A DNA stretch of 64,000 bases from assembly GCA_964347035.1 (NCBI GenBank), contig CAYFXE010000001.1, positions 48,228-112,227 of the forward strand, in the 5' to 3' direction. The stretch comes from an uncultured Eubacteriales bacterium. GTDB taxonomy: Bacteria; Acidobacteriota; Aminicenantia; Aminicenantales; Aminicenantaceae. Positions 1-64,000 of the stretch are shown here, piece after piece. Position numbers and translations under genes: made by a program. The notes under the pieces are model-generated. The model was not told the origin of the DNA and made no database searches. It saw only the letters and a program-made list of their open reading frames with translations. Within the stretch, counting starts at the first letter, position 1. Every line of letters starts with the position of its first letter.

Positions 1-841
1 AGGCCCAGCCGTGGATGCGGAAAACGTGGAAATGGCTGATTATCTCCTCAAGGCCCTCAAGGTTAATGAAACGGAGATACTGATCAATTCTGTCGGCTGT
101 CAGGAGTGTCGTCCCTCTTATCTTAAGGAGTTGAAAGAGGCGGCAGAGAAAAGGAGATCACTTCTTTGTGAGGATTGTCAGAGGAAGATTACGACCAACC
201 CGTTGAGGATATTCGACTGTAAGGTGGAAACTCGCCGAGAGACAGCCCGGGATTTCCCGATGATTATCGACTACCTCTGCTCGGAGTGCGAGGAACATTT
301 TGAAGAGTTCAAATCTCACCTGGATTCTTATCAGATCAATTTCATCATTGAGCCGCGCCTTGTCCGAGGGATTGACTACTATACGAAGACCACATTCGAG
401 ATCATCTCATCAAAGCTGGGAGCTCAGGATGCCATCCTCGGTGGCGGCCGGTATGACGATCTGATGAAGCTTTTTGGCGGCCCGGATATGTGTGCCATCG
501 GGTTTGCGGTCGGGATGGAAAGGCTTATCTCTCTTGTCCCCCACTCCAAAGTGAGCGAGAATTTTTTGTATTTGGCCTTCATGGGAGACGAAGCACAAAG
601 GCAAGGGATGGCCCTGGCCCGATTCCTTAGGCAGAATGACATCGAATGCTGGATGGAGTACAAAGAGCGAAGCTTGAGGAACCAGATGAGCCGGGCCAAC
701 AAGCTGGGGGCCAGCTGGGTGCTTATCGTCGGTGAGGAAGAAATCAAAAGCAGGAAGTACCAGCTGAAAAACATGTCCACCGGCAAACAAGTGGAGGTCA
801 GTCAAGAGGATATCATCAAAGTCATCCGTGAATTTTCCTAG
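1..841 (+). CDS. hisS: Histidyl-tRNA synthetase, C-terminal portion (5' end lies outside the window)
   Basis: Open reading frame runs from the window edge. The translation carries class II aaRS HisRS motifs (e.g. ...RGIDYYTKTTFEI..., ...GGGRYDDL...) and a C-terminal anticodon-binding domain. Confidence 0.85.
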   Translation, partial: GPAVDAENVEMADYLLKALKVNETEILINSVGCQECRPSYLKELKEAAEKRRSLLCEDCQRKITTNPLRIFDCKVETRRETARDFPMIIDYLCSECEEHFEEFKSHLDSYQINFIIEPRLVRGIDYYTKTTFEIISSKLGAQDAILGGGRYDDLMKLFGGPDMCAIGFAVGMERLISLVPHSKVSENFLYLAFMGDEAQRQGMALARFLRQNDIECWMEYKERSLRNQMSRANKLGASWVLIVGEEEIKSRKYQLKNMSTGKQVEVSQEDIIKVIREFS

Positions 842-873
842 AATTTTTCTTTTCTCATGAGAGGTAAAAGCGA

Positions 874-2640
874 ATGAAAGCTGAGAAACGACCAACCTGG
901 AAACGGACGATGTACTGCGGTGAGCTCCGCTCAGCTCATGTGGGTCAAGAAGTTATCCTCAAAGGATGGGCTCACAGACAAAGAGACCTGGGAAACTTAG
1001 TCTTTATCGACCTCAGGGATAGAGAAGGCCTGGTTCAAATCGTCGTTCCCTCCGGCAAGGCAGAGCTCTTAGAGAAAGCCAAGAAAATCAGGATGGAGAA
1101 CGTCCTCGCTGTCAAGGGAGTTGTCAAAGAGCGGGATTCAAAATCGAAGAATCCGAGTATGCCTACGGGAGAGGTCGAAGTGGTTGTCGACGACCTGAAA
1201 ATCTTGAGCACCGCCAAGGTTCCACCTTTCGTGATCGCCGATCCGCCCCAGGCCTCGGAGGAACTGCGTTTCAAGTACAGATACCTGGATATGAGACGTC
1301 CTACCCTGCAGCGGAATATCAAACTTCGCCACCAAGCGGCTCTCTGTGTGCGCAACTATATGAGCGAGAATGGTTTCTTGGAGATTGAAACACCCTTCCT
1401 CACCAAATCTACACCAGAAGGGGCGCGGGATTACCTCGTTCCCAGCCGGATGTACAAAGGTCGCTTTTACGCTCTTCCTCAATCTCCACAGATTTTCAAG
1501 CAGATTCTGATGATCGCCGGGTTTGACCGATATTTCCAGATCGTACGCTGCTTCCGTGACGAGGACCTGAGGGCTGACCGACAGCCTGAGTTTACCCAGA
1601 TCGACATCGAGATGAGCTTTGCTGAGGAGACGGATGTATTCGACCTCAACGAAGGGCTGATGGCCGCTGTTTTTCAGATTATCGGCGTGAAGGTGGAGAG
1701 GCCGTTTCCACGCTTAACCTACCAGGAAAGCATGGAACTATATGGCACAGATAAACCGGACCTACGCTTCGGGATGGAAATTCAAGACTTAACTGGAATC
1801 GCTCCCAGCCTTGATTCCGAGCTCATCAAGAAAGCCCTCTCAGAGGGTGGTGTCCTCAAGGGACTGGTTCTGGAGGGAGGCGGAGGATATTCGCGCAGTC
1901 ATTTGGATAATTTTAATAAAAAAGCCCAAGAGCTCGGGGGCAAAGGAGTCATCTGGATAAAGAAGCTTGAGGGATTCAAGTCTTCTCTAAAGATCGAGGA
2001 AGCGAGTCTGGGTCAAATCTGGACAGAACTCCAGGCCAAGGATGAGGATTTGGCTTTATTGGTAGCAGACGAGTGGGAAACAGCTGTGAAAGTTTTAGGA
2101 GAGCTAAGAAGAGACTTCTACCTGAACCAGGGAGAGGATGAGAACCTGTACAAATTTGCCTGGGTGACGGACTTTCCCCTTCTTGAATGGAGCGATGAGG
2201 AAGGACGCCTGGTCTCCATGCATCATCCTTTCACGTCTCCCCACGAGGAAGACCTTGAGTTTTTAGAAAAAGAGCCCCAAAAAGTCAGAGCCAAAGCCTA
2301 TGATTTGGTCCTTAACGGAGTTGAAATCGGGGGCGGGTCCATCCGGGTCCACGACCTTGATATTCAGAAGAGAGCGTTCAAAGTCCTCGGCTTATCCCAG
2401 GAAGAAGTTGAAGCCAAGTTCGGGTTTTTCCTAGAAGCCCTGGAGTTCGGTGTGCCTCCTCACGGCGGGATTGCTCTGGGGTTTGACCGAATCGTCATGA
2501 TTCTAGCTGGTGAGGAATCCATCCGGGAGGTCATTCCTTTTCCCAAGACGACAAGTGCCCTATGTCTTCTCACCGGCTCCCCCACAGCGGTTGACGATAA
2601 CCAGCTCGGGGAACTCGGATTAAAAAAGACAAAAGTATAG
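874..2640 (+). CDS. aspS: Aspartyl-tRNA synthetase
   Basis: 588 aa with an OB-fold N-terminus, class II core (FRDEDLRADRQPEFTQID) and GAD insertion, typical of bacterial AspRS. Sits directly after hisS, as is usual. Confidence 0.9.
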   Translation: MKAEKRPTWKRTMYCGELRSAHVGQEVILKGWAHRQRDLGNLVFIDLRDREGLVQIVVPSGKAELLEKAKKIRMENVLAVKGVVKERDSKSKNPSMPTGEVEVVVDDLKILSTAKVPPFVIADPPQASEELRFKYRYLDMRRPTLQRNIKLRHQAALCVRNYMSENGFLEIETPFLTKSTPEGARDYLVPSRMYKGRFYALPQSPQIFKQILMIAGFDRYFQIVRCFRDEDLRADRQPEFTQIDIEMSFAEETDVFDLNEGLMAAVFQIIGVKVERPFPRLTYQESMELYGTDKPDLRFGMEIQDLTGIAPSLDSELIKKALSEGGVLKGLVLEGGGGYSRSHLDNFNKKAQELGGKGVIWIKKLEGFKSSLKIEEASLGQIWTELQAKDEDLALLVADEWETAVKVLGELRRDFYLNQGEDENLYKFAWVTDFPLLEWSDEEGRLVSMHHPFTSPHEEDLEFLEKEPQKVRAKAYDLVLNGVEIGGGSIRVHDLDIQKRAFKVLGLSQEEVEAKFGFFLEALEFGVPPHGGIALGFDRIVMILAGEESIREVIPFPKTTSALCLLTGSPTAVDDNQLGELGLKKTKV

Positions 2641-2796
2641 ATCATCAATCTTTTGTAGATTTTAAAATTATTCAGAAGTAAAATATCTGGTGGAAAAGGG
2701 GATTTTCAGAGGCCAGGGAAATAAGAGTTGTTCTTATCTTCGTCTGTTGAGATGAGACAACCTGAATATAAACAATTTACGAAAGGAGGGACATTA

Positions 2797-4302
2797 ATGA
2801 AGAGAAAGATAGGAATTTGCTTTAAACTTGTTCTTTTCCTGACCGTCATCCTGATTCTCACCTCCTCCCTACTCGCTCAGACTTTCGAGGCGATCAAAAA
2901 CAAAATCAAGGTCCATACTTTGAAGAACGGGATGAAATTCATCGTGCTCGAACGACATGAAGCACCGGTCGTCTCTTTTCATGTCTATGCCGATGTCGGA
3001 AGCGCCAATGAGACTTATGGGATAACCGGGATTTCCCATCTTCTGGAACACATGGCTTTCAAAGGCACCAAGATTGTGGGGACAAAAGACTACGAAGCAG
3101 AGATGAAAGTGCTCGAAGAGCTGGACACCTTGTATGACCAGATAAAGAGGGAAGAGGACCAGGTCAAGCCTGATGCCCAGAAGCTCGAGGAGATGAAGAC
3201 AAGATTTGAGGAATTGCGCCTGAAGGCTAAAGAGTTCGTGGCGACCAATGAATTTATCGATCTGATGAGAAGACAAGGAGATCAACGAATCAACGCCTAC
3301 ACCAGCAATGATGCCACCCAATACATAGACAGCCTGCCTTCGAACAAACTGGAATACTGGATGGCCATGACTTCGGATCGCTTTCTCAATCCTGTTTTTC
3401 GGGAATTCTACAAGGAAAGAGATGTTGTCATGGAAGAGAGAAGACTCGGGTTAGAGACGAGGCCTATGGGAAAACTCATAGAAGATTTCTTTGCTACGGC
3501 TTTTAAAGCCCATCCCTATCACCATACGGTCATCGGTCATATGTCAGACTTGAGAAAAATTACCCGCCAGGATGTCGAGGATTATTTCAAGACATACTAT
3601 GGACCGAGCAATTTAACAGTGGGGATAGTCGGTGATGTTGCCGCCGACGAGGTCTTTAAACTGGCTGACATCTATTTTGAGCGGATTCCGAGCGGTCCGA
3701 AACCAGAGCCTGTCCGGACAGAAGAACCCGAGCAATGGGGAGAAAGGCATGTCACGGTTACGGCCAGATCCCAGCCCATCCTCGTCGTTGGGTATCACCG
3801 TCCGAACGCTCGCCACCAAGATAATGCTGCCCTGGAGGCCTTAGCCAATATCATAGGTCAGGGGCGGTCCTCCAGGTTGTATCAGGTGATGGTCAAGGAG
3901 AAGAAAGTCGCCATCCAAACCGGGAGTTTCAACGGATTTCCAGGGGATAAGTTTCCCAATCTCATTGCCTTTTATGCGGTCTCTTCCTGGGGGCATAAAT
4001 CGGATGAATGCCTGGAAGTTATAGACGCGGAGATAGAAAAGATAAAGAAAGAGCCTGTCACACCCGAGGAACTCACAAAGTTCAAGAGAAGTGCTATCAA
4101 GAACCTGTTGAACCAGATGATATCCAATTCCCGTATGGCTGCGTTACTCACCTATGCCGAGGTCGTTCTTGGAGGTTTGGACGAGGCGTTTGATCAGATC
4201 AAGCAGATCGAAGCCATCACTGCCGAAGATGTCATGAGAGTGGCTAATACCTATTTGGTCAAGAAGAAGAGGACGGTCGGTGAGATTATTCCTGGAAAAT
4301 GA
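2797..4302 (+). CDS. M16 family zinc peptidase (insulinase-like, catalytic subunit), secreted
   Basis: Inverted zinc motif HLLEHMAFKG (HxxEH). Signal peptide follows the Met at 2797, which is preceded by an aggaggg RBS; the ORF-track start at 2728 looks like a spurious extension. Confidence 0.8.
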   Translation: MKRKIGICFKLVLFLTVILILTSSLLAQTFEAIKNKIKVHTLKNGMKFIVLERHEAPVVSFHVYADVGSANETYGITGISHLLEHMAFKGTKIVGTKDYEAEMKVLEELDTLYDQIKREEDQVKPDAQKLEEMKTRFEELRLKAKEFVATNEFIDLMRRQGDQRINAYTSNDATQYIDSLPSNKLEYWMAMTSDRFLNPVFREFYKERDVVMEERRLGLETRPMGKLIEDFFATAFKAHPYHHTVIGHMSDLRKITRQDVEDYFKTYYGPSNLTVGIVGDVAADEVFKLADIYFERIPSGPKPEPVRTEEPEQWGERHVTVTARSQPILVVGYHRPNARHQDNAALEALANIIGQGRSSRLYQVMVKEKKVAIQTGSFNGFPGDKFPNLIAFYAVSSWGHKSDECLEVIDAEIEKIKKEPVTPEELTKFKRSAIKNLLNQMISNSRMAALLTYAEVVLGGLDEAFDQIKQIEAITAEDVMRVANTYLVKKKRTVGEIIPGK

Positions 4303-4323
4303 TCCAGGAGAAAGGAAGGAAAA

Positions 4324-5781
4324 ATGAGAGGACAAAAACATTTAATTAAGATTGCCTTTGTTTTCATCCTTCTTGGTATTTTTTGCTGGAGTGCTGTTTT
4401 TGCCCAGAAGGGCCCCAAGGATAAATTTGTCTTTGGCCCGCTGAGCCCGATCAAGATGCCCAAGATAGAGAAGTTCGAGTTGGCAAACGGACTAAAGATC
4501 TTCTTGGTCGAGGATCATGAATATCCCACCATTGATCTTCGGGCCATGGTCCGCGTTGGCTCTGTTTTTGAACCTGCCTCAAAAATTGGCTTGGCTTCCG
4601 TTTGTGGACAGGTTATCCGGACAGGAGGAACAACATCCATGTCGGGGGATGAGATCGACAAAGAACTGGAGACTATGGCCGCCACGATTTCGACGAGTAT
4701 AGGCAGGATGTCCGGGGTCATTAATGTTTCCGTTCTGAAGGAAGATATCGACAGAGCCTTAGAGATCCTGGCTGACATCCTGATCAACCCTACTTTTGCG
4801 GAGGATAAAATTAGATTGGCTACGATCCAGCAGAGAACGATGATAGCCCGGCGTAACGATGATATAGGGCAGATCACAAACAGGGAATTTCGGAAGCTGA
4901 TTTATGGGCAGGATAGTCCATATGCCCGTCATCCCGAGTATGCTACGATTGATTCTGTCACCAGACAAGACATTGTCGATTTTTACCAAAAATATTTCTA
5001 TCCGAACAATACGATTATGGCTGTCTGGGGAGATTTCGGGACTGAAGAGATGGTGGACAAGCTCAAAAAGAATCTGGAGCCCTGGAAACAGGTTGAGGTG
5101 AGTATCACCCCTCCACCCAAGATTGATTATGATTACCAGTTCAAGGTCAACTATATCGACAAGCCGGATGTCAACCAGTCGAACATCATGATCGGCCATA
5201 TCGGGGGAATGATGAACAACCCTGACTACCCTGCACTGAGTGTCATGAACAGCATTCTTTCTTTTGATCGGATGTTCAAGAAGATAAGGACAGACGAGGG
5301 TCTGGCCTACAGTGTCTGGGGATACTATGGGGCCTACTTCACTTATCCCGGGGTTTTTTCGAGTGGTGCTCAGACGAAATCAGAGTCAACTGTCTATGCT
5401 ATCGACTTGATGCTTAAAGAGATGAGGCGGATGACAGAAGAGGAAGTGAGCGATGAGGAGCTGGCCAAGGCGAAAGACCAGTACTTAAATACTTATGTCT
5501 TTAATTTTGATAGCAAGGCGAAAATCGTCAACCGGTTGATGACCTATGTCTTATTTGATTATCCACTTGATTTTATGGATCAGGTTAAAAAGGGAGTCGA
5601 AAAAGTTACCAAGAAGGATGTCTTCAGAGTGGCCAAGGAATACCTTCGACCCGATAAGGTTCAGATTCTGGTCGTCGGAAAACAGGAAGATTTTGATAAG
5701 CCTCTATCAACTTTAGGTGAGGTTAATACGATCGATATAGAAATTCCACCTGCGAAGCCAAAGAAGCCACAGAAGAAATAA
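4324..5781 (+). CDS. M16 family peptidase homolog lacking HxxEH (non-catalytic partner), secreted
   Basis: 485 aa with an N-terminal signal peptide and the M16 fold pattern but no HxxEH motif. Lies immediately downstream of the catalytic M16 gene, the classic two-gene arrangement. Confidence 0.7.
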   Translation: MRGQKHLIKIAFVFILLGIFCWSAVFAQKGPKDKFVFGPLSPIKMPKIEKFELANGLKIFLVEDHEYPTIDLRAMVRVGSVFEPASKIGLASVCGQVIRTGGTTSMSGDEIDKELETMAATISTSIGRMSGVINVSVLKEDIDRALEILADILINPTFAEDKIRLATIQQRTMIARRNDDIGQITNREFRKLIYGQDSPYARHPEYATIDSVTRQDIVDFYQKYFYPNNTIMAVWGDFGTEEMVDKLKKNLEPWKQVEVSITPPPKIDYDYQFKVNYIDKPDVNQSNIMIGHIGGMMNNPDYPALSVMNSILSFDRMFKKIRTDEGLAYSVWGYYGAYFTYPGVFSSGAQTKSESTVYAIDLMLKEMRRMTEEEVSDEELAKAKDQYLNTYVFNFDSKAKIVNRLMTYVLFDYPLDFMDQVKKGVEKVTKKDVFRVAKEYLRPDKVQILVVGKQEDFDKPLSTLGEVNTIDIEIPPAKPKKPQKK

Positions 5782-5784
5782 GGA

Positions 5785-6114
5785 TCACACCTGACATTGA
5801 CACTTTTTCTTGCGCAGAATTTCTACCTGTTCCTCTAGTGTGTCAATAAATTCACTCTGGCGTTCTGCGCCTAGTGCGAAGCGAGTATCTAGAGGAGTTC
5901 TGTGATTATATCCCCTTTGTATCATCTCTGATACGAGTGCTTGATGCCTCAGGTAAAGGGCCTTCAATCTGCCCTTCCACCTGAGTGTTTCTGGATGCTT
6001 GGAGAAGCCCTTTTTGTTTTGAGTGAGGATGTTCCAGAGAGCGTGGAGCTCGCTGTGTTCTCCGAGGAGATGCTGTCGGCAAAGCTTGGATGGGGAAATA
6101 TCCCAAATTCTCAT
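5785..6114 (-). CDS. Pyrimidine dimer DNA glycosylase (T4 endonuclease V / DenV family)
   Basis: N-terminus MRIWDISPSKLCRQHLLGEHSELH aligns with T4 endoV [25 protein letters not shown]. About 109 aa, within range for this small family. Confidence 0.65.
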   Translation of the reverse strand: MRIWDISPSKLCRQHLLGEHSELHALWNILTQNKKGFSKHPETLRWKGRLKALYLRHQALVSEMIQRGYNHRTPLDTRFALGAERQSEFIDTLEEQVEILRKKKCQCQV

Positions 6115-6323
6115 CCAGATCCTCTGTTCTCATTCAGTTTTATGTCAAGATCAGGACTGTAAAGATACACCCCTGTATCCTCGGCATCGTAGTAAAGGCC
6201 GATGGCTTTCACTTTGACACCGATTCCTGCTGCTTCAACCAGAAGGTTGTTGAGAAGAGGATCGGCGATGCGGCATTCTTGGGGATTTTGGATACTTAAG
6301 ACTCTTGTTCCGGGTTTTTTCAA
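6111..6323 (-). CDS. Hypothetical small protein (70 aa), possibly co-transcribed with the glycosylase
   Basis: ORF overlaps the downstream glycosylase start by 4 bp. No recognisable motif; included only for operon context. Confidence 0.25.
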   Translation of the reverse strand: MKKPGTRVLSIQNPQECRIADPLLNNLLVEAAGIGVKVKAIGLYYDAEDTGVYLYSPDLDIKLNENRGSG

Positions 6324-6335
6324 TTTCTAGAATAT

Positions 6336-8203
6336 CTATTTCTTTTTTAAGGACTTTAATGCTTCTTTTACTTCTTTTTCCTTTTCTCCTCCAAGATACA
6401 AATATCTTTCATAATGAGAGATGGCTTCCTTGATATATTTTTTATCCTGCAGGGATCTAGCTTGGTAGAGTTTTCCCAATTCATAATAGGGTTCGGGATC
6501 ACTGGCTTCTAATTCTATCGCGTTTTCATATTCTTTCAGTGCCAAGTCAGGTAAGCCTTTCTCGATGTATAACCTTCCCAAGAACTTGTGGCACCGAAAG
6601 GAAACAGGCCTACTCCGAACAACCAAAGATATCGAAAGTTGATTATCGGAGTTTCTTCTCTCTCCTTCGCTTTTTTTTCAGATTGAATCGCTCTTTTCCA
6701 TGCTGCCTCGGCATTATCTAAATCATTTAGTTCTTGGTAGGCACAACCCAGATTATAATGACCCATGGCATCTTCCGGGTGAATTTCGATGACTTTTTTA
6801 AAAGCTAAGATTGATTTTTTGAATTCTTTTTTCTTGAAGTATATCGTTCCCAAAGAATTATAGGCATCTAAAAAATAATTTCCTTCTTTTAATGCTGCCT
6901 CAAATGTCCATCGAGAAAGAGGAATTTGAGTCGGTTTTTGTTCTCTCTGCTCTTCCTTTCTCAAGATTTCTTGTTGTCTGTAAACAGGCATACTCCCGAA
7001 ATAACCCCTTCTCCTGAGGGCGATCAAGGCATGCCTTTCAGCCGATTTTAAAAAGTTGAGCCATGAATAGACCATGGCCGCATTAAAATTTATTATCGGC
7101 GACTCGGGATCGAGTTTTAACCCATGGCGGAATCTTGTTAGAGCCTGTTGAAATCTTCCCCTTCCGACAAATTCGAGACCGAGGTTATTGATATTATCCA
7201 GGACTGAGGACTTAGGATTCTTGAGTTGATACTGATATTCCATACCAGGATTATCTAAAAACTCTTTGGATAGTTCTATAATTTTGGGGCACTGCTCAGA
7301 TATTGATTCTTCATGCTCGGATGGATCGAGTTTTTTGAGACAGCAATCTGCATAGAGCTTCACTTCATCATTTTCGGGATCTATTTCTAGGATTCGCTTA
7401 AAGTATTCTGAAGCTTTTTCAAATTTGTTATAGTTGTAATTTATGCTTCCCAAGTTAAAAAGAGCATCTTGGAAGTTGGGATTGACTCTTAAAGCAGCCT
7501 CGAAGGATTCAATGGACCTACGTAAGAAGAAAAAATTCGATCCAGATTTCTCGTAATACCTCACTCCGTTTAAAACGAGGAATTCAGGTCGAGAACCATA
7601 TTCTTTAACAGCTTCGAATAAAACTGTTTCATGATCTGATTTTAATTGAAGTTCTGTCGCTGACTTTCTTTGGGAAAAATCAATATCTATCAACTGTGAA
7701 TAACATTTAACTGGATCATACTCTTTCTCCAGAGATCGTCTAAAATAGATTTTTGCCTTATCATACATCTCGATATTTTTAAAATACATACCTTGAATAA
7801 AGCAACCCAAACCGCCTATATGAGGATTGTCTTCTGTCAGTCTTCCAGATAGATCAAGCCTTTCTGGATATTCATTGGCTTCTTTTAGCTTATTCAACTT
7901 AGAGAGAATAAAAACTAAAAGATCATATGCATCCTCATTAGCCGGAAATAATGTCAGTTCTTCCTTAAGAAACTTCAGGGCATCATCAACCTTGCCCAGT
8001 TGAAAATAAGAGTATCCTAAATTTTTTCGTATATCTCTTTGGTTAGGTTTTTCTGTAAGGACTTTAAAGTAATTCTCAATAGCAAGCCGATATTCCATTA
8101 TGTCCAATAGGAGATCTGCTTCCTTGATAACCTCGTTTTGCTCTGGATGGGAAAATGAATAGAGTAAAAAGAGCGCGTGCATTAATGATATTGATTTTTT
8201 CAT
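6336..8203 (-). CDS. TPR-repeat protein; reading frame interrupted at a T8/A8 homopolymer (6670..6677)
   Basis: Two adjacent minus-strand ORFs (6536..8203 and 6336..6626) both encode TPR repeats. Adding one A in the A8 run joins them into one ~620 aa TPR protein (...SEKKSEGERRNSDNQLSISLVVRSRPVSFRCHKFLGRLYIEKG...). Confidence 0.6.
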
Positions 8204-8304
8204 TACTGCCTTTTCTGCTTCAAATTATATCACGAAGGTAGATATAGATTCGAAAGATGCTTATAATTTTATTTCCCATTCCATCCAGAGGAGTTTATGT
8301 CACC

Positions 8305-9984
8305 ATGAAAAAATTATTAAGATGCAGGACAACATTCATTTTTCTCTTTATTTTCATTGTTTTTTCTGCAGTTTTGGCTGATGCGAAGATAGATAAAGTC
8401 GATAAGCTCTTTGCTCAGTGGGATAAACCAGATTCGCCCGGATGCGCTTTAGCCGTCATCAAGGATGGACGCATCATCTACAAAAAGGGCTACGGCTCAG
8501 CTAACCTGGAACATGACATTCAGATCACCCCCGAGAGCGTTTTTTATATCGGCTCGGTTTCTAAGCAGTTCGTGGCTTTCTGCATTGCTCTGTTAGTCCA
8601 GAAAGGGGAGCTCTCGTTAGATGATGACATCCGTAAATATGTTCCCGAACTCCCCGATTATGGGACACCGATAACCATCCGCCATCTCATCTATCACACC
8701 AGCGGCCTTCGTGATTACCTCGAGTTAGAAGGGATCGCTGGCATTCCGATTGGGGCGTATCATGAACAGGATGTCATTGACCTGATTGCACGACAGAAGG
8801 AGTTGAATTTCAAGCCAGGTGAACAATATATGTATAGCAATTCGGGGTATTTTCTCCTGGCTGTGATCGTGAAAAAAGCCACTGGCAAATCTCTTCGCCA
8901 ATTCGCAGACGAGAATATTTTCAAACCCCTGGGAATGAAAAACTCCCATTTTCACGATGATTACCGAAGACTTATAAAGAACAGAGCTGCTGGCTATTTC
9001 CCGGCCGGGAAAGGGAAATTCCGCAACTTTGTCTCCACCTTTGACTGCGTCGGATCCGGTGGTTTGTTCACTTCGGTGGAGGATCTTTATCGCTGGGACC
9101 AAAACTTCTACAATAAAAAAGTCGGAGGCAAGGAAGTGTTTGATCTGATGTATACTCAGGGAATACTGAACAGCGGCCAGAAGCTCGATTATGCCTTTGC
9201 GCTCGTCGTAGGCGATTATAAGGGATTAACAACGGTTGGGCATGGAGGTGCTTTGGGAGGATATAGATCTGCGCTTCTCCGCTTCCCAGAACAACAATTT
9301 TCCGTGATCTGTCTTTCCAACCTGAGCAGCTTTAACCCGATGGGCATAGCCCGGAAAATCGCGGATATTTATTTAGACGACCGATTTAAGCAGGAATCGA
9401 AGTCCAAAGCCGGTTTGAAAGGTGAACCTCAATATATCAAACTCCCTGAGAAAAAACTCAAGGAGAAGGTGGGAGCTTATATCGACCGTAAAACAGACGA
9501 TATTAGGATCATCTCATTCAGGGATGGCCGGTTAGTCATAGAAGCTCTAGTTAGGGCGTTTCCTTTGAAACCTGTCAGCGAGACAGAATTCCATGTTGTG
9601 GAGGCAGCCATCAAGGCCGCGATCAAATTTGAAAGGCAGAAGGGAGACAAGCCGTTGCTATTGCACGTCTATCCTGAAGGTAATAAACCCGAGACCTACG
9701 AAGCGTTCGCGTGGGTTAAACCTTCGCTTGAACAACTCAAAGAATATGAAGGAGATTATTTCAGCGAGGAACTTCAGGTGACATTCAAAATTGCTATCAA
9801 AAAGGCAAAACTGCGTTTTATCCATCGAAACGCCCCCGTTCCTCCACTCCGCCCCACACTTCAGGACAAATTCACGGTCAGCCGTTTCAAGATCCGGTTC
9901 TCCCGTGACGAGGAAAAGAAAATCACAGGCTTCAGGCTGGATGCGGGACGGGTCAAAAATCTCCGCTTCGATAAGGAATCGTAA
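8305..9984 (+). CDS. Beta-lactamase-fold serine hydrolase (peptidase S12 / PBP-like) with a ~200 aa C-terminal extension; secreted
   Basis: Signal peptide. SxxK active-site motif (GSVSKQF), YxN-like motif (YSNSGY) and HGG (GHGGALGG). The in-frame ATG at 8305 follows agaggag; the 5' extension from 8257 overlaps the promoter -10 TGcTTATAAT. Confidence 0.8.
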   Translation: MKKLLRCRTTFIFLFIFIVFSAVLADAKIDKVDKLFAQWDKPDSPGCALAVIKDGRIIYKKGYGSANLEHDIQITPESVFYIGSVSKQFVAFCIALLVQKGELSLDDDIRKYVPELPDYGTPITIRHLIYHTSGLRDYLELEGIAGIPIGAYHEQDVIDLIARQKELNFKPGEQYMYSNSGYFLLAVIVKKATGKSLRQFADENIFKPLGMKNSHFHDDYRRLIKNRAAGYFPAGKGKFRNFVSTFDCVGSGGLFTSVEDLYRWDQNFYNKKVGGKEVFDLMYTQGILNSGQKLDYAFALVVGDYKGLTTVGHGGALGGYRSALLRFPEQQFSVICLSNLSSFNPMGIARKIADIYLDDRFKQESKSKAGLKGEPQYIKLPEKKLKEKVGAYIDRKTDDIRIISFRDGRLVIEALVRAFPLKPVSETEFHVVEAAIKAAIKFERQKGDKPLLLHVYPEGNKPETYEAFAWVKPSLEQLKEYEGDYFSEELQVTFKIAIKKAKLRFIHRNAPVPPLRPTLQDKFTVSRFKIRFSRDEEKKITGFRLDAGRVKNLRFDKES

Positions 9985-9996
9985 AGAACATTGCTT

Positions 9997-11136
9997 TTAT
10001 TTCCTCGAAATTCTTAAGAAGTCTTCTTTTTCCGACCCTGTTCTTTTCAAGCAGTGAACGAGAATGTTTTCTTCTTCGTCTGTTGTTCCGTAAAAGATAT
10101 AGTGCTTTGAAATTCTTAAGCTTCTGTAATCAGTCGATATTTGGGCTAAGGATTTTCCATCTTCGTCGAGCAGCCAATAATTTATGCTTTGCTCATCTTC
10201 GCTCCAGCGCCCTGAAATCAGAATATTTCCCTCCGCTGTTAGATCTATTCTGCTGAGGTTGGGTCTTTTTTCGTAGATGGATTTTTTGTATTTTTCGATC
10301 ACCCGTCCGAAGCGACTATACCAGGCTTTATCCCTTATACTTTCTTTTCTCCATTTCTTCCATCGGTCTAGGTCCTTCTTGGTGACCTTTTTGGGCTCAG
10401 GAAGAGGAGTTTCGATTTCTTTGAGCAAATTTCCTCTGTAGTCGAGGACCTTCAAGCTCGTGCTCAATCCGTCTGAAAAAAGTACGGTATTACCTTTGAA
10501 GGGACACCAGACAAAGACGGGGGTAAACGGGATTCCCAAGTCGGCTCCCTGGTCATAATAAGATATTCTTGTGTAATAGCTTGTTCTTTTTATCCGAGAA
10601 ATGATATGCCCATCTGAGTTAATGATCATCAGTTCCTCAGGAAAGCTCTGGAGAAAATAATCTTTTTTCTTCTCCGGTCTTCCCACAAAGGAAAATTGGA
10701 AGAGATAATGGCCGTCGGGTAAAGATATGGCTCTGTCGACGCCGAATCTCTCTTTTATATCAATTTTTATGACTTTATCGAATTCGCCTGACAACTCCAT
10801 TATGGTAATCCAACGATGCCCTCCAAAATATTCTGTGAAAAATAGCCTTCCTCCTGGCGTGAATCCAAAGTTGACACCGTCGGCTCGTTGGATTTCCCCT
10901 GGGCCTTGTCCCTTTCCACCGATTTTAAGCAGAAACTCACCCTTGGGGGAATAGACCTTAATATAAGAATCAGCCATGTCATAGACATAAATATTCCCGT
11001 CTGGTCCTTCTTCGATCTGGGAGGGATAGATCAACATCCCTTCTCCTTCTTCTCTTCCGATGATAACAGCCTGATCCTCAAATCCCAGCAGAAAACATCC
11101 CAAAAGCAAACACAGAATCAGTAATGTCTGTCTCAC
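9997..11136 (-). CDS. Secreted beta-propeller (NHL/6-bladed-like repeat) protein
   Basis: N-terminal signal/lipobox-like LLGC. Repeated YxYD/G-rich blade-like segments (NIYVYDMADSYIKVY...). Confidence 0.45.
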   Translation of the reverse strand: MRQTLLILCLLLGCFLLGFEDQAVIIGREEGEGMLIYPSQIEEGPDGNIYVYDMADSYIKVYSPKGEFLLKIGGKGQGPGEIQRADGVNFGFTPGGRLFFTEYFGGHRWITIMELSGEFDKVIKIDIKERFGVDRAISLPDGHYLFQFSFVGRPEKKKDYFLQSFPEELMIINSDGHIISRIKRTSYYTRISYYDQGADLGIPFTPVFVWCPFKGNTVLFSDGLSTSLKVLDYRGNLLKEIETPLPEPKKVTKKDLDRWKKWRKESIRDKAWYSRFGRVIEKYKKSIYEKRPNLSRIDLTAEGNILISGRWSEDEQSINYWLLDEDGKSLAQISTDYRSLRISKHYIFYGTTDEEENILVHCLKRTGSEKEDFLRISRK

Positions 11137-11363
11137 TATCGCTTTCCTGAATGATCAGTATTTATTATTGTCAGATTAATCTTTAATTTTGGCAATATTA
11201 TTTTGAGTTTAAAATCGTTGCCGTTGACTTCAAAAAATGCCTTTGTTATAAAAAGGATTCTTCACGTTGAAAACGGATGTAGAGGGTATAGTGCAAGATC
11301 TCACCCAGGAAACAATGGTGCCTTCATCAGGATAAACAAAGTTTAATTTCTCAGGAGGTCAAA

Positions 11364-13394
11364 ATGAGAAAAATTACACTCTTTTCCTTTTCTCTTTTGC
11401 TGATTCTTTCCTTTGCCGGACTTCAAGGGCAAGAGATATTCGTTGAAGCCAAGACAAAAGACGCTGCGAAAAAGGCCCTGCTCGAAAAATATGGAGAGTC
11501 ACAGCGATTCCGCGTAGAAAAAGGCGTTGACCAAGTCGCCTCACTCTGGAAAGAAGAGGATGGGACGCTAAAGGAATTTGAAGACTTCTGCCAACAGTAT
11601 TTTATCGGCTCTCCTGAGCTTCTGGATCTGAATTTCAGCAGGCTGGAAACAAGTTTTGAAGTCCTGAACGGGAACTTCACCAAGATGATCATCGATTTAA
11701 AGCGTCCTCTTGAGCTTGATTGGGGCAAGATTCTTCCCCTGGATATGGTGTTCGGGCAGTTTAATCCCTCGTCGCACCTGATAGAAGACCTTTTTGCGAA
11801 TACAGTCGCGTTTTTTGTCCTCCTGAACTTTCCTCATTATTCCCTGGCAGAAAAGACCGAGTTGAGCCCAAAATGGAGCCGTAAAGACTGGGCCTACGCC
11901 AGGATGGGAGATGCATTCATCTCGAGAGTTCCCGCGCATGTCTTCCAGAAAATATCCCAGGTCATGACAGCAGCAGATACGTATATTTCGGAATACAATA
12001 TATTCATGGGAAAACTCGTGGACGCTAAGATGAAAACCTACTTTCCAGAGCACCTCAAGCTCATCAGTCACTGGGGCATTAGGGATGAGTTGAAGTCCAG
12101 ATACAGCGATCCTGAGGGTTTTTTCAAGCAGAAGATGATCTACGAAGTCATGATGAGGATCATCAAACAGGAGATTCCAGAGATCGTGATCAACAACCCT
12201 GATTATCTCTGGGATCCCTTCGGGAACAAGGTCTATCAAGACGGAAAAGAAATCGAGGCCATAAGAGAACCGGATACCCGGTATAAGCATTTCATCCAGA
12301 CGTTTAAAGGAATGAAGATGATCGATCTCTACTACCCTTCACTGCCGACCCATATCAAGAGAAGGTTCGAGGAAAACCGGGAAATACCGGAGGCAGAAGT
12401 TGAAGCTCTGTTCACAAGCTTTATTTCGTCACCTCAAGTCCGGAAAGTCGGAGAACTTATCAGCCGGCGGCTGGGGAGGAAGCTGGAACCCTTCGATATT
12501 TGGTATACGGGGTTTAGGTCCGGAAGTTCGATTCCTGAGGAGAAACTGGACAAGATAGTGGCTGAGAGGTATCCAACCGCGGAAGCCCTCCAGAAAGACT
12601 TGAAGAATATCTTGATGAAACTGGGATTTTCCCAGGATCAAGCCGATTTCATCGCTCCCAAGATTGTGGTGGATTCCTCGAGAGGTGTGGGACATGCCTA
12701 CGGAGCAGAGATGAAGTCGGATAAGTCACGCTTGAGGACCAGAGTCCCTAAGACAGGAATGAAGTATAAGGGATTCAACATCGCCATCCATGAATTTGGG
12801 CACTGTGTGGAGCAGACTCTCACCCTCCAGAAGGTTGACCACTATATGCTTCGCGGCGTTCCCAACACAGCCTTTACCGAGGCTTTTGCTTTTGTTTTCC
12901 AGGAAAAAGATCTTGATATTTTGGGGATCAAAACTGAAGATCCCCACAGGAGACACCTGAAGGCCCTCGATGATTTCTGGAATGCCTATGAAATCATGGG
13001 TGTATCTTTGGTGGATATGAAGGCTTGGAACTGGCTTTACGATCACCCCGAGGCCACCCCTGCTGAACTGAAGGAGGCGGTCATCTCCATCGCAAAGAAC
13101 ATATGGAACAAATATTATGCCGACGTTTTCGGAGTCAAGGATCAGCCTATTCTCGCCATTTATTCCCATATGATTGATGCCGCCCTGTATCTTCCTGATT
13201 ACCCTCTCGGACACGTTATCGCCTTCCAGATTCATCAATACCTTGAAGGAAAGAGTCTTGGTGAAGAGATGGAAAGGATGTGTGTGGCCGGGAATATCAT
13301 CCCCCAGGCCTGGATGCAGAATGCCGTCGGCTCAAAGATTTCGTCCAGGATGCTGCTCGATGCCGTGGACGAAGCCTTGGAGCATATGAAGTAG
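11364..13394 (+). CDS. Secreted zinc metallopeptidase, HExxH gluzincin (M3/M32-like)
   Basis: Signal peptide plus the HEFGHCVEQ motif; 676 aa. Confidence 0.5.
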   Translation: MRKITLFSFSLLLILSFAGLQGQEIFVEAKTKDAAKKALLEKYGESQRFRVEKGVDQVASLWKEEDGTLKEFEDFCQQYFIGSPELLDLNFSRLETSFEVLNGNFTKMIIDLKRPLELDWGKILPLDMVFGQFNPSSHLIEDLFANTVAFFVLLNFPHYSLAEKTELSPKWSRKDWAYARMGDAFISRVPAHVFQKISQVMTAADTYISEYNIFMGKLVDAKMKTYFPEHLKLISHWGIRDELKSRYSDPEGFFKQKMIYEVMMRIIKQEIPEIVINNPDYLWDPFGNKVYQDGKEIEAIREPDTRYKHFIQTFKGMKMIDLYYPSLPTHIKRRFEENREIPEAEVEALFTSFISSPQVRKVGELISRRLGRKLEPFDIWYTGFRSGSSIPEEKLDKIVAERYPTAEALQKDLKNILMKLGFSQDQADFIAPKIVVDSSRGVGHAYGAEMKSDKSRLRTRVPKTGMKYKGFNIAIHEFGHCVEQTLTLQKVDHYMLRGVPNTAFTEAFAFVFQEKDLDILGIKTEDPHRRHLKALDDFWNAYEIMGVSLVDMKAWNWLYDHPEATPAELKEAVISIAKNIWNKYYADVFGVKDQPILAIYSHMIDAALYLPDYPLGHVIAFQIHQYLEGKSLGEEMERMCVAGNIIPQAWMQNAVGSKISSRMLLDAVDEALEHMK

Positions 13395-13440
13395 CGTAAG
13401 GATTGCTCACCATTGCCTGGGAAAGAGGAGAGAGAAGACG

Positions 13441-14073
13441 ATGACGAGAAAACTGGGTTTTATTCTCATATTCGTATCTTTAGTCTGCCTAGGGTGCCCT
13501 TCAGGGCCTAAAGAAGAGATTCGCTGGGTCACCATGGAAGACATTGCCAAGAGTCTGGAGGACCAGCCGCCGATGAACGTCGGGTTTGATGTGGATGATA
13601 CTGTTCTGTTTTCTACGGCTGGCTATTACTACGGTCAACAGAAGTATTCGCCAGGAAGCAATGCTTATCTCGAGATGGAAGAATTCTGGAATGAGTTGAA
13701 CAATGGGTTGGACAGGTTCAGTCTGCCCAAGCAATGTGCTAAGATCTTGATCGAATTCCATAAAAACCGGGGAGATACCATCTATTTCATCACGGCCAGG
13801 TTGAAAACTCAGACGGAAACAGTGACAGAGCTGCTCGCCAAGACGTTTAACCTGGACAACATCAATCCGGTGATCTTTACCAATTTAAAAGCGAAAGCCA
13901 TTCTGGCGAAAGAGATTCAAGTCTACTACGGAGATTCAGACGCAGATATGAAGGCAGCCATCGAAGCCGGAGTTCGAGGAGTCAGGATCATGCGGGCTGG
14001 GAATTCGACCAAAAGACCGTTCCCTGAATACGGTGCTCTAGGAGAAGAGGTGCTTGTCGACTCTGAGTTTTGA
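13441..14073 (+). CDS. aphA: Class B acid phosphatase (HAD superfamily), lipoprotein
   Basis: Collinear match to E. coli AphA: FDVDDTVLFS...FITAR...YGDSDAD...GVRGVRIMRAGNST...GEEVLVDSEF. Lipobox LVCLGC. Confidence 0.85.
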   Translation: MTRKLGFILIFVSLVCLGCPSGPKEEIRWVTMEDIAKSLEDQPPMNVGFDVDDTVLFSTAGYYYGQQKYSPGSNAYLEMEEFWNELNNGLDRFSLPKQCAKILIEFHKNRGDTIYFITARLKTQTETVTELLAKTFNLDNINPVIFTNLKAKAILAKEIQVYYGDSDADMKAAIEAGVRGVRIMRAGNSTKRPFPEYGALGEEVLVDSEF

Positions 14074-14214
14074 AGACTGACACCCCCCTCCCGCCTAGAG
14101 TGCAAATTAATCTATTATATCCATAGGATAAATAGATTATAAATCGCTCATGTTGTCCAATAAATTGCCCTCCTAGAGGATCCTTCATAAGGAAGAAACC
14201 TCGCTCTTTTCCGA

Positions 14215-14243
14215 TTGACAAGCTTCAGATGCTCTGTTATAAG
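14215..14243 (+). promoter_or_regulatory. Sigma-70-type promoter TTGACA-17-TATAAG embedded in an 11 bp inverted repeat
   Basis: TTGACA at 14215..14220 and TATAAG at 14238..14243 with an exact 17 nt spacer. The flanking palindrome ttgacaagctt...aagcttgtcaa (14215..14251) looks like an operator. Confidence 0.55.
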
Positions 14244-14318
14244 CTTGTCAATAGTAAATTAAGGACGTAAATTAGCTGAGGAATAGACAGGAGCTGTATA
14301 AGCTCGAGAGATGAGTGG

Positions 14319-16847
14319 ATGGGTGTTGAATATTCTCTGCAAACAATCCGAAATTTAGAGAATCTCTTTCAAAGCCTGAAAATCCTCAGGCCTCGCCGTC
14401 GGAAGCGGTATGATCCCGGCACCGAGCTCAAATATAGAATCAAAGGCATCTTCCCAGCAAGAGAAGGACAGATTAGACTGAAAATTGAGCGCTTTGTGGG
14501 GGGTGGTTACGCGGGTCAGGTATACCGGGTGAAGGCTCTGAAGGTAGACCCCGACGAGGAGCCGATCGTCGGCCTTAACGAAGGCTATTCGTACGCCTTG
14601 AAGATCCTCGTCCCCCCAGGAAGATTTTCAAGGTGGTTTCGCAAAATAATTTATGGCCTTGCTTTTCAGGCGCCTTACTCTCTTCAGGTCAATCCTGATG
14701 CAGTCCGAGCCGGAGCCCTCTGGCAGAAGCTGATCCGGCACGGAGCCAGAACGAAGTTCGGTTCTGAAGATGCTGTTGTGGATGTTCTGGCCACTTTCGT
14801 TGACCACGGCCTCGGGAGTTGTGGTGAGATCAGCGAGTGGGTTGAGGGACGGGTGTGGCGGTTTGAAGTGGATGATAATCTGGATGCTAGGATGGGATGG
14901 AAAGTCGGCGAAAGCGAAGAAGGCCTGGGTTCTCCTGAATACCGGGCCAAACGAACTTTTATGGCTAATCTTGTAGCCCTGATGCATGATATGGGCGCTT
15001 CGGAGTTAGCTCGCCAATACGAGTGGTGGACGTTCAAAAGCCAGCCGAATGCGCTCAAACGAGTCGCGAGCGATCCTGACCCTATACAGGGATTAGTCGG
15101 AGTTGATTTCCGGGCCGGCTTGGCGCTCCTTCCATTTTTGCCTCAGTGTCCTGGCGATTTTAAGCTCATCATTAATGGAATCAAAAGAGGCAGTTTAGTC
15201 CAGTTTGACCGAGGAAACATCGAGAAACTCTTGGGCTTCATCGAGAAGCAGGCGGATAACTTTGCTGGAATGGAGGAGGCTGTTTCGGAACTCAGGGAGG
15301 CTGACAAGGCCTACCGCGATTCCTTGCCTGATATTTCCCATCACCATCTTAAATTATTCACCAGTGCAAGATTGTGGAAAGCCATCATGACTAGCAGCAT
15401 AAAAAGCTGGCAAATTCGGGATATCATCGATCAGAAAGCCTCAGAAAAGCTTCCGCGGAAAAGAATTTTAACCCTGATTTATTGGATCTTGGGCCTGCTC
15501 CCGTTTCTGGGGAATTTTATACGTCGAATAGGAGGGCACGCTGTTTATCGCCAGCATTACAAGCATATGTTGACAAGCTTTAATTATTTCCTGCGAACCA
15601 TGCGAGCCGGCATTACCGAGGCCCTGATCCGCTGGCACAGAGCAGGACGGGTCAATGCCCACCGGGCAGAGAAGCTCGCCAGTCAACTCCTGAGGTTCCT
15701 TGCTCATCTACCGCTCTCCATCCTGCCGGCGAAGATGCATCGTTTTTTTTCAGATCGACGGTTTTTTCTCCAATCGATCGATTATATGTTTGCCAGGCCG
15801 ATCAGGCTCTATTTCAAGGCCGATGTCAGGGAGAAGTGGTTGCGGGACATGGTCTCCCAGGGACAGAAAGATGGCATGCTGACCGAAAGCGAAGCTGCCA
15901 GCGTCCAATCCCAGATAAAGGAACCATTCATCCAAAAATACCTGAAGAGTCTGGCTGTTCATATCTGCACTGCCCCGATAACTCAGATCGTCTCGGTCAT
16001 CGTGGCAGTTATCTATATCAGGATGCATCCGGAACTTTCCTGGCAGGAGGCCTCAGTCCATGCCGGACTGATCTTAGGCTTTTTTCAGATTATCCCAATT
16101 TCCCCGGGTTCGATCGTCAGGGGACTGTATGTTACCTTCCTGGTTATCCGAGAACGAAATTTTAAGGATTATAATATTGCTTTCTTTATAAGCTTCTTCA
16201 AATACATCGGTTATCTGGCCTTTCCCATCCAAATGGCCTACCGCTACCCGGATCTCGCCCGTTTCATGGCTGGCCGCTGGGCAGTGGGTGTCTCGCACAT
16301 CGTCCCTGTTTTCGGGGAGCGGGGAGCACTGCTGGAACACTCGGTCTTCGATATGTTCTACAACTATCCCCTGACCTTAAGACGGCGTATGCGAAGCCGC
16401 CGGGACCGCCGGGCGGGTTTGAAGTCGAGATACTGGCATGTTCCCTTGTGCATAATCGCCGGGACGGCTCTTCTAGGGGCTATCGATATGGGTTTTTTCC
16501 GTATCAGGGGATACTTTCCTCAGTTCGGCGAAATATGGTGGCTGGCATTATGGATTCCTTTTGTTATGGCGGCGGCGACCTCTGCCTTGGCCGGGGGAGC
16601 ATTTCTTTCAAAAAGATTTCTCATGGGCGTGGGTTGTGGGATCTTGATCGGAGTCCTTTATGCAGTCCTGAGTGCTGTCGAAGGCCGTTTTTTTATCCAG
16701 GGAGAGGCCGAGATGTTAACCTCGATACAACTTGTCGGCCGGATAGCTGTTGCCGGGCTGTGGAGAGCCTTTCTGTTTGCCATCATGGCCGTCGTCGGTG
16801 TCTTCATCATAGAGACGAGGCGCGTCAAACCGGTCCTTTCTGAATGA
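14319..16847 (+). CDS. Atypical protein-kinase-like domain (ABC1/UbiB/Kdo-kinase-like) fused to a large polytopic membrane domain
   Basis: N-terminal Gly-rich loop GGGYAGQVYRV, VAIK-like YALKIL, HDMG and VDFRAG (DFG-like). The C-terminal ~450 aa contain many hydrophobic helices. Confidence 0.45.
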   Translation: MGVEYSLQTIRNLENLFQSLKILRPRRRKRYDPGTELKYRIKGIFPAREGQIRLKIERFVGGGYAGQVYRVKALKVDPDEEPIVGLNEGYSYALKILVPPGRFSRWFRKIIYGLAFQAPYSLQVNPDAVRAGALWQKLIRHGARTKFGSEDAVVDVLATFVDHGLGSCGEISEWVEGRVWRFEVDDNLDARMGWKVGESEEGLGSPEYRAKRTFMANLVALMHDMGASELARQYEWWTFKSQPNALKRVASDPDPIQGLVGVDFRAGLALLPFLPQCPGDFKLIINGIKRGSLVQFDRGNIEKLLGFIEKQADNFAGMEEAVSELREADKAYRDSLPDISHHHLKLFTSARLWKAIMTSSIKSWQIRDIIDQKASEKLPRKRILTLIYWILGLLPFLGNFIRRIGGHAVYRQHYKHMLTSFNYFLRTMRAGITEALIRWHRAGRVNAHRAEKLASQLLRFLAHLPLSILPAKMHRFFSDRRFFLQSIDYMFARPIRLYFKADVREKWLRDMVSQGQKDGMLTESEAASVQSQIKEPFIQKYLKSLAVHICTAPITQIVSVIVAVIYIRMHPELSWQEASVHAGLILGFFQIIPISPGSIVRGLYVTFLVIRERNFKDYNIAFFISFFKYIGYLAFPIQMAYRYPDLARFMAGRWAVGVSHIVPVFGERGALLEHSVFDMFYNYPLTLRRRMRSRRDRRAGLKSRYWHVPLCIIAGTALLGAIDMGFFRIRGYFPQFGEIWWLALWIPFVMAAATSALAGGAFLSKRFLMGVGCGILIGVLYAVLSAVEGRFFIQGEAEMLTSIQLVGRIAVAGLWRAFLFAIMAVVGVFIIETRRVKPVLSE

Positions 16848-16920
16848 TCGATTGTCAGGAACTGATTTTTTTAGAAAATTTGAACCCTGCTTGAATATTA
16901 AAGGCATAAGGAAAGAGAGG

Positions 16921-18192
16921 CTATTTTTGTCTTGAATATTTTTTCACGAAACGCTTTGCATTAGCTTCGTAGACCTGCATCTTTTTCTCATCTTTGGTGA
17001 CCTTTCTGACAAATATCCCCTGTTTACGATCGATGAGTCCGCCTCGGGCATTGATGATATCCATTGCTTGGGCAAGCCATGTCTGGATGACCGGAAAGTC
17101 GGGATGATGCCGATCGTTCTTATCGATTGGGTATATAATTTTTTTAGCCGCCCAGTAGTCGAGGGCTACCGGATCCTGACTGGCGGCTATCTGCCGAGCA
17201 TGGAAGGTGCTGCTTGCCGGGAATCCAGAGAGCGAGCGATGGGAAACCCAAATGGCGTCCATGATGTTTAAAACCGGTGTGCAGACCGAGACCATCATCT
17301 TACCGCAGGTTTCTCCAAGGCCATTGTAATGACGGAAGGAGCTGTAGCCATCAGACATGGAGAGAATGCCGTAGAAATGTTTAAGGGATGCCGTTATCTC
17401 CGAGCCGCCAGTATCATGGTGCTTAAGCACAGGGACGTTGATCAACTTGAGATTCTTGGCGTAGCTGGCACCTTTCCAGATGCCCCTCTGCAATTCTATC
17501 CTGTGTCCGCCTTGGGTTGTGAAGCAGGGATAGGAAACGTTTTCGTATCTGCGGTATCCATCTGTCACATGGTTGTCTTCAGCGATAAACCGGCTTCTTA
17601 TGGGGTCGAGAAGATAGCAAGAAACGCGAGGATCCCTGAAGATGTTGTCGACGAGATAGGTAAAGGAGTGGGATTCATCAAGCGCATTGGCGTGAACATC
17701 ATTGTCAGTATAATGTTCTCTTGTATCACAATTCAGGCTGCCTCGGCCTTGGCCGTTCTCAAAAATCACGACCTCGCCTGTGAAGATATCAGGGTGATCC
17801 AGAATTCTCTGGATTAGACCCCGGATGAGGTCGCTGTTGGTACAGCCTCTGTATTTCCACTGGGCATTAACCTTGATCAGAACCACGTCCTCAGGCCCGA
17901 TCATGCCTTTCCGGCTCCCAAGAATGGTTTTTTTATCAGAACGGTAAAATTTTAGTCCCTGTTCACTCATCAGGTGGAGAAGGCAGTCGATTCCAGCATG
18001 ATAATTTGCTTGGTCATCGTGATAAAAAGGCTGCTGAGGTGTCTTTTTCACCCAAAAAAGCTCATTTTTTTTGTTTATCCCTTTGGTGTCGAGGAACACG
18101 GACGGAATGAGAGAAGCGGCGAAGGCTCCGCCGGCGACCGTCTTCATGAATTCTCGCCGGTTGTACCTTCGATTTTCTTTAAAATTATTCAT
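16921..18192 (-). CDS. Tat-secreted DUF362-like protein
   Basis: Twin-arginine signal RREFMKTVAGGAFAASL. The core VVLIKVNAQW...HPDIFTGEVVIFENGQGRG resembles the DUF362 pattern. Confidence 0.45.
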   Translation of the reverse strand: MNNFKENRRYNRREFMKTVAGGAFAASLIPSVFLDTKGINKKNELFWVKKTPQQPFYHDDQANYHAGIDCLLHLMSEQGLKFYRSDKKTILGSRKGMIGPEDVVLIKVNAQWKYRGCTNSDLIRGLIQRILDHPDIFTGEVVIFENGQGRGSLNCDTREHYTDNDVHANALDESHSFTYLVDNIFRDPRVSCYLLDPIRSRFIAEDNHVTDGYRRYENVSYPCFTTQGGHRIELQRGIWKGASYAKNLKLINVPVLKHHDTGGSEITASLKHFYGILSMSDGYSSFRHYNGLGETCGKMMVSVCTPVLNIMDAIWVSHRSLSGFPASSTFHARQIAASQDPVALDYWAAKKIIYPIDKNDRHHPDFPVIQTWLAQAMDIINARGGLIDRKQGIFVRKVTKDEKKMQVYEANAKRFVKKYSRQK

Positions 18193-18249
18193 GGTAAATT
18201 ATGTGACATAGTAATTTAAGAAATTGTTTTTCTCAAGTCAATAGATATT

Positions 18250-18340
18250 GCTGCTGGGGTCAGGCCTTATCCCAAGGTTTTGTACTCGGGTAAAAGTAGA
18301 GACAGAGCGCTTCTGGACGACAAGGCCTGACCCCAGCAGC
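18250..18340. repeat. ~91 bp intergenic element with perfect 19 bp terminal inverted repeats (copy A), MITE/REP-like
   Basis: gctgctggggtcaggcctt ...53 bp... aaggcctgaccccagcagc. A second copy at 50770..50858 carries the internal segment in reverse-complement orientation. Confidence 0.75.
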
Positions 18341-18368
18341 AACCGAGAAGGTCAGATGGATTTTTGAA

Positions 18369-19445
18369 TTATAAATACTTATCTTTGTCTTTTTTTCTGA
18401 GGATCTCCACGATATCCTTGACTTTCTGGTCCTGGTCCTTATGACAAATGAGCAGGGCGTCTTCGGTGTCGACCACGACCAGATCCTTAACCCCGACAAG
18501 GGCAGTCAGCTTGCGGGGATTATGGAGGAGGCAGTTTTCTGCGTCCAGAGCAATATTTGCTCCTCTCAAGGCATTCTCTTTATCGTCCTGAGGCCATATG
18601 TCTCTTAAAGAAGACCAGGCCCCTACATCTGACCAGCAGAAATCCCCCACGCCCATCCATACATCTGGAGCCTTTTCCATAAGGGCATAATCGATAGAAA
18701 TTGAGGGGATATCGTCAAAAATAGCCTGGATATTAGCAGCGTCATCTTTTTCAAGGGCGCTCAGAATCCTCTGCCAATACAGGAACATCTCAGGAGCATA
18801 TTGTTCAAGCTTTCGAGCAAAGACAGAAACCTGCCAGATAAACATCCCCGAGTTCCAATAATAATTCCCTTTGTTCAGGAAGGATTTAGCTTGTTCGAGC
18901 TCTGGTTTTTCTTTAAACTCCAGAACCTTGAAGAACTTCTCTTCCCTGATTCGTGTCGGGCTTTCCTCAGAAAACTGAATATAACCGTATCCTGTGGCCG
19001 GATGAGAAGGGGGAATGCCAAAGACAATCAGGTTTTCGCTGTCCGAGGCGGCAGAAGCTCCAGCTTCAAGCTTTATGAGGAACACATCAGCTTCCCTGAT
19101 GAGATGATCGGCGGGGAGGGCAGCTACCACAGCCTCTGGATTCTGATGGTGAATCGAGGCTGTCGCCAGGATTAACGAGGGAGCCGTGTTTTTTCCCTGA
19201 GGCTCAACCAAAAGGTTGGATTCAGGGATTTCTGGCAGGAGCTTGTGTCTGGCCTGGGTTTGCTCCTCGTTGGCGCTGGTATAGATTCTAGAATAAGGAA
19301 TGGATGGGAGAATTCGATGGACGGTTTCCTCGATCATCGTTTTGTCGCTGATAATCGGGAGAAATTGTTTTGGTTTCTTCTTTCGGCTCAAAGGCCAAAA
19401 TCGAGTTCCAGTTCCCCCTGCCATGATCACTGCCCGAAAGTCCAT
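18369..19445 (-). CDS. manC: Mannose-1-phosphate guanylyltransferase
   Basis: MDFRAVIMAGGTGTRFWPLSRKKKPKQF nucleotidyltransferase N-terminus and overall GDP-mannose pyrophosphorylase architecture. Confidence 0.8.
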   Translation of the reverse strand: MDFRAVIMAGGTGTRFWPLSRKKKPKQFLPIISDKTMIEETVHRILPSIPYSRIYTSANEEQTQARHKLLPEIPESNLLVEPQGKNTAPSLILATASIHHQNPEAVVAALPADHLIREADVFLIKLEAGASAASDSENLIVFGIPPSHPATGYGYIQFSEESPTRIREEKFFKVLEFKEKPELEQAKSFLNKGNYYWNSGMFIWQVSVFARKLEQYAPEMFLYWQRILSALEKDDAANIQAIFDDIPSISIDYALMEKAPDVWMGVGDFCWSDVGAWSSLRDIWPQDDKENALRGANIALDAENCLLHNPRKLTALVGVKDLVVVDTEDALLICHKDQDQKVKDIVEILRKKDKDKYL

Positions 19446-19477
19446 TTTTTCCTCGTCTGAAAAGAATAAATTTCAAA

Positions 19478-20848
19478 TCAAGAGTCTGCTAACCTCTTGA
19501 TGACCGTCTCGACGGTATGTTCAACTTCTTTTTTTATGGCCGCCAAGTCTCCTTGGGTGATCGCCTCGAAACGCAGCACCAGGTTTTCCTGGGTATTCGA
19601 GGCTCGAACCAGAGCCCAACCCGTCGGGAAGTTTGCCCTGACACCGTCTATGTCGATAATAGGATATTTTTGAGAAAGTTCTTTCTTGACCTCTTCGACG
19701 ATCTTGAACTTAATTTGATCAGAGGCATAGACTCTGATTTCGGGGGTATGGTACATCTGAGGAAGATCAGAGAGCATCTGGGAAAGCTTTTTTTCGGATC
19801 GAGAAACAATTTCCAGGAGTCGGGCCGAAGAATAGATCGCATCGTCAAACCCGAAATACCTGTCTGCAAAGAAGATATGGCCGCTCATTTCTCCAGCCAG
19901 GAGAGCTTTTTCTTCCTTGATTTTTTTCTTGATCAGAGAATGCCCTGTCTTCCACATCACCGGCCGACCGCCTAATTTTTGAATTTCATCATACAGAAGC
20001 TTGGAAGCTTTGACTTCGGAAATAACCGGGGCACCTGGATTGGCGGGAAGGATATCTCGAGCAAAGATGATCATCAGCTGATCTCCCCAAATAATATTCC
20101 CCTCGTCATCTATTATCCCTATCCTATCGCCATCTCCGTCATAGGCTATTCCTAAATCTGCCTGTGTTTCCGCCACTTTTTGGATGAGGTCCTGAAGGGC
20201 TTCGGGCAGAGTCGGGTCAGGATGATGGTTGGGAAAGGTTCCATCCATCTCACAATAGAGTTCCACGACTTCGCAACCCAATTTTTTGAATATCGGGGAG
20301 GCCACAAAACCTGCCGTGCCGTTTCCGGCGTCAACGATAATTTTTAATTTTTTATCCAGTTTGATGTCTTTAAGGATGAACTCTTCATATTCTGGGATGA
20401 TGTTGTAGCTTGTTTTAGAGTCGCTCTCCTGTTCGACAAATTGGCCATTCTTGATAATGGAATATATTTCTTGGATAGTGGGTCCGTAAAGAGTTTCTTC
20501 CCCCACCATAATCTTGAAGCCGTTGTATTCGGGCGGATTATGGGATCCAGTGATTATGACTCCGGCCTCCTTCTGCTTGTAGTACATGGCGAAATACAGG
20601 GGAGGCGTGGGGATGATCCCCAAGTCGACAACAGCACAACCAGTCGAGAGAAGACCCTTGGTTAGAATATCGGCGAAAGCTGGCGAGCTGAGGCGGCAGT
20701 CTCTCCCCAGTACCACTTCTTTTCTGTCGCGTTGCCGAATATAAGTGCCTATGCCCTTCGCGAGCCACTCGACTGTTTCTGGGGTGAGGTCTTTATCCAC
20801 GGTTCCCCTGATATCGTATTGTCTGAATATGTCTGGGTTGATGTTCAC
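19478..20848 (-). CDS. Phosphomannomutase / phosphoglucomutase
   Basis: Active-site loop TGSHNPPEYNGFK, Mg-binding DGDGDR, 456 aa. Confidence 0.85.
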   Translation of the reverse strand: MNINPDIFRQYDIRGTVDKDLTPETVEWLAKGIGTYIRQRDRKEVVLGRDCRLSSPAFADILTKGLLSTGCAVVDLGIIPTPPLYFAMYYKQKEAGVIITGSHNPPEYNGFKIMVGEETLYGPTIQEIYSIIKNGQFVEQESDSKTSYNIIPEYEEFILKDIKLDKKLKIIVDAGNGTAGFVASPIFKKLGCEVVELYCEMDGTFPNHHPDPTLPEALQDLIQKVAETQADLGIAYDGDGDRIGIIDDEGNIIWGDQLMIIFARDILPANPGAPVISEVKASKLLYDEIQKLGGRPVMWKTGHSLIKKKIKEEKALLAGEMSGHIFFADRYFGFDDAIYSSARLLEIVSRSEKKLSQMLSDLPQMYHTPEIRVYASDQIKFKIVEEVKKELSQKYPIIDIDGVRANFPTGWALVRASNTQENLVLRFEAITQGDLAAIKKEVEHTVETVIKRLADS

Positions 20849-20892
20849 GTTTTTCCTCCTCGATCAGCGGAGGCCATTACCCTCTTCGCTGT

Positions 20893-21465
20893 CTAGGGAT
20901 TATGATCAGGTTTTCCCTTTTTCGAAATATCTCTCAAATCTGCGAGATTCCTGAAGTTTGCCTCGACAGTGCTCCATTTGTCCTGAGATTCGAGGATAAA
21001 TTCGATGAATTCGCGCACAGCTCCTTTCCCCCCGGGCTGGGAACAGATAAAGTGACTCTGTTTTTTGACCTCTGGGTGAGCATCAGCCACGGCTCCTGCT
21101 AGACCTGCGGAGCGGATTACGGTCAAATCTCCCAGGTCGTCTCCGATATAGGCAATCTGTTCAGGATTCAGTTGGTATTTTTCCAAAATTTCATCCAAGC
21201 TATTTTTCTTATCAAGAATCCCTTGGTGAAGTTCATCGATTCTGAGCTTTTCGGCCCTTTTTTCCAGGGATTTTGAGGATTTTCCCGTGATGATTCCCGT
21301 CTTCAGACCGGCTAAATGAGCCAAGATAATTCCTGTGCCGTCTCTGACATTATAGGTTTTAAGCTCTTCCCCATCCGGGAGAATCAGAAGAGTGCCGTCA
21401 GTGAGAGTGCCGTCCACATCCATCAGGATCATTTTTATTTTTCGGGCTCTGTCTTTGTTGGTCAT
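20893..21465 (-). CDS. kdsC: Kdo-8-phosphate phosphatase (HAD)
   Basis: IKMILMDVDGTLTDG...GDDLGD motifs, 190 aa; lies within the kds cluster. Confidence 0.8.
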   Translation of the reverse strand: MTNKDRARKIKMILMDVDGTLTDGTLLILPDGEELKTYNVRDGTGIILAHLAGLKTGIITGKSSKSLEKRAEKLRIDELHQGILDKKNSLDEILEKYQLNPEQIAYIGDDLGDLTVIRSAGLAGAVADAHPEVKKQSHFICSQPGGKGAVREFIEFILESQDKWSTVEANFRNLADLRDISKKGKPDHNP

Positions 21466-22481
21466 CAGAACATCTCTGTTCGCCAGAGGTCATGAAGGTG
21501 GATGATTCCTTCGATTTTTCCCTTTTTGCTCTTGACAATAAGAGAGGTGATTTTGTTCTCCTCCATGATGTTGAGTGCCTCCGTGGCTAAATCATCTCTA
21601 TCGATGGTCTTGGGATCGGGTGTCATACAATCCTCAGCGGTCTTTTCGAGGAAATTTTTTCTGTATTTTTGAACCATCCTTCTCAGGTCGCCGTCAGTGA
21701 TGATGCCCATAAGGGTTCCGTCTTCCTGAATGACACAGGTCATACCGAATTTTTTCCGGCTCATTTCCTCCAGAACATTCCTCATCAGGGTGTCTTTTTT
21801 AACGCGGGGAATCTGGCGGCCCTTGTGCATCAGATGGGCGACTTTCAGGAGCTTCTTACCTGCCTGCCCTTTGGGATGAAAAAAGACAAAGTCTTTTGCC
21901 CCGAATCCTTTTTTCTTCATCAAGGCAATGGCGATCGCGTCTCCCAGGGCTAAGGCGGCGGTGGAGCTCGATGTTGGAATCATGAATGATGGTTCTGCTT
22001 CCCTTTCCACTTTGGCCTCGAGGACAATATCGCTGTATTCGGCCAGCCTGGAATGCTTGTCCCCGGTAATACTTATGAGTTTGACACCGATTCTTTTGAC
22101 GAATTCCAAAAGGTCAACAAGTTCTCGGGTTTCTCCGCTGTAAGAAATGGCTATAAGGATATCATCCTTGAGAATCATACCGAGATCCCCGTGCCCGGCT
22201 TCAGCGGGATGGATGAAGATGGACGGAGTTCCGCAGCTGGCTAAAGTGGCGGCGATCTTGCGGCCAACAAGACCTGACTTGCCCATGCCGGTGACAATCA
22301 CTCGCGAGTTTGAACTATAGATGAGCTCGACAGCTCTAGAAAAATTTTCGTCCAGGGTGGAGGCCAGAGATTCAACGGCCTTGGCTTCTATGTTCAAAAC
22401 CTCTTTACCGGTTTGAAGGATTTCATCTTTTTTCATTGTCTCGCTCTTTCTTAGAAGGGATCTTGGTTTGTATCCCTCCAC
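21465..22481 (-). CDS. kdsD: Arabinose-5-phosphate isomerase (SIS + CBS pair)
   Basis: SIS motif VIVTGMGKSG and tandem C-terminal CBS domains. Confidence 0.85.
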   Translation of the reverse strand: MEGYKPRSLLRKSETMKKDEILQTGKEVLNIEAKAVESLASTLDENFSRAVELIYSSNSRVIVTGMGKSGLVGRKIAATLASCGTPSIFIHPAEAGHGDLGMILKDDILIAISYSGETRELVDLLEFVKRIGVKLISITGDKHSRLAEYSDIVLEAKVEREAEPSFMIPTSSSTAALALGDAIAIALMKKKGFGAKDFVFFHPKGQAGKKLLKVAHLMHKGRQIPRVKKDTLMRNVLEEMSRKKFGMTCVIQEDGTLMGIITDGDLRRMVQKYRKNFLEKTAEDCMTPDPKTIDRDDLATEALNIMEENKITSLIVKSKKGKIEGIIHLHDLWRTEMF

Positions 22482-23299
22482 TTTTTAAGGGCTAGGATGG
22501 AAGCTAGGAGGGGATTGAGGTTATCTAGACTTAGGGCGTTGAGCTTGTCCGATAAGGCCTCTCCGGGATTGTGATGGACTTCCAAGAAGAGCCCATCCGC
22601 TCCTACGCTGACTCCCGCATAAGCGATCGAGGGGATAAATTCAGCCTCTCCCCCTGAATAGATTCCTTCTCCTCCGGGTTTTTGGACACTATGGGAGGCG
22701 TCTATGACCACTGGAAAACCCCATTTTTTCATGATCGGGATGGAACGGACATCGAAAACCAAATTGTTGTATCCAAAGGAAGTTCCTCGCTCGGTAATGA
22801 TGATTTTTTCGTTTCCTTGGTTTAAAGCTTTATCAATGACATTCTGCATATCATAGGGAGAGAGAAACTGTCCCTTTTTGATATTCACCGTTTTTCTTGT
22901 TTTTGCGGCTTCGACGATGAGGTCGGTCTGACGGCTGAGGAAAGCCGGGATCTGGATCACATCCAGCACCTGAGCGGCTGTCTCGATCTGTGAAGTCTCA
23001 TGAACGTCAGAAAGCACAGGGATGTTCAACTCCTCTTTTATTTGCCTGAGAATATCCAACCCCTTTTCGAGGCCTGGTCCGCGGAAAGAATGGAGGGAGG
23101 AACGGTTGGCCTTGTCGTAGGACGCTTTGAAAATAAGCGAAATCGGGAGGTCTTCGCATATTTTTTTTATCTCTTTGGCCATCAGAAAGGCATGATTTTG
23201 GCCTTCTATGACACAGGGGCCTGCAATCAAGAAGAAAGGATTCTCCCCTCCGATCTTGATTTTTTTATTAATGTTTATTTCTCTTACGGCGATGGGCAT
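22451..23299 (-). CDS. kdsA: 2-dehydro-3-deoxyphosphooctonate aldolase (Kdo-8-P synthase)
   Basis: FFLIAGPCVIEG...ASYDKANRSS... motifs. The ORF-track N-terminal extension overlaps pyrG, so the start is placed at MPIAVREIN (23299). Confidence 0.8.
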   Translation of the reverse strand: MPIAVREININKKIKIGGENPFFLIAGPCVIEGQNHAFLMAKEIKKICEDLPISLIFKASYDKANRSSLHSFRGPGLEKGLDILRQIKEELNIPVLSDVHETSQIETAAQVLDVIQIPAFLSRQTDLIVEAAKTRKTVNIKKGQFLSPYDMQNVIDKALNQGNEKIIITERGTSFGYNNLVFDVRSIPIMKKWGFPVVIDASHSVQKPGGEGIYSGGEAEFIPSIAYAGVSVGADGLFLEVHHNPGEALSDKLNALSLDNLNPLLASILALKKWRDTNQDPF

Positions 23300-24878
23300 A
23301 GCTTGCTCCGATAAAGGCTTTGAAGAGCGGATGAGGCTTGAGCGGCTTTGATTTGAACTCCGGATGATACTGACATCCCAGAAACCATGGATGGTTCTTG
23401 ATCTCCATGATTTCAACCAAACCGTAATCAGGATTCTTCCCCGAGATGACCAGACCAGCTCTGGACAGAGCCTCCTCGTATTCTGGGTTGAACTCATAGC
23501 GGTGGCGGTGTCGTTCGTAGATATTCACTTTTCTGTAGGCTTTCTCGGCAAAAGATCCTTTATGGAGGCGACACTGGTATTCACCCAGTCTCATGGTGCC
23601 TCCCAACTTTTTAATGCCTTTAAGCTCTCTCCATTTGAAGAAAATCCTATGGGGAGTTTTGGAATTAAACTCTGTGCTGTTAGCCCCCTTGAGACCGGCT
23701 ATTTTTCTGGCAAATTCGATGGTTGCGCATTGCATACCAAGACAGATTCCGAAGTAAGGAATTTTGTGCTCTCGGGCAAATGTGACGGCCTTGATTTTTC
23801 CCTCTATTCCCCGGATACCAAAACCTCCGGGAACAAGAATGCCATCGGCTTTTCCCAGGACTGCTTCCGTCTTTTTCTTCTCCATATCCTCGGCTTCGAC
23901 CCAGGAAAGATTGAGTCTTAATTTGTGATGAGTGGCTGCATGGATGAGGGCTTGAGTCAAGCTTATGTAAGAGTCATGGAGACCGGCATACTTTCCCACC
24001 AAAGCGATGGTCACTTCATCTGCAGGATTCTTCATCCTCTCGACCATCTTCTTCCACTGACTGAGGCGGCGTCTTCGCGGAGCAAAGTTCAATTGTTTAA
24101 GGATGATGTTATCCAGCTTTTCTTGGGCAAATATAAGGGGAATCTCGTAAATATTATCCACATCTTTGGCTGCGATCACCGCATCTAGGGAGACATTAGT
24201 AAAGAGAGAGATTTTCGCTTTGATATCATCGCTAAGAAACCTATCGGTTCGGCAGAGGATGATATCAGGCTGAATCCCGATTGCCCGTAGCTCTCGGACG
24301 CTGTGTTGGGTGGGTTTTGTCTTGAGTTCTCCAGAGGTTTTTATGTAGGGAACTAAAGTCAGATGAATAAACAGAGAGTTCTCTGTTCCTAGGGTAAGCC
24401 GCATCTGTCGTATGGCCTCGAGAAAGGGCTGACTTTCTATATCCCCGACCGTGCCCCCGATCTCGACGATGACGATGTCATTCTCGTCGGCCACAGAGTA
24501 GAAGGCATTTTTGATTTCGTCTGTAACATGAGGAATAACCTGAACGGTTTTTCCGAGGAAATCTCCCATCCTTTCCTTTTTAATGATGTTTTCGTAGATT
24601 TTACCAGCAGTCCAGTTGTTAGCCTTTGTCGTCTGAGTCGAGGTGAATCGTTCATAATGGCCCAAATCTAGGTCTGTTTCGGCTCCGTCATCTGTCACAT
24701 AGACTTCTCCGTGTTGGAAGGGATTCATGGTTCCCGGATCCACATTTAGGTAGGGATCAAACTTTTGGAGGGTGATGCGGTAGCCGTGGCTTTCCAAAAG
24801 ACGCCCGATAGAAGCGGCCGCAATGCCTTTGCCTAAGGCAGAGAGCACTCCTCCGGTGATAAAAATGAATTTACTCAT
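23268..24878 (-). CDS. pyrG: CTP synthase
   Basis: MSKFIFITGGVLSALGKGI... N-terminus and C-terminal glutamine amidotransferase (GICLGMQ), 536 aa. Confidence 0.9.
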   Translation of the reverse strand: MSKFIFITGGVLSALGKGIAAASIGRLLESHGYRITLQKFDPYLNVDPGTMNPFQHGEVYVTDDGAETDLDLGHYERFTSTQTTKANNWTAGKIYENIIKKERMGDFLGKTVQVIPHVTDEIKNAFYSVADENDIVIVEIGGTVGDIESQPFLEAIRQMRLTLGTENSLFIHLTLVPYIKTSGELKTKPTQHSVRELRAIGIQPDIILCRTDRFLSDDIKAKISLFTNVSLDAVIAAKDVDNIYEIPLIFAQEKLDNIILKQLNFAPRRRRLSQWKKMVERMKNPADEVTIALVGKYAGLHDSYISLTQALIHAATHHKLRLNLSWVEAEDMEKKKTEAVLGKADGILVPGGFGIRGIEGKIKAVTFAREHKIPYFGICLGMQCATIEFARKIAGLKGANSTEFNSKTPHRIFFKWRELKGIKKLGGTMRLGEYQCRLHKGSFAEKAYRKVNIYERHRHRYEFNPEYEEALSRAGLVISGKNPDYGLVEIMEIKNHPWFLGCQYHPEFKSKPLKPHPLFKAFIGASYAHRRKRNKH

Positions 24879-25596
24879 CCTGGTGTTTTCTCAAGAAATT
24901 TTCAACCCTGATTATATCCTCAGGGGAGTCCACGCTCAAGGAGGGAAATGAAGATTCTATGACTTTTATCTGGTATCCGTTTTCAAGAGCTCTGAGCTGT
25001 TCGAGTTTTTCTGACTCCTCCAGCCGAGAAGAAGGCATCTTTCGTAATTTCATCAAGAAATCCTTCTGATAACCGTAAACACCGACGTGCTGTAGGAAAT
25101 AGTCATTCGCCTGGAAAGGTAAAGGAGAGCGAGAAAAATACAGGGCATCACCCTCCTTGTTGACCACCACTTTGACCGTGTTTTGATCGTTGAAGCGGCC
25201 GAAGTCAGTGGCCCGGACTGCCAGGGTAGCCATCGGTATGGATTCGTCTTGAAGGGTGGTGACCAATTCATCGATCATATCCGCCTGGATAAGGGGTTCA
25301 TCTCCTTGGACGTTGAGGACAATAGGTGTATTTAACTTCTCTGCTACTTCCGCTACCCTTTCCGTTCCCGAGTTGTGGTCAGGCGAAGTCATCCAGGCCT
25401 CAGCCCCGAATCCTCTGCAGGTCTCCAAGATCCGTTCATCATCGGTCGCAATGATTAGACGTGCTAGGGATTTGGATTGGCTGGCGTGTTCATAGACTCT
25501 CTGAATCAAATGTTTACCCTGGATGAGGGCCAGCATTTTCCCTGGAAATCGAAGAGACTGATAGCGAGCAGGGATAATCCCTGTGGCTCTTCTCAA
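24871..25596 (-). CDS. kdsB: 3-deoxy-manno-octulosonate cytidylyltransferase (CMP-Kdo synthetase)
   Basis: IIPARYQSLRFPGK... N-terminus, 241 aa. Confidence 0.85.
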   Translation of the reverse strand: MRRATGIIPARYQSLRFPGKMLALIQGKHLIQRVYEHASQSKSLARLIIATDDERILETCRGFGAEAWMTSPDHNSGTERVAEVAEKLNTPIVLNVQGDEPLIQADMIDELVTTLQDESIPMATLAVRATDFGRFNDQNTVKVVVNKEGDALYFSRSPLPFQANDYFLQHVGVYGYQKDFLMKLRKMPSSRLEESEKLEQLRALENGYQIKVIESSFPSLSVDSPEDIIRVENFLRKHQDE

Positions 25597-25991
25597 GGTT
25601 GTGGTCCTTCTAGTATCTTTTTTTCTGGCACAATCTGGGGAGCCTTATCTGTCGTCTGGCAGTTGGCCTCGAGATAAGCTCCTTCCTCCACCGTCAGTTT
25701 CGGGGTGACGATTGTTCCGGTGACTCGACCGTTGGCGTGAATTTCGACCTTCTCCCGGGCTTGAACATTGCCCTTAATTTCTCCGTTTATGATGAGGTGT
25801 CCGACTTTGATGTCCGCTTCCACTCTTCCGTGCTCGCCGATGATAAGGGTGGATTCAGAATCGATTTTTCCCTTGAATCGGCCGTCTATACGGAAAGATC
25901 CTTTGAAGATTAAATCCCCTTTAAATTCTGTTCCTTTGTCGTAAAAACCAGTAATCTTTGTGTCGTCTATGTCTTTTCTTTTTTCTTTCAT
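25593..25991 (-). CDS. Bactofilin (DUF583/CcmA-type cytoskeletal protein)
   Basis: Repetitive beta-helical pattern (GSFRIDGRFKGKIDSESTLIIGEHGRVEADIKVGHLIINGEIKGNV...), 132 aa. Sits 3 bp after parB and overlaps kdsB by 4 bp. Confidence 0.75.
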   Translation of the reverse strand: MKEKRKDIDDTKITGFYDKGTEFKGDLIFKGSFRIDGRFKGKIDSESTLIIGEHGRVEADIKVGHLIINGEIKGNVQAREKVEIHANGRVTGTIVTPKLTVEEGAYLEANCQTTDKAPQIVPEKKILEGPQP

Positions 25992-25993
25992 AA

Positions 25994-26836
25994 TTATTCT
26001 CCTTTGATGTGTTCATAGATTCTGTTTAGATCATCGATAGAAAAATAATAGACTTTTATCACACCCTTGTTCTGAGTTCCTGAGATGGAGACCTTTGTTC
26101 CTAAAATCTTCAGGAATTCCTCTTGGAGTGCCACCAAATCGGCATCTGTTGGTTGAGTCTCTCGAGAAGGGGATTGAGAATTTCTTTTCTGAGTTATCTT
26201 TTCGACATCACGGACCGACAGGCTGTCTCGGACAATCTGCTGGGCGAGAGAGGCTTGAAGGTTAGGATCGTCTACAGAGAGCAAAGCTCGGGCATGACCC
26301 ATCGAAAGTTTTCCTTCTCCGAGGTAATCCTGGATTTCCTTGGGGAGGCTAAGAAGACGTAGGTAGTTTGTCACCGAAGTTCTGTCTTTTCCCACCTTTT
26401 CTGCCACTTCCTCTTGGGTATAATCCAGTTCTTGAATCAATTTTTGGTAGGCTAAGGCAATCTCCAAGGGATTGAGGTCTTCCCGATGTAGGTTTTCGAT
26501 GAGAGAAGCTTCTAATTGTTTCTCCTTTGGCATGGTTCGGATGAGAACAGGAATTTTTTTGAGACCTATCTGTTGGGCAGCTCGCCATCTCCGTTCTCCG
26601 ATAATGATCCGGTAAAAATCTCCTTCAGGGACAGCGATGACCGGCTGGAGCACACCAGACTCCTTGATAGAACGCGCCAGTTCCTGTATGGATTCACGAC
26701 TGAAAGCCAATCTCGGTTGAATCGGATTGGGCTTGAGCTTGTCGATATCTAAATCAGCGTAGCTGTCTTCCTTTAAAATTCCGTATTCTTCTGGGATGAA
26801 GGCTTTTAATCCCTTTCCCAATGCTTTCTTTTTCAT
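25994..26836 (-). CDS. parB: Chromosome partitioning protein ParB
   Basis: ParB box (GERRWRAA) and HTH region, 280 aa, downstream of parA. Confidence 0.9.
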   Translation of the reverse strand: MKKKALGKGLKAFIPEEYGILKEDSYADLDIDKLKPNPIQPRLAFSRESIQELARSIKESGVLQPVIAVPEGDFYRIIIGERRWRAAQQIGLKKIPVLIRTMPKEKQLEASLIENLHREDLNPLEIALAYQKLIQELDYTQEEVAEKVGKDRTSVTNYLRLLSLPKEIQDYLGEGKLSMGHARALLSVDDPNLQASLAQQIVRDSLSVRDVEKITQKRNSQSPSRETQPTDADLVALQEEFLKILGTKVSISGTQNKGVIKVYYFSIDDLNRIYEHIKGE

Positions 26837-27588
26837 TTCTTTAATATCTCCAGAGCTAAATCTAGATATGCCTGAGCCCCCTTGGATTTAATATCGTAGA
26901 GAAGTATTGGCTTGCCAAAACTAGGTGCCTCAGCCAATCTTACGTTGCGAGGAATCACAGCCTTATATGTATTCTCCTCGAGGGAGCATCTGACCTCTTG
27001 AGCAACCTGTTTGGAGAGGTTTGTCCTCTCATCATACATGGTGAGCAATATCCCTTCAAGAGCCAAGGAGGAATTAAGGTAAGTGCGTACTTCATCAAAG
27101 ACACGAAAAAGCTCTGGGATTCCTTCCATCGAGAGAAATTCGCACTGAACTGGCACCAAAACCGAATCAGCGGCCGTCAAGGCATTGAGAGTGAGGAATC
27201 CCAAGGAGGGAGGACAATCGATGATGATGAAGTGGAAAAACTTTCTAATTCTCTCCAGAGCCGACTTGAGCCTTTTTTCTTGATTCTCCATTTCGTAAAG
27301 CTCGGCTTCGACTCCGGACAATTCTGGGGAAGAAGGGCAGATATACAGGTTATCGAGGAGAGTGGGTCGGATATAATCCATAATATACCGTCCGTCCATC
27401 AGGGCAGGGTAGATGCCCTTCTTATCCTCCTTGATCCTGCCTAGACCAGCGGAGGCCATGCCTTGGGGATCGAGATCGACAACCAAAACCCTCCGATTGT
27501 TGATGGCCAGAGAAGCGGAGAGGTTCACGGCCGTGGTCGTTTTTCCCACGCCCCCTTTCTGATTTGCGATGGCGATAATTCTATTCAT
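26833..27588 (-). CDS. parA: Chromosome partitioning ATPase ParA/Soj
   Basis: Deviant Walker [18 protein letters not shown]. Confidence 0.9.
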
Positions 27589-29444
27589 TTGTCCTTAAAT
27601 GTTCCACGTGGAACATTCTTACGGTTTTGGATCTTCAGATACATACTCAGGTTGACGATAGCCGCTGGAGTGATCCCCGGGATCTTCTTGGCTTCTCCGA
27701 TGGTTCGAGGACCACATTTTTTTAATTTTTCTCTTACTTCCCGAGTCAGGCCTGGAATTTCCTGAAAATCTGTCCCTGCCGGAATCCTTTCCCTATCCAT
27801 TTTTCTAATCCGGGCAATCTCTATATCCTGCCTTTTCAAGTACCCTTCGTATTTGATCTCTGATTCGATGTGACGGATTTCCTCATCGGTCAAGGTATCG
27901 TCAAATTTTCTATATTCTAACACATTTTTGAATCTGACTTCAGGTTTTTTTAGGAACTCTCTCAGGAAGATTTTTTCCTTACCAGGGAGTTTGATCTTTT
28001 CTCGCTTGAGTGAGGTCATGAGACTCTGTATTTTTTCTTGCTTCTTGAGGAATGCTTCGTAGGCATCCTGTTGGATGAGCCCCAGCTCATGTCCATATTT
28101 AGTCAATCTTTTATCCGCATTATCGATGCGAAGGAGAATCCTGTATTCTGCCCTGGAGGTGAATAGCCGATAGGGTTCTTCGATCCCTCTGGAGATGAGG
28201 TCATCGATCAGGACGCCGATGTAGGCCTCGTTCCTTCCCAGGATAAAAGGTTTTTTCTTCTTTATTTTCAAAGAAGCATTGATGCCAGCCATCAGCCCCT
28301 GGGCGGCAGCTTCTTCGTAGCCTGATGTGCCGTTGATCTGGCCAGCTAGGTAAAGGTTTTTGATGGGTTTTGTTTCTAAGGTAGGAAGGAGTTGTGTGGG
28401 CAAAACAGCATCGTATTCAATGCCGTAGGCGGGTCTCAATATTTTTGCTCGGTCCAATCCTGGGATACTCTTCAAGATGCTTTTTTGAACCTCGAAAGGA
28501 AGGCTTGAAGAGAGACCGTTGACGTAGATTTCCTCTGTTCCTACGCCTTCAGGTTCGAGGAAGAATTGATGTCGGTGATGATGGGGAAATTTAACCACTT
28601 TATCTTCTATAGAGGGACAATAGCGAATCCCTATCCCGATGATTTTCCCGCTGTAAAGGGGTGATTTATCGAGATTTTTCCTTATGATTTCGTGTGTTTT
28701 GGGTCCTGTATACCCGATGTAGCAGACGATTTTATTCTCGAGTTCTTTTTTAGTCCGGAAGGAGAAGGCAACTGGCTTTTTGTCTCCTGGCTGAGGATTG
28801 AAACGATGCCAATCTATGGTCTGGCTGTGGAGCCTCATCGGGGTCCCAGTTTTCAATCGGAATGATTTAAGGCCAAGGGTTTTAAGGTTACGACTGAGTT
28901 CAATGGCGGGGGGTTCGTTGGCTCTCCCCGCAGGATAGCTTTGAAGACCGATATGGATTAGACCATTCAGGAACGTTCCCGGAGTGAGAATGACCGCTTT
29001 GCCCAAGATTCTGTTTCCCTCTAGGGTCTTCACTCCCACAGCTTTGAAGCCTTTGGTCAGGATTTCAGTGACGATCCCTTGGAAGAGTGTCAAACGGGGA
29101 ACCTTCTCAAGCCAGTTTTTCATGGTCAACCTGTAGTGAGCCTTATCTGACTGGGCCCGCGGGGCTTGCACAGCACCGCCTCGGCTCCTGTTTAAAAGCC
29201 GGAATTGTATCCCCGTTTCATCGGCGAGAAGTCCCATAAGACCGCCTAGAGCATCAATCTCACGGACAAGATGTCCTTTGGCCAGCCCGCCAATAGCCGG
29301 ATTACAGGACATTTGAGCGATGGTTTCCAGATGAATGGTGATGAGGCAGGTTTCTAGGCCCATCCGGCTGGCAGCATGGGCAGCTTCGCAGCCGGCATGG
29401 CCGGCGCCGACGACGACGACGTCGTATTCATCCGAGGTGCTCAT
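27585..29444 (-). CDS. mnmG: tRNA uridine-5-carboxymethylaminomethyl modification enzyme MnmG (GidA)
   Basis: FAD motif [16 protein letters not shown], 619 aa. Confidence 0.9.
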
Positions 29445-29452
29445 GGCTCATC

Positions 29453-30820
29453 CTATTTTCCGATGCAGAAACGGCTGAAGATATTCTCGATGATTTCATC
29501 AACCTGGATTTCTCCAGTGAGCTGTCCGATAAGAGGAATGACCTTACGGAGTTCCTCCACATACAGGTCTTCAGGGAAGCCCTCCTCGAGGAGTCGTCGG
29601 CCCTCTTCCAGGTAGCCAAGGATTTCTTCGAGATGAAGCTTCTGACGGAGATGAAGGATGACCTCTTCCTGCTGATCCAGGTTCGGAACGAAATGTTTAT
29701 GGATCATGCCTCTCAGCTTATCCAGGTTTATTCCCTTCAGAGCAGAAATCTCCAGGGAAGGAATGGTCTTTCCCTTACATCTGATGGCCCCTTTGTCCAT
29801 TCTCTGCTTTAAATCCATTTTGTTGAAAAGGAGGAGAAGCTTTTTGTCCTTGTATTCATCCAAGAACTTGAGATCTTCCCTAGACTCTTTGCGGGATAAA
29901 TCAAGCAGAAGGAGCACTCCATCTGACTCTTCAATGAGCTTTTTTCCTCTTTTGATTCCTTCTTTTTCCACAGGATGGGAGGGAGCCGTGATGCCGGCCA
30001 TGTCGATGAGCGTGAACAGGGAATCCTTGATTTTTAAGCTTTCCTGAAGATAATCTCTCGTTGTTCCTGGATAAGGAGTGACAATCGCCCTTTCTTTTTC
30101 GAGAAGGACATTGAACAGGGTAGATTTTCCGACGTTTGGCCTGCCCGTGATGGCTATTGTCAGACCTTCGCTCAAGGTTTTCCCCAAGTTATAGCTTTTG
30201 ATAAGCATTTCTATGCTCTCGACGGTCTTGCGGAGAGTGTTGTGGATCTGTTCTTTGCTCAGCTGCAGATCCTCGTCGGGGAACTCGATGCTGGCCTCGA
30301 TTTGGGATAAGAGTTGGATGATTTTTTTTCTGAAAGCAGATACTTTTTTGGAGAGACTCCCATCAAGCTGCTTGAAAGAAATCTGGGCCTGTTTGAGCGA
30401 AGTTGCCTGGATGAGATCATTGACGGCCTGGGCTTGGAGGATATCGATTCTTCCCCTGAGGTAGGCGCGAAGAGTGAATTCGCCGGGATGGGCATGCCTT
30501 GCTCCAGCCTTGATGCCTAAACGAACGATTTCCTCGAGGATCAAAGGGCTTCCGTGGCAGCTTATTTCGACTACATCCTCTCTGGTGTAAGTATGGGGCT
30601 GAGGGAAGTAGGTCAGGTAGGCTTCTTCGAAAAATTCCTTCTGATCGAAGTTGTACAGATTACCCAACAGGGCGCGATAAGGTTGAATTTGAGTTTTTTG
30701 TTTCTTTGGTTTGAATATTTTTTTAGCTATGGGAAGAGATTTTTTTCCACTCAGCCGTACGATTCCTAAGCCCCCGTATCCGAGTGGTGTCGAGATGGCA
30801 ATGATCGTATCTTCAGCCAT
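29453..30820 (-). CDS. mnmE: tRNA modification GTPase MnmE (TrmE)
   Basis: N-terminal AISTPLGYGGLGIVRLSG, G-domain GRPNVGKST, C-terminal CIGK. Confidence 0.9.
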   Translation of the reverse strand: MAEDTIIAISTPLGYGGLGIVRLSGKKSLPIAKKIFKPKKQKTQIQPYRALLGNLYNFDQKEFFEEAYLTYFPQPHTYTREDVVEISCHGSPLILEEIVRLGIKAGARHAHPGEFTLRAYLRGRIDILQAQAVNDLIQATSLKQAQISFKQLDGSLSKKVSAFRKKIIQLLSQIEASIEFPDEDLQLSKEQIHNTLRKTVESIEMLIKSYNLGKTLSEGLTIAITGRPNVGKSTLFNVLLEKERAIVTPYPGTTRDYLQESLKIKDSLFTLIDMAGITAPSHPVEKEGIKRGKKLIEESDGVLLLLDLSRKESREDLKFLDEYKDKKLLLLFNKMDLKQRMDKGAIRCKGKTIPSLEISALKGINLDKLRGMIHKHFVPNLDQQEEVILHLRQKLHLEEILGYLEEGRRLLEEGFPEDLYVEELRKVIPLIGQLTGEIQVDEIIENIFSRFCIGK

Positions 30821-31150
30821 AGCCTCTATATAATAAATCTTGGACCCGAAAACGTAAAGATCCTGATTTTAGGAGTCAGACTATGTAGTGATGAGTAAGG
30901 ATAGAGTAAAATTTAATGGGTGGATTGACAAGATAACGAGAACTGCTGCTGACTCTTGCAGGTGCATGCTTAAAGAGAGAAATACGACGGTTTATGCGTT
31001 GGGTATTTACAGGAATGAGGAAAAAGCATGAAGGAGGGATTGATCATCATCAAGCTGGGATTAATTATATATAATATATAAAATATATAGAATTACGAGG
31101 ATTAAAATGCCATTTCTTTTTTTAGATTGTAGAGATTGGATGGAGACGAA

Positions 31151-31789
31151 TTACTCCTCAGATTGGTCTTTTTCGGAAAAGATTTTTACTCTCTTTAAGA
31201 ATCCTTCACCCATACTTTCGGTCATAATTCCGGGAAATTGATTGACTGCGATATGAACGATCCGTCTTTCATAGGGATTCATCAGATCGAGAATCTCATT
31301 CTTCCCTGTCTCGTGGACTTGACGGGCCTTTTGCTGAGCGAACTGTCTTAGCTCTCTCTCCTTTCTTTTTCGGTAGAAGTCGCAGTCAGTTTGGACTTTT
31401 TGAGGGGAGATCTTGTTGAGCACGTGTTGAAGAGCCAAAAGAAGGGAGCCGTCTTTTCTCAGCAGGAGATACTTATCCTTCCCTTCGAAAATCAGATAGA
31501 TCATATCGTTTTTTCTTTTGACCTGATACTTGATTTCCAGGGGGAAAAGCGTCAGGAGCTTGTCCAGGAACTCAGAAATTGCGCTTTCTTCTTCTTGTTC
31601 TTTGGGCCAGGCTCGGATAACAATCTCTTTACTCTTCATCCCGAAGAGTTTTGTTTTTTCGGTAACGACCTCATAGTTGAATTGGGAGCGAGGAAGTTTT
31701 AGAGCGTGCTCAGCAGCAGCGATGACTTCTTCTAGATTCCTTCCTTTGAATTCCTGTCCTTCGTTATTTTTTTCGTTTTTTTCTTCCAT
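31151..31789 (-). CDS. jag: Jag/KhpB RNA-binding protein (KH + R3H)
   Basis: C-terminal R3H (NPYERRIVHIAV); sits downstream of yidC. Confidence 0.8.
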   Translation of the reverse strand: MEEKNEKNNEGQEFKGRNLEEVIAAAEHALKLPRSQFNYEVVTEKTKLFGMKSKEIVIRAWPKEQEEESAISEFLDKLLTLFPLEIKYQVKRKNDMIYLIFEGKDKYLLLRKDGSLLLALQHVLNKISPQKVQTDCDFYRKRKERELRQFAQQKARQVHETGKNEILDLMNPYERRIVHIAVNQFPGIMTESMGEGFLKRVKIFSEKDQSEE

Positions 31790-33425
31790 GCGTTTCTCGC
31801 TTTTTCTTTTGCTTGAGGCGATTCATGATGTACTGTTGTGCGATTTGGAGAACGTTATTGGTCAGCCAGTAGAGGACAAGGCCGCTCTGGAAATTCATAA
31901 AAAAGATGGTCATGATGACCGGCATGATGAGCATCATTTTTTGCTGAGTGGGATCAGCCGTGGTGGGGGTCATTTTTTGGCTGATAAATTGGGTGATACC
32001 CATAAGGATCGGTGTCACATAGAAAGGATCCTTAACCGAGAGATCCTTTATCCAAAAAATAAAGGGACTATGTCTAAATTCAATCGATACAATTAGAAGC
32101 CGGAAAAATCCCCAAAAAATAGGGATTTGGACGAGGATAGGCAAACAGCCTCCGGCCGGATTGATACCGTGCTCCTTGTAGAGCTTCATCATTTCCTCGT
32201 TCATCTTGCGTCTCTGAGCGATGTCCTGTTTGGCCTTCTTGTATTTCGCTCTCAAGGCTTTGATCTTTGGCTGTAATTCCTGCATTTTGGCCATGGACTT
32301 TGTACTGCTGTATGTGAGGGGAAAGAAAAGGATTTTTATAATCAGGGTCAGGATGATGATGCTGAAGCCCCAATTGGGGATGACACTATAGATCGCTTTT
32401 ATGGCTTTCAGAAGAATCTGGGCGATCCAGCCGAAAAAGCCAAATCGAATCAGATTCTTAGTCCCCGAGCCAAATTCACTCAGGGCATCATATTCCTTTG
32501 GCCCTATATAGGCTTTCTGGGCATAGGAGAGAGTGAGGAAAAAGTAGGGTAGTTGGTCTTTTTCCTTTCTGAGGAAAGCGGCACTCGATTTCTGGGAATC
32601 CGCCAAGAAAAGAGCCGTAAAGTAGTTGTCCTCGTAAGCCGCCCAGTGGACAAAATTGAAGAGGCTTCGTTCTGGTTTATATTTCCTCTCCTCGTTTCGA
32701 TGGATTTTATCCGCGGTGAAAACGGCAACCCCTCTAGATCCTCCGAACCGCCTTTTCTCATCCTGCGGAGTTGGGTTTCCAAGGCTTGGCCCCCATAGGA
32801 GACGAGGATCGATTTTTTGACCTTTCTTCCAAACGCTGATGCTGACATCAAACGTGTATTTTCCTCCCTGGAAAAAGAAAGTCTTTTCGACACGGTTTCC
32901 CTCCTCATCGGCATACTGGAAACGGAGCTCACCTTCTTGGTTCTCCTTCAATTCGACCTTCGGATTGGAAAATGTGTACAGGACGCTGTTGATGGAGGCA
33001 TCGAAAGTCGGATCATCGGTGTGTAAAGCGAAGGGATAGGTACTGATTTCTTCGGATCGTAAGGAGATCATCTCAAAATCTTCCTTGTTTTCATCTTTGT
33101 ACTTTTTGAGCCTCCAGCTTTTAAGGACAGCCCCTTTATTGCTCCAGATTGCCTGATACAGAGGCGAGTCGATGAGAATCTGCTCTTCAACTGTTCCTGA
33201 AGTGGGTTCAGTGATGAGTTCTTCTTTACGAGGCTCTTCCGGCTGCGAGACAAGCGGGGAGGGAATCTGGCTTTTGGTGGAGGGCTCTGGAACTGGTTTT
33301 TTTTCGATGTCCTGAATTTGTTCAGAGATTTTCTCCTGGGGAGGAGGCTTCTTCACGAAAAGAATTTGATAGAGTACCAGGACTAGAAAGGAAAGCACGA
33401 TGGCCAATAATAGTCTTTTTTCCAT
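31764..33425 (-). CDS. yidC: Membrane protein insertase YidC
   Basis: Large periplasmic domain plus conserved C-terminal five-TM core, ending in a basic tail. Start chosen at MEKRLLLAIVLSF (33425). Confidence 0.85.
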   Translation of the reverse strand: MEKRLLLAIVLSFLVLVLYQILFVKKPPPQEKISEQIQDIEKKPVPEPSTKSQIPSPLVSQPEEPRKEELITEPTSGTVEEQILIDSPLYQAIWSNKGAVLKSWRLKKYKDENKEDFEMISLRSEEISTYPFALHTDDPTFDASINSVLYTFSNPKVELKENQEGELRFQYADEEGNRVEKTFFFQGGKYTFDVSISVWKKGQKIDPRLLWGPSLGNPTPQDEKRRFGGSRGVAVFTADKIHRNEERKYKPERSLFNFVHWAAYEDNYFTALFLADSQKSSAAFLRKEKDQLPYFFLTLSYAQKAYIGPKEYDALSEFGSGTKNLIRFGFFGWIAQILLKAIKAIYSVIPNWGFSIIILTLIIKILFFPLTYSSTKSMAKMQELQPKIKALRAKYKKAKQDIAQRRKMNEEMMKLYKEHGINPAGGCLPILVQIPIFWGFFRLLIVSIEFRHSPFIFWIKDLSVKDPFYVTPILMGITQFISQKMTPTTADPTQQKMMLIMPVIMTIFFMNFQSGLVLYWLTNNVLQIAQQYIMNRLKQKKKRETHGRKKRKK

Positions 33426-33436
33426 ACGAAAATCCT

Positions 33437-33646
33437 TCAAGGAACTGGGTCGATTCCTCCTGGATGGAGGGGATGACATTTAAGAAGCCTTTTGCTTCCG
33501 AGGAATGTTCCTTTTAAGAACCCATATTTTTCGATGGCTTCATACGTGTAGACGGAGCAAGAAGGATGGAAACGACAGCAATCGCCAACAAAAGGCGAGA
33601 TGACTTTTTGGTAAAGTCTAAGCAGGATTAAGGCGATGTATCTCAT
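33437..33646 (-). CDS. yidD: Membrane protein insertion efficiency factor YidD
   Basis: 69 aa with the characteristic CRFHPSCS...HPGG motif. Confidence 0.85.
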
Positions 33647-33999
33647 GGAGTCTGATTACTCTGTCTGATCGAATCAACGGCTGCGAGGTATTCTTTATGT
33701 AGATCTGACAGCGAAAGGCCGAGAATCTTTTTGTTGGGAATAATAATCATATCCACATGAACGTTGAGCAATTTTTTATTCTGTCGGAAAAGAGCCCTCA
33801 TGTTTCTTTTAATCTTGTTCCTCTCGACAGCGTTTCCAACTTTCCGGCTCACGACGATAGCCAAGCGAGAGAAGCTAAGGTTGTTGGAGATATAAATCAG
33901 ATTGAATGCCTTGCCTCTGTGGCGCTTGCCGTCTTTATAGATTAGTAAAAAATCCTTTTTCTTTCTTATCCTCTCACGAGGACTGAGAGTTTCATCCAT
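33643..33999 (-). CDS. rnpA: RNase P protein component
   Basis: Basic ~118 aa protein ([24 protein letters not shown]). Its ATG overlaps the rpmH stop (ATGA). Confidence 0.85.
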
Positions 34000-34133
34000 C
34001 AAGCGGAGAGTCTTTTTCTTCCTTTTTGTCTGCGGTGACTGATGATGTGCTGCCCACCTTTAGTTCTCATCCGGACCAGAAAGCCATGGGTCTTCTTCCT
34101 TTTCCTTTTGTTGGGTTGAAATGTTCTTTTCAT
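33999..34133 (-). CDS. rpmH: 50S ribosomal protein L34
   Basis: Hand-translated: [44 protein letters not shown] (44 aa). Missing from the ORF track because it is under 60 aa. Confidence 0.9.
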
Positions 34134-34224
34134 GGCGCCTTCGAGTTTCTCAAGAATGAAAGAGTATGTTAATAAACCTGTGGGCTTCTGTCAAGCGGAT
34201 AGGAAGAATGACCCAATCTTCTGT

Positions 34225-34253
34225 TTGACTCTTTTTAAGGATTTGATTATAAT
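34225..34253 (+). promoter_or_regulatory. Sigma-70 promoter TTGACT-17-TATAAT, placed so that the carD-like mRNA would be leaderless
   Basis: The -35 lies at 34225..34230 and a perfect -10 at 34248..34253. The ATG of the downstream gene is at 34262 with no Shine-Dalgarno sequence. Confidence 0.55.
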
Positions 34254-34261
34254 TATTTTCA

Positions 34262-34780
34262 ATGGATCTATTCAAGATTGGCGATAAAGTCATTTATCCC
34301 AATCAGGGGCTGGGTGTTGTCGAGGATATTCAAAACGAGAACTACTACGGGGAAAACTTTATAATCTACCACGTCAGAATCATAGCCAATAATACTCTGG
34401 TCCTCGTCCCCTCTTCCACGGCCATTGAGATCGGCATCCGGAAGCCTATCGAAGAGAATGACGTTGAGGAGATATTCGATTTCATGAAAAACGGCCGGGT
34501 GGATGTGACGATGAACTGGAAAGGGCGCTACAAGGAACATCTCGATCTTATGAAAACGGGATCGATCCTTGATATGGCGCTTGTTTTAAAGAGCCTCTAC
34601 TATCTTAATCTCATAAAGCCTCTTTCTTTCCGTGAGAAAAAAATGATGGAGAAGGCAAAGGATCTTATCGTGACTGAGATATCAGAGGTCGCCTCGATGC
34701 CTTCCACGAAGATTGAAGATAAGCTTTTCGAGACCCTATCTTTCTGCTTCAAAGATATTCAGTCGCGGATGGATTCCTAA
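34262..34780 (+). CDS. CarD/CdnL family RNA-polymerase-binding transcription factor
   Basis: N-terminus MDLFKIGDKVIYPNQGLGVVEDI matches the CarD_CdnL_TRCF RNAP-interaction domain; 172 aa. Confidence 0.75.
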   Translation: MDLFKIGDKVIYPNQGLGVVEDIQNENYYGENFIIYHVRIIANNTLVLVPSSTAIEIGIRKPIEENDVEEIFDFMKNGRVDVTMNWKGRYKEHLDLMKTGSILDMALVLKSLYYLNLIKPLSFREKKMMEKAKDLIVTEISEVASMPSTKIEDKLFETLSFCFKDIQSRMDS

Positions 34781-34791
34781 CTTTCAATATA

Positions 34792-36072
34792 ATGCTGCTT
34801 CCAGCCCTTATCCTGTTTTTTCTTTTCCTTCTGCTCAGCGCCTTTTTTTCCTCCTCAGAAACAGCCTTTGTGGCCTCTAATCCTTACAAGCTGCACTACT
34901 TAGAGGAGAAGGGCTCCAGGAAGGCCAAGCTCGTTCAAAAAATGTTGAAGAGAGTGGACAATCTGCTGGCGACGATACTCATCGGCAACACACTGGTTAA
35001 CACCGCAGCCGCCTCAGTCGCGACGTTCATCTTCGTTTCCTTCATCGAAGACAAGAACAAGGCGGTCTTGTTGGCCACGGTCGTCTCGACATTCTTGATT
35101 CTTCTTATTTCTGAGGTCACTCCCAAATCCTACACAGCTTACAATCCTCTCAAGGTGTCATTCCTGTTTGTTCGGCCTATCCGGATGTTTATTATCTTCT
35201 TCTACCCGTTGGTCCAGTTGTTCACGTTACTCAACCGCTTGATTTTCCCTTCCTCAAGAAAGCAGTTATTAGGGCTTTCGCGGACTCTTGACGAGGAAGA
35301 AATCAAGGTCTTGCTGGCCACTAGGATCAAAGGACTCTCATCGTTCCGAAGGAAGATGATTTCTGGAGCTTTGGAGATTGGATCGCGGCCGATAAGAGAA
35401 ATCATGATTCCCCGCCCCCAAGTTAGAGCGATAGAGAAGGATTCGTCTTTGAAGGCGATATTGGAGATTGTACTCTCGGCAGGTTTCTCCAGGTTCCCTG
35501 TTTACAAAGGAAGGATGGATAATGTGGAAGGCTTCATCCACGCCAAGGATATTATTCCTTATCTTATTGATAATAAAGAATTTAATATAGAAACCCTTCT
35601 TAGAGAACCCTTCTTTGTCCCCGAGACAGCCTCCTTGGAAAAGGTTTTGCTCCAGATGCAGGAGAAGGCCGTCCATTTTGCTTTCGTCGTCGACGAATTC
35701 GGGAACATGGAAGGCATCGTGACTCTTGAGGACATAATTGAGGAGATCATCGGAGAAATCCAAGATGAATATGATGCCGAAGTTGAAGAGTGGATTAACC
35801 AATTGGAAGGGAGCATTTATGTGGTTAAAGGCATAGCCTCGATTAAGCAGGTGAATGCAAGATTGGGCCTCGACTTACCTGAAAAAACCGAGTACACGAC
35901 TTTGGCGGGATTTTTTTTGTATGAATTCGGGAAGATCCCTCAAGATGGCGATGTTTTAGAATATAGAGGCCATAAACTTAGAGTCGAAAGGATGACTAAA
36001 AGACATATCAGTCTGCTCCGTATTGATATAAAAGAGAAGGATGAGGAAATAAAAGATGAAGGTCATCGCTAA
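34792..36072 (+). CDS. CNNM/CorC-family membrane protein (DUF21 + CBS pair + CorC_HlyC)
   Basis: N-terminal 4-TM DUF21 domain, tandem CBS domains and a C-terminal CorC/HlyC domain. Confidence 0.8.
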   Translation: MLLPALILFFLFLLLSAFFSSSETAFVASNPYKLHYLEEKGSRKAKLVQKMLKRVDNLLATILIGNTLVNTAAASVATFIFVSFIEDKNKAVLLATVVSTFLILLISEVTPKSYTAYNPLKVSFLFVRPIRMFIIFFYPLVQLFTLLNRLIFPSSRKQLLGLSRTLDEEEIKVLLATRIKGLSSFRRKMISGALEIGSRPIREIMIPRPQVRAIEKDSSLKAILEIVLSAGFSRFPVYKGRMDNVEGFIHAKDIIPYLIDNKEFNIETLLREPFFVPETASLEKVLLQMQEKAVHFAFVVDEFGNMEGIVTLEDIIEEIIGEIQDEYDAEVEEWINQLEGSIYVVKGIASIKQVNARLGLDLPEKTEYTTLAGFFLYEFGKIPQDGDVLEYRGHKLRVERMTKRHISLLRIDIKEKDEEIKDEGHR

Positions 36073-36505
36073 AAATAAAAAAGCATACTTTAACTACGAA
36101 ATACTGGAAAGCATAGAAGCGGGCATTTCTCTAGTGGGAAGTGAGGTCAAATCGATCAGAGAGGGCAGGATCAGTCTGAAAGAGAGTTACGCCGAAATCA
36201 AGGAGGGAGAAGTCTTTCTCCTCAATTGTCATATCAGTCCCTACGAGGCCTCCAATCGCTTTAATCACGAACCTTTAAGGCAGCGGAAGCTTCTTCTCCA
36301 CCGCCGAGAGATCAAACGCCTGACGGGCAAGGTCAAGGAAAAAGGATTAACCTTCATCCCAACGAAAGTGATGATCAACGACAGGGGAAAGATCAAGGTG
36401 GAAATTTCTCTGGCCAAAGGGAAGAGAGCTTACCAAAAAAGGGAGGTCATTCGAGAGAGAGACCGCGAGAGAGAAATGAGGGCTGAGCTAAAGAAATGGA
36501 GATAG
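36056..36505 (+). CDS. smpB: SsrA-binding protein SmpB
   Basis: KVIAKNKKAYFNYEILE...GSEVKS... motif pattern, 149 aa. Confidence 0.9.
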   Translation: MKVIAKNKKAYFNYEILESIEAGISLVGSEVKSIREGRISLKESYAEIKEGEVFLLNCHISPYEASNRFNHEPLRQRKLLLHRREIKRLTGKVKEKGLTFIPTKVMINDRGKIKVEISLAKGKRAYQKREVIRERDREREMRAELKKWR

Positions 36506-37465
36506 CCTGTAAGCCAATTCTATGGCTTTGGTAAGGCTCTGAGGATTGGCCTTGTTTTGACCGGCGATATCAAATGCGGTCCCATGGTCAGGGGAAGTTC
36601 GAATAAAAGGTAAACCCAAGGTTAAATTCACTCCTTGCTCGAAAGAAACCAGCTTGAATGGGATGAGTCCCTGATCGTGATAAAGGGCGATAACGATTTT
36701 ATCTGGGTGATTTAGAGCCTGCCGAAAGACAATATCAGGAGGAAAGGGGCCGCTGATATTCACTCCCTCTTTCCGAGCCTGTTCGATAGCTGGATAAATC
36801 TCGTCCTTTTCTTCAGCACCCATAAGTCCTCCTTCCCCGGCATGTGGGTTCAAACCAGAGACCAGGAATTGAAATCCATCGGGTTGAAATTTTTTCGTAT
36901 CTTGCTCAAGACGGATGAAAAAACCAAGAAGATCGTCCTTTTTTATTCCTTGAATGGATTCCTTCAGCGAAAGGTGATGAGTATAGAGAGCAACCTTGAG
37001 TTTGTCTGACCAGAATGACATGATGGCTTGAGGATATATTTGGCTTAGATAATCTGTATGGCCTGACCACGGTATCCCAGCCATCTCCCAGGATTTTTTT
37101 GATATGGGTGCTGTCACCAGGGCCTGGATTATCCCTTTTTTGGCCTGTTCGTGAGCGTGTTCGAGGAAGAGAAATGAGGCCTGTCCGTTTGGTTTGGAAG
37201 GAGCTCCGCTTCTTATTATTCTGAGCGATGAGGTCACTTCCCAGAGGGATATCCGCGGGAGATGGTCAATCTTGTCTTCGACGAGAGGAGGGATTTCGAG
37301 GTTTAAGCCCAGCCTTTTTACTTCTTTCTCCAACACAATAGAGGAGCCGAAGATGATATAGTGAGCTTTGGGTAAAAGATTTTCAGAGGTGAATGCCTTG
37401 AGGATGATTTCAGGTCCGATTCCCCCGGGATCCCCAAGAGTAATCCCGATCTTGGGAAGGCTCAT
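36488..37465 (-). CDS. pdxA: 4-hydroxythreonine-4-phosphate dehydrogenase
   Basis: IGITLGDPGGIGPEI and HTDYL motifs, 325 aa. Confidence 0.85.
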   Translation of the reverse strand: MSLPKIGITLGDPGGIGPEIILKAFTSENLLPKAHYIIFGSSIVLEKEVKRLGLNLEIPPLVEDKIDHLPRISLWEVTSSLRIIRSGAPSKPNGQASFLFLEHAHEQAKKGIIQALVTAPISKKSWEMAGIPWSGHTDYLSQIYPQAIMSFWSDKLKVALYTHHLSLKESIQGIKKDDLLGFFIRLEQDTKKFQPDGFQFLVSGLNPHAGEGGLMGAEEKDEIYPAIEQARKEGVNISGPFPPDIVFRQALNHPDKIVIALYHDQGLIPFKLVSFEQGVNLTLGLPFIRTSPDHGTAFDIAGQNKANPQSLTKAIELAYRLSPFL

Positions 37466-37800
37466 TTTTTCTTCTTTTTGATGGGGGATGGAGTGTCCTG
37501 GGATTCTTTTTTTTCGTCGAGTTTATACAGATACTTTATGTTATTTTTGAAGATCAGAAGATTCGGCTCATGGTCTCGGTTGAGTTTTACGCAATTTCTA
37601 TCATACCACTCGATATATCCTTCGATTTCTTCGCCATCGGAAAGGACGACAGCCATATGCGTTTTTTTATTCATCTGTTTGAGATAATAATAATTCTCAG
37701 CGTGGGTTTCCGAAGGAGGATGGGACTTCTTTTTGGCTGTTTCACGGCTCATCTTTTCCTTAATTTCAGAAAGATTGGGTCTTATAAGTTTCCTGTTCAT
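37462..37800 (-). CDS. Hfq-like Sm-fold protein with a lysine-rich tail
   Basis: Sm1-like segment HMAVVLSDGEEIEGYIEWYDRNCVKL and Sm2-like IFKNNIKYL (compare Hfq YKHAI), with a C-terminal KKKKK tail. Overlaps the pdxA start by 4 bp. The actual start may be an internal Met. Confidence 0.45.
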   Translation of the reverse strand: MNRKLIRPNLSEIKEKMSRETAKKKSHPPSETHAENYYYLKQMNKKTHMAVVLSDGEEIEGYIEWYDRNCVKLNRDHEPNLLIFKNNIKYLYKLDEKKESQDTPSPIKKKKK

Positions 37801-37898
37801 AATACTCTCCCAGGTTATAGGCTGTTAGAAAATTGGAGCTTATATTTGATAAATATACTACCACGTTTCATTTTAAAATTCAAGAGTTAAGCGCCTCC

Positions 37899-40082
37899 CT
37901 AAATACGCCACCAGTAGGAAAACTTGATGAAGAAAAACCGGCCTTGAATCCGCCAGATTCCGGAATCGTCTCTTTCTTGGTTGTCGTCTACTCCGACGTA
38001 AAAGACTGTGCCAGGCCTGAGTTCATAGCTGAAGAGGAGGCTGTTGAAGATTTCTTTATGATAGCTATTATAATCCGTAATTAATCTCAAGGAGAGTGTG
38101 CGGGAAATCTGGTAGGTAATGCGTTGGCTGATGATATTCACCGTGTAGACTTTTTCACCGCCCTTGCTCCTGTAGAAATTATCATTCCTGAAATTATAAT
38201 GCAGGCGGAAGTTAGTGAGGGGCCTTAACGTTAAGCGGGATCCTTTGGATGTTTTATAGCCTAAATAAGGATCTTCCTCGTCGTCACCGTAATAAATGCC
38301 GTCACCCAAAGAAAAAGACACGTTTCCACTCAGCCAGGAAAAAGGCTCCGAGCTGAAACTGGACCGGAAAGAGTTTTTATAAAATTCTATACCTTCGTAA
38401 CGTTCCAGACCTGTGGAGAAATTCACCCATACGTAAGACCCCCTCCATCCACTCATGAACACCCGAAGCTCCCATTCCTCATCTGTCAGGATGTCATCAA
38501 AGTCATAGATTCTCCGGTACTCGATCGAGGGCCGGATATCGACGATGAAGTTTGTCTGAGGCAGGATTGCATAGCTCAGGCGGGAGTTGAAAGACCGGAT
38601 GTCCTTCCGGCGGAAAAAGCCCAGGGAGGCTTCAAAATCGGGAGGAATGTGCCTGTAATTAGCCGAGAAGCTCAGATGCCTGCCTCTTCGGTCAAGGTTA
38701 AACATCATCGCCGGAACCAGGTCGGTTTTTTCCGGGCCGACTTTACTCTGAGAACCGACAACCTGAAAGGAGAATCGATAGTTATTCAAGAATTTGAAGT
38801 GCCCGTCTAAACCTCCAACCCTGTTGAAGTTTTGTGTAATATTATTCCAGGAATCTCCCATCTCTTTATCTGCCAGGATAAATCCGACGTAGGATTCGGA
38901 GAAGAGGTCTTGTCTCAGGCGAAAAACATTCACAAGGCTTCTTCGTTTGATTTCCTCGTCATCGTCTTCATCTTCAGGAGAGATTTTAATGTCTGGTGCG
39001 TTTAAATCATAGGTGGTCAGAAAGCCTAGAGTGGTCTTTCCTATTTTCCCGGTGAGCTTCCCCCCCCATTGAGGGTCGATGATTTTTCGCGTATAAACCA
39101 ATTCAAAGGGTGTATCGAAATGGTCTGTTCCTTCTAGGAAAAAAGGCCTCTTTTCTGGATAGTAAAGGGCATACCTCTGGTTGACATCGATCTGAGGCAT
39201 ATCGGCCTCGACCTGGCTGAAATCCGGGTTGTAGGTGATGTCCGCTGTCAAATCCGATGTGATACCATACTTAAAGTTTATCCCTCCTTCGGGATCGAAT
39301 TTCTCATTTCTCTCTTGAAGACCCGTAAACACGGGCATAACTTCGAAGTTTTTTCCTTTTTCTAAGTTCCCATCGATGGTCAAAGTGCCCGATTGAACCA
39401 GGAACCCGTTCACATCGCGCGACCTTGGATACCAGTAGATTTCTTCATTTTTTCTTCGAATATTCCTCTTGATCTGCAGTCCCCAGAGCTGTGTTTGGGT
39501 ATTGGGAAATCTTAAGCTTTTAAACGGGATGGCCATTTCGACGGTATACCCCTCTTCATCAATGTAAGCGTCGGTGAGAAAAAAGGTATCCCAGTTCTTA
39601 TCGATCCTGTCAGGGCCTCCTCCGCGGCCCCTTCCTCTTCTCTGCGTTTCTAAATAAATGCCATCCGATTGCACACCACATGGATTGGCCAGGAAAGCAA
39701 AAGCACGCTTTTTGTCGTTGAAGGTATCCAGGTAAATAGTGACCTCGTCGTCCCCTTGAACATTATCTCTCTGGGTGAGACAGGCTCTGATGGCCTTCGG
39801 GTTGGAATCATAGCAGCGGAGAGCGATGTACAGGTTTTTATGGTCGTAGCCGAGGTAGGCGATTGTTTTTTCAGAGGGGTCTGTTCCCTCCTGGGGCTCG
39901 TACTGGGTGAAAGCCTCGAGGACCGCCCCCTTTTCCCAGAGAGGATTTTCCAGTTTCCCATCTATTTTAGGCGGAGAAGGAAACTTGGGGATCTTCACAT
40001 TATAATTATTGCCTTTTTTTTGGCCGACGAGGCAGAGAGGTGGTATCAAGAAGAAGACAAGAATGATCAAGATTTTTTTCAA
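37899..40082 (-). CDS. Outer-membrane protein, CBM9-like N-terminal domain + DUF5916-like beta-barrel
   Basis: Signal peptide; KIDGKLENPLWEKG... CBM9/DOMON-like start; 727 aa ending in aromatic FSYWWRI, typical of OM beta-barrels. Confidence 0.5.
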   Translation of the reverse strand: MKKILIILVFFLIPPLCLVGQKKGNNYNVKIPKFPSPPKIDGKLENPLWEKGAVLEAFTQYEPQEGTDPSEKTIAYLGYDHKNLYIALRCYDSNPKAIRACLTQRDNVQGDDEVTIYLDTFNDKKRAFAFLANPCGVQSDGIYLETQRRGRGRGGGPDRIDKNWDTFFLTDAYIDEEGYTVEMAIPFKSLRFPNTQTQLWGLQIKRNIRRKNEEIYWYPRSRDVNGFLVQSGTLTIDGNLEKGKNFEVMPVFTGLQERNEKFDPEGGINFKYGITSDLTADITYNPDFSQVEADMPQIDVNQRYALYYPEKRPFFLEGTDHFDTPFELVYTRKIIDPQWGGKLTGKIGKTTLGFLTTYDLNAPDIKISPEDEDDDEEIKRRSLVNVFRLRQDLFSESYVGFILADKEMGDSWNNITQNFNRVGGLDGHFKFLNNYRFSFQVVGSQSKVGPEKTDLVPAMMFNLDRRGRHLSFSANYRHIPPDFEASLGFFRRKDIRSFNSRLSYAILPQTNFIVDIRPSIEYRRIYDFDDILTDEEWELRVFMSGWRGSYVWVNFSTGLERYEGIEFYKNSFRSSFSSEPFSWLSGNVSFSLGDGIYYGDDEEDPYLGYKTSKGSRLTLRPLTNFRLHYNFRNDNFYRSKGGEKVYTVNIISQRITYQISRTLSLRLITDYNSYHKEIFNSLLFSYELRPGTVFYVGVDDNQERDDSGIWRIQGRFFFIKFSYWWRI

Positions 40083-40169
40083 TGGTCTAACCGTTTTAAA
40101 TGTCTATTATAAGCGATTCTCCTAATCCTTCAAAGATTAATAATCACTAGAATTTTCGGATGTGCCACT

Positions 40170-41732
40170 TTAATTATTCAACATACTCGAAAAAGAAATG
40201 TTTTTTTCCTCCAGACTTATCCCCAGAGCCCTGTTTAAGCGAGCCAATGACAGGTTGTAGTCGATGATGGCCTTCAATTCCAAACTCTGAGCGTTGGCTA
40301 GGTCCCTCTGGTATTGGAGGACGAAATAGTTCGTGGTGAGTCCGACTTTCAGCTTCTCTTCCTCGGCTTCCAGTTTCTTTGCGGCCAACTCCCGCGCCAC
40401 TTTCCGGGCCTGAATCCGCTTAAAATTCGTTTCTACCCCCCGAAGAGCGTTCTTAATCTCAAGGAAAGCCTGTTGCTCCTGATTCTTGATCTGTAAAGTT
40501 GCTTGTTCCAGGTTGACTTTTGCCTGAGCATAAGCGGCGCGAGAGAGAAGTGTGCTGAAGGGGATAGAGAAAGTCAGGCCGACCGTCCAGTTGTTGAACT
40601 TGAAACTGAGGGCGTCCTTCAAGGCATTGGAAGCACCACCGGGAATCGTGTCCACAATCACTCCTGTCAGCGGGTTTCCGCCTTGGTATATGATTTGATC
40701 TCCTGAAATGCCTGGACTCCAGTAGGATGCTTGCAGGCTCAACTCAGGAAGAAGCTGATTCTTAGCATAACTGAGGTTGAGTTCTTTGTTCTTCAGGTCT
40801 ATCCTGGAGACCTGAAGGTCGGGTCGATTCTGTAGGGCAACGGCCAGAGCTTGATCAAGAGTCATGTCTTTTTTCACATAGCTAGGCTTGTCTGTGGGTA
40901 TGATCCTCAGAATCTCGGCATCCTCCTCATCGGCAGCGAGATTGATGATCGTTTTCAGAGCATCCTCGTTATTCTTGACCAGGGCCTCTGCCTCTAGGAT
41001 TTCGGCTTCGCGCGTGGCTACCTGCTCTTGGGCTGTCAGGATTTCAATCGGGGCCAGAGTGCCGACTTCCACCGCCCGCCTATTTTTTTCCAGCAGGTCT
41101 TGAGCCAATTTCAAGGACTGCTTAATGACTGTCAGGTTCTCGGTAGAATTGACGAGATTCCAGTAGGCCTCTTCCACGTTGTAGATCGTATCCTGAAGCG
41201 CTCTTTTATACTGGGTTTCGGAGATGTCGCTGTTATTGTGAGCGATCAGGATTTCTCTGCGGTTGATGTTAAGGCCAAAATTCTTGAGGATGGGCTGAGT
41301 AAAATTAAACCTCAGCGTTCCTCCGTAGCGAGGGTTGATGGTTTGGAAACTCCTGTTCGATTCGGTGGCGTAGCCCGTAAGGTTAATAGACAGGTTTCCC
41401 CCTGTGGGCAGGAGCTGGTTTATCTGAGCTGAATAGTCCGTCCTATCAGTCGTAACTTCTTTTGCTGCATCGAGGAACGAGTAGGAAGGCGAAATGTTAC
41501 TGTCTATACCATAGCTTAAAGAAAGCGAGGGCATGAATTTCTCTTTAGCTAGGGAGATTGAAATATCGGCCAGCTCAGGGGATAAGACTTCCACAGCCAG
41601 GCCGAGGTTGTTTTCCATCGCCTTCAGAATGCATTCCTCTAGGGAGAGGGAGATGGTTTTTTCCTGTTGGCCTTGAGAGACAGCGGCGAAAAAGAATACG
41701 GAGATAAAAATCCCGATGATGCGTTTATTCAT
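40170..41732 (-). CDS. TolC-family outer membrane efflux protein
   Basis: Signal peptide plus two repeated halves with coiled-coil segments, 520 aa. Confidence 0.8.
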   Translation of the reverse strand: MNKRIIGIFISVFFFAAVSQGQQEKTISLSLEECILKAMENNLGLAVEVLSPELADISISLAKEKFMPSLSLSYGIDSNISPSYSFLDAAKEVTTDRTDYSAQINQLLPTGGNLSINLTGYATESNRSFQTINPRYGGTLRFNFTQPILKNFGLNINRREILIAHNNSDISETQYKRALQDTIYNVEEAYWNLVNSTENLTVIKQSLKLAQDLLEKNRRAVEVGTLAPIEILTAQEQVATREAEILEAEALVKNNEDALKTIINLAADEEDAEILRIIPTDKPSYVKKDMTLDQALAVALQNRPDLQVSRIDLKNKELNLSYAKNQLLPELSLQASYWSPGISGDQIIYQGGNPLTGVIVDTIPGGASNALKDALSFKFNNWTVGLTFSIPFSTLLSRAAYAQAKVNLEQATLQIKNQEQQAFLEIKNALRGVETNFKRIQARKVARELAAKKLEAEEEKLKVGLTTNYFVLQYQRDLANAQSLELKAIIDYNLSLARLNRALGISLEEKNISFSSMLNN

Positions 41733-41841
41733 ATTTTCCTCCTAGATAATTTTCTTTTTTTACTCAACCATCACAAGTCATCATTAGAACAGTAAGAAAT
41801 AAAGCTTTTATTCGTACCTTAAGGCCTCAATTGGGTCGAGT

Positions 41842-42102
41842 TTAGAGGCCTTGCTTGATTGTGGAATTAAAGTTTGCATAGAGCTGTTCGATGCGGCCTG
41901 AGACCTGGCTTCCGACGTCGACGATGGTGACCGGATTAAGCGATCCTATAGTAACCACCATGGCTTGGATGTCCCCCTTCTCTATTGCCTCGTTTTTATA
42001 ATTTCTGGCCTTATCCTTGTTGCTATTGAAGAGCGTGAAACCTAGAACAATCCCCACGATGACGATAAAAACAACGATTTCGATGATGATTTTCTTATTC
42101 AT
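41842..42102 (-). pseudogene. N-terminal 86-aa fragment of a MacA/HlyD-type periplasmic adaptor (membrane fusion protein); rest of gene and cognate transporter absent
   Basis: ...GSLNPVTIVDVGSQVSGRIEQLYANFNSTIKQGL aligns to the MacA N-terminus (KVDVGAQVSGQLKTL...) and then stops. TolC follows 110 bp later with no ABC/RND gene between them. Confidence 0.55.
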
Positions 42103-42526
42103 TCGATTTCTTTCTAGGTTTTCTGTGGTTTCTTCGTTTGTTCATCTGTTCTTTCCTCTTTTGGAGGTATCTTTCAATCATGGCCTCGAATTTTGTCCTC
42201 TGCTCCTCAGTCAGGACGTTATTAATCTCGGTTTTCAAGTCCGATCTTATTTTCGAGATGCGCTCATGGATATGGCTTTTCAGCTTCTTTAGACTCTCTT
42301 CGTTATCGGCGAAGATTTGTCTGATCTGTTCCTGTTGTTCTGCGGATAGATCTAGCTCTTTAGCCATGATATCCAGCGTGGGAAATTCAACCGGCCGCCG
42401 ATCTCTTCTGGATCTCTTGGATTTTGTGGGAAAGATGTATTCATCTAGAAGAACCCCGGCCACACCGCCGACGATGAAGACGACGATGAAAGAGAGGATA
42501 ATCCAGAGTTTATAATTGTTTTTCAT
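42095..42526 (-). CDS. Spy/CpxP-family periplasmic chaperone-like protein with an N-terminal membrane anchor
   Basis: LTxxQ-type helical repeats (LSAEQQEQIRQI, LTEEQRTKFEAM); lies downstream of the anti-sigma factor. Confidence 0.6.
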   Translation of the reverse strand: MKNNYKLWIILSFIVVFIVGGVAGVLLDEYIFPTKSKRSRRDRRPVEFPTLDIMAKELDLSAEQQEQIRQIFADNEESLKKLKSHIHERISKIRSDLKTEINNVLTEEQRTKFEAMIERYLQKRKEQMNKRRNHRKPRKKSNE

Positions 42527-43020
42527 GGGATTTGTCTCCTTGTGCTGTCCTGCTCCTCCAAAGTGGAGAAGATGATCATCATGTTCTGGTCCTCCAATCT
42601 TTCATCAAGTAAAAGCTGGGTCTCCTCGAGAGGATTCAGGTTACGGAGGAGAAGCGCTTCGGACTGACTCAATTCCTGATCTTTAACTGGAAAGATACAG
42701 ATAATGGCAACGGCAATGATAAGGACGATAATCAGGGATGCGGGTACAGCCCGGAGACCCCATTGTTTGACAGAAGCCCAGAACGGCAAGCCTTGCCTTT
42801 CTTTGATTTTGGCCTGGAGGCGTTCCCAGAAATAGGGCTTCGGCTCTTGAGGTTTCTCTTGTCTCAAAAGACTGATGATGGTTCGGTATTCCTCTCTTGT
42901 CTCCTGGCATTCAGGACAGCTATTTATGTGTATCTCGATTTTCTTTTTTTCTTCCTCTGTCAACAGATTGTCGAAGGAGCGGAGTATCCATTTCTCGAAT
43001 TTTTTACAGCTCATACTCAC
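42523..43020 (-). CDS. Anti-sigma factor (zf-HC2) with a single TM
   Basis: HINSCPECQ zinc-finger motif and a single TM helix; translationally coupled to the upstream ECF sigma gene. Confidence 0.7.
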   Translation of the reverse strand: MSMSCKKFEKWILRSFDNLLTEEEKKKIEIHINSCPECQETREEYRTIISLLRQEKPQEPKPYFWERLQAKIKERQGLPFWASVKQWGLRAVPASLIIVLIIAVAIICIFPVKDQELSQSEALLLRNLNPLEETQLLLDERLEDQNMMIIFSTLEEQDSTRRQIP

Positions 43021-43571
43021 CTCCTTATATATGGCTCTATATTTTTTCGCAGCAATCGCCTCGCTCTGTGCAGGCGAGAATCGACAGTACCCGGAGAGAT
43101 CTTCAAGATTTTTGAGATTTCTCCGTAAGAAAGTTCTTGGATGTCTCTCAAGGAAATGATGATCTGGTATTTCTCTGGCAGGGTGCGAATGGCCTGGTGA
43201 ACTAGTGCTCTTCTCGCTATTTGTATTTTTTCTTTTTCTCTTTTTTTGACCTCGTCTTCTTGAGCAAAGGGATTCTCCTTGATGTCATCAATAGAAAGTT
43301 TGGGCATTCTCTCTTTTTTTCTCAGGTGATCCTTGATGAGGTTTATGGTAATGCGATAGAGCCAAGTGCCGAATTTTGATTTATATTTAAAACTCGACAG
43401 CCCAAAATAGGCCCTTATAAAGGCTTCTTGGGCAATATCATCGGCGGTTCCAGTATCTCTGGTTATGCTTAAGGCCATGTTAAATACCCTGTTCTTATAT
43501 TTCTCGACCAGCTGTCGGAAGGCGTCCTGATCTTCGTTTTTGCTCCTTTGAACGAGCTCTTTTTCTTCCAT
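43017..43571 (-). CDS. ECF (sigma-24 type) RNA polymerase sigma factor
   Basis: Region 2 (DIAQEAFIRAY, FGTWLYRIT) and region 4 HTH (LSYGEISKILKISPGTVDSRL). Confidence 0.85.
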   Translation of the reverse strand: MEEKELVQRSKNEDQDAFRQLVEKYKNRVFNMALSITRDTGTADDIAQEAFIRAYFGLSSFKYKSKFGTWLYRITINLIKDHLRKKERMPKLSIDDIKENPFAQEDEVKKREKEKIQIARRALVHQAIRTLPEKYQIIISLRDIQELSYGEISKILKISPGTVDSRLHRARRLLRKNIEPYIRR

Positions 43572-43605
43572 ATCCTTTCACGTTGTCTTGACCTCCGTCT
43601 ATTGT

Positions 43606-43633
43606 TTAGACGGAGGAAAAGAAGAAATCTTCC
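43606..43633 (-). promoter_or_regulatory. Putative ECF-type promoter GGAAGAT-N15-GTCTAA upstream of the sigma factor gene
   Basis: On the minus strand, GGAAGAT (43633..43627) and GTCTAA (43611..43606) resemble sigma-E-type GGAACTT/TCTGA elements. The -10 sits inside a 10 bp perfect palindrome cctccgtcta/tagacggagg (43589..43613). Confidence 0.4.
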
Positions 43634-43726
43634 TTTACAGGGGATGCTTCTATTATGTTTATAAAAGAAAAGTTTAACGTATAAAAGTTTTCTTTGAAAG
43701 GGGAAAAAAGGATCTGATTATAAAAA

Positions 43727-44101
43727 TCAGGTGGTTTTTTTCGTTCCTTCCCATGAACTGGCACCAAAGGAACCGAATTGGACCTCGCCCGACATCGTGT
43801 CGCCTTCCACTTCTCCGCTCCAGGTCATAGTCATTTCTCCTCTAGGCGTTTCGCGGGTTATCGTCCATTCGATCTTGTTGCCGGTGATCGTGCCCTCTCC
43901 AGCGGTCTCTCCGCGCTGGCTAGTCATGGTCACCGTCAGTGTGCTACCTTCCTGTTCAAAGTGGACATCCCAAGTCATTTCCCCCCTTTGGGTGCTGACA
44001 GTAATTTCCCAGTCGCCCCTGACATCTGTGTCCAGGGCCATAGAAGAAAGGGAGAAGAAGGCCAAAAAGAGAACTGCTGGGAGTACCAATAATCTGTTCA
44101 T
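43727..44101 (-). CDS. Small secreted protein with internal duplication (RGEMT repeats)
   Basis: Signal peptide and two repeats (...STQRGEMTWDV... / ...ETPRGEMTMTWSG...). No known domain recognised. Confidence 0.5.
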   Translation of the reverse strand: MNRLLVLPAVLFLAFFSLSSMALDTDVRGDWEITVSTQRGEMTWDVHFEQEGSTLTVTMTSQRGETAGEGTITGNKIEWTITRETPRGEMTMTWSGEVEGDTMSGEVQFGSFGASSWEGTKKTT

Positions 44102-44136
44102 GTTAATCTCCTTCTGTATTATAATTGATTTTATTA

Positions 44137-44165
44137 TTAGACGGTTAATTTCAGCCTTATCTTCC
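44137..44165 (-). promoter_or_regulatory. Second copy of GGAAGAT-N16-GTCTAA motif upstream of the small secreted protein gene
   Basis: On the minus strand, GGAAGAT (44165..44159) and GTCTAA (44142..44137), followed by TATAAT-like and aaggag RBS elements. Confidence 0.4.
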
Positions 44166-44427
44166 CCAAAAAAAATTTTTTTGCTGGATGCAGCTGTACA
44201 GATGTGTTTTTAATCTGATTTATCCTTGCATTTCACTATTCGTCATAAACATGGCTAAGCTATCTTAGCGCCATTAAAGATGAGAAGGCTACCGTCTCAT
44301 TATAATGGTTCTTTGAGTGGAAAAGAGTCCTCTATCACAGAAATAGATATGCTTATTCCTCGTCACTTATCCTTGACAATCCCTCTGGACTTTACTTTAA
44401 TATATCCTCTCAAAAGGAACATTATTG

Positions 44428-44736
44428 ATGTTTGTTTGGGTTTTCCATCGGATTAGCGGCCTTTTGCTCATCCTCCTCCTAGGCATCAAAATCACAACAG
44501 CTCTCTTCCTGATGACAAAGGAACAGAAACCCGACTGGGCTTTGGTCCTCCACACTAACTCCATTATCGATGTCTTGCTCATTATTTCCGTCGTGGCTCA
44601 TGCGCTGTACGGCCTGCGGACCGTAATCATCGATCTCGGTGTCCGGAAAGAAAAATTGCTCTTTTGGGTATTCTCTCTCCTCATCGTTGTCTTCAGTGCC
44701 GTACTTCTGATCTTTTATTTTACCAGGAATTACTGA
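44428..44736 (+). CDS. sdhC: Succinate dehydrogenase/fumarate reductase membrane anchor (single small heme-b subunit)
   Basis: Three TM helices with conserved His residues (FHRISG, VAHALYG); sits immediately upstream of sdhA. Confidence 0.65.
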   Translation: MFVWVFHRISGLLLILLLGIKITTALFLMTKEQKPDWALVLHTNSIIDVLLIISVVAHALYGLRTVIIDLGVRKEKLLFWVFSLLIVVFSAVLLIFYFTRNY

Positions 44737-46434
44737 ATGATCGACCAGGACATCCTCGTTGTTGGGGGTGGATTGGCAGGCTTGGCCGCTGCACTCACCA
44801 GTGATGCGAACCTTCGAACAGCTGTCGTCTCCAAGGTCCATCCTCTCCGCTCTCACTCTGTCGCGGCTCAAGGTGGAATCAACGCGGCCCTGGCAAACAA
44901 TCCAGATGGCAAAGACGACAGCTGGGAGAGGCATGCTTTTGACACCATCAAAGGGAGTGATTATCTGGCTGACCAGAGTGCTGCCGAGTTGATGTGCCAG
45001 GAAGCCATCCCTACGATCTATGATTTGGAGCATCTCGGGGTACCTTTCAGCCGCTTTCCGGGGGGAGTTATCGCTCAGAGACCTTTCGGCGGCGCTGGTT
45101 TTCCCCGCACCTGTTATGCAGCCGATCGAACGGGACTAGTGATTCTCCATACTCTTTTCGAACAGGCCGTGAAAAAAAGAATCGAATTTTATAACGAGTG
45201 GCTGGTGACCAAACTTGTCATCAGAGATGGAAAATGTCTGGGAGTCGTCATCTTCGACCTCACCACAGGACAGGTCATGCCGATAAGAGCCCGAGCTGTC
45301 ATCTTCGCCACCGGCGGTTACGGGAGAGTCTATTCGAGGACAACCAATTCCTTCATCAACCACGGCAGCGGTATCGCGATTGCCTACCGGGCCGGAGTTG
45401 CGTTGAAGGATATGGAATTTGTCCAGTTTCATCCCACATCTCTTTTCCCCAAAAACATCCTGATCACAGAGGGAGCGCGGGGAGAAGGAGGTTATCTTCT
45501 CAATAACAAGGGGAAGAGGTTTATGGAGGACTATGCTCCCTCAGCCATGGAACTCGCCCCGCGCGACATCGTGGCCCGTGCTCTTCAGACCGAGATCGAT
45601 AAAGGGCATGGGTTTGAAGAGCAGTATGTCCATCTGGACTTGAGACATCTGGGCGAGGCGAAGCTCAATAAGAGGCTTCCAGCTATCCGAGAAATCTGTA
45701 TCCATTTTGCCGGGATCGACCCCGTTGATAAACCCATTCCTATCCAGCCTGCTCAACATTATTCCATGGGAGGCATCGATGTCGATAAGACATGTGCTTC
45801 AGCGGTCAGGGGATTTTATGCTGCAGGGGAGTGTGCTTGTGTCAGTGTCCATGGAGCCAATCGCCTCGGTGGGAATTCTCTGCTAGAAACTGTTGTCTTC
45901 GGACGGATTGCAGGAGAGGAGGCATCCCGTTATGTGCACGGAAGCGAAGGGGGCGAAGAGGCTGAAAAGATTCTCCTTGAGGAGGCCTTGGAAATCAAGA
46001 GCAGGGTCGATAAGTGGAGGAAGATAGAAGACGGGTGGAAGATCCATCTCCTGCTCAACAAGCTGAAAATAATCATGAGCGATAAAGTGGGAATTTTTCG
46101 GAGCAAAGAAGACTTAAGACATGCCTTAAAGGAAATTCAGGGACTGAGACAGGACTACAGCCAGGTTTATGTTTCGGGAGATTGCCTGAGGTATAGCCAA
46201 GAACTCGTGAATATCTTCGAGTTCGAATCCATGCTTGACCTGGCGGAGGTGATCACTCTGGGAGCCCTGAACAGGGAGGAAACACGAGGATCCCATTATC
46301 GCCTTGATTTCCCCAAAAGGGATGATTCCAATTGGCTTAAACACTCCTTGGTCTCCTGGAAAGACGGCCAACCTCGAATCGATTACCGAGATGTCAAAAT
46401 CGAAAAATACAAACCTGAGGAGAGAAAATACTGA
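44737..46434 (+). CDS. sdhA: Succinate dehydrogenase/fumarate reductase flavoprotein subunit
   Basis: FAD motif DILVVGGGLAGLAAA; covalent FAD His in RSHSVAAQGG; 565 aa. Confidence 0.9.
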   Translation: MIDQDILVVGGGLAGLAAALTSDANLRTAVVSKVHPLRSHSVAAQGGINAALANNPDGKDDSWERHAFDTIKGSDYLADQSAAELMCQEAIPTIYDLEHLGVPFSRFPGGVIAQRPFGGAGFPRTCYAADRTGLVILHTLFEQAVKKRIEFYNEWLVTKLVIRDGKCLGVVIFDLTTGQVMPIRARAVIFATGGYGRVYSRTTNSFINHGSGIAIAYRAGVALKDMEFVQFHPTSLFPKNILITEGARGEGGYLLNNKGKRFMEDYAPSAMELAPRDIVARALQTEIDKGHGFEEQYVHLDLRHLGEAKLNKRLPAIREICIHFAGIDPVDKPIPIQPAQHYSMGGIDVDKTCASAVRGFYAAGECACVSVHGANRLGGNSLLETVVFGRIAGEEASRYVHGSEGGEEAEKILLEEALEIKSRVDKWRKIEDGWKIHLLLNKLKIIMSDKVGIFRSKEDLRHALKEIQGLRQDYSQVYVSGDCLRYSQELVNIFEFESMLDLAEVITLGALNREETRGSHYRLDFPKRDDSNWLKHSLVSWKDGQPRIDYRDVKIEKYKPEERKY

Positions 46435-46435
46435 G

Positions 46436-47161
46436 ATGGTCTACACCTTTAGAATTCTCAGGTGCGATCCCCTGAAGGATGAACAGCCTTATTTTCAGGA
46501 TTTTTCTTACGAGACAACGGAGGAGAAATCCATCCTGGAAGCCTTGATGGACATCCGGAATGAGCAGGATTGTACCCTTTCCTTTAGATACAGTTGCCGA
46601 GAAGCCATCTGTGGTTCTTGTGGCCTGGTGATTAACGGTGAGTTTGACCTTGCCTGCCGAGCCGGACTCGGCTCTCTCAGGTCTCCTCTGGTTCACGTAG
46701 AACCCCTTCCCAACTTAGAGATCGAGAAGGATCTGGTAGTCAACATGGATCCCTTTTGGGAAGCTTTGTATAAGGTTGAACCCTACCTCCATGCTAGCCA
46801 GGAGTCTCCTGAGAAAGAGCATCTTATAGAAGACAAAGAAATGGACAAAATCCTCCAATACATCAACTGCATTTTATGTGGCTGCTGTTACAGTGCCTGT
46901 CCTGTGGCTTCCCGAGACGAAAGATACTTAGGACCGGCGGCCCTTGCCAAGCTCTACCGTTTGGTGAGAGATCCTCGGGATCAGAGGGCTTTCTCCAGTT
47001 GGTCGGAGGTCAATACAGAGGGCGGTGTCTGGGGATGTGATACCGTATTCAGGTGTAACGAGGTCTGCCCTAAAGACGTCAGGCCGGCCGACGGGATTGA
47101 AGCGTTGAGACGAAAACTTATCATCGAAAAAATCAAGCGGCTCTTTAGATTCAGTAAATGA
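46436..47161 (+). CDS. sdhB: Succinate dehydrogenase iron-sulfur subunit
   Basis: 2Fe-2S CREAICGSCG and 4Fe-4S/3Fe-4S CILCGCCYSACP...CNEVCP motifs. Start placed at MVYTF, 1 nt after the sdhA stop. Confidence 0.85.
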   Translation: MVYTFRILRCDPLKDEQPYFQDFSYETTEEKSILEALMDIRNEQDCTLSFRYSCREAICGSCGLVINGEFDLACRAGLGSLRSPLVHVEPLPNLEIEKDLVVNMDPFWEALYKVEPYLHASQESPEKEHLIEDKEMDKILQYINCILCGCCYSACPVASRDERYLGPAALAKLYRLVRDPRDQRAFSSWSEVNTEGGVWGCDTVFRCNEVCPKDVRPADGIEALRRKLIIEKIKRLFRFSK

Positions 47162-47607
47162 AACTTAAATACTCTCTTTTTACTCGACGCCAATTTTTGA
47201 ACGGCCTGCTGGGCGGTTGGCTAGCGGCTTTGCTGGGATCTTTTCTGTACCCGATCATAAAGTTTGTTTTCCCTCCGTACAGAGAGCCAGATCAAGTCAT
47301 CCTGCCCTTATCTGATTATAAGGACATACCCTCTAACTCGGTGAAAAAATTTCCTTGGGGAAGTAAACCTGGCCTGGTAAAGAAGAACGAGGACGGCTCC
47401 TTCTTGGCCTTTGTGGCGATCTGTACCCACTTGGACTGCAATGTCGCCTACCTGCCGGAACAGAAAAGATTTTTCTGTGCCTGTCATGACGGGTGGTATG
47501 ATGAGCAGGGAATAAACATCGGAGGACCCCCTCCCCGGCCTCTACGACGTCTCGGGATCGCGGTCGAGGGAGAGGATCTGATTATAAAGAAAGAGGGATC
47601 GGAGTGA
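47158..47607 (+). CDS. Rieske [2Fe-2S] protein with Tat signal
   Basis: RRQFLNGLLG Tat motif; box I CTHLDC and box II CACHDG. Confidence 0.8.
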   Translation: MKLKYSLFTRRQFLNGLLGGWLAALLGSFLYPIIKFVFPPYREPDQVILPLSDYKDIPSNSVKKFPWGSKPGLVKKNEDGSFLAFVAICTHLDCNVAYLPEQKRFFCACHDGWYDEQGINIGGPPPRPLRRLGIAVEGEDLIIKKEGSE

Positions 47608-48683
47608 GCAATAGAAGCAAAAAGCCGGGACCAGCTCGTTGGTTTGAAGAACGCCTCGGCCTAACCAGCCTAACCCGTTTTTTAACAGAGAAGACAGTCC
47701 CTCAGCATAAACACTCCATCTGGTATTACACGGGGAGTGCGATTCTGTTGTTTTTCTCGATTCAGGTCGTTACCGGCTTTATTCTCCTTTTCTACTTCAA
47801 GCCCACCCTAGAAAAAGCCAACGAAAGTGTGGGTCGGATCATGACCGAAGTCCCTCTGGGGTGGATCCTGCGTTCGGTTCATTTCTGGTCGTCGACATTC
47901 ATGATCGCTATCGTTTTCATCCATCTGATGAGCATCTGGTTTACCAAAAGCTACCGCAAACCTCGGGAGTTGACCTGGATGAGTGGGGTGTTCCTCCTGA
48001 TCGTGTCCCTGGCCTTCGGGTTTACGGGCTATCTCCGGCCCTGGGATGATCTATCTGTTTCAGCCACCAAAGTCGGCACTGATATTCCCCGCTCTATTCC
48101 CGTCGTGGGCGCCTGGGCGACCAAGTTTCTCCGGGGTGGAGAAGACGTGACCGGAGACACGCTGACGCGCTTTTTTGGCTTTCATGTCTGTATCCTTCCT
48201 CTGTTTACCCTGTTTTTGATCGGAATTCACGTCTACTTCATCCAAAAACAGGGGATCAGTCTTCCTCTCAGAGCGGAAATCAGGAACGAAAAAGTGAAGG
48301 AACTTCCTTTCTGGCCCAATTTTGTCTACAGGGAGATGATTGTTTGGCTCATCCTTCTGGGTATTCTTATCACTCTGTCCATCTTTTTTCCTCCATCGTT
48401 AGACAAAGCAGCGGATTTGATGGCCCCGGCTCCGGAGGGAATCAAGCCCGAGTGGTATTTTCTGTTCCTGTTCCAGACTCTGAAGATTTTCCCAGCGCAT
48501 ATCCTCTTCGTCAGTGGAGATACGTTGGCTGCGCTGTTAATTTTGCTTTTCGGGGGCTTTTTTTTCTTTTTGCCTCTTATCGATAATAGACCTCAAGAGA
48601 AGAAAGGGAAAGCCATCACTCTCATCGCCATCGTCTTCCTGATATATGCGGTCGCTATGAGTGTCTGGAGCCTTATGGAATGA
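47604..48683 (+). CDS. Cytochrome b (bc/b6f-type, fused N- and C-terminal domains)
   Basis: Conserved heme-ligand His residues in TM helices (SVHFWSSTFM, FHVCILP) and PEWY motif (KPEWYFLF). Confidence 0.8.
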   Translation: MSNRSKKPGPARWFEERLGLTSLTRFLTEKTVPQHKHSIWYYTGSAILLFFSIQVVTGFILLFYFKPTLEKANESVGRIMTEVPLGWILRSVHFWSSTFMIAIVFIHLMSIWFTKSYRKPRELTWMSGVFLLIVSLAFGFTGYLRPWDDLSVSATKVGTDIPRSIPVVGAWATKFLRGGEDVTGDTLTRFFGFHVCILPLFTLFLIGIHVYFIQKQGISLPLRAEIRNEKVKELPFWPNFVYREMIVWLILLGILITLSIFFPPSLDKAADLMAPAPEGIKPEWYFLFLFQTLKIFPAHILFVSGDTLAALLILLFGGFFFFLPLIDNRPQEKKGKAITLIAIVFLIYAVAMSVWSLME

Positions 48684-48976
48684 TGAAAAAGAAGTGTCTC
48701 GGTTTGGTGCTGCTGGTCAGTGCTTTGACCGTGTGCGGGGCGGGTTTTGGTTTGACTCAACAAGTTCCTCCTGAGGAGCCCATCCAGGGGGTTCAAGTTG
48801 AAGAAGAGGGCAAGATCATCCCATCCCCTGCGAACATCAAGGAAAGCACTGCCATCTTTGTTTTCGTAGGATGGGTATGGCTTTCGATCATCGTTCTTAT
48901 CTTTATCCTCAGGGCCAAGATCAAGGAGGTGGATAGACTCTACCACTTGAAATTTTTCAGCGAGAAAAAGGAATAA
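48680..48976 (+). CDS. Small membrane protein, possible accessory subunit of the Rieske/cyt b complex
   Basis: Overlaps the cytochrome b stop (ATGA). Signal/TM followed by a second TM; no CxxCH motif. Confidence 0.4.
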   Translation: MMKKKCLGLVLLVSALTVCGAGFGLTQQVPPEEPIQGVQVEEEGKIIPSPANIKESTAIFVFVGWVWLSIIVLIFILRAKIKEVDRLYHLKFFSEKKE

Positions 48977-49032
48977 AGAGCGGTTCTCAATATCCTAAAG
49001 AAACATTCAATGACTTAACAAGAGAGGCGAAC

Positions 49033-50667
49033 ATGATGAAAATTTATGTTCTGTCAAAAAAGCTAGAAAAATTTATCCCTTTATTTCTCCTTTTATTCCT
49101 TGCCGGTTTCTTCTTCATGTTTTCACCCAGTAGCCAAGATAAGCCCCTCTTTCTGGAAGAAGAATCGGGCTGTACAAGCATCCAGGTTGGACGACTGGCG
49201 AGCGCGGACGGTTCAGTGATTACATGTCATTCCTGCGATGGGAATTATCGGACATGGCTCAACATGGTTCCTCCCGCCCAACATTTTGCAGGATCGAAGA
49301 ATAAAATCTACTACGGGAAGATGAAGAGTGAGACTTCGTGGGATCTCAGAGGTTTAGTGGAAAGGGGGGAAATTCCCCAGGTCGAGGAAACCTATGCCTT
49401 CCTCAACGTCGCCTATCCCTGCCTGAACGAACATCAGCTGGCCATCGGTGAAACCACTATCCGCGGCCGAAGGGAACTTCGCAACGACCGGGGACTGTTC
49501 ATGATCGAGGAGCTGGAGCGGATTATGCTGGAGAGATGCACCACAGCTCGACAAGCCATACGACTGGCCGGTGAGCTTGTTAAGAATTACGGATACGGGG
49601 ATAACGGAGAATGTCTGACCATCGCTGATCCGAAGGAAGTCTGGCATTTTGAAATCTTCGGTGCAGGGCTTCGAGAAATAGGGGCTGTTTGGGCCGCTGT
49701 CCGAATTCCCGATGACCATGTCGGCGTTTCGGCAAATATCCCTCGAATTGGAGAATTGAATCTAGACGATCCCGATCATTATATGGCTTCGGAAAACGTG
49801 TTTTCGCTGGCTGAAGAAAGAGGATGGTGGGATCCTAAAAGCGGGGAGCCGTTTAAATTCTGGAAGGCTTATGATGGACGAAAGCCTTTTGGAATAAGGG
49901 AATATTTCGTATTCAAAACACTTGCTCCTTCCTTAAAATTGGACGAAGATGCCGAAGAACTGCCGTTTTCCATAAAACCGGATAAGAAGGTATCGGTGAG
50001 GGATGTGATGAAGTTGTACCGGGAGACATACGCGGGTACAAAGTACGACATGACCCAGAATTTGATGGTCAAGGAACGCCGAGGAACCGAGATAGTCAAA
50101 AGCCCGATAGCCCACCCTTGGATGTCCTACGATTTGAGGACCCTTCTCAACACGCTGAAGCCGGGGGTGGTGGAATATCAGCGGAAGATCGCCATCGCCG
50201 GGTGCGCTTATTCTCACATCACCCAATGCCGGGATTGGTTGCCCGATCCTGTGGGTGGGATCTGCTGGTTCGCTTTTGATAATCCGGGTCAGAGTGCCAG
50301 AATCCCGATTTTCGCTGGAGTCAAAGAGCTCCCTCAGGATTTCGAGGTCTGTGCTCAACACAGGTTTCGCACGGATTCTGCCTGCTGGGCTTTCCGGAGG
50401 GCCAATCGCCTTTCTACTGTCCGCTGGGGAGAGGCAGGAACATACATCCAAGAGGCCATTAAAGAGTTTGAAGAAAAGGCCTTTGCTGACCTTCCTCTTA
50501 TCGAGAAGAAAGCTCTGGAGCTGTATAAAAACGCAAATCCTGGAGAGAGCCCGGATCAGCTCGTTGAATACTTGACCAAGTACACAAACGATTTTGCCCG
50601 GGCCGCTATGCATAAATACTGGGAGCTCGGGGATAAGTTCTGGACGATGTTCGCCCGAGGGTTTTAA
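49033..50667 (+). CDS. C69-family (dipeptidase A-like) Ntn-hydrolase peptidase, secreted
   Basis: After the signal peptide, GCTSIQVGRLASADGSVI matches the C69 N-terminal nucleophile motif CT(T/S)ILVGKKASADGS. Confidence 0.65.
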   Translation: MMKIYVLSKKLEKFIPLFLLLFLAGFFFMFSPSSQDKPLFLEEESGCTSIQVGRLASADGSVITCHSCDGNYRTWLNMVPPAQHFAGSKNKIYYGKMKSETSWDLRGLVERGEIPQVEETYAFLNVAYPCLNEHQLAIGETTIRGRRELRNDRGLFMIEELERIMLERCTTARQAIRLAGELVKNYGYGDNGECLTIADPKEVWHFEIFGAGLREIGAVWAAVRIPDDHVGVSANIPRIGELNLDDPDHYMASENVFSLAEERGWWDPKSGEPFKFWKAYDGRKPFGIREYFVFKTLAPSLKLDEDAEELPFSIKPDKKVSVRDVMKLYRETYAGTKYDMTQNLMVKERRGTEIVKSPIAHPWMSYDLRTLLNTLKPGVVEYQRKIAIAGCAYSHITQCRDWLPDPVGGICWFAFDNPGQSARIPIFAGVKELPQDFEVCAQHRFRTDSACWAFRRANRLSTVRWGEAGTYIQEAIKEFEEKAFADLPLIEKKALELYKNANPGESPDQLVEYLTKYTNDFARAAMHKYWELGDKFWTMFARGF

Positions 50668-50769
50668 AGCCCGAATATTTTAGAAAAGGATTATCAAGAG
50701 TAAAATATACGAAAATAGCTTTGCTTCCTTCAGATTTTTAACGCCATTCCCTCATCGTCTATCTCGGCT

Positions 50770-50858
50770 GCTGCTGGGGTCAGGCCTTGTCGTCCGGAAG
50801 CGCTGTGTCTCTGCCTTTACCCGAGTACAAAACTTTGGGATAAGGCCTGACCCCAGCT
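50770..50858. repeat. Copy B of the ~90 bp TIR element (inverted internal orientation relative to copy A)
   Basis: gctgctggggtcaggcctt ... aaggcctgaccccagc. The internal 53 bp is roughly the reverse complement of copy A's internal segment. Confidence 0.75.
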
Positions 50859-50983
50859 CAGACATACTCGCAGGTCGACTTCGTCGACTACCCTCGAAGG
50901 CCGAAATCTGAAGGCTGGGTTAGGTTGGGTCGGGGTTTTCAATGTCGCTTCATCTATTTCCGTATATTTTACTACATAAAATT

Positions 50984-51511
50984 TTAAGGCTGATTTTTTC
51001 GTTTTAATCTGTTCAAAGCATAGCAGCTGAATCCCTTATCCGGCCAGGCCACGTGGAAGCTCTGCTCCAGATCATCGGGCTTGATGATTTTAAATATCAG
51101 CTTGGCTTTCGTTCCTGGTGGAGCATTCTCGATATGCTCAGTGACGAAGGCGAGAGTTTTTCCGTTATCAGAAATGGTATCGAGGATATACGTGTTAACA
51201 AACCCTTCCACATAGAATCCCCTAAGGACGAATTTATTCCTGATCTGATCGTAACTGAACAGCCCCAGATCCTCATGAACCTCCCCCTCAGGCCTCTTCT
51301 CGCTGGGCTCGAAGACAGCCTTGGTGTTCATCTGGAGGAATTTCTTGTTTAGGACGAACCGGTATTCTTGATTCACGACTGATCCTTGACCATGGCCCTC
51401 CCATCGCCCTTCTAAGAATTCAAGAGGCTCCCAGACATCCTTTTTTTTCTCTGTTTGGGCAATGATCATGGCAGGCAATAAAAAAAGGATGACAACGAGT
51501 TTATGGCTCAT
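50984..51511 (-). CDS. Secreted hypothetical protein (lipocalin/DUF-like)
   Basis: Signal peptide; 175 aa; no catalytic motif recognised. Confidence 0.4.
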   Translation of the reverse strand: MSHKLVVILFLLPAMIIAQTEKKKDVWEPLEFLEGRWEGHGQGSVVNQEYRFVLNKKFLQMNTKAVFEPSEKRPEGEVHEDLGLFSYDQIRNKFVLRGFYVEGFVNTYILDTISDNGKTLAFVTEHIENAPPGTKAKLIFKIIKPDDLEQSFHVAWPDKGFSCYALNRLKRKNQP

Positions 51512-51741
51512 GATGTGTCTCCTTTCTCATGACCGGTTATTGTATATCAAATCATAAGCTCATTCCAGAGAGGAAAAGGAAACCCGTTCGTCAGGAAAAA
51601 ACCAAGATTTATCCCTAAAGTTAATTCTAGCTGTGTAGCCACTGTTTAAGATTTAGAGTATTATAATGCAAAAAATATCATGGATAGCTTTTTATCGTTA
51701 AAATGCTGGTCAATGGTTAAAAATACAAAACGGCCTCAATC

Positions 51742-52802
51742 TTGATTATGATGAACAGCGCTGATCGATCTCCACCTAAGGGCTTGTTGGCTCGGTTAAG
51801 GTTCGTCGGCCCAGGAATCATCCTGGCTGCGGCCGCTATCGGCTCTGGAGAATTGATCCTCACACCCAGGGCAGGGGCTCTATACGGACTGTCAATTGCC
51901 TGGGTCATCGTCATCTCCATCCTGTATAAGATGACGTTCACCTTCGGCCTGGCTCGTTATACTATCGCCACAGGAGAGGATATCTTCCAGGGTTTTTCCC
52001 GTCTCCCCGGGCCCCGCCTTTGGTTTGTTTGGGTGCTGAGTCTGGTCAGACTATTGTCAGTCTGCTCGGCTGGACGGCTGGGGGAGCCTCGACATTGATC
52101 TACAGCTTTTGGATACTGGAGAAAGGCATGGGACTCGGTGCCAAAGACAGAGGATCCCTCGTCGAGAGAAGAAGCTCACCAAGAATCATCAATAAAGTGA
52201 ATACCTGGCTATCTCTCATCTGGCTGGATGTTGGCTTGTCCTATTTCTTGATGATCGTTGTCTCGCTGGCATTCTTGACCATAGGGGTGTTGGTACTGAG
52301 GACAGCTGGTCCGGAAGGGGGTCCTTTGGTCCCGGCCAGGGAAGAAACCACTTCTATCCTGTCCCGGCTTTTGACCGAAGCAGCCGGCCCTCAGGCCCGA
52401 TATATTTTCCTTTTAGCAGCCTTGGCCATTCTTTTCTCGACAATCATCGGGATGGTTGACGGCAAATCCAGGGCACTTCGGACTGGAATCAGGATGATTC
52501 TAGCAAGGTCCAGACGAGTCTCTGATGTGAATATCTACAGGCTGTTTGTGACATTGATGTGTTGTGTCATCTTTGCATTTCTCTTTACAGGGAAGCCCGT
52601 AGTACTCATCGTTTTGATCTCGGCTCTTGAGGCTCCGATGCTCTCCTTATCTGCCATCATGCTGGCTTACCTCCTCTTTAGAAAACTGCCGAAGGCCCTC
52701 CGTCCGGGTCTCGGGTGGCTTCTGGTCATGGCCATCGGGACCGCCATTTATCTGGCCTTATCAAGCATAGTGTTCGTCCGGATTCTGATTCAGATGTTTT
52801 AG
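51742..52802 (+). pseudogene. NRAMP-family divalent metal transporter homolog with an apparent +1 frameshift near 52034..52046
   Basis: ORF 51742..52098 (FVGPGIILAAAAIGSGELILTPRAGALYGLSIAWV...) and ORF 52020..52802 (LGAESGQTIVSLLG..., many TM helices) together make one NRAMP-like protein. They are in different frames. Confidence 0.55.
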
Positions 52803-52859
52803 ATGAATGGATCATGTTTTGTGAAAATTTGTCCGTGTTATTCGTCCTATTAAACGCCT

Positions 52860-53597
52860 ATGGAACATCGCATTTCAAAGAAATGGAATCCACGCCTACA
52901 CGATTCATCCGGCCACAGGCTGAGGCTCAGGGAGAAATTTTTATTAGGGGGGCTCAAAGGGTTTTTGGATTATGAAATCATCGAACTGCTGTTGACACTG
53001 GGGACTCCACGAAGAGACTGCAAGAGGCAAGCGAAAGAAGCGTTGAGAAGATTCAAGACATTGAGAAGTGTTCTGGAGGCGGAGCCAGAGAACCTTCAGG
53101 ACATCAAAGGCATAGGTCCTCAAAATATATTCGGGATTAAGCTCGTTCAAGAGGTCTCCCGGCGTTTCCTAAAAGATCGTATGATGAGCCGGCCTGTCTG
53201 TCAAACCTCTAAGGACGTCTTTGAATATCTCTATCACGCCCTGAGAGACGCAAAGAGAGAAAAATTTAAGGTCATGTTTCTGGATGCCAAGAACAGGATC
53301 ATCGAGGAGAACACTTTTTTCGAGGGGACAGTCGATTCGAGCGCTGTCTTTCCCCGAGAAATCATGAAAGCAGCCCTAAAGCACGATGCCTCTTCCCTGA
53401 TCTTCGTCCACAATCATCCGACTGGAGACCCTCAGCCTTCCTCGAGTGACAAGGAGATTACGAGGGAGTTGGTGTGGGCCGCCTCTCTTTTGCAGATCCG
53501 AGTCTTGGATCACATCATCATCGGGAATAACTGCTATTTCAGTTTCGCCGATCATGGCTTGATTGAGGATTATGCTTTGGTGTTCCAGAAGAATTAA
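52860..53597 (+). CDS. radC: RadC-like JAB/MPN domain protein
   Basis: HhH-like N-terminus (GHRLRLREKF...YEIIELLLTLG) and JAMM motif HNHPTGDPQPSSSD. Confidence 0.8.
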   Translation: MEHRISKKWNPRLHDSSGHRLRLREKFLLGGLKGFLDYEIIELLLTLGTPRRDCKRQAKEALRRFKTLRSVLEAEPENLQDIKGIGPQNIFGIKLVQEVSRRFLKDRMMSRPVCQTSKDVFEYLYHALRDAKREKFKVMFLDAKNRIIEENTFFEGTVDSSAVFPREIMKAALKHDASSLIFVHNHPTGDPQPSSSDKEITRELVWAASLLQIRVLDHIIIGNNCYFSFADHGLIEDYALVFQKN

Positions 53598-53600
53598 GAT

Positions 53601-53727
53601 TCAGTTATCAGTTCACAGATATCAGTTCCCAGTTATCAGTACACAGTTGAAGAAGAGATTCTTATCTTGATAAGAATCCCTTTTTTGCTGACAACTGACA
53701 ACTGGATACTGGCAACTGATAACTGAA
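53601..53727. repeat. Palindromic array: 3 direct 12-15 bp units (cagWtatcagtt) + central hairpin + 3 inverted units
   Basis: Left arm units at 53603, 53617 and 53632. The right arm (53692..53725) holds their reverse complements (aactgataactg etc.), flanking the palindrome gattcttatcttgataagaatc. Confidence 0.6.
53657..53686 (+). terminator. Intrinsic terminator downstream of radC
   Basis: Perfect 10 bp stem gattcttatc/gataagaatc with a 2 nt loop, followed by ccTTTTTT. Confidence 0.6.
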
Positions 53728-53779
53728 TTATTGTCAAATCTAATTTCCGAGGGTAAACTCTTAGCGAGAGGAGGCCACT

Positions 53780-55450
53780 ATGATAGACGATATGGATATC
53801 GATATGAAGGTCAAAATGAAGCCCATCGAGGATATCGCGGGTCGGCTGGGAATTGATTCCACAGATCTGGAGAAATACGGAAAGTATAAAGCGAAGGTTT
53901 CTCCCGACAAGTATCGTGGACAGAAGATAAGAGGGAAACTGATCATGGTCACAGCCATGACACCCACTCCAGCCGGAGAGGGCAAGACAACAACATCTAT
54001 CGGCCTGACCGATGCCTTTAACCGGATCGGAAAAAATGCAGTGACCGCATTGAGGGAGCCATCCCTGGGACCCGTGTTCGGTATGAAAGGCGGAGCCACA
54101 GGAGGCGGGTATGCTCAGGTCATGCCCCGGGAGGAAATAAACCTCCATTTCACAGGGGATATCCATGCCGTCACAGCGGCCCATAATCTTTTGGCCGCGA
54201 TGGTCGATAACAGCCTTCATTTCGAGGGTGTCTGTGGCCTGCTAGATTGCCGGAGGGTGACCTGGAAAAGAGTCATGGATATGGATGACCGTGTGTTGCG
54301 GGAAGTTGTCGTCGGTATCGGAGGGCCTCTCCGCGGCATAGCCCGGGAAACAGGGTTTGACATAACGGCTGCCTCCGAGATCATGGCCATCCTGTGTTTG
54401 GCACAAAATTTAGAGGATTTGAAGGAGAGATTGGGCAATATTCTTGTCGGTTATTCTCCAGAAAGAAAGCCAGTTTTTGCTCGGGACCTAAAAGCTGAAG
54501 GATCGATGGCTGCCCTTCTTAAGGAAGCCTTCAAACCCAACCTTGTTCAGACTTTGGAGGGCAACCCGGTGTTTATACACGGTGGGCCTTTTGCTAATAT
54601 CGCCCACGGGACGAGCTCAGTGATCGCCACTCAGTTGGCCCTGTCTCTGGCAGACGTGGTGGTCACGGAAAGTGGTTTTGGCTCTGACCTCGGTGCTGAG
54701 AAGTTTTTCGATATCGTCGTCAGGACCGGACATATACCTCCGCCTGATGCCTGTGTTCTAGTAGCGACCATCCGGGCTTTGAAGCTTCATGGTGGCGTCA
54801 AACTAAAGGAGATCGGCCCGGAGAACGTCGAGGCTGTCGAGCAGGGCTTTGTGAATCTCCAGAAGCACATCGAAAACCTCAGGGGCTTCGGGATCCCTTT
54901 CGTCATCGCCTTGAACAGATTCTCGGATGATACCGAGAAGGAAATCGACAGAGTCATGGATTTATGCCGGAAGGAGAAGGCTCGAGTGGCCCTCAGCGAA
55001 GTCTACGGCAAGGGGGGACAAGGGGGAAGGATGTTGGCTGAAGAATTGCTCAAGGCTATCGACGAGGATGAAAACAATTTTCAACTTCTCTACCCAGACG
55101 AGATGTCCCTCCTGGACAAGATCGAAACCGTCGCCCTCCAGGTTTACGGCGCCTCTTCGGTGGCGATGGAAGGAAAAATAAGGAGAAGAATCCTTCGGAT
55201 CGAGAAAGAGGGCTTCGGTCATCTTCCTGTCTGTATCGCCAAAACCCAGTATTCTCTTTCTGGAGATGATGAGGCCTTGGGAAGGCCCGAGGATTTCGCC
55301 CTCATCGTTACCGATGCCTCGTTGAGCTCTGGAGCCGGGTTTGTCGTGGTCTACTGCGGAGATATCATGACCATGCCAGGACTGCCCAAGATTCCGGCTG
55401 CTGTTGGCATCGACGTCTCGGCTGAAGGAGAAATCACCGGTTTGAAGTAA
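53780..55450 (+). CDS. fhs: Formate--tetrahydrofolate ligase
   Basis: P-loop TPTPAGEGKTTT..., 556 aa, FTHFS architecture. Confidence 0.9.
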   Translation: MIDDMDIDMKVKMKPIEDIAGRLGIDSTDLEKYGKYKAKVSPDKYRGQKIRGKLIMVTAMTPTPAGEGKTTTSIGLTDAFNRIGKNAVTALREPSLGPVFGMKGGATGGGYAQVMPREEINLHFTGDIHAVTAAHNLLAAMVDNSLHFEGVCGLLDCRRVTWKRVMDMDDRVLREVVVGIGGPLRGIARETGFDITAASEIMAILCLAQNLEDLKERLGNILVGYSPERKPVFARDLKAEGSMAALLKEAFKPNLVQTLEGNPVFIHGGPFANIAHGTSSVIATQLALSLADVVVTESGFGSDLGAEKFFDIVVRTGHIPPPDACVLVATIRALKLHGGVKLKEIGPENVEAVEQGFVNLQKHIENLRGFGIPFVIALNRFSDDTEKEIDRVMDLCRKEKARVALSEVYGKGGQGGRMLAEELLKAIDEDENNFQLLYPDEMSLLDKIETVALQVYGASSVAMEGKIRRRILRIEKEGFGHLPVCIAKTQYSLSGDDEALGRPEDFALIVTDASLSSGAGFVVVYCGDIMTMPGLPKIPAAVGIDVSAEGEITGLK

Positions 55451-55609
55451 AAAATAGTAACTGGCTACTGTATTTAGCATCAAAAATGCAGCTCTTTTTC
55501 CTCAAAATCCGGAGAGACGAGATGTCCCGAATATAGGTTTACACTCTCTGTTAATTGTGATAAAAAGGATGTGTTTTTTTTAAAAAAATTTTTTCGTGAG
55601 GTCTGATAA

Positions 55610-56800
55610 ATGTGCGAGTTAAGAGACGTTTTCGTCGTCGGTGCGGCGCGCACGCCTATCGGCAGTTTCCTGGGTTCTCTTCGCCAGTTCACCGCTCCGG
55701 AATTAGGCGGAATCGCTATCAAGGAAGCTCTTAAACGGGCAGGCGTTTCGGGAGAAGATGTTGATGAAGTGATCATGGGGAATGTTGTCTCAGCCGGTAT
55801 AGGCCAAGCGCCGGCTAAGCAAGCCGCAGTTAAAGGGGGAATTCCCTACACAGTAAGTTCCTTTGCCGTGAACAAGGTGTGCGGATCAGCGCTCAAGGCT
55901 GTCGCCCTGGCCGCTCAAGCCATCTGGCTGGAAGAGAAGGAGATCATCGTGGCCGGCGGGATGGAGAGCATGAGCCAAGCGCCTCATCTGCTGTGGGGCG
56001 CTAGAGAAGGTGTCAAGTTCGGAGACATGAAGATGAAAGACTCGATGATCCTGGACGGCTTGTGGTGTGCCTTCGATGACCATCACATGGGGATGACAGG
56101 TGAGGTCGTCGCCGAGAAATTCGGCGCCAGCCGGCAGGAACAGGATGAATATGCTTTTAGTAGTCAACAGAAAGCTATCCATGCCATCGATAAGGGCTAT
56201 TTCAAGGATGAGATTGTCCCGATCGAAATCCCGCAGAGAAAAGGAGACCCGATTGTATTCGACGTCGACGAAGGGCCTCGCAAGGATACGACTTTAGAGA
56301 AATTATCAAAACTGAGGCCCGTTTTCAAGAAAGATGGGACGGTGACAGCCGGGAATGCGTCTACTTTAAATGACGGAGGTTCAGCCGTTGTGGTTGCATC
56401 GAAGGATGCCGTTGAGGGGAAGGGCCTTAAACCTTTGGCTAAGATATTGGGTTCAGCCACCAACGCCGTGGAGCCAGAGCTGGTGATGTATGCTCCTAAA
56501 GGAGCTATAGAAAAACTGTTGGCCAACGTGGGCTGGAAAACTGAAGATGTCGATTTGTTCGAAATAAATGAAGCTTTTTCTTCCCAGTTGGTCGTTCTCA
56601 TCAAAGAGTTGGGCCTAGATAGAGAAAGAGTCAATGTCCATGGAGGAGCCGTGGCCTTGGGACATCCCATCGGAGCCACCGGAGCCCGGATCTTGACCAC
56701 ACTTATTTATGCCTTAAAACACAGAGACATGAAAAGGGGAGTGTCCGCTCTCTGCTTGGGTGGAGGCGATGCCGTGGCCATGGCTGTGGAGATGGTCTGA
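55610..56800 (+). CDS. Acetyl-CoA C-acetyltransferase (thiolase II)
   Basis: Active-site Cys in VNKVCGSAL; C-terminal GHPIGATGAR and CLGGGDAVAM thiolase signatures. Confidence 0.9.
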   Translation: MCELRDVFVVGAARTPIGSFLGSLRQFTAPELGGIAIKEALKRAGVSGEDVDEVIMGNVVSAGIGQAPAKQAAVKGGIPYTVSSFAVNKVCGSALKAVALAAQAIWLEEKEIIVAGGMESMSQAPHLLWGAREGVKFGDMKMKDSMILDGLWCAFDDHHMGMTGEVVAEKFGASRQEQDEYAFSSQQKAIHAIDKGYFKDEIVPIEIPQRKGDPIVFDVDEGPRKDTTLEKLSKLRPVFKKDGTVTAGNASTLNDGGSAVVVASKDAVEGKGLKPLAKILGSATNAVEPELVMYAPKGAIEKLLANVGWKTEDVDLFEINEAFSSQLVVLIKELGLDRERVNVHGGAVALGHPIGATGARILTTLIYALKHRDMKRGVSALCLGGGDAVAMAVEMV

Positions 56801-56810
56801 GGGAGGAGGA

Positions 56811-57668
56811 ATGATGGATATTAAAAAAATCGGTGTGGTCGGAGCCGGAACAATGGGGACAGGTATTGCCCAAGTGGCGGCTGTCGCGGGATTTGACGTG
56901 GTGCTTAACGATGTGGGAGATGAATTCCTCGAGAAATCGCTAAAAATCATAGACAAGAGTCTGTCCAAGCTCATCGAGAAAGGAAAAATCGAAGCTGATA
57001 AGGAAGAGATCCTCGGCCGGATAAAAACCACGACTGTGCTCGAAGAACTCAGAGATGTTGATTTTGTGGTGGAAGCCGTGTTCGAGGATTTTAACTTGAA
57101 AAAGAATATCCTCCAGGAACTGGATAAAATTCTCGATCCCGGAGTCATCCTCACCACCAATACCTCCTCGATCTCGATCACTCGGCTGGCCGCTGCGACG
57201 AAGCGTGCCTCCAATTTTATGGGTATGCATTTCATGAATCCTGTTCCGTTGATGAAGCTGGTGGAATTGATCAAGGTGGTTGCCACATCTGAAGAAACGT
57301 TCGAGAAGGTCAGAGCCTTAACCGAAGCGATGGAAAAAGTCCCTGTGGAGGCCAATGATTTTCCGGGGTTTATTGCCAACCGCATCCTGCTGCCGATGAT
57401 CAATGAAGCGGTCTACGTTTTGATGGAGGGTGTCGGATCGGCGGAGGATATCGACACAGTCATGAAGTTGGGGATGAACCATCCGATGGGTCCCCTGGCC
57501 TTGGCGGATCTCATCGGGTTGGATGTCTGTCTCCACATCATGGAGGTCCTGTACGAAGGATTCGGAGATTCCAAATACAGACCCTGTCCTCTTCTCAAAA
57601 AGATGGTAGATGCTGGTTATCTCGGCCGAAAATCAGGCCAGGGTTTCTATGATTACAGTTCTCAGTAA
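56811..57668 (+). CDS. 3-hydroxyacyl-CoA (3-hydroxybutyryl-CoA) dehydrogenase
   Basis: Rossmann motif IGVVGAGTMGTGIAQ, 3HCDH N- and C-terminal domains. Start placed at MMDIKKIG after a gggaggagg RBS. Confidence 0.85.
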   Translation: MMDIKKIGVVGAGTMGTGIAQVAAVAGFDVVLNDVGDEFLEKSLKIIDKSLSKLIEKGKIEADKEEILGRIKTTTVLEELRDVDFVVEAVFEDFNLKKNILQELDKILDPGVILTTNTSSISITRLAAATKRASNFMGMHFMNPVPLMKLVELIKVVATSEETFEKVRALTEAMEKVPVEANDFPGFIANRILLPMINEAVYVLMEGVGSAEDIDTVMKLGMNHPMGPLALADLIGLDVCLHIMEVLYEGFGDSKYRPCPLLKKMVDAGYLGRKSGQGFYDYSSQ

Positions 57669-57789
57669 TGGGCTGTATTTCGGGTGAAAAGACATTTTAA
57701 ACCCTGGCAGAGACAAGAGTTTAATCTTAGATTATAGAAACGAGGAAAGATCAACTTTCCGTTAAACCCACCGGAATAAGGAGGGGAAG

Positions 57790-58821
57790 ATGAACAAAGA
57801 AGAGCCAAAACAGGCATCCAGAGAGAGGGCCATCGAGGCTGCTCTTTCTCAGATAGAGAAACAGTTTGGCAAGGGCACGATCATGAAGCTTGGGCAGCGA
57901 GAAGCCGCCATCAAGGTCCCGGCTATCCCTACAGGATCTATCGCTTTTGATTTGAGCCTGGGCATCGGAGGATTTCCCAGGGGCAGAGTGGTTGAGATCT
58001 TTGGCCCGGAAGCCACCGGTAAGACAACTCTCGCGCTTCATGTGATCGCTGAGGCGCAGAAGGTCGGAGGTCAGGCGGCCTTTATCGATGCCGAGCATGC
58101 CATGGACCCGACATACGCCGCTCGGGTCGGTGTTGATGTGGATAATCTTCTGATCTCCCAGCCAGATTACGGTGAACAGGCTCTCGAGATTGCTGAAGTC
58201 CTGGTCCGGAGCGGAGCTGTGGATGTCATCGTGGTCGACTCTGTGGCCGCTCTTGTACCCAAGGCAGAGCTCGAGGGCGAAATGGGGGATGCCCACATGG
58301 GGCTTCAAGCACGGCTGATGTCTCAAGCTTTGAGAAAATTGACTGCTATCGTCAGCCGTTCCAAGACCTGTTTTATCTTCGTCAACCAGATAAGAGAGAA
58401 GATTGGCTTTTTCCTGGGAAGTCCGGAAACGACGACAGGAGGAAGAGCCTTGAAGTTTTATTCCTCTCTGCGCATCGAGATCCGTAGATTGGCCGCCTTA
58501 AAGGAAGGGGATCAAGTCATCGGAAACAGAGTGAAGGTCAAAATCGTCAAGAACAAAATGGCTCCCCCCTTCAAACTGGCTCAGTTCGATATCATCTATG
58601 GTGAGGGAATCTCCAAGGAGGGAGATTTAATCGATTGCGGATTGGATGAGGGAGTCATTGAGAAGACTGGAACCTGGTATTCATACAAAGGAGAGAGGCT
58701 GGGCCAAGGAAGAGAGAATGTGAAGCGGCTGCTCAAGGAGAAGGAGGAGTTGGCTGAGGAGCTCGATCAGATCATTCGCACCAAAGTCGGACTCATCTCT
58801 GAATCCGAACCCCGGAAATAA
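57790..58821 (+). CDS. recA: Recombinase RecA
   Basis: Walker [14 protein letters not shown]1/L2 loops, 343 aa. Confidence 0.95.
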
Positions 58822-59014
58822 ACAACCTGCTCTCTGTATCGAACTTTTCATGGGTGATTTGCTGAATAACTCCCTTTTCCCACCTACCATCCAGTATTTA
58901 TTCGTGAGTTTTGAGAAATGATGAGGGGTTCTGTCTGGTTTTTTACATATTTCCAGCCCCTTTCAGGCCATCAATAATAGACTATGACAAACAAAAGCAT
59001 CAAAAAATAAGGAG

Positions 59015-60706
59015 ATGATGATGAAGAAAAGAATATTTATAGTCAGTTTTGGGCTTTTGATCTTCGTCTGTGTCACGCTCGCTTACGGAGATGTATTGAC
59101 GGATAAAGTCGATAAGCTTTTTTCTAGGTGGGACAAGCCTGATTCTCCAGGTTGCGCTCTTGGAATAATAAAGAATGGTCAACTCATATACAGCCGCGGT
59201 TATGGGATGGCCAATTTGGAACATGGTATTCCGATAACCTCAAAATCCGTTTTCCGGATTGGTTCCACCTCCAAACAATTCACGGCCACGTGTATGGCTC
59301 TCCTGGAAGAGGAGGGGAAACTCTCACTGGAGGATGATATTCGGAAATACATTCCTGAAATGCCGGACTACGGACGTCCGATCACGATTCGACACCTACT
59401 CCTTCACACGAGTGGCATAAGGGATTATCTCACCCTTATGTCTTTGGCCGGCGAGCGGGGGGATGATTTTTATGTCGATGGCGAGGTTTTGGATCTTATA
59501 ACCAGACAGAAAGAATTGAATTTCAAGACGGGCGATGAATACCTTTACAGCAATTCCGGCTATTTTCTCTTGTCTGTGATTGTCAAGAAAGTCACGGGAA
59601 AGTCTATGCAGGTTTATGCCGATGAGAAGATATTTAAACCTCTGAAAATGAGTCATACCCATTTTCACGACGACCATACGCTGGTTGTCAAGAACCGAGC
59701 AGCAGGATACTCGCCTCTAAAAAAGAAAGGATTTAGGATTGATATGACCACCCTGGATATGATCGGCGATGGGGGGATTTTTACCTGTGTCGATGATCTT
59801 TTGCTCTGGAATCGGAATTTTTACGATAATAAACTGGGGAAAGGAACTCAGGAGCTCATCGACATACTCCTCACGCAAGGTGTTCTGAACAACGGCGAAA
59901 AGCTCGATTATGCCCTCGGGCTTGTTGTTAGCGATCACAAAGGCTTAAAAATGGTTAGCCATGGGGGAGCCTTTGTCGGATTCAGGGCGGAGATGATTAG
60001 GTTTCCTGAGCAACGATTCTCAGTGATCGTTCTAGCCAACCTGGGCACGATCAATCCCAGTCGACTGACTAGACAGGTGGCTGATATTTATCTTGCTGAT
60101 CGTTTCAAGGTGAAGGCCGAAAAAGCCCCAATAGAAAAACCCGAGTTCGTGAAGCTCACCAAGTCTGCCCTTAAACAGAAAGAAGGGGCTTACTACAACA
60201 AAAAAAGGGATGCTGTCTGGAGAGTTTCTCTTAAAGAGGGCAAACTCATGGTAAATGCCTCCTACTTTCGATTCCCGATTTTACCGATCAGCCCGACTCG
60301 GTTTCTAGCTGTCGAGGCTCCGGCGGAGATGGAGTTGGAATTTATAAAGACATCGCCAGATGAGCCTATGGATTTGAAAGTTTACATTGAAGGGGAGGAA
60401 CCTAGGTTTTTTGAGGCATTCCAACTGGCATCGCCGACTTCCTCAGAGCTTAAGCAGTATTTAGGTGACTATTACAGCGAAGAACTTCGAGTCACATACC
60501 ATGTGGTTTTGGAGGAGGGACAACTTTTTCTCCACCACCAGAATCCTCATAAAGGTGATCCCAAAACACCTCTATTCCCGACGTTTAAGGACAGGTTTCT
60601 CCAGTATAATAATCATTTTCAGTTCTTCCGGAATGAAAAGGATGAAATCGAAGCCTTCACGATGAATGCTGGACGGGTGAGAAATATCCGGTTCGATAAG
60701 AAATAA
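59015..60706 (+). CDS. Beta-lactamase-fold serine hydrolase (S12/PBP-like) paralog with the same C-terminal extension as 8305..9984
   Basis: GSTSKQF (SxxK), YSNSGY, HGGAFVG. Long collinear similarity to the gene at 8305..9984, including the tail (...GRVRNIRFDKK versus ...GRVKNLRFDKES). Confidence 0.8.
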   Translation: MMMKKRIFIVSFGLLIFVCVTLAYGDVLTDKVDKLFSRWDKPDSPGCALGIIKNGQLIYSRGYGMANLEHGIPITSKSVFRIGSTSKQFTATCMALLEEEGKLSLEDDIRKYIPEMPDYGRPITIRHLLLHTSGIRDYLTLMSLAGERGDDFYVDGEVLDLITRQKELNFKTGDEYLYSNSGYFLLSVIVKKVTGKSMQVYADEKIFKPLKMSHTHFHDDHTLVVKNRAAGYSPLKKKGFRIDMTTLDMIGDGGIFTCVDDLLLWNRNFYDNKLGKGTQELIDILLTQGVLNNGEKLDYALGLVVSDHKGLKMVSHGGAFVGFRAEMIRFPEQRFSVIVLANLGTINPSRLTRQVADIYLADRFKVKAEKAPIEKPEFVKLTKSALKQKEGAYYNKKRDAVWRVSLKEGKLMVNASYFRFPILPISPTRFLAVEAPAEMELEFIKTSPDEPMDLKVYIEGEEPRFFEAFQLASPTSSELKQYLGDYYSEELRVTYHVVLEEGQLFLHHQNPHKGDPKTPLFPTFKDRFLQYNNHFQFFRNEKDEIEAFTMNAGRVRNIRFDKK

Positions 60707-60715
60707 TAGGCGCTC

Positions 60716-61960
60716 TCATTTTGGAATTTTAATATCCGGGAATGATGCTCTGAGAGATTCATAGACCCAGGCGGCGATTTTCTCTTCGAAACCTAGAATA
60801 TCTTTCCGGGCAGGCCTGCTTTTTGTCCATGACTTTAACATGTCATCGGTTTCGAGGAAGACCTTATCCTCAATCTTGTACAGCTTGCTCAGCACGCCCT
60901 CTTCTCCGTAATGGAGGAGTCGGGAGACGTTGAGATACTGAGACATGTGCCCTCGCTGATCGGGATAGAGATAAGAAGCAAGGGCTCTGGAGAAGTCGTT
61001 GAGAGCAGCGGTTTCCTCTCCACCCAGAAGCCCTGGAACATCTTCTGCATCTGCCCATAGGGGGACGGCGACTGAACAGACGGGCTGCCCGAGAATAACC
61101 CACATGGTCGACAGATAGGCCTTTTCCGGATTGGGAGCTCCTTGGAAGAGGACGACGGAGACGCTGGAGTTGCGATTTATCGTATCGTTGGTGTTGATGT
61201 AAAAGGGCGAGGAAGGGTCGCATGTATTCGGGTTAAAAAGGGGATAGGAATGTAGTTTTTCATTGACCAAATCTCTTGCGGCTTCCCGAAGGATGAATTT
61301 GTAATCGAGCCTTCCTTCAGCCGATGCTGTTTCGAAGAGTTCTGAGGCTCTTTCGAACCGGATGTAACCTCCCCCAGCATGCCTACGGGGAGCGGTGAAC
61401 GCATAATTAGTCCGAATGATGTACCCTTGGGGAGCATGACGGGGATCGTTGGCGTCAAACTTGACAAAGGATGAGCTTGTTGTCTCGAAGAGGCAGGCAT
61501 TTCCCTTGGCATCGATGACACCGAAATTGGCCCCGACCCTTCGTTTATCGTTAGTATCACGGAGAAGTCTCTCAAAATCCGGAACATCGGCGCATTTTCC
61601 GAGTGCCTCTTTCATGAACCGGCCGTTGTCGCTCATCCCCTCCAAGAATTCAGCCAGGTCGCCTGAGGCTGAATTCATGATGGCGAAGCCCTCTGAGTTT
61701 ATTCCCGCCCAGGCGTGCTCAATTTTTGTGTCCTCTGCGTTAATAAGGGTGATAAACCCGAATTTCTCGCCTTGAAGGTAGGCCATTTTGTTGGCCACCG
61801 CGCTCGTGTCACGGTTTTTCCAGAGCAAACATCGTCCTTCCGGCGTGGCTTTTCCGGATATCACAGCCACTGTACAGGGATAGAGGGATACAGTCAGCCC
61901 TAAGATAAGGAGGGCAAATGGAATTGCCCGGAATTCAGATACCAGGTGTTTTTTATTCAT
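60716..61960 (-). CDS. C69/C45-like Ntn-hydrolase (second copy), secreted
   Basis: After the signal peptide, PCTVAVISGKATPEGRCLLWKNRD parallels the C69 CTxxxVGKKASxDGSxxxARNxD nucleophile region; 414 aa. Confidence 0.5.
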   Translation of the reverse strand: MNKKHLVSEFRAIPFALLILGLTVSLYPCTVAVISGKATPEGRCLLWKNRDTSAVANKMAYLQGEKFGFITLINAEDTKIEHAWAGINSEGFAIMNSASGDLAEFLEGMSDNGRFMKEALGKCADVPDFERLLRDTNDKRRVGANFGVIDAKGNACLFETTSSSFVKFDANDPRHAPQGYIIRTNYAFTAPRRHAGGGYIRFERASELFETASAEGRLDYKFILREAARDLVNEKLHSYPLFNPNTCDPSSPFYINTNDTINRNSSVSVVLFQGAPNPEKAYLSTMWVILGQPVCSVAVPLWADAEDVPGLLGGEETAALNDFSRALASYLYPDQRGHMSQYLNVSRLLHYGEEGVLSKLYKIEDKVFLETDDMLKSWTKSRPARKDILGFEEKIAAWVYESLRASFPDIKIPK

Positions 61961-61978
61961 TACCTTCCTCCTTGTTAT

Positions 61979-62947
61979 TCACTTCATCCCTTTTTTAACG
62001 TATCGAGCGATATCTTCATGGGTAGAGAACCAGACGTTCTCGTGTTTTTTCATGTATTGGATGAGTTTTTCGAGCATGATGATCCGGCTGCGGTGTCCGA
62101 TGATCTTGGGATGCATGGTCAGGACAAATAGAGTCCCTTCCTCGTACGCTTTATCGAATTCAGCCGCCCAGATAGCATACACATCCATCGGTTTGATATG
62201 AGGGCGGACGCTCGAATAACGCGAAAATCCGAAATAGGGATAATCATCCAAGAGCCATTCCACGGGTAGCTCCACGACACCTGTCGGGTTTCCGTCTTGG
62301 AGGATCTCGTAGGGCCTGTCATCCGCCATCAGACTGCTGTCATACAGCAGGCCCAGTTCTCTTATAAGCTTCAGGGTTGCGCGGCTGAAATCCCAGGAAG
62401 GGGTTCGAATGCCAGAAGGAGCTTTCCCTGTCATTTTTTTAAGGGTTTCGTAGGATTGCCGCATCAACCGGCGCTCTTCTTCTTCGTCGAGGAGGGAGTT
62501 TCGCTCATGAATCCAGCCGTGCATCCCGACCTCATGCCGGCCTTTGGCCACGATGGCCTTAATTTCATCGGGGTGTAGCAGGGCGGAGACGGCAGGGACA
62601 AAAAAGCTGGCGGGAATATTGTACTTGTCCAGTAGGGATAATATTCTGGGGATAGCCACCCGAGCTGCATACTCCCCCTGAGAAAAGAGCCCAGGAGAAA
62701 TATTCTTATCTCTCAAGGCGTTCGTCTCGGCATCAAAGTCGAAGGAGAGGGCCACCGCAACTTTCGCCTCTTCGGGCCAATTCTTTGGCGTCAGGTCTTT
62801 TCCGGCCCGAACCTCACCGACTAACATACGGACTTTCTCCAACGGCCAATCCCAAGGATTTTCTTCCTGTTCAAGGGCTTTTCCGATAGCAAGGATTGAT
62901 CCAGACATAATAACACTCAAGAGACAAATCATGATGATCTTTTTCAT
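61979..62947 (-). CDS. Polysaccharide deacetylase family (CE4, PuuE-like) protein, secreted
   Basis: Signal peptide from MKKIIMICLL (start 62947, aaggagg RBS). CE4-like His/Asp pattern (HGWIHE..., ...MHP...). Confidence 0.6.
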   Translation of the reverse strand: MKKIIMICLLSVIMSGSILAIGKALEQEENPWDWPLEKVRMLVGEVRAGKDLTPKNWPEEAKVAVALSFDFDAETNALRDKNISPGLFSQGEYAARVAIPRILSLLDKYNIPASFFVPAVSALLHPDEIKAIVAKGRHEVGMHGWIHERNSLLDEEEERRLMRQSYETLKKMTGKAPSGIRTPSWDFSRATLKLIRELGLLYDSSLMADDRPYEILQDGNPTGVVELPVEWLLDDYPYFGFSRYSSVRPHIKPMDVYAIWAAEFDKAYEEGTLFVLTMHPKIIGHRSRIIMLEKLIQYMKKHENVWFSTHEDIARYVKKGMK

Positions 62948-63191
62948 CCCAATCCTCCTTTCAAAGGCGACATCTTTGGTTATGGACGAACCTGTAAAAC
63001 AGTCGTCACTTATTTCTGAGACCAAAGAGACAGGGTGGACGCCCATTAGTCATCGCGTTGCTTTGGGAATGAGCTCTTTTCTTTTGATGGTTTTTCGCAT
63101 CGGATTCGTGTTGACTCATGGCTAGGTGTTATCCGAATTCCTTTATCGGGCGAATGCCTTCTTTTAACGGGTAATATTATTGTCGAGACTA

Positions 63192-63920
63192 TTATCGGGG
63201 ATGGCCGACAACACTCAAATACAGGATGCTTTCTTCTTCTCCGTCGACATTCAGGAGAGCGTTGACTTCGTCGTCATACAGGGCGGCAATCTGACAGGAT
63301 CCGAGCCCGAGAGAAACTGCGGTTAACGCAAGATTTTGAGCAATATGACCTGCATCCAGATAGACATACCTGTAAGCTCTTTGTTTGTACTTCCATTTTG
63401 ACCTCTCGAACAGAGCTGTCCAGGCAAAGACCACGTTGGCCTCAGCCGCCATACTCTGGTCGAGGGCAGCTCTGGCAAACGCTTCCCGGAAATCCCCCTG
63501 CTTGAGCTGCTCGAGCTCATGACTCTGGATGGCATAATGGTATACTCCTGGTTCAATGCTTTCGACATTGTTAACGACAAGGTAGGTTTCTACGGGATAG
63601 AGTGCCCCTGCCGAAGGAGCTGCCCGGAGTTCGTAGCCCATGTATTCCTTGGTGATCCCTTGAGTTGCCCAGAGGAGTTGGGAAAGGTGGGCCTTGGCGA
63701 GGGATTCATCCTTAAAATCTCTGACACTCCTCCGCATATTGATAGCTTTCCAAAGAGCCATCCCTCCTTCCATGTCTGGGGCATCCAACTTGATTCGAGG
63801 CGCTGATGGGTAATTCTTGTATGTTTCTGGTTTGGTTTGCCAGAGAAGAGGCCCACTAGGTAGTTTTCCCCGATAATATTTCGTCTCCTTCTGGAAAAGG
63901 TCTCCTGTGTCTTTTTTCAT
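63192..63920 (-). CDS. SagB-type dehydrogenase domain protein (nitroreductase superfamily), standalone
   Basis: 242 aa with nitroreductase-like RRSVRDF, ...PSAGALYP... and a C-terminal GxG region, typical of SagB/ThcOx-type domains. Confidence 0.6.
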   Translation of the reverse strand: MKKDTGDLFQKETKYYRGKLPSGPLLWQTKPETYKNYPSAPRIKLDAPDMEGGMALWKAINMRRSVRDFKDESLAKAHLSQLLWATQGITKEYMGYELRAAPSAGALYPVETYLVVNNVESIEPGVYHYAIQSHELEQLKQGDFREAFARAALDQSMAAEANVVFAWTALFERSKWKYKQRAYRYVYLDAGHIAQNLALTAVSLGLGSCQIAALYDDEVNALLNVDGEEESILYLSVVGHPR

Positions 63921-63932
63921 TTTTTTGTTCCT

Positions 63933-64000
63933 TCACTCATGCTTTTTTTTCTCAAGCTCGGCAAGCCTTTTCGTGGCCTCTTCATACTTTGGGTTTATGG
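63933..64000 (-). CDS. 3' end of an unidentified gene extending beyond the window
   Basis: Minus-strand frame ...INPKYEEATKRLAELEKKKHE* ends 13 bp upstream of the SagB-like gene start. Confidence 0.3.
   Translation of the reverse strand, partial: INPKYEEATKRLAELEKKKHE

Follow-up and report, generated by a model that had tools for sequence, protein, structure and literature searches.

An undescribed, widespread family of bacterial membrane proteins combining a probable kinase-like fold with a conserved membrane core

The studied window, a stretch of 64,000 nucleotides (64 kb) from an uncultured Eubacteriales bacterium (GCA_964347035.1, CAYFXE010000001.1:48228-112227), contains on its plus strand a coding sequence (CDS) at 14319-16847 for a protein of 842 aa. 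The open reading frame agrees with the first-pass annotation, which was made from the sequence, and so does the separation of the gene from its neighbours: a gap of 245 bp lies upstream, and a convergent gene (16921-18192, minus strand) is found after 73 bp downstream. The upstream neighbour (13441-14073, plus strand) encodes an AphA-type class B acid phosphatase with a match to TIGR01672 of 247.6 bits against a cutoff of 195.8 and a match to PF03767. Its synteny with the studied gene is restricted to the closest relatives (L001-L004), and the phosphatase is probably outside the system of this gene. A cluster of sugar genes recognized with Pfam and NCBIfam models occupies 18369-23497 on the minus strand and consists of manC (18369-19445), manB/PMM (19478-20848), kdsC (20893-21465), kdsD (21465-22481) and kdsA (22451-23497).

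Upstream of the gene, a −35 hexamer TTGACA (14215-14220, plus strand), invariant in 19 aligned orthologous upstream regions, is followed by a conserved block GCTCTGTTATAAGC (14231-14244, plus strand) with an extended −10 element, in which TG occupies 14235-14236 and TATAAG 14238-14243. The distance from TTGACA to TATAAG is 17 nt. The block is invariant or nearly so in the 19 loci, the flanks being otherwise about 61% identical, and TTGACA, the 17-nt spacing and TGtTATAAG do not vary among them. The last base of the −10 hexamer is G, not T, in all loci compared, and a scan with the sigma-70 consensus did not list this promoter, because TATAAG has no T as the sixth base of the hexamer. In the 64 kb, where 0.02 occurrences would be expected, TTGACA-N15-19-TATAAK is found at a single position. 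Regardless of which gene precedes it, the promoter sits about 98-110 nt before the ATG, and it is absent where the gene abuts manC. The conserved hexamers and the 17-nt spacing are those of a sigma-70-type promoter, and the proposal of TTGACA-17-TATAAG made in the first-pass annotation is borne out by strong conservation in 18 relatives. In this genome, the gene probably forms a transcription unit by itself, driven by its own conserved promoter, which is sigma-70-like and has an extended −10. The presumed 5′ leader of about 70 nt (14244-14318, plus strand), counted from the putative transcription start, gave 0 predicted pairs when RNAalifold was applied to 17 orthologous leaders. Rfam had no match in the whole 64-kb window, and a riboswitch or structured leader was rejected on these two grounds.

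An inverted repeat over the promoter is slightly longer than had been reported, with perfect arms of 12 nt instead of 11, ATTGACAAGCTT (14214-14225) and AAGCTTGTCAAT (14241-14252), which span 14214-14252 with a loop of 15 nt. It was initially taken for a repressor site, and it could be a genuine operator for a repressor recently acquired in this lineage: the probability of finding a perfect inverted repeat of 11 nt or more in 245 nt of intergenic DNA of like composition is about 0.002, the arms bracket the −35 element and the presumed transcription start, and two substitutions relative to the closest relative made the left arm. However, the palindrome is missing from all 18 orthologous promoters examined, in which only the −35 and the −10 block are kept. 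The closest clade (L001-L004) shares only an 8-nt remnant, ATTGACAA / TTGTCAAT, and the rest of the 18 have none. Beyond TTGACAA, the left arm of the relatives continues with ACCCT, TCCCC or CAAAT, and the right arm, which is part of a block whose conservation has other reasons, reads AAGCTTCTCTT or AAGCTTTTCCT in relatives beyond the closest clade. About 0.75 perfect repeats of at least 11 nt are expected by chance per 64-kb window, and no second palindromic copy was found in this one, where a lone half-site lies inside the CDS at 15570. A metagenome scan yielded 49 matches to the palindrome, none of which is an orthologous promoter and most of which represent an unrelated MITE-like foldback repeat; in the window and among these matches, the palindrome thus gave no sign of marking a regulon. 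The operator idea is unsupported because the palindrome is not conserved though the promoter is, an outcome that the first-pass annotation itself had named as evidence against its reading, and in our opinion a newly acquired operator has only a small chance of being real. On comparison of the orthologous regions, the palindrome is a lineage-specific accident or novelty and not a conserved operator.

The gene is real and conserved and belongs to an undescribed, widespread family of bacterial membrane proteins. A sequence search gave more than 2976 homologues of the 842 aa protein, the best 120 of them being of full length and 59-100% identical. The full-length protein at 50% identity or more was found in at least 541 species-level genomes, including Aminicenantes, Planctomycetota, Desulfobacterota, Latescibacterota and Cloacimonadota, and identities of 50-54% over about 838 aa were obtained with MAGs labelled Planctomycetota/Phycisphaerae, Desulfobacterales, Latescibacterota, Cloacimonadota and Nitrospiraceae. 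Members are also present in MAGs labelled Chloroflexota, and the family covers at least seven named phylum-level groups and hundreds of mostly uncultured species, many from sediment and subsurface lineages. A profile of the family run against 1.84 billion proteins returned 535 representatives only, the best 150 of which are all strong family matches (E 2e-50 or better). The suggestion that this fusion is unlike known families has held up. The protein has no match above noise in Pfam, NCBIfam or PADLOC, Pfam scans of 10 distant relatives gave nothing above noise, and sequence searches of the PDB with the protein and two profiles gave no significant match, the best kinase match in the profile searches having an E of 1.3. 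A PDB match to a MurJ chimera (E 0.33) was discarded, as most of it falls on the cytochrome b562 tag fused to that protein. No description of the family, of its motifs or of the fusion turned up in literature searches. A role in a defence system was rejected on the empty PADLOC result and the synteny with housekeeping genes.

Residues ~30-345 (14406-15353, plus strand) have the landmarks of a protein-kinase-like (PKL) domain, delimited by the order of elements in an AlphaFold (AF2) model, Foldseek, conservation and the hhalign register: a Gly-loop at 61-68, Lys95, a hinge EWVEG at 173-177, a loop T238-x-x-S-Q-x-N244 and D263-F-R. All motifs quoted in the first-pass annotation are present in the reading frame, namely GGGYAGQVYRV (61-71), YALKIL (92-97), HDMG (223-226) and VDFRAG (262-267). 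In the model of the protein (pLDDT 77.5, pTM 0.72), the elements follow the canonical order of β1, Gly-loop, β2, β3(K), helices, β4, β5, hinge, αE, loop, β and DF(R). The top ~45 Foldseek matches of the predicted model in the PDB were all kinase domains (PknB, CK2, GSK3, CDK8 and others), aligned over 210-245 columns and mostly with a probability of about 1, though each match is weak (best E 0.014, TM-score to target 0.25-0.36, rmsd 7-9 Å). This structure comparison points to a bilobal kinase fold, which had been anticipated.

Conservation was studied in 32 diverse full-size (long) relatives with 25-51% identity. G61, G63, V68, N244 and D263 are kept in all 32, and A65 and K95 in 31; the consensus of the Gly-loop is G61-[GS]-G63-x-A65-G-Q67-V68, followed by A93-x-K95, and N244 is separated by 19 residues from D263 (V-D-F-R-x-G). 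A Mg-binding Asn with a DFG-type Asp and a Gly-rich loop with the β3 Lys, the sequence elements by which PKL proteins are recognized, are thereby all found. The catalytic Asp (the HRD/HxD base) expected 5 residues before N244 is absent, position 239 being F or C. The loop before N244 reads W-x-T238-x-x-S241-Q242-x-N244, with K in 16/32 and V in 13/32 sequences at position 240. HDMG is unconserved (H223 is H in 15/32 and D224 is D in 4/32 relatives) and cannot be kept as a catalytic motif, in contrast to the other parts of the original kinase-like assignment, i.e. the PKL fold, the Gly-loop, the Lys and the DF(R) Asp. In hhalign comparisons with PKA, PknB and UbiB, the Gly-loop and Lys were in register, for PknB also the hinge, with probabilities of 2-10% and P values of 0.003-0.03; the alignments with these hand-entered target sequences serve as supporting evidence only. 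No sequence method ties the domain significantly to any kinase family. The N-terminal ~350 aa are best read, from the predicted structure, as a PKL fold, and the conservation pattern suggests that the domain keeps all that is needed for Mg-ATP binding, without the HRD-type catalytic Asp.

The part that follows is more complex than the ~450 aa of TM helices originally suggested. Hydropathy and AF2 indicate ~10 membrane helices across residues 536-837, whereas the preceding segments are hairpin-like and basic amphipathic, respectively. A hydrophobic helix-break-helix around GLLPFLG at residues 382-406 (15462-15536, plus strand) coincides with a hydropathy peak and with AF2 helices 382-391 and 397-406. 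Its P395 is invariant in the 32 long forms, and by the positive-inside rule it is possibly a re-entrant membrane anchor. The next ~130 aa, residues 408-535 (15540-15923, plus strand), form a helical, R/K/H-rich amphipathic region (AF2 helices with pLDDT 76-92) with conserved W439, G443 and R444, and probably lie on the cytoplasmic face of the membrane. Residues 536-700 (15924-16418, plus strand) constitute a conserved core, described as six-segment, which is the only part common to all three architectures of the family. Two Pro/Gly-rich motifs, P593-x-S-P-G-S-x-x-R601-G and P663-x-F-G-E-R-G-x-L-x-E673-H, bear the invariant R601 and the nearly invariant E673, the latter kept in 37/39 aligned sequences. 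Comparison of residues 536-615 with 613-700 by hhalign revealed no internal repeat in the core.

The C-terminal four-helix membrane bundle, residues 705-837 (16431-16829, plus strand), is accessory. It is the least conserved part of the alignment and is missing from forms of ~660-770 aa, which match only profile positions ~27-695. Short forms of 440-530 aa have lost the Gly-loop and the Lys and have R in place of N244; they retain P593, P596, R601, P663, G666, G669, E673 and P684 of the core. When a separate model of the C-terminal part was compared with the PDB by Foldseek, no match was significant and none was a fold match for the core. The best matches were LucB (E 0.25) and the FtsX, LolCE and HrtB bundles (E >1), and the modelled four-helix bundle may bear a weak resemblance to LucB and FtsX/LolCE-type bundles.

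The surroundings of the gene were compared among its relatives. In up to 16 Aminicenantes loci, kdsA-kdsD-kdsC-manB-manC and then the family gene are co-directional, the gene trailing manC by -4 to 82 nt in 7 of them, and the same kds-man cluster lies inverted 1.5 kb downstream of the gene in the 64-kb window. In two diverged members, the short-form gene is preceded, at distances of 14 and 7 nt, by a KpsF/KdsD isomerase gene. In ~16 Phycisphaerae-type loci, pgpA lies 9-40 nt upstream of the family gene, and in 3 loci from MAGs labelled Deltaproteobacteria manB adjoins it divergently. No conserved neighbours were found for Chloroflexota and other distant members. This context, which is guilt by association and partly confined to single clades, suggests envelope glycolipid or phospholipid handling. 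To our knowledge, Chloroflexota are generally held to lack LPS; with family members in MAGs labelled Chloroflexota, a strictly Kdo/LPS role would not be universal.

Summarizing these data, we consider as the best explanation, tentatively and at slightly less than an even chance, a family that combines a kinase-fold domain with a membrane core and has a role with envelope lipids, its gene here having its own promoter and a palindrome that is not an operator. The product would be an inner-membrane protein of an ancient bacterial family, in which a cytoplasmic PKL domain binds Mg-ATP through the Gly-loop, Lys95, Asn244 and Asp263 (DFR). This domain would be tethered via the hydrophobic hairpin and the ~130-aa basic amphipathic region to the six-segment membrane core, followed by the dispensable four-helix bundle. 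The core may bind or move an envelope lipid or a lipid-linked sugar intermediate, and the PKL domain may bind and hydrolyse ATP, or transfer phosphate to the lipid, at the cytoplasmic face of the membrane, by a logic that can be likened to that of the UbiB/COQ8 kinase-fold ATPases handling lipid intermediates. The pathway would be envelope glycolipid or phospholipid biogenesis, involving Kdo/LPS core, a GDP-mannose-dependent glycolipid or phosphatidylglycerol. Against this explanation, a domain without the catalytic Asp could be a non-catalytic ATP sensor, and the short forms show that the core can work without the ATP site.

The same two points feed another reading, which is rather unlikely in our estimate: the kinase-like domain would be a non-catalytic, ATP-binding pseudokinase, and the membrane core would form a transporter or channel that this domain regulates or gates, all chemistry or transport residing in the membrane part. 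Mycobacterial MviN/MurJ, where a pseudokinase domain regulates or gates a transporter, provides a model. Position 240 is K in 16/32 relatives and there is no Asp at the HRD position, five residues before N244; the short forms keep an intact membrane core without the Gly-loop, Lys and Asn, and the core therefore has an ATP-independent function; the invariant R601 and the nearly invariant E673 (37/39) would fit a transport or binding site. On the other hand, retention of the Gly-loop, K95, N244 and D263 over 25-51% identity indicates that nucleotide and Mg binding are under selection, many active atypical PKL enzymes also function without the canonical base, and Foldseek of the C-terminal model found no transporter fold.

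A bolder proposal, to which we give a rather low probability, is an ATP-driven machine in which a kinase-fold ATPase and a new membrane fold extract, flip or deliver an envelope lipid, the candidate cargo being Kdo-lipid A/LPS core, a mannosylated glycolipid or a phosphatidylglycerol precursor. Such a machine, if real, would handle lipids in a primary-active way with an engine that is neither of the ABC nor of the P type.

A little less probable again is an LPS-kinase-type enzyme embedded in the membrane, a small-molecule or lipid kinase comparable to KdkA and WaaP; its substrate at the inner leaflet would be Kdo-lipid A or a core sugar, with the membrane core holding the lipid. This was among the leads of the first-pass annotation and is favoured by the repeated location beside kdsA, kdsD and kdsC in Aminicenantes and, for the short forms, beside kdsD, by the D-F-R motif after the Mg-binding Asn and by the intact ATP site. 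It is opposed by the absence, at E up to 1, of a match to PF06293 (Kdo) or to an LPS-kinase model, by the missing catalytic Asp, by the fact that the short forms beside kdsD are those that lost the ATP site, and by the members in MAGs labelled Chloroflexota.

Finally, a divergent ABC1/UbiB protein of quinone or prenyl-lipid biosynthesis with an enlarged membrane anchor is most improbable, for although both are membrane-anchored PKL proteins that have in common, on what we take to be the UbiB motifs, A-G-Q-V in the Gly-loop, K-I-L-x-P after the Lys and an E-W-x-x-G hinge, and although hhalign aligns GQVY...ALKILRP with AQVH...VIKVIRP of E. coli UbiB, that alignment has a probability of 2.5% (hand-entered target sequence), PF03109 is not matched at E up to 1, only 535 members were drawn from 1.84 billion proteins, the best 150 all being strong family matches and not weak ones to a large kinase family, and the neighbours are sugar and phospholipid genes and not quinone genes. 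Residues 1-55 have no conserved KxGQ extension, REGQ at 48-51 being unconserved in a 61-sequence alignment. The ABC1-like reading of the N-terminus fails every sequence test for membership, and ABC1/UbiB membership is largely refuted at this level.

In an 840-aa protein, ~50% identity across MAGs labelled Aminicenantes, Planctomycetota, Desulfobacterota, Latescibacterota and Cloacimonadota reflects unusually strong constraint, and yet the protein has neither a Pfam domain nor a name nor a solved relative. It is a well-defined candidate for the group of kinase-fold proteins whose function is not protein phosphorylation: its Mg-ATP site is apparently intact, the catalytic Asp is missing, and the domain is permanently fused to a conserved membrane core; the short forms without the ATP site are a built-in natural control. 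The recurring linkage to Kdo, GDP-mannose and pgpA genes offers a concrete hypothesis on the biogenesis of envelope glycolipids or phospholipids in phyla with poorly understood envelopes. The promoter is of interest as well: it is a rare sigma-70-like promoter that many uncultured Aminicenantes conserve base for base, with an unvarying G at the end of the −10.

Among known systems, UbiB/ABC1/COQ8 share with the family a PKL fold with an intact ATP site, membrane attachment by C-terminal helices and some motif resemblance in the Gly-loop and β3 region. COQ8 and UbiB act as ATPases delivering lipid intermediates, ATP being thought to serve these intermediates and not protein phosphorylation, and a KxGQ N-terminal extension lies over the substrate cleft in ABC1/UbiB proteins (PMC13418538). 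The family differs in having no PF03109 match, no KxGQ extension and no catalytic Asp before N244; its membrane part comprises ~460 aa with motifs of its own, whereas UbiB has one or two anchor helices, and its neighbours are Kdo, mannose and pgpA genes instead of genes for quinones. Hanks-type kinases (PknB, PDB 3orm) are the best structural matches and share with the family the order of Gly-loop, β3 Lys, hinge, Mg-binding Asn and DFx Asp; the hhalign alignment with PknB extends over 93 columns, starting at the Gly-loop and ending at the hinge. In contrast to the Hanks type (PF00069), the family has no Pkinase match in Pfam and no HRD Asp, and its C-terminal part is a polytopic membrane domain, where the Hanks type has a single TM helix with an extracellular sensor. 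The APE motif and the αC Glu were not identified in the family, Q136 being the residue conserved in the place of the latter.

The Kdo/LPS-core kinases KdkA and WaaP (PF06293) are PKL enzymes acting on a membrane glycolipid at the inner leaflet, and the family stands repeatedly beside Kdo biosynthesis genes. Those kinases are peripheral and have no polytopic domain, while the family shows no Pfam or NCBIfam match to them and no catalytic Asp, and its short forms beside kdsD are without the ATP site. Mycobacterial MviN/MurJ likewise combines a polytopic lipid-handling membrane domain with a cytoplasmic kinase-fold domain that is no conventional kinase. The order of the domains is reversed in the family, where the kinase-like domain is N-terminal, the membrane domain has no similarity to MurJ/MOP, and the residues of the ATP site are conserved.

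The ORF at 14319–16847 (+), which the first-pass annotation had described as coding for 842 residues, is present, as are the four motifs quoted from it: GGGYAGQVYRV (residues 61–71), YALKIL (92–97), HDMG (223–226) and VDFRAG (262–267). Its isolation was also correctly described, with a 245-bp gap upstream and a convergent gene downstream (16921–18192, minus strand). The latter encodes a DUF362 protein (PF04015), syntenic in two loci carrying relatives (L001 and L002), and its N-terminus, NRREFMKTVAGGAFAASL, resembles a twin-arginine (Tat) signal. Searches of the 842-residue protein against Pfam, NCBIfam, PADLOC and the PDB sequence library gave no match, in agreement with the earlier view that this fusion is not a recognised family.

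The family is widespread and has remained unnamed in the collections searched. More than 2976 homologues were found in a collection of 5.8 billion proteins; the best 120 are full length with 59–100% identity, carry no Pfam domain and are called 'hypothetical protein' where the source gives a name, two of them having a JGI GNAT label. Scanning one genome per GTDB species revealed the gene in at least 541 species, the top matches being mostly Aminicenantes, and full-length copies of 50–54% identity were found in MAGs labelled Planctomycetota/Phycisphaerae/Sedimentisphaerales, Desulfobacterales, Latescibacterota, Cloacimonadota, Nitrospiraceae and Zixibacteria. Judging from its nearest relatives, the window probably derives from an Aminicenantes-like bacterium. 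When 1.84 billion cluster representatives were searched with the family profile, just 535 proteins came back. Since the 150 best of these all match the family itself strongly, and a search reaching the protein-kinase or ABC1 families would have given a far larger total, the family is, at the level of sequence, closed and does not reach those very large groups. The literature searched gave no account of the family, of its motifs or of the fusion. A kinase-like fold as such is known, which is not so for the family, the variant of the active site and the membrane core; we consider it highly probable that a protein-kinase-like (PKL) domain joined to a membrane core having no detectable known relative constitutes an undescribed family.

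Conservation of residues is, in our opinion, a stronger argument for the predicted kinase-like domain (residues ~30–345) than the structural or profile matches. Among 32 diverse full-size relatives of 25–51% identity, G61, G63, V68, N244 and D263 are kept in all, A65 and K95 in 31 and Q67 in 30. The position five residues before N244, residue 239, is F or C and never Asp, while K240 is Lys in 16 relatives and Val in 13. The retention of the Gly-loop, K95, N244 and D263 together with the missing Asp indicates a conserved domain predicted to bind Mg-ATP and lacking the usual catalytic base. Thus, the kinase-like N-terminus proposed earlier holds for the order of the fold and the ATP-site residues, and fails for HDMG, taken then as a catalytic-like motif, in which H223 is His in 15 and D224 is Asp in 4 of the 32 relatives.

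The AlphaFold2 model, built from a 61-sequence alignment (pLDDT 77.5, pTM 0.72), displays the canonical order of kinase elements: strands 49–63 and 66–78 flanking the Gly-loop, a strand with Lys95 (91–96), helices, strands 156–162 and 167–173, the hinge E173-W-V-E-G, a long helix (206–225), a loop closing at N244, short strands and then D263-F-R. When the model was compared with the PDB by Foldseek, the top ~45 matches were all protein kinase domains (PknB, CK2, GSK3, CDK8, Mps1, JAK and others), with probabilities mostly near 1 over 210–245 columns, E-values of just 0.014–0.25 and poor superpositions. Profile–sequence searches of the PDB gave no significant match. Comparison by hhalign with PKA, PknB and UbiB sequences gave low probabilities and the right register for the Gly-loop and Lys in all three, and for the hinge in PknB. 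No sequence test placed the domain in the ABC1/UbiB, Hanks-type or Kdo-kinase families.

Hydropathy and the AlphaFold2 model divide the membrane part, described in the first-pass annotation as ~450 residues of TM helices, into four sections. A hydrophobic helix-break-helix (382–406) is followed by a very basic amphipathic helical region of ~130 residues (408–535), a conserved core (536–700) with the motifs P593-x-S-P-G-S-x-x-R601-G and P663-x-F-G-E-R-G-x-L-x-E673-H, and a four-helix bundle (705–837) preceded by a strongly positive loop. Because region 408–535 should stay cytoplasmic by the positive-inside rule, the hairpin 382–406 is probably re-entrant.

According to a search of representatives and alignments, the family has three forms. 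Full forms, including the protein of the window, have ~830–910 residues; intermediate forms (~660–770), some from Chloroflexota-labelled MAGs, match only profile positions ~27–695 and are devoid of the four C-terminal membrane helices; short forms (~440–530) have a truncated and degenerate N-terminal domain, with the Gly-loop gone and N244 replaced by R, and an intact membrane core. Even there P593, P596, R601, P663, G666, G669, E673 and P684 are kept. As the core persists in proteins that have lost the predicted ATP site, it is the module common to all members, with the ATP site as an addition that most of them have kept; where present, the PKL domain is permanently fused to this core, with its invariant Arg (R601) and nearly invariant Glu (E673). 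A relative of 1216 residues, P0145, has an additional C-terminal region of ~500 residues with further membrane helices and, below the cutoff, a very weak resemblance to GDSL/SGNH lipases (E 0.02), which, if real, would mean a lipid-related fusion.

A functional picture may be proposed tentatively, with slightly less than even confidence. The membrane core would bind or move an envelope lipid or lipid-linked sugar, and the kinase-fold domain, at the cytoplasmic face of the membrane, would couple this step to the binding and hydrolysis of ATP or to phosphotransfer. The main rival, which we consider rather unlikely, is that a purely regulatory ATP-binding pseudokinase sits on a transporter or channel; the absence of the usual base and the survival of the core in short forms can be read in this way. 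The neighbouring genes point to lipids and sugars of the envelope.

These neighbours were studied by calling ORFs in 84 loci and clustering their products. Genes of the Kdo (kdsA, kdsD, kdsC), GDP-mannose (manB (PMM), manC) and phosphatidylglycerol (pgpA) pathways recur. The first five are directly upstream and co-directional in up to 16 Aminicenantes loci, manC immediately preceding the family gene, at a distance of −4 to 82 nt, in L016, L018, L020, L025, L030, L031 and L033. In the window, as in its nearest relatives, the kdsA/kdsD/kdsC/manB/manC group, identified by Pfam and NCBIfam, is inverted and situated 1.5–6.6 kb downstream. Three Deltaproteobacteria-labelled loci have a divergently transcribed manB beside the gene, and two short forms from different 50%-identity clusters follow a KpsF/KdsD arabinose-5-phosphate isomerase gene by 14 and 7 nt. 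In ~16 Phycisphaerae-type loci, pgpA (PF04608, E 2e-36) is 9–40 nt upstream, and two unknown genes, purA and uppS are downstream. No conserved neighbours were found in three distant members of ~700 residues, one of them from a largely Chloroflexota-type subgroup; in one Pseudomonadota MAG the neighbours are divergent DegT and epimerase genes. What these contexts have in common is the biogenesis of envelope glycolipids and phospholipids, which is an association and not proof. A Kdo/LPS-type lipid kinase would suit the Kdo genes and is improbable in our estimation; Chloroflexota are generally held to lack LPS, so a strictly LPS role would be inapplicable to members labelled as such.

Several neighbours deserve mention in their own right. 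The two unknown downstream proteins of Phycisphaerae-type loci (L039, L046, L059, L066 and similar), conserved and encoded on the same strand, have ~254 and ~162 residues, the latter with two hydrophobic segments, and no Pfam or NCBIfam match; they are sometimes preceded by a radical SAM/SPASM protein and may be partners of the family within this clade. In the window, the gene upstream (13441–14073, +) encodes a class B acid phosphatase of the AphA type, which scores above the cutoff of TIGR01672 and has the lipoprotein-like N-terminus LVCLGC; a different phosphatase, PgpA, occupies the same position in Phycisphaerae-type genomes, perhaps by coincidence, perhaps not. Before it, an ORF of 676 residues (11364–13394, +) with a signal-like N-terminus and the zinc-metalloprotease-type motif HEFGH is matched by neither Pfam nor NCBIfam; synteny is kept in L001 and L003/L004, and the ORF represents an unnamed conserved protein.

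The near-consensus promoter noticed earlier was confirmed: TTGACA (14215–14220), 17 nt and TATAAG (14238–14243), the −10 element being extended by TG at 14235–14236. This combination occurs once in 64 kb against 0.02 expected; a generic sigma-70 scan missed it, the last −10 base being G and not T. The three closest relatives (75–86% protein identity) share the invariant block GATTGACA-N9-GGCTCTGTTATAAGCTTGTCAATAGAAAATCA in their intergenic regions, two of which are otherwise divergent. When 19 Aminicenantes loci are compared, TTGACA, the 17-nt spacing and GCTCTGTTATAAGC show little or no variation, and the block is ~98–110 nt from the ATG in most, whatever gene is upstream; it is absent where the family gene abuts manC. 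Comparison of these loci identifies a conserved, gene-specific predicted sigma-70-like promoter with an extended −10 and always G at its last position. TATAAG, ending with G in 19/19 loci (14231–14244 in the window and 18 orthologous sites), is enclosed in the invariant GCTCTGTTATAAGC, more conservation than the hexamer alone needs; a sigma preference specific to the lineage, or some other factor that binds DNA, may be the reason. No conserved RNA structure was found in the 5' leader, nor any Rfam match in the window.

The 11-bp inverted repeat over this promoter is real, and each arm is one base longer than described: ATTGACAAGCTT (14214–14225) and AAGCTTGTCAAT (14241–14252), with a 15-nt loop. 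For an intergenic region of this length (245 nt) and composition, the chance of a perfect inverted repeat of ≥11 nt is ~0.002, and ~0.75 are expected anywhere in a 64-kb window. The repressor site suggested on this basis is refuted as a conserved feature, on the criterion set in the first-pass annotation itself, by the relatives, in which the left arm continues after TTGACAA as ACCCT, TCCCC or CAAAT and the right arm, outside the closest clade, is AAGCTTCTCTT or AAGCTTTTCCT. The window contains no second palindromic copy, and among 49 matches in a metagenome-wide scan there was no orthologous promoter. Most of the 49 belong to an unrelated, abundant foldback/MITE-like repeat (L086–L134, mostly ERZ17400xx samples) with TAGCCTGTCTTGACAAGCTTTGT...ACAAAGCTTGTCAAGACAGGCTA at its ends and a centre that varies, which carries the 11-mer by coincidence. 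An exact extra half-site, TTGACAAGCTT, inside the coding sequence of the family gene (15570–15580, +) has no partner arm and is probably due to chance; apart from the palindrome, the window has a single perfect 11-nt inverted repeat with a short loop, made up of CCCTGTTTTTG, 24 nt and its complement (48208–48253). A recent lineage-specific operator would agree with the rarity of such a repeat in so short a region and is quite improbable. The promoter–operator part of the original observation is best abandoned, and the promoter itself retained as a well-conserved example from an uncultured lineage.

The breadth of the family, its unusually strong conservation and the testable link to envelope biogenesis make follow-up worthwhile. 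A divergent UbiB, with which the Gly-loop and Lys can be aligned, is very improbable, the family protein having no conserved KxGQ extension. The proposed coupling of ATP to the handling of an envelope lipid or lipid-linked sugar would be analogous to the action of UbiB/COQ8, ATPases that deliver lipid intermediates (PMC13418538).

Follow-up and report, generated by a model that had tools for sequence, protein, structure and literature searches.

Two copies of a long hairpin repeat, here called copy A and copy B, are present in the 64,000 nucleotides of DNA analyzed (the whole stretch is referred to as the window). Both are real and non-random, and we interpret them, with a probability of roughly 0.8, as non-autonomous REP-like palindromic repeats moved in trans by a TIRYT transposase that is encoded outside the window. 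The element is an Aminicenantes-type addition to a known but little-studied class, the palindromic repeats associated with TIRYT and RAYT transposases.

Results

Copies A and B are one element in opposite orientation

A blastn search and a repeat finder both aligned the two copies as a single 96-nt unit with 94% identity. The parts of the two copies are as follows.

18253..18348, plus strand: copy A, the 96-nt unit common to copy B (orientation 'O1')
18248..18271, no strand: left arm of copy A, with the 13-mer GGGGTCAGGCCTT at 18256-18268 and the outer extension TTGCTGCT, which is atypical for the family
18319..18342, no strand: right arm of copy A, with AAGGCCTGACCCC at 18322-18334
18269..18321, plus strand: interior of copy A, 53 nt, asymmetric and specific to the Aminicenantes-type subfamily (alignment with related interiors)
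18341..18360, plus strand: one-sided tail AACCGAGAAGGTCAGATGGA, common to copy B and to the inner flank of a larger composite repeat
50762..50857, minus strand: copy B, the same 96-nt unit, with 13-mers at 50776-50788 and 50842-50854, the interior at 50789-50841 and the tail at 50762-50772

In copy A the 19-mer GCTGCTGGGGTCAGGCCTT (18250-18268) is followed, after the 53-nt interior, by its exact reverse complement (18322-18340), and an inverted-repeat finder extended this stem to 24 nt with 96% complementarity (18248-18271 / 18319-18342). The left arm of copy B (50770-50788) is exact; its right arm (50842-50860) carries three mismatches, all in the three outermost bases, so that the perfect inverted repeat of copy B is 16 bp long (50773-50788 / 50842-50857). 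The initial annotation had assigned perfect 19-bp terminal inverted repeats to both copies, which holds for copy A and not for copy B; the core of about 53 bp that it placed between the arms is present in both. It had also described the cores as lying in opposite internal orientation. The asymmetric tail AGCAGCARCCGAGA outside one arm is inverted together with the element, and because the 96-nt unit aligns including this one-sided tail, the whole element is flipped between the copies and not the core alone. Sequences flanking the two copies are not direct repeats but inverted in the case of copy A and unrelated in the case of copy B.

When up to three mismatches were allowed, the 19-mer was found four times in the window, compared with 0.01 matches expected from shuffled sequences. 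RNA folding of the copies yielded -59 kcal/mol (z = -8.5 and -9.5), and folding as single-stranded DNA yielded about -30 kcal/mol (z = -6.8 and -7.7). Within a single arm (18255-18284, plus strand; 50826-50855, minus strand), GGGGT-CAGGCCTT-ATCCC can form a sub-hairpin of 6 bp with a T-rich run behind it. This feature is confined to the Aminicenantes subfamily, and it was picked out as terminator-like in antisense to the upstream genes.

The stem base is shared by about 12 phyla

Genomes, one per species, were scanned for GGGGTCAGGCCTT followed after a gap of 38-68 nt by AAGGCCTGACCCC. This exact pair of 13-mers was found in at least 113 loci from about 12 phyla, showing that the stem base is not private to this genome. 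The phyla comprise Desulfobacterota, Methylomirabilota, Acidobacteriota (including Aminicenantes and Thermoanaerobaculia), Elusimicrobiota, Planctomycetota / PVC, Verrucomicrobiota, Gemmatimonadota, Nitrospirota, Actinomycetota, Bacillota, Acetothermia as well as Beta- and Gammaproteobacteria; cultured carriers among the matches listed are Legionella (L. resiliens), Rheinheimera (sp. YQF-1) and Undibacterium (sp. Di24W). The 13-nt core is identical from plasmids of Legionella and Sporomusa to Aminicenantes and Rokubacteria. Several hairpin copies are found per assembly, and their interiors are lineage-specific and mostly lengthen the stem, by 7 bp on average. The interior of copy A aligns with those of loci L021, L036, L061, L067, L073, L079, L088 and L102, and with 20 copies of its own type from metagenomes.

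As a rule the palindrome ends outward with the GGGG of the arm: among 116 family members, 74 lack any outer extension and only about 10% have a palindromic one of at least 3 bp. Arms also occur singly and in tandem. The only palindrome within a single arm is the 6-nt AGGCCT, and the units of the family measure about 64-96 nt. The hairpin was not detected in the viral contigs scanned (0 matches), hence there is no sign of phage carriage. A full-text literature search for 11-mers returned only unrelated human or vector sequences. Three of the loci, L036, L061 and L088, come from a MAG labelled Eubacteriales and have the hairpin, along with 20 nt or more on either side of it, in common with L102:5160-5239 from an Aminicenantes MAG; this sequence sharing indicates either a larger repeated unit or putatively mis-binned Aminicenantes contigs.

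TIRYT genes are bounded by the same arms

All open reading frames of the 113 loci obtained were clustered. One family lies between hairpins in L001 and L023 (both Desulfotignum) and in L099, and its members combine a Y1_Tnp domain with Bac_DnaA_C or HTH_23. With the NCBIfam model for the REP-associated tyrosine transposase (NF047646) the L099 protein scores 80.5 bits (cutoff 80) and the L001 protein 67.7. The sole relative of the TIRYT proteins in the PDB is 4ER8, the TnpA_REP of E. coli, to which the HUH and YIxxNPV motifs could be aligned. While the L001, L023 and L099 proteins are 37% identical to each other, their arms are identical. A profile search retrieved at least 7,906 homologues with the same architecture, several of which were named 'REP element-mobilizing transposase RayT' by JGI.

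The surroundings of nine further distinct TIRYT genes were examined, giving 12 distinct genes in all. Inverted GGGGTCAGGC(C/T)T arms are present on both sides of 11 of these (with at most 1-2 mismatches) and on one side only of the twelfth, although identity between the sampled proteins is no more than 29-37%. Plasmids of cultured Sporomusa termitida and Legionella adelaidensis carry two of the genes. The initial annotation had proposed to look for an insertion element with matching terminal inverted repeats; in many other genomes the arms are the terminal inverted repeats flanking TIRYT genes.

Two layouts were observed. In the first, complete hairpins stand on both sides of the gene and match in their interiors the hairpins dispersed in its own MAG (Desulfotignum, L099, L147); these dispersed hairpins include L011, L016 and L048 in the Desulfotignum MAG of L001, and L095 in the MAG of L099. 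In the second, the gene is flanked by single inverted arms, and L115 has arrays of them, with six tandem arms upstream and three downstream of its TIRYT gene (L115:2200-2420 and 3680-3750), which means that arm arrays can build up at the ends of the gene itself. One of the proteins, P0111, occurs in two unrelated contexts that share only the arm-to-arm unit. Many TIRYT genes and repeat copies are located at contig ends. Using TIRYT proteins as queries, tblastn detected no TIRYT gene in the 64-kb window and none beside the copies of the window type at 27 metagenome loci.

Element borders lack target-site duplications

In 115 elements no target-site duplication was found for k = 2-8: matches were at or near chance level, and none occurred at k = 5 at the element border. 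The base at position -1 is a pyrimidine in 77% and the base at +1 a purine in 78% of these elements. The missing duplications together with the Y/R border bases fit Y1-type transposition and argue against a MITE of the DDE type.

Such a classical MITE would have arisen by deletion from a DDE-type insertion sequence, for instance a Tn3-like one with a GGGGTC start, and would be moved by cut-and-paste. The element is indeed small, non-coding and multi-copy and has terminal inverted repeats starting with GGGG, which we take to resemble the start of the Tn3 inverted repeat, GGGGTCTGAC. It also shares size, inverted ends, intergenic sites and mRNA folding potential with DDE-type MITEs such as Correia/NEMIS, RUP, ERIC and Nezha. 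Those, however, have target-site duplications and stem from DDE insertion sequences, neither of which applies here. Tn3 generates a 5-bp target-site duplication, the very size at which no border match was found, and has a 38-bp inverted repeat, whereas the conserved arm is only about 13 nt long. Moreover, the genes bounded by the arms encode Y1/HUH proteins and not DDE transposases. The DDE-type reading is thus largely refuted and we consider it very improbable; from the earlier suggestion of a MITE derived from an unseen insertion sequence, what survives is the pairing of a non-coding element with an unseen transposase gene.

Copies of the window type are multi-copy and intergenic

Further copies of the window-type subfamily were sought in related metagenomes, as had been proposed, using GGGGTCAGGCCTTATCCCAA as probe. 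The element proved to be multi-copy, with 27 loci in two metagenome assemblies. Together with the two window copies these loci represent 21 unique cores, and 20 window-type cores share 90.5% identity on average in pairwise comparisons. The right arm, which was not forced by the search pattern, diverges by 1.5% and the interior by 9.0%, the former value carrying a slight bias, as filtering removed any copy whose right arm was very degenerate. Where copy A has an internal GTAG, copy B and about half of the relatives have GCAG.

All window-type copies checked are intergenic. For 16 of them two neighboring genes could be called, and these are divergent in 8, tandem in 6 and convergent in 2 cases, so the positional bias toward gene 3' ends expected from the two window copies was not borne out.

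Several loci have an unusual structure. A comparison of L142:1300-1500 with window positions 50720-50900 revealed the same composite flanks around a 79-nt arm-to-arm core in opposite orientation. Given this inversion with unchanged flanks on either side, the segment bounded by the two arms may flip or be re-inserted. Nested or tandem partial copies are found at L124:6860-7020 (identical to L131), L126:1760-1840 and L139:5350-5510. Among these three loci, one copy interrupts the interior of another, two half-copies are joined after GGTTTTGT in two independent cases, and one copy is nested in a different arm pair with palindromic AT-rich flanks. The arrangement of these sequences, together with the L142 inversion, hints at flipping between the arms or insertion into palindrome centers.

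The element is missing at the orthologous site of the closest relative

The gene context given by the initial annotation is correct. Copy A lies in the spacer between a manC-like gene (18369-19445, minus strand) and the DUF362 gene that follows it (16921-18192, minus strand). Copy B is located between a peptidase C69 gene (49033-50667, plus strand) and a convergent gene for a protein of 175 amino acids (50984-51511, minus strand). The window resembles Candidatus Aminicenantes: its proteins are 65-81% identical to, and syntenic with, those of a MAG labelled Aminicenantes, and all ManC homologues carrying an organism name are from Aminicenantes.

In L153, the closest relative (ManC 86% identical), only 21 nt separate the manC stop from the DUF362 start and the arm motif is missing, compared with a spacer of 176 nt in the window. 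The arms are also absent from the manC-DUF362 site of more distant ManC relatives. Site A is therefore a presence/absence polymorphism.

18218..18368, minus strand: block present in the window and missing from the orthologous spacer of the closest relative (boundaries approximate; comparison with L153)

These data bear on whether the hairpin is mainly an RNA element of the host, acting, like the REP/BIME elements of E. coli, as a stem in 3' UTRs or between cistrons that ends transcription or stops 3'-5' exonucleases. The transcript of the upstream gene would carry the same strand of the element in both window copies, copy A begins 8 nt past the manC stop in a likely manC-DUF362 operon (the tail AACCGAGAAGGTCAGATGGA ends 8 nt from the stop codon at 18369-18371), and the element folds very stably as RNA (-47 to -59 kcal/mol). 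However, the sense strand of either upstream gene has no U-tract after the hairpin, which speaks against the terminator that had been suggested, and the lone terminator-like match is the 6-bp antisense sub-hairpin. Both strands of the element fold equally strongly, half of the window-type copies (8/16) are located between divergent genes, where 3' ends do not exist, and L153, the closest relative, lacks the element at this position. In addition, the conserved part is a DNA motif common to transposase gene ends and not a lineage-specific RNA feature. We therefore regard a primary host RNA function as improbable; the stable hairpin near the manC stop possibly has such a role as a side effect, which does not explain the family.

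The least probable of the readings considered is a structured noncoding RNA gene or cis-regulatory RNA of an undescribed family. Folding is strong and significant and the interior is conserved within the Aminicenantes subfamily, yet the element is found in both orientations in every kind of intergenic context and is absent at the orthologous site of L153. The stem base shows no covariation across lineages, since the interior is wholly replaced between lineages and the paired stem base is identical in sequence. Over the whole window no Rfam family matched at the gathering threshold; when both loci were searched at E <= 1, the best sub-threshold match was mir-129 (38.4 bits vs 48.6), and the sub-threshold matches are generic eukaryotic miRNA hairpin models. 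No Rfam family fits the hairpins; presence inside an annotated structured RNA had been named by the initial annotation as another explanation. A search for tRNAs and tmRNA in the window found none. Integron attC sites were dropped upon inspection, as the borders have no GTTRRRY / RYYYAAC core, and CRISPR was dropped because no array is present.

Copy B is the center of a larger composite palindrome

Copy B is embedded in a larger repeat that fills almost the whole convergent intergenic region (window 50675-50990).

50699..50973, no strand: larger palindromic repeat with copy B at its center (inverted repeat I11), with its own inverted ends at 50699-50718 / 50954-50973

Folding yields a nested hairpin for this composite. 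Window positions 50702-50974, without the flanking genes, are matched over 140-270 nt by eleven metagenome loci; the composite, about 245-330 bp long, is thus present in about 11 further contexts, distributed over two metagenomes. The long inverted ends of these copies read AAGCATCTTTATTTCCGTGATG..., and the repeat also has an inner GTCGACnnnGTCGAC hairpin. Having its own inverted ends and recurring in about 11 other contexts, the composite is a unit that may spread in this lineage. The spreading unit here may accordingly be the composite, possibly moved by something other than TIRYT.

Two further repeats were noted in the window. A separate long hairpin at 53599-53728 lies just past a gene ending at 53597; its arms consist of the heptad repeats (TCAGTTA)n / (CTGACAA)n and surround a terminator-like stem, which is followed by T6. 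Positions 8770-9328 and 59483-60047 are direct repeats with about 70% identity, about 50.7 kb apart, and are probably paralogous genes.

Discussion

Relation to known repeat systems

TIRYT genes and the TIRtron units were named by Di Nocera, De Gregorio and Rocco in 2013 (PMC3733652). Many TIRYT terminal inverted repeats share the motif GGGGWSAS, and the repeat families occur as singles, dimers and clusters (PMC3733652). The 8-nt motif was reported for about 26 genes, and the families were called 'moderately abundant' and occur in a few species (PMC3733652, PMC6006769). In the classification of Quentin et al. (2018), TIRYT corresponds to subclass 2.1 of TnpA_REP, with Bac_DnaA_C or HTH C-termini, and no REP-like sequences were found near subclass 2.1 genes by these authors (PMC6006769). 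The arms of both window copies read GGGGTCAG, which fits GGGGWSAS (W=T, S=C, S=G). The kind of repeat is therefore already known, and the description of the element as novel and matching no repeat family is not supported (PMC3733652; PMC6006769).

As in the published families, the arms flank Y1/HUH genes with Bac_DnaA_C or HTH_23 C-termini and occur as singles, inverted dimers and clusters; here these are represented by the two window copies, the 27 metagenome loci and the tandem or nested arrangements in L124, L126, L139 and L115. Unlike in those families, a core of 10-13 nt, GGGGTCAGGCYT, is identical over about 12 phyla with proteins that are 29-37% identical, and some lineages show a REP-like organization, with complete hairpins beside the gene as well as dispersed ones. 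A subfamily corresponding to that of Aminicenantes with its 53-nt asymmetric interior does not appear in the available portions of PMC3733652 and PMC6006769.

With the classical REP / REPIN-RAYT systems of E. coli and Pseudomonas the element shares short intergenic palindromes present many times, a Y1 transposase gene that is usually single-copy and has the same repeats in inverted orientation on both sides, the lack of target-site duplications, and the 4ER8 and NF047646 matches of the enzyme. Its grouping with TIRYT/RAYT-associated palindromes by arms and by multi-copy intergenic spread agrees with the earlier label REP-like. Differences are also apparent: the terminal GTAG (or CGTC) tag is missing here and the ends are Y|GGGG...CCCC|R. 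The REP unit of 20-40 nt is itself an imperfect palindrome, whereas the unit here comprises about 64-96 nt and the hairpin needs both arms, because a single arm is not itself a palindrome. Furthermore, the TIRYT enzyme has an extra DnaA_C-like HTH domain, and the repeat core is cross-phylum here but species-specific there. IS200/IS605 elements and their PATE-like derivatives likewise use a Y1 HUH enzyme that recognizes single-stranded DNA hairpins and does not generate target-site duplications. They have a different sub-terminal hairpin at each end and no terminal inverted repeats, whereas the ends of the element described here are inverted copies of each other.

A model for mobilization in trans

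The transposase that we propose for copies A and B would be a TIRYT, a RAYT-related Y1/HUH tyrosine transposase with a C-terminal DnaA_C-like helix-turn-helix domain, and the arms would be its terminal inverted repeats. In single-stranded DNA, for instance on the lagging-strand template, the element would fold into a long hairpin with the GGGGTCAGGCCTT / AAGGCCTGACCCC duplex at its base. A TIRYT encoded elsewhere in the genome would recognize this hairpin and cut at its borders (Y|GGGG ... CCCC|R), and no target-site duplication would arise when the element is moved or copied. According to this model, the lineage of the window would encode a TIRYT flanked by GGGGTCAGGCCTTATCC... arms. Copies would survive in intergenic DNA only, and any influence that a copy has on neighboring transcripts, as a stable hairpin at their 3' end or between cistrons, would be incidental. 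Binding, cleavage and the single-stranded DNA steps are extrapolated from TnpA_REP of E. coli and from IS200/IS605; we know of no experiment on any TIRYT.

A broader proposal combines three parts: that the GGGGTCAGGCYT hairpin base is the TIRYT recognition site in many phyla, that subclass 2.1 forms a REP/REPIN-like system in at least 12 phyla, and that elements land or flip in the apexes of palindromes. In this combination GGGGTCAGGCYT may have stayed near-invariant while the TIRYT proteins diverged to about 30% identity. The central position of copy B in a larger palindrome, the nested and self-interrupted copies of L124 and L139 and the inverted core of L142 point toward landing or flipping at apexes. 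Taken as a whole, we consider this proposal tentative and rather unlikely to hold in all its parts.

What the repeats mean for TIRYT biology

What is new here is the length of the core (10-13 nt), the breadth of phyla and the complete REP-like hairpins flanking some TIRYT genes. Of modest interest are the conservation of the 13-mer across phyla and the position of copy B inside a larger palindrome. For annotation, we advise to label such elements as transposase-associated palindromic repeats and neither as terminators nor as novel RNAs. The hairpins break short-read assemblies, and TIRYT genes and repeat copies are often found at contig ends. The 13-nt core is a ready substrate for binding and cleavage assays and offers an easy way to search uncultured phyla for these systems. 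Should the repeats be maintained vertically like REPINs, the idea of a domesticated transposase plus its repeat population would extend well beyond Proteobacteria.

Follow-up and report, generated by a model that had tools for sequence, protein, structure and literature searches.

The 64-kb stretch of DNA analysed here (the window) carries a run of 17 genes on one strand, from rpmH through manC, which is probably best explained as a clade-wide housekeeping operon array of an Aminicenantes (Acidobacteriota-related) genome, in which the ParABS genes and a single bactofilin gene would share a transcript and run on into the genes for CMP-Kdo, CTP and GDP-mannose (Table 1). The gene block is a real and strongly conserved operon array: agreement in order and strand over 17 genes lies far beyond chance, and Aminicenantes genomes agree on this order in 80 of 80 species, while their flanks differ: manC, for instance, is followed by the DUF362 gene in one locus only.

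According to Pfam, NCBIfam and the reading of open reading frames, the order on the minus strand is rpmH-rnpA-yidD-yidC-jag, a gap of 330 nt (the sole sizeable one of the block), and then mnmE-mnmG-parA-parB-bactofilin-kdsB-pyrG-kdsA-kdsD-kdsC-PMM/PGM-manC. Overlaps of 4 nt, read from the sequence, join rpmH/rnpA, rnpA/yidD, mnmG/parA, parA/parB and bactofilin/kdsB (the last being TTGA, with TTG as the kdsB start); kdsB/pyrG overlap by 8 nt, pyrG/kdsA by 32 nt and kdsD/kdsC by 1 nt, and the spacers measure 8 nt at mnmE/mnmG, 44 nt at kdsC/PMM and 32 nt at PMM/manC, so that mnmE through kdsC are linked by stop/start overlaps or by spacers of at most 8 nt. The co-directional supercluster set out in a preliminary description of this DNA thus holds in its gene identities, shared strand and junctions, the 4-nt overlaps included, except that the gap between the parB stop and the bactofilin ATG, given there as 3 bp, is of 2 nt, with a GGAG within the end of parB.

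Table 1. Coordinates of the block, its boundaries and associated sites in the window.
Feature	Position	Strand	Evidence or remark
91-nt palindromic intergenic element, 19-bp perfect arms, 3′ boundary of the block	18250..18340	.	second copy at 50770-50860
manC-type mannose-1-phosphate guanylyltransferase, without isomerase domain; last gene of the conserved block	18369..19445	-	PF00483 + PF22640
Phosphomannomutase/phosphoglucomutase (PMM/PGM), closest to PgmG	19478..20848	-	four PGM_PMM domains; NF046027, 525 bits (cut-off 600)
kdsC (Kdo-8-phosphate phosphatase, HAD family)	20893..21465	-	TIGR01670, 165 bits, above cut-off
kdsD (arabinose-5-phosphate isomerase, SIS + CBS domains), start uncertain	21465..22481	-	TIGR00393 KpsF/GutQ, 308 bits, above cut-off
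kdsA (Kdo-8-phosphate synthase), with ATG 23299 as revised start	22451..23299	-	NF003543, 393 bits, above cut-off
pyrG (CTP synthase)	23268..24878	-	NF003792, 843 bits
kdsB (CMP-Kdo synthetase)	24871..25596	-	PF02348; TIGR00466, NF003952 above cut-off
Bactofilin (132 aa), stop overlaps kdsB TTG start	25593..25991	-	PF04519, E 4.9e-32
parB	25994..26836	-	PF02195, PF17762, PF23552; TIGR00180 above cut-off
parA (Soj-type partition ATPase, 251 aa)	26833..27588	-	PF13614, E 1.6e-58; PF01656
parS centromere site, perfect palindrome	27600..27615	.	single match in window
mnmG/gidA, stop overlaps parA start by 4 nt	27585..29444	-	PF01134, E 5e-158
mnmE (tRNA modification GTPase)	29453..30820	-	PF10396, PF12631, PF01926
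AT-rich 330-nt jag-mnmE gap	30821..31150	-	sequence reading + promoter scan
jag (Jag_N + R3H RNA-binding protein)	31151..31789	-	PF14804, PF01424
yidC (membrane insertase), may in fact start at a later ATG	31764..33479	-	PF02096 + PF14849
yidD (membrane protein insertion efficiency factor, 69 aa)	33437..33646	-	ORF; conserved, 59 loci
rnpA (RNase P protein)	33643..34002	-	PF00825, E 6e-27
rpmH (ribosomal protein L34, 44 aa), first gene of the block	33999..34133	-	ORF + translation; tblastn orthologue in 58 loci
Promoter-like TTGACA-17-TAACAT, rpmH/carD divergent intergenic region, upstream of rpmH	34166..34194	-	consensus scan only, 10/12 matches
carD-like transcription factor gene, divergent from rpmH	34262..34780	+	PF21095 + PF02559

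At the junctions around the bactofilin gene, parB and bactofilin lie from -11 to +7 nt apart in all 80 species, and bactofilin and kdsB from -4 to +5 nt in the 79 of 79 loci that reach kdsB; parA and parB overlap by 4 nt in 70 of 77 loci, kdsB and pyrG by 8 nt in 50 of 68, and the full block recurs in a divergent locus (L093). The parB-bactofilin-kdsB synteny put forward in the preliminary description is therefore kept in related genomes, and as to mere adjacency, which a bactofilin gene lying elsewhere in relatives would have indicated, the gene adjoins parB in 80/80 loci and its link with parAB reappears in other phyla. These junctions are of the stop/start-overlap type in all 80 species, with no space between the genes in which a promoter or terminator could lie, and they indicate that the bactofilin gene is not merely adjacent to parB.

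From this spacing alone we infer co-transcription and translational coupling within the block. Two transcription units would probably be formed, one from rpmH to jag and another from mnmE to manC, the latter starting at a probable internal promoter in the jag-mnmE gap, where the promoter scan finds TTTACG-17-TATTAT at 30858-30830; this gap has no Rfam family match and ranges from 23 to 2099 nt in relatives. Promoters may also lie within coding regions, one candidate upstream of pyrG being TTGAGC-17-TATAAT (24939-24911); promoter-like matches as a whole, 25 against 18.9 ± 3.6 in shuffled sequence, show no excess. The palindrome at the 3′ boundary has a predicted RNA fold of -59.2 kcal/mol (z-score -8.2), and is absent from the 92 fetched loci.

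The ParABS genes of the block form a canonical partition system with its own parS. This site, TGTTCCACGTGGAACA, falls within the 3′-terminal part of mnmG and precedes the ATG of parA by 12 nt; of 76 related loci, 72 have a parS-like site within about 20-50 nt before parA. ParB presents a CTPase-fold N domain, an HTH and a C-terminal dimerisation domain, in addition to an N-terminal LGKGL ParA-activating motif, and scores above the NCBIfam parB_part cut-off and below the Noc-specific one. ParB would load at parS and form CTP-dependent clamps, and ParA would move the ParB-parS complex; the bactofilin, co-transcribed with these genes and probably translationally coupled, would be made in step with ParB and would polymerise without nucleotide.

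Upstream of the partition genes, the block resembles the canonical origin cluster, which in Bacillus subtilis comprises dnaA-dnaN and rpmH-rnpA-yidC-jag-mnmE-mnmG-rsmG-parA-parB: the genes and their order from rpmH to parB are the same, all lie on a single strand and the par locus has its parS, but rsmG is missing, neither dnaA nor dnaN is found within 30 kb, and the bactofilin and envelope-precursor genes have been added. The yidD assignment has a counterpart in locus L084 that carries PF01809 YidD. The two absences noted in the preliminary description are borne out, that of rsmG because the mnmG stop and the parA start overlap, leaving no gene between them, and that of dnaA because the carD-like gene diverges from rpmH, as it does in 46 loci, in the place that dnaA occupies in many genomes. 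Neither rsmG, dnaA nor dnaN was found within the whole 64 kb, and the window has no DnaA-box cluster or skew switch, GC skew being the means by which the preliminary description suggested locating dnaA and oriC elsewhere. The loss of rsmG and of the dnaA adjacency are ordinary rearrangements: sister genomes have kept both, and mnmG-parA without rsmG is also seen in Bdellovibrionota-type loci.

Downstream of the bactofilin gene, the CMP-Kdo pathway is complete within the block (kdsB, kdsA, kdsD and kdsC), with KdsA, KdsB, PyrG and the KdsC and KpsF/GutQ (KdsD) families all above curated NCBIfam cut-offs; the N-terminus of KdsA (MPIAVREINI...) is preceded by a GGAG Shine-Dalgarno. PyrG, a filament-forming enzyme in some bacteria, would supply from its position beside KdsB the CTP for CMP-Kdo, and the kdsB-pyrG pairing is also reported in Chlamydia. 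The PMM/PGM gene was considered as GlmM and rejected (216 against a cut-off of 448 for the GlmM model), and manC matches the bifunctional model TIGR01479 over positions 3-351 of 467, that is, over the guanylyltransferase part only.

Outside the clade, the nearest relatives of the bactofilin lie downstream of parAB, on the same strand and 3 nt to 3.3 kb away, in each of the 10 contexts sampled, which cover at least three phylum-level groups. Acidobacteriota-type MAGs (L081, L082/L083, L089) have the layout dnaA | rsmG-parA-parB-bac-kdsB-pyrG: L081, L082 and L089 share the parA-parB-bac-kdsB-pyrG core with the window, with parB-bactofilin gaps of 3-19 nt and bactofilins 53-54% identical to that of the window, but keep dnaA, dnaN and rsmG beside the module, and have neither the upstream genes rpmH to mnmG nor the added kdsA-kdsD-kdsC-pmm-manC. 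ATP synthase genes come after parA-parB-bac in Anaeromyxobacter and Bdellovibrionota-type genomes, which speaks against bactofilin and Kdo genes forming a functional unit in general. The parAB-bactofilin link thus spans phyla, and the Kdo partner is specific to the Acidobacteriota-type lineage. The ancestral Acidobacteriota-type layout would have been that of these MAGs, and in the clade of the window the module would have lost its link with dnaA and rsmG, come to lie after the genes rpmH to mnmG, and been lengthened by kdsA-kdsD-kdsC-pmm-manC.

As for the role of the bactofilin, the position of its gene corresponds to that of Myxococcus bacM, and for this reason the protein would most likely act as a scaffold related to cell shape or to the envelope, whose expression goes with that of the partition operon, and not as an obligatory anchor of ParAB. 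In M. xanthus, parA-parB-bacM are co-transcribed (PMC3899335), and in parA-parB-bacM-MXAN_7474, as in the window, a single bactofilin gene directly follows parAB on the same strand; BacM shows N-terminal processing and a cell-shape phenotype. The analogy, with the one experimentally studied positional counterpart, crosses phyla and is drawn by position, not by BacM sequence. A bactofilin of Anaeromyxobacter (Myxococcota; P0369) in the same position is 41% identical to the window protein. The operons differ in that co-transcription in the window is deduced from the 2-nt gap, and in that the tightly coupled window gene is followed by kdsB-pyrG and Kdo genes, while a lipoprotein gene is next to bacM.

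The preliminary description went further, proposing a dedicated segregation scaffold, reminiscent of the Myxococcus ParAB-bactofilin scaffold and co-expressed with envelope precursor synthesis, and this is the alternative that survives best, although we regard it as rather unlikely. A parAB-linked bactofilin polymer would anchor ParB-parS or ParA, directly or indirectly, at a defined cell position, for which the gene would have been kept in the partition operon; the invariant stop/start-coupled junction with parB in all 80 species and the ten out of ten extra-clade contexts would fit such an anchor. The protein, which matches the PDB bactofilins 6RIA (1e-10) and 2N3D, begins with MKEKRKDIDD..., without the canonical membrane-targeting sequence, whose consensus is MFSKKKK (PMC12448750), making a protein partner plausible; its N-terminal tail is highly conserved and non-canonical, and a conserved C-terminal EEGAYLEANCQTTDK motif could be a partner-binding surface. 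M. xanthus, moreover, whose ParABS system is canonical, furnishes the proof that bactofilins can organise such a system, positioning ParA and ParB-parS. However, the scaffold there consists of BacNOP and the ParB-like adaptor PadC, encoded elsewhere and not beside parAB, and deletion of bacM leaves ParA and ParB localisation unchanged (PMC5703909), so that the sole studied parAB-adjacent bactofilin is dispensable for both localisation and segregation. BacNOP, three paralogues whose separate operon also encodes PadC, act through this adaptor, whereas the census of the 64-kb window gives one bactofilin and one ParB-family gene, and no PadC-like gene, second ParB-fold gene or bactofilin paralogue. 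In addition, 4 of 7 atp-type loci have 1-4 unrelated called genes between parB and bactofilin (serpin; thioesterase + DJ-1; PMSR + antitoxin-like gene; acetyltransferase), with the bactofilin gene still overlapping atpF or 1 nt from it. The proposal is thus supported in part: the parAB-bactofilin adjacency and the parB-bactofilin-kdsB linkage stand; the scaffold role is unsupported, and the envelope link is confined to Acidobacteriota-type genomes.

A position that the bactofilin and Kdo genes simply inherited in a slowly rearranging, origin-associated housekeeping region, with no functional coupling and a spacing due to genome compaction only, seems improbable to us. The downstream partner does vary by lineage (Kdo/CTP genes, ATP synthase genes, the M. 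xanthus lipoprotein gene), pyrG is missing from 8 of the 72 loci having both kdsB and kdsA, uppP is inserted in others, both with the rest undisturbed, and some Bdellovibrionota-type loci have the parB-bactofilin insertions mentioned; nevertheless, the flanks turn over fast while the block is invariant in species whose ParB is only 59-83% identical to that of the window, stop/start overlaps are kept at every junction from parA to pyrG, and the linkage persists across phyla. An operon that links the supply of CTP to the assembly of the partition complex and to synthesis of the LPS core, with ParB as CTP-dependent clamp, KdsB as CTP-consuming cytidylyltransferase, PyrG kept together with both and the bactofilin as co-scaffold, is very improbable, for in spite of the core common to both Acidobacteriota-type layouts and the GERRWRA CTP-binding motif in the ParB N domain, pyrG can be absent, atp genes follow the same bactofilin in Myxococcota- and Bdellovibrionota-type genomes, and CMP-Kdo synthesis alone suffices to explain the kdsB-pyrG pairing.

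In summary, the block represents the form that an arrangement of parAB and bactofilin, known before from Myxococcus, takes in this lineage, and offers no evidence of a new segregation scaffold. The position of the bactofilin gene after parAB is, however, conserved across phyla to a greater degree than a pure shape function would predict, and the protein may have a role related to ParABS.

The arrangement is genuine and conserved and looks like an operon, one of the parAB-bactofilin kind to which this lineage has added an extension of its own. It is set in a block of 17 genes, from rpmH to manC, in which rpmH-rnpA-yidD-yidC-jag-mnmE-mnmG-parA-parB follow one another on one strand in the canonical oriC-proximal order, and the identities of all the genes were upheld by Pfam and NCBIfam. 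The same-strand supercluster that the preliminary description had read here stands with trivial corrections only, namely 2 nt instead of 3 between parB and the bactofilin gene, and the start of kdsA.

Genes of the block and its divergent neighbor in the window, with the small hydrophobic protein genes of three related loci
Feature	Position	Strand	Remark
rpmH	33999-34133	minus	
rnpA	33643-34002	minus	
yidD	33437-33646	minus	
yidC	31764-33479	minus	
jag	31151-31789	minus	
mnmE	29453-30820	minus	
mnmG	27585-29444	minus	
parA	26833-27588	minus	
parB	25994-26836	minus	
bactofilin	25593-25991	minus	
kdsB	24871-25596	minus	
pyrG	23268-24878	minus	
kdsA	22451-23299	minus	start corrected to ATG 23299
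kdsD	21465-22481	minus	
kdsC	20893-21465	minus	
PMM/PGM-family mutase	19478-20848	minus	
manC-type guanylyltransferase	18369-19445	minus	
carD-like gene	34262-34780	plus	divergent from rpmH
small hydrophobic protein gene, locus L081	3412-3675		
small hydrophobic protein gene, locus L082	3378-3560		
small hydrophobic protein gene, locus L089	2156-2317		

Read from the sequence, overlaps of 4 nt join rpmH to rnpA, rnpA to yidD, mnmG to parA, parA to parB, and bactofilin to kdsB, the last being TTGA, with TTG as the start of kdsB; other overlaps are of 8 nt (kdsB/pyrG), 32 nt (pyrG/kdsA, after the correction of the kdsA start) and 1 nt (kdsD/kdsC). The stop of parB is separated from the bactofilin ATG by 2 nt, with a GGAG within the end of parB, and there are gaps of 8 nt between mnmE and mnmG, 44 nt between kdsC and the mutase gene, and 32 nt between the latter and manC. 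From this spacing, and from the lack of terminator-like sites at the junction, we infer that parAB and the bactofilin gene would be co-transcribed. The sole real break in the block is an AT-rich gap of 330 nt between jag and mnmE, which contains a promoter-like TTTACG-17-TATTAT and belongs to no Rfam family (chance-level match only). Riboswitches or other structured RNAs between the genes were rejected, as there is no Rfam match at gathering thresholds in the window, where no tRNAs were found either; likewise, a terminator after pyrG was discarded, because with the corrected kdsA start the hairpin at 23251-23233 falls within the coding sequence of that gene.

At the 3′ end of the block, after manC, lies one copy (18250-18340) of an intergenic palindrome of about 91 nt, the second copy in the window being at 50770-50860. 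It has perfect 19-bp arms (GCTGCTGGGGTCAGGCCTT ... AAGGCCTGACCCCAGCAGC) and a loop of about 53 nt, its interior is inverted between the copies, and its RNA fold reaches −59.2 kcal/mol, with a z-score of −8.2. As none of the 92 fetched loci contains it, we regard this element as genome-specific and MITE/REP-like. Elsewhere in the window, two large plus-strand ORFs, 14319-16847 (842 aa) and 11364-13394 (676 aa), match no Pfam family at E ≤ 0.001; a paralogous plus-strand pair some 50 kb apart (8257-9984 and 59015-60706) combines in both members a beta-lactamase fold with DUF3471; and an Hfq-like ORF of 112 aa (37462-37800, minus strand; PF21979 and PF17209) directly precedes pdxA on the same strand, with a 4-nt overlap.

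The preliminary description had also remarked on the lack of rsmG between mnmG and parA, on the absence of dnaA next to rpmH and on the divergent carD-like gene, all of which proved correct: mnmG overlaps parA by 4 nt in the place canonically occupied by rsmG, and there is no dnaA-dnaN pair beside rpmH. GidB/RsmG, DnaA and DnaN domains are absent (Pfam) from every sizeable ORF of the 64-kb window, and tblastn with the DnaA, DnaN and RsmG of three relatives (L081, L082, L089) found nothing in the window nor in the loci of 80 Aminicenantes species (L001-L080). The cumulative GC skew rises monotonically through the window without any switch; DnaA-box matches are scattered (21 found, 12.4 expected) and form no cluster in the window. 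An oriC within the window was rejected on these grounds, together with the absence of dnaA and dnaN. Nor is the jag-mnmE gap an origin, since its length is not conserved (23-2099 nt among related loci). The third-position GC skew of the coding strand is −0.01 in the plus-strand genes of the window versus −0.16 in its minus-strand genes, which means that G is enriched on the plus strand whatever the gene orientation. The idea that the block runs head-on to replication was dropped, given that this measure is unreliable on the three loci known to abut dnaA (+0.20, −0.12 and −0.19); nor do 16 related loci show a contrast that is consistent, and therefore no direction of replication is drawn from it.

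The partition system encoded in the window is complete, with ParA, ParB and parS all recognizable. ParA is a Soj-type deviant Walker A ATPase (PF13614, E 1.6e-58; PF01656, E 8e-27), and ParB carries the N-terminal CTPase-fold, HTH and C-terminal dimerisation domains (PF02195, PF17762, PF23552), reaches 193 bits with TIGR00180 (cut-off 58), with the Noc model under its own cut-off, and displays both the N-terminal LGKGL ParA-activating peptide (KALGKGLKAFIP) and the CTP-binding motif GERRWRA. The single parS site of the window is a perfect 16-bp palindrome, TGTTCCACGTGGAACA, at 27600-27615, where it falls in the 3′-terminal part of mnmG, 12 nt ahead of the ATG of parA. Of 76 related loci, 72 have an equivalent site a short way upstream of parA, and the partition complex is predicted to assemble at the par locus itself.

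The bactofilin matches PF04519 almost from end to end (E 4.9e-32, residues 18-112 aligning with positions 4-98 of the 98-position profile), as well as the solved bactofilins 6RIA (1.1e-10) and 2N3D (1.5e-5). Its close homologues, with identities of up to 92%, belong to MAGs of Candidatus Aminicenantes. Its N-terminus, MKEKRKDIDDTKITGFYDK, has no Phe at position 2, and the N-tail is charged and invariant in the clade (MKEKKREIDE.KITGFFDK), while a conserved EEGAYLEANCQTTDK motif marks the C-terminus. The membrane-targeting consensus MFSKKKK, present in most, not all, bactofilins (PMC12448750), is not found at this N-terminus, nor is it strictly required by the family. Eight diverse bactofilin queries gave a single match in the 64 kb, with no second bactofilin in the window, and ParB is likewise its sole ParB-family match, also in Pfam scans of the ORFs.

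Downstream, the block encodes the whole CMP-Kdo pathway, with all four NCBIfam scores above their cut-offs: KdsD (KpsF/GutQ; TIGR00393, 308 versus 204), KdsA (NF003543, 393 versus 242), KdsC (TIGR01670, 165 versus 107) and KdsB (TIGR00466, 221 versus 155). The PMM/PGM-family mutase is nearest to PgmG, and its assignment as GlmM is ruled out by the NCBIfam scores. No publication on kdsB-pyrG operons was found in a literature search.

A bactofilin-profile scan of species-representative genomes returned 80 loci, all of Aminicenantes type and four closed chromosomes included (CP070750.1, CP070825.1, OY970261.1 and OY969586.1), in which synteny was counted by tblastn with the window proteins, each locus being judged as far as its contig reaches. 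The sample is deep, since the identity of ParB to that of the window is only 59-83% across loci. Every one of the 80 shows the same order, carD in the opposite orientation and then rpmH to manC on the same strand. The parB-bactofilin-kdsB synteny, which the preliminary description had proposed to examine, was kept throughout: parB and bactofilin adjoin in 80/80 loci (gap −11 to +7 nt, with a 4-nt overlap in 54), and bactofilin and kdsB in 79/79 (gap −4 to +5 nt). A bactofilin gene displaced in relatives, one of the signs by which that description would have recognized mere adjacency, is not seen, since the gene adjoins parB in all 80 loci. Overlaps are also frequent at parA-parB (4 nt in 70/77) and kdsB-pyrG (8 nt in 50/68). 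Variation is found at the flanks, where the DUF362 gene downstream of manC has a counterpart in just one locus and the genes past carD differ. Inside the block it is limited: eight otherwise intact loci (L017, L023, L030, L032, L046, L051, L052, L057) are missing pyrG between kdsB and kdsA, and the jag-mnmE gap differs in length. In 23 of 64 loci, more than 400 nt separate the mutase gene from manC, which is probably explained by uppP (undecaprenyl-diphosphatase, PF02673), found there in the two loci checked, L008 (16387-17319) and L093 (14525-15232); the 32-nt gap of the window is without uppP.

Beyond the clade, an exhaustive search of 1.84 billion cluster representatives gave 17,019 bactofilin clusters, in one or two of which the window's clade falls, the next nearest being about 45-55% identical. 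Gene context was examined in eleven relatives, picked by their names and the lengths of their contigs, without regard to that context. In L081, L082/L083 and L089, labeled as Aminicenantes, Acidobacteria and Omnitrophota MAGs, dnaN and dnaA stand on one side and, on the other, a small membrane protein, rsmG, parA, parB, bactofilin, kdsB and pyrG. The small, conserved hydrophobic protein encoded between dnaA and rsmG in these three dnaA-adjacent loci (53-87 aa, motif FSPYLL..DF) has no Pfam match. L093 carries a complete window-type block, and in Anaeromyxobacter (L084/L085) the order is rpmH-rnpA-yidD-yidC-jag-x-rsmG-parA-parB-bactofilin, then ATP synthase genes. The six others (L086, L087, L088, L090, L091, L092), among them one labeled Bdellovibrionota and one a "Pseudomonadota" MAG, show mnmG-(x)-parA-parB-bactofilin-atpF-atpF-atpH-atpA-atpG-atpD-atpC, with 1-4 unrelated called genes between parB and bactofilin in four of them. 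In these six (~6000-12400 in each) the bactofilin gene overlaps or adjoins atpF, in those four with an overlap or a distance of 1 nt, and looks like the first gene of an F-type ATP synthase operon. Since none of the eleven relatives is unlinked from parAB (11/11), parAB-bactofilin is the stable element across phyla, and the Kdo/CTP partner is specific to Acidobacteriota-type genomes. Compared with its sisters, the window's clade has lost the adjacency of dnaA and rsmG, and has gained rpmH to mnmG upstream and kdsA to manC downstream. A literature search found no published work on Aminicenantes bactofilins or on parAB-bactofilin synteny in general.

In Myxococcus xanthus, bacM is directly downstream of parAB (PMC5703909) and co-transcribed with it (PMC3899335), and its deletion leaves the localisation of ParA and ParB-YFP unaltered, BacM serving in cell-shape maintenance (PMC5703909); the scaffold of ParABS is there formed by BacNOP with PadC, a ParB-like adaptor, all of them encoded by an operon of their own (PMC5703909). 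Like bacM, the window gene follows parB directly and in the same orientation; unlike BacNOP, it has no co-encoded paralogues in the window, and no PadC-like adaptor gene with a ParB-type domain stands beside it. The defining features of BacNOP-PadC are therefore lacking, since the window holds a single bactofilin gene and, besides parB, nothing with a ParB fold. By position, the gene would be a BacM-type, parAB-linked bactofilin, an equivalence that is positional and runs through the Anaeromyxobacter relative.

The picture that we favor, and hold to be somewhat probable as a whole, has one transcription unit running from rpmH to jag and another from mnmE to manC. In the latter, the bactofilin would be made in step with ParB through translational coupling and would polymerise into a predicted nucleotide-independent scaffold. 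KdsB would draw the CTP for CMP-Kdo from PyrG, the Kdo pathway would be rounded off by KdsD, KdsA and KdsC, and the mutase and ManC would lead to GDP-mannose. The role of the bactofilin, after the precedent of BacM, would be related to the envelope or to cell shape.

The preliminary description had instead seen a dedicated segregation scaffold, and what remains of this is the operon-like, conserved parB-bactofilin junction; the dispensability of BacM for ParA and ParB localisation and the absence of BacNOP-PadC features speak against the rest. That the bactofilin is a genuine accessory scaffold of ParABS, as the striking cross-phylum linkage to parAB would favor, we consider unlikely. Equally tentative is the wider proposal that parAB-downstream bactofilins form one ancient orthologous clade over Acidobacteriota/Aminicenantes, Myxococcota and Bdellovibrionota-type genomes, their position reflecting an accessory ParABS role that in M. 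xanthus is masked by redundancy with BacNOP; such a role would be, for example, to tether ParA or the ParB-parS complex, or to couple the centromere region to the biogenesis of the envelope or of the energy machinery. A pure frozen synteny, in which the order would simply have persisted, seems to us decidedly improbable, and an operon shaped by CTP economy very improbable indeed.

All the genes of the block belong to well-known families, and no new mechanism has been demonstrated. In Aminicenantes, the origin-type cluster has been rebuilt: it has parted from dnaA and rsmG and become joined to genes for Kdo and sugar nucleotides, a knowledge that aids annotation and operon prediction in MAGs of this group. 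Throughout an entire uncultured lineage, parA, parB and the bactofilin gene are conserved as a unit whose junctions are of the stop/start-overlapping kind, and the unit is met again in at least two further groups of phylum level. To our knowledge, BacM of Myxococcus, unrelated to segregation, is the only parAB-linked bactofilin ever studied. Genomes with a single, parAB-coupled bactofilin offer a clean setting in which to test a role in partition, and are in this sense a modest lead for the bactofilin and ParABS fields.
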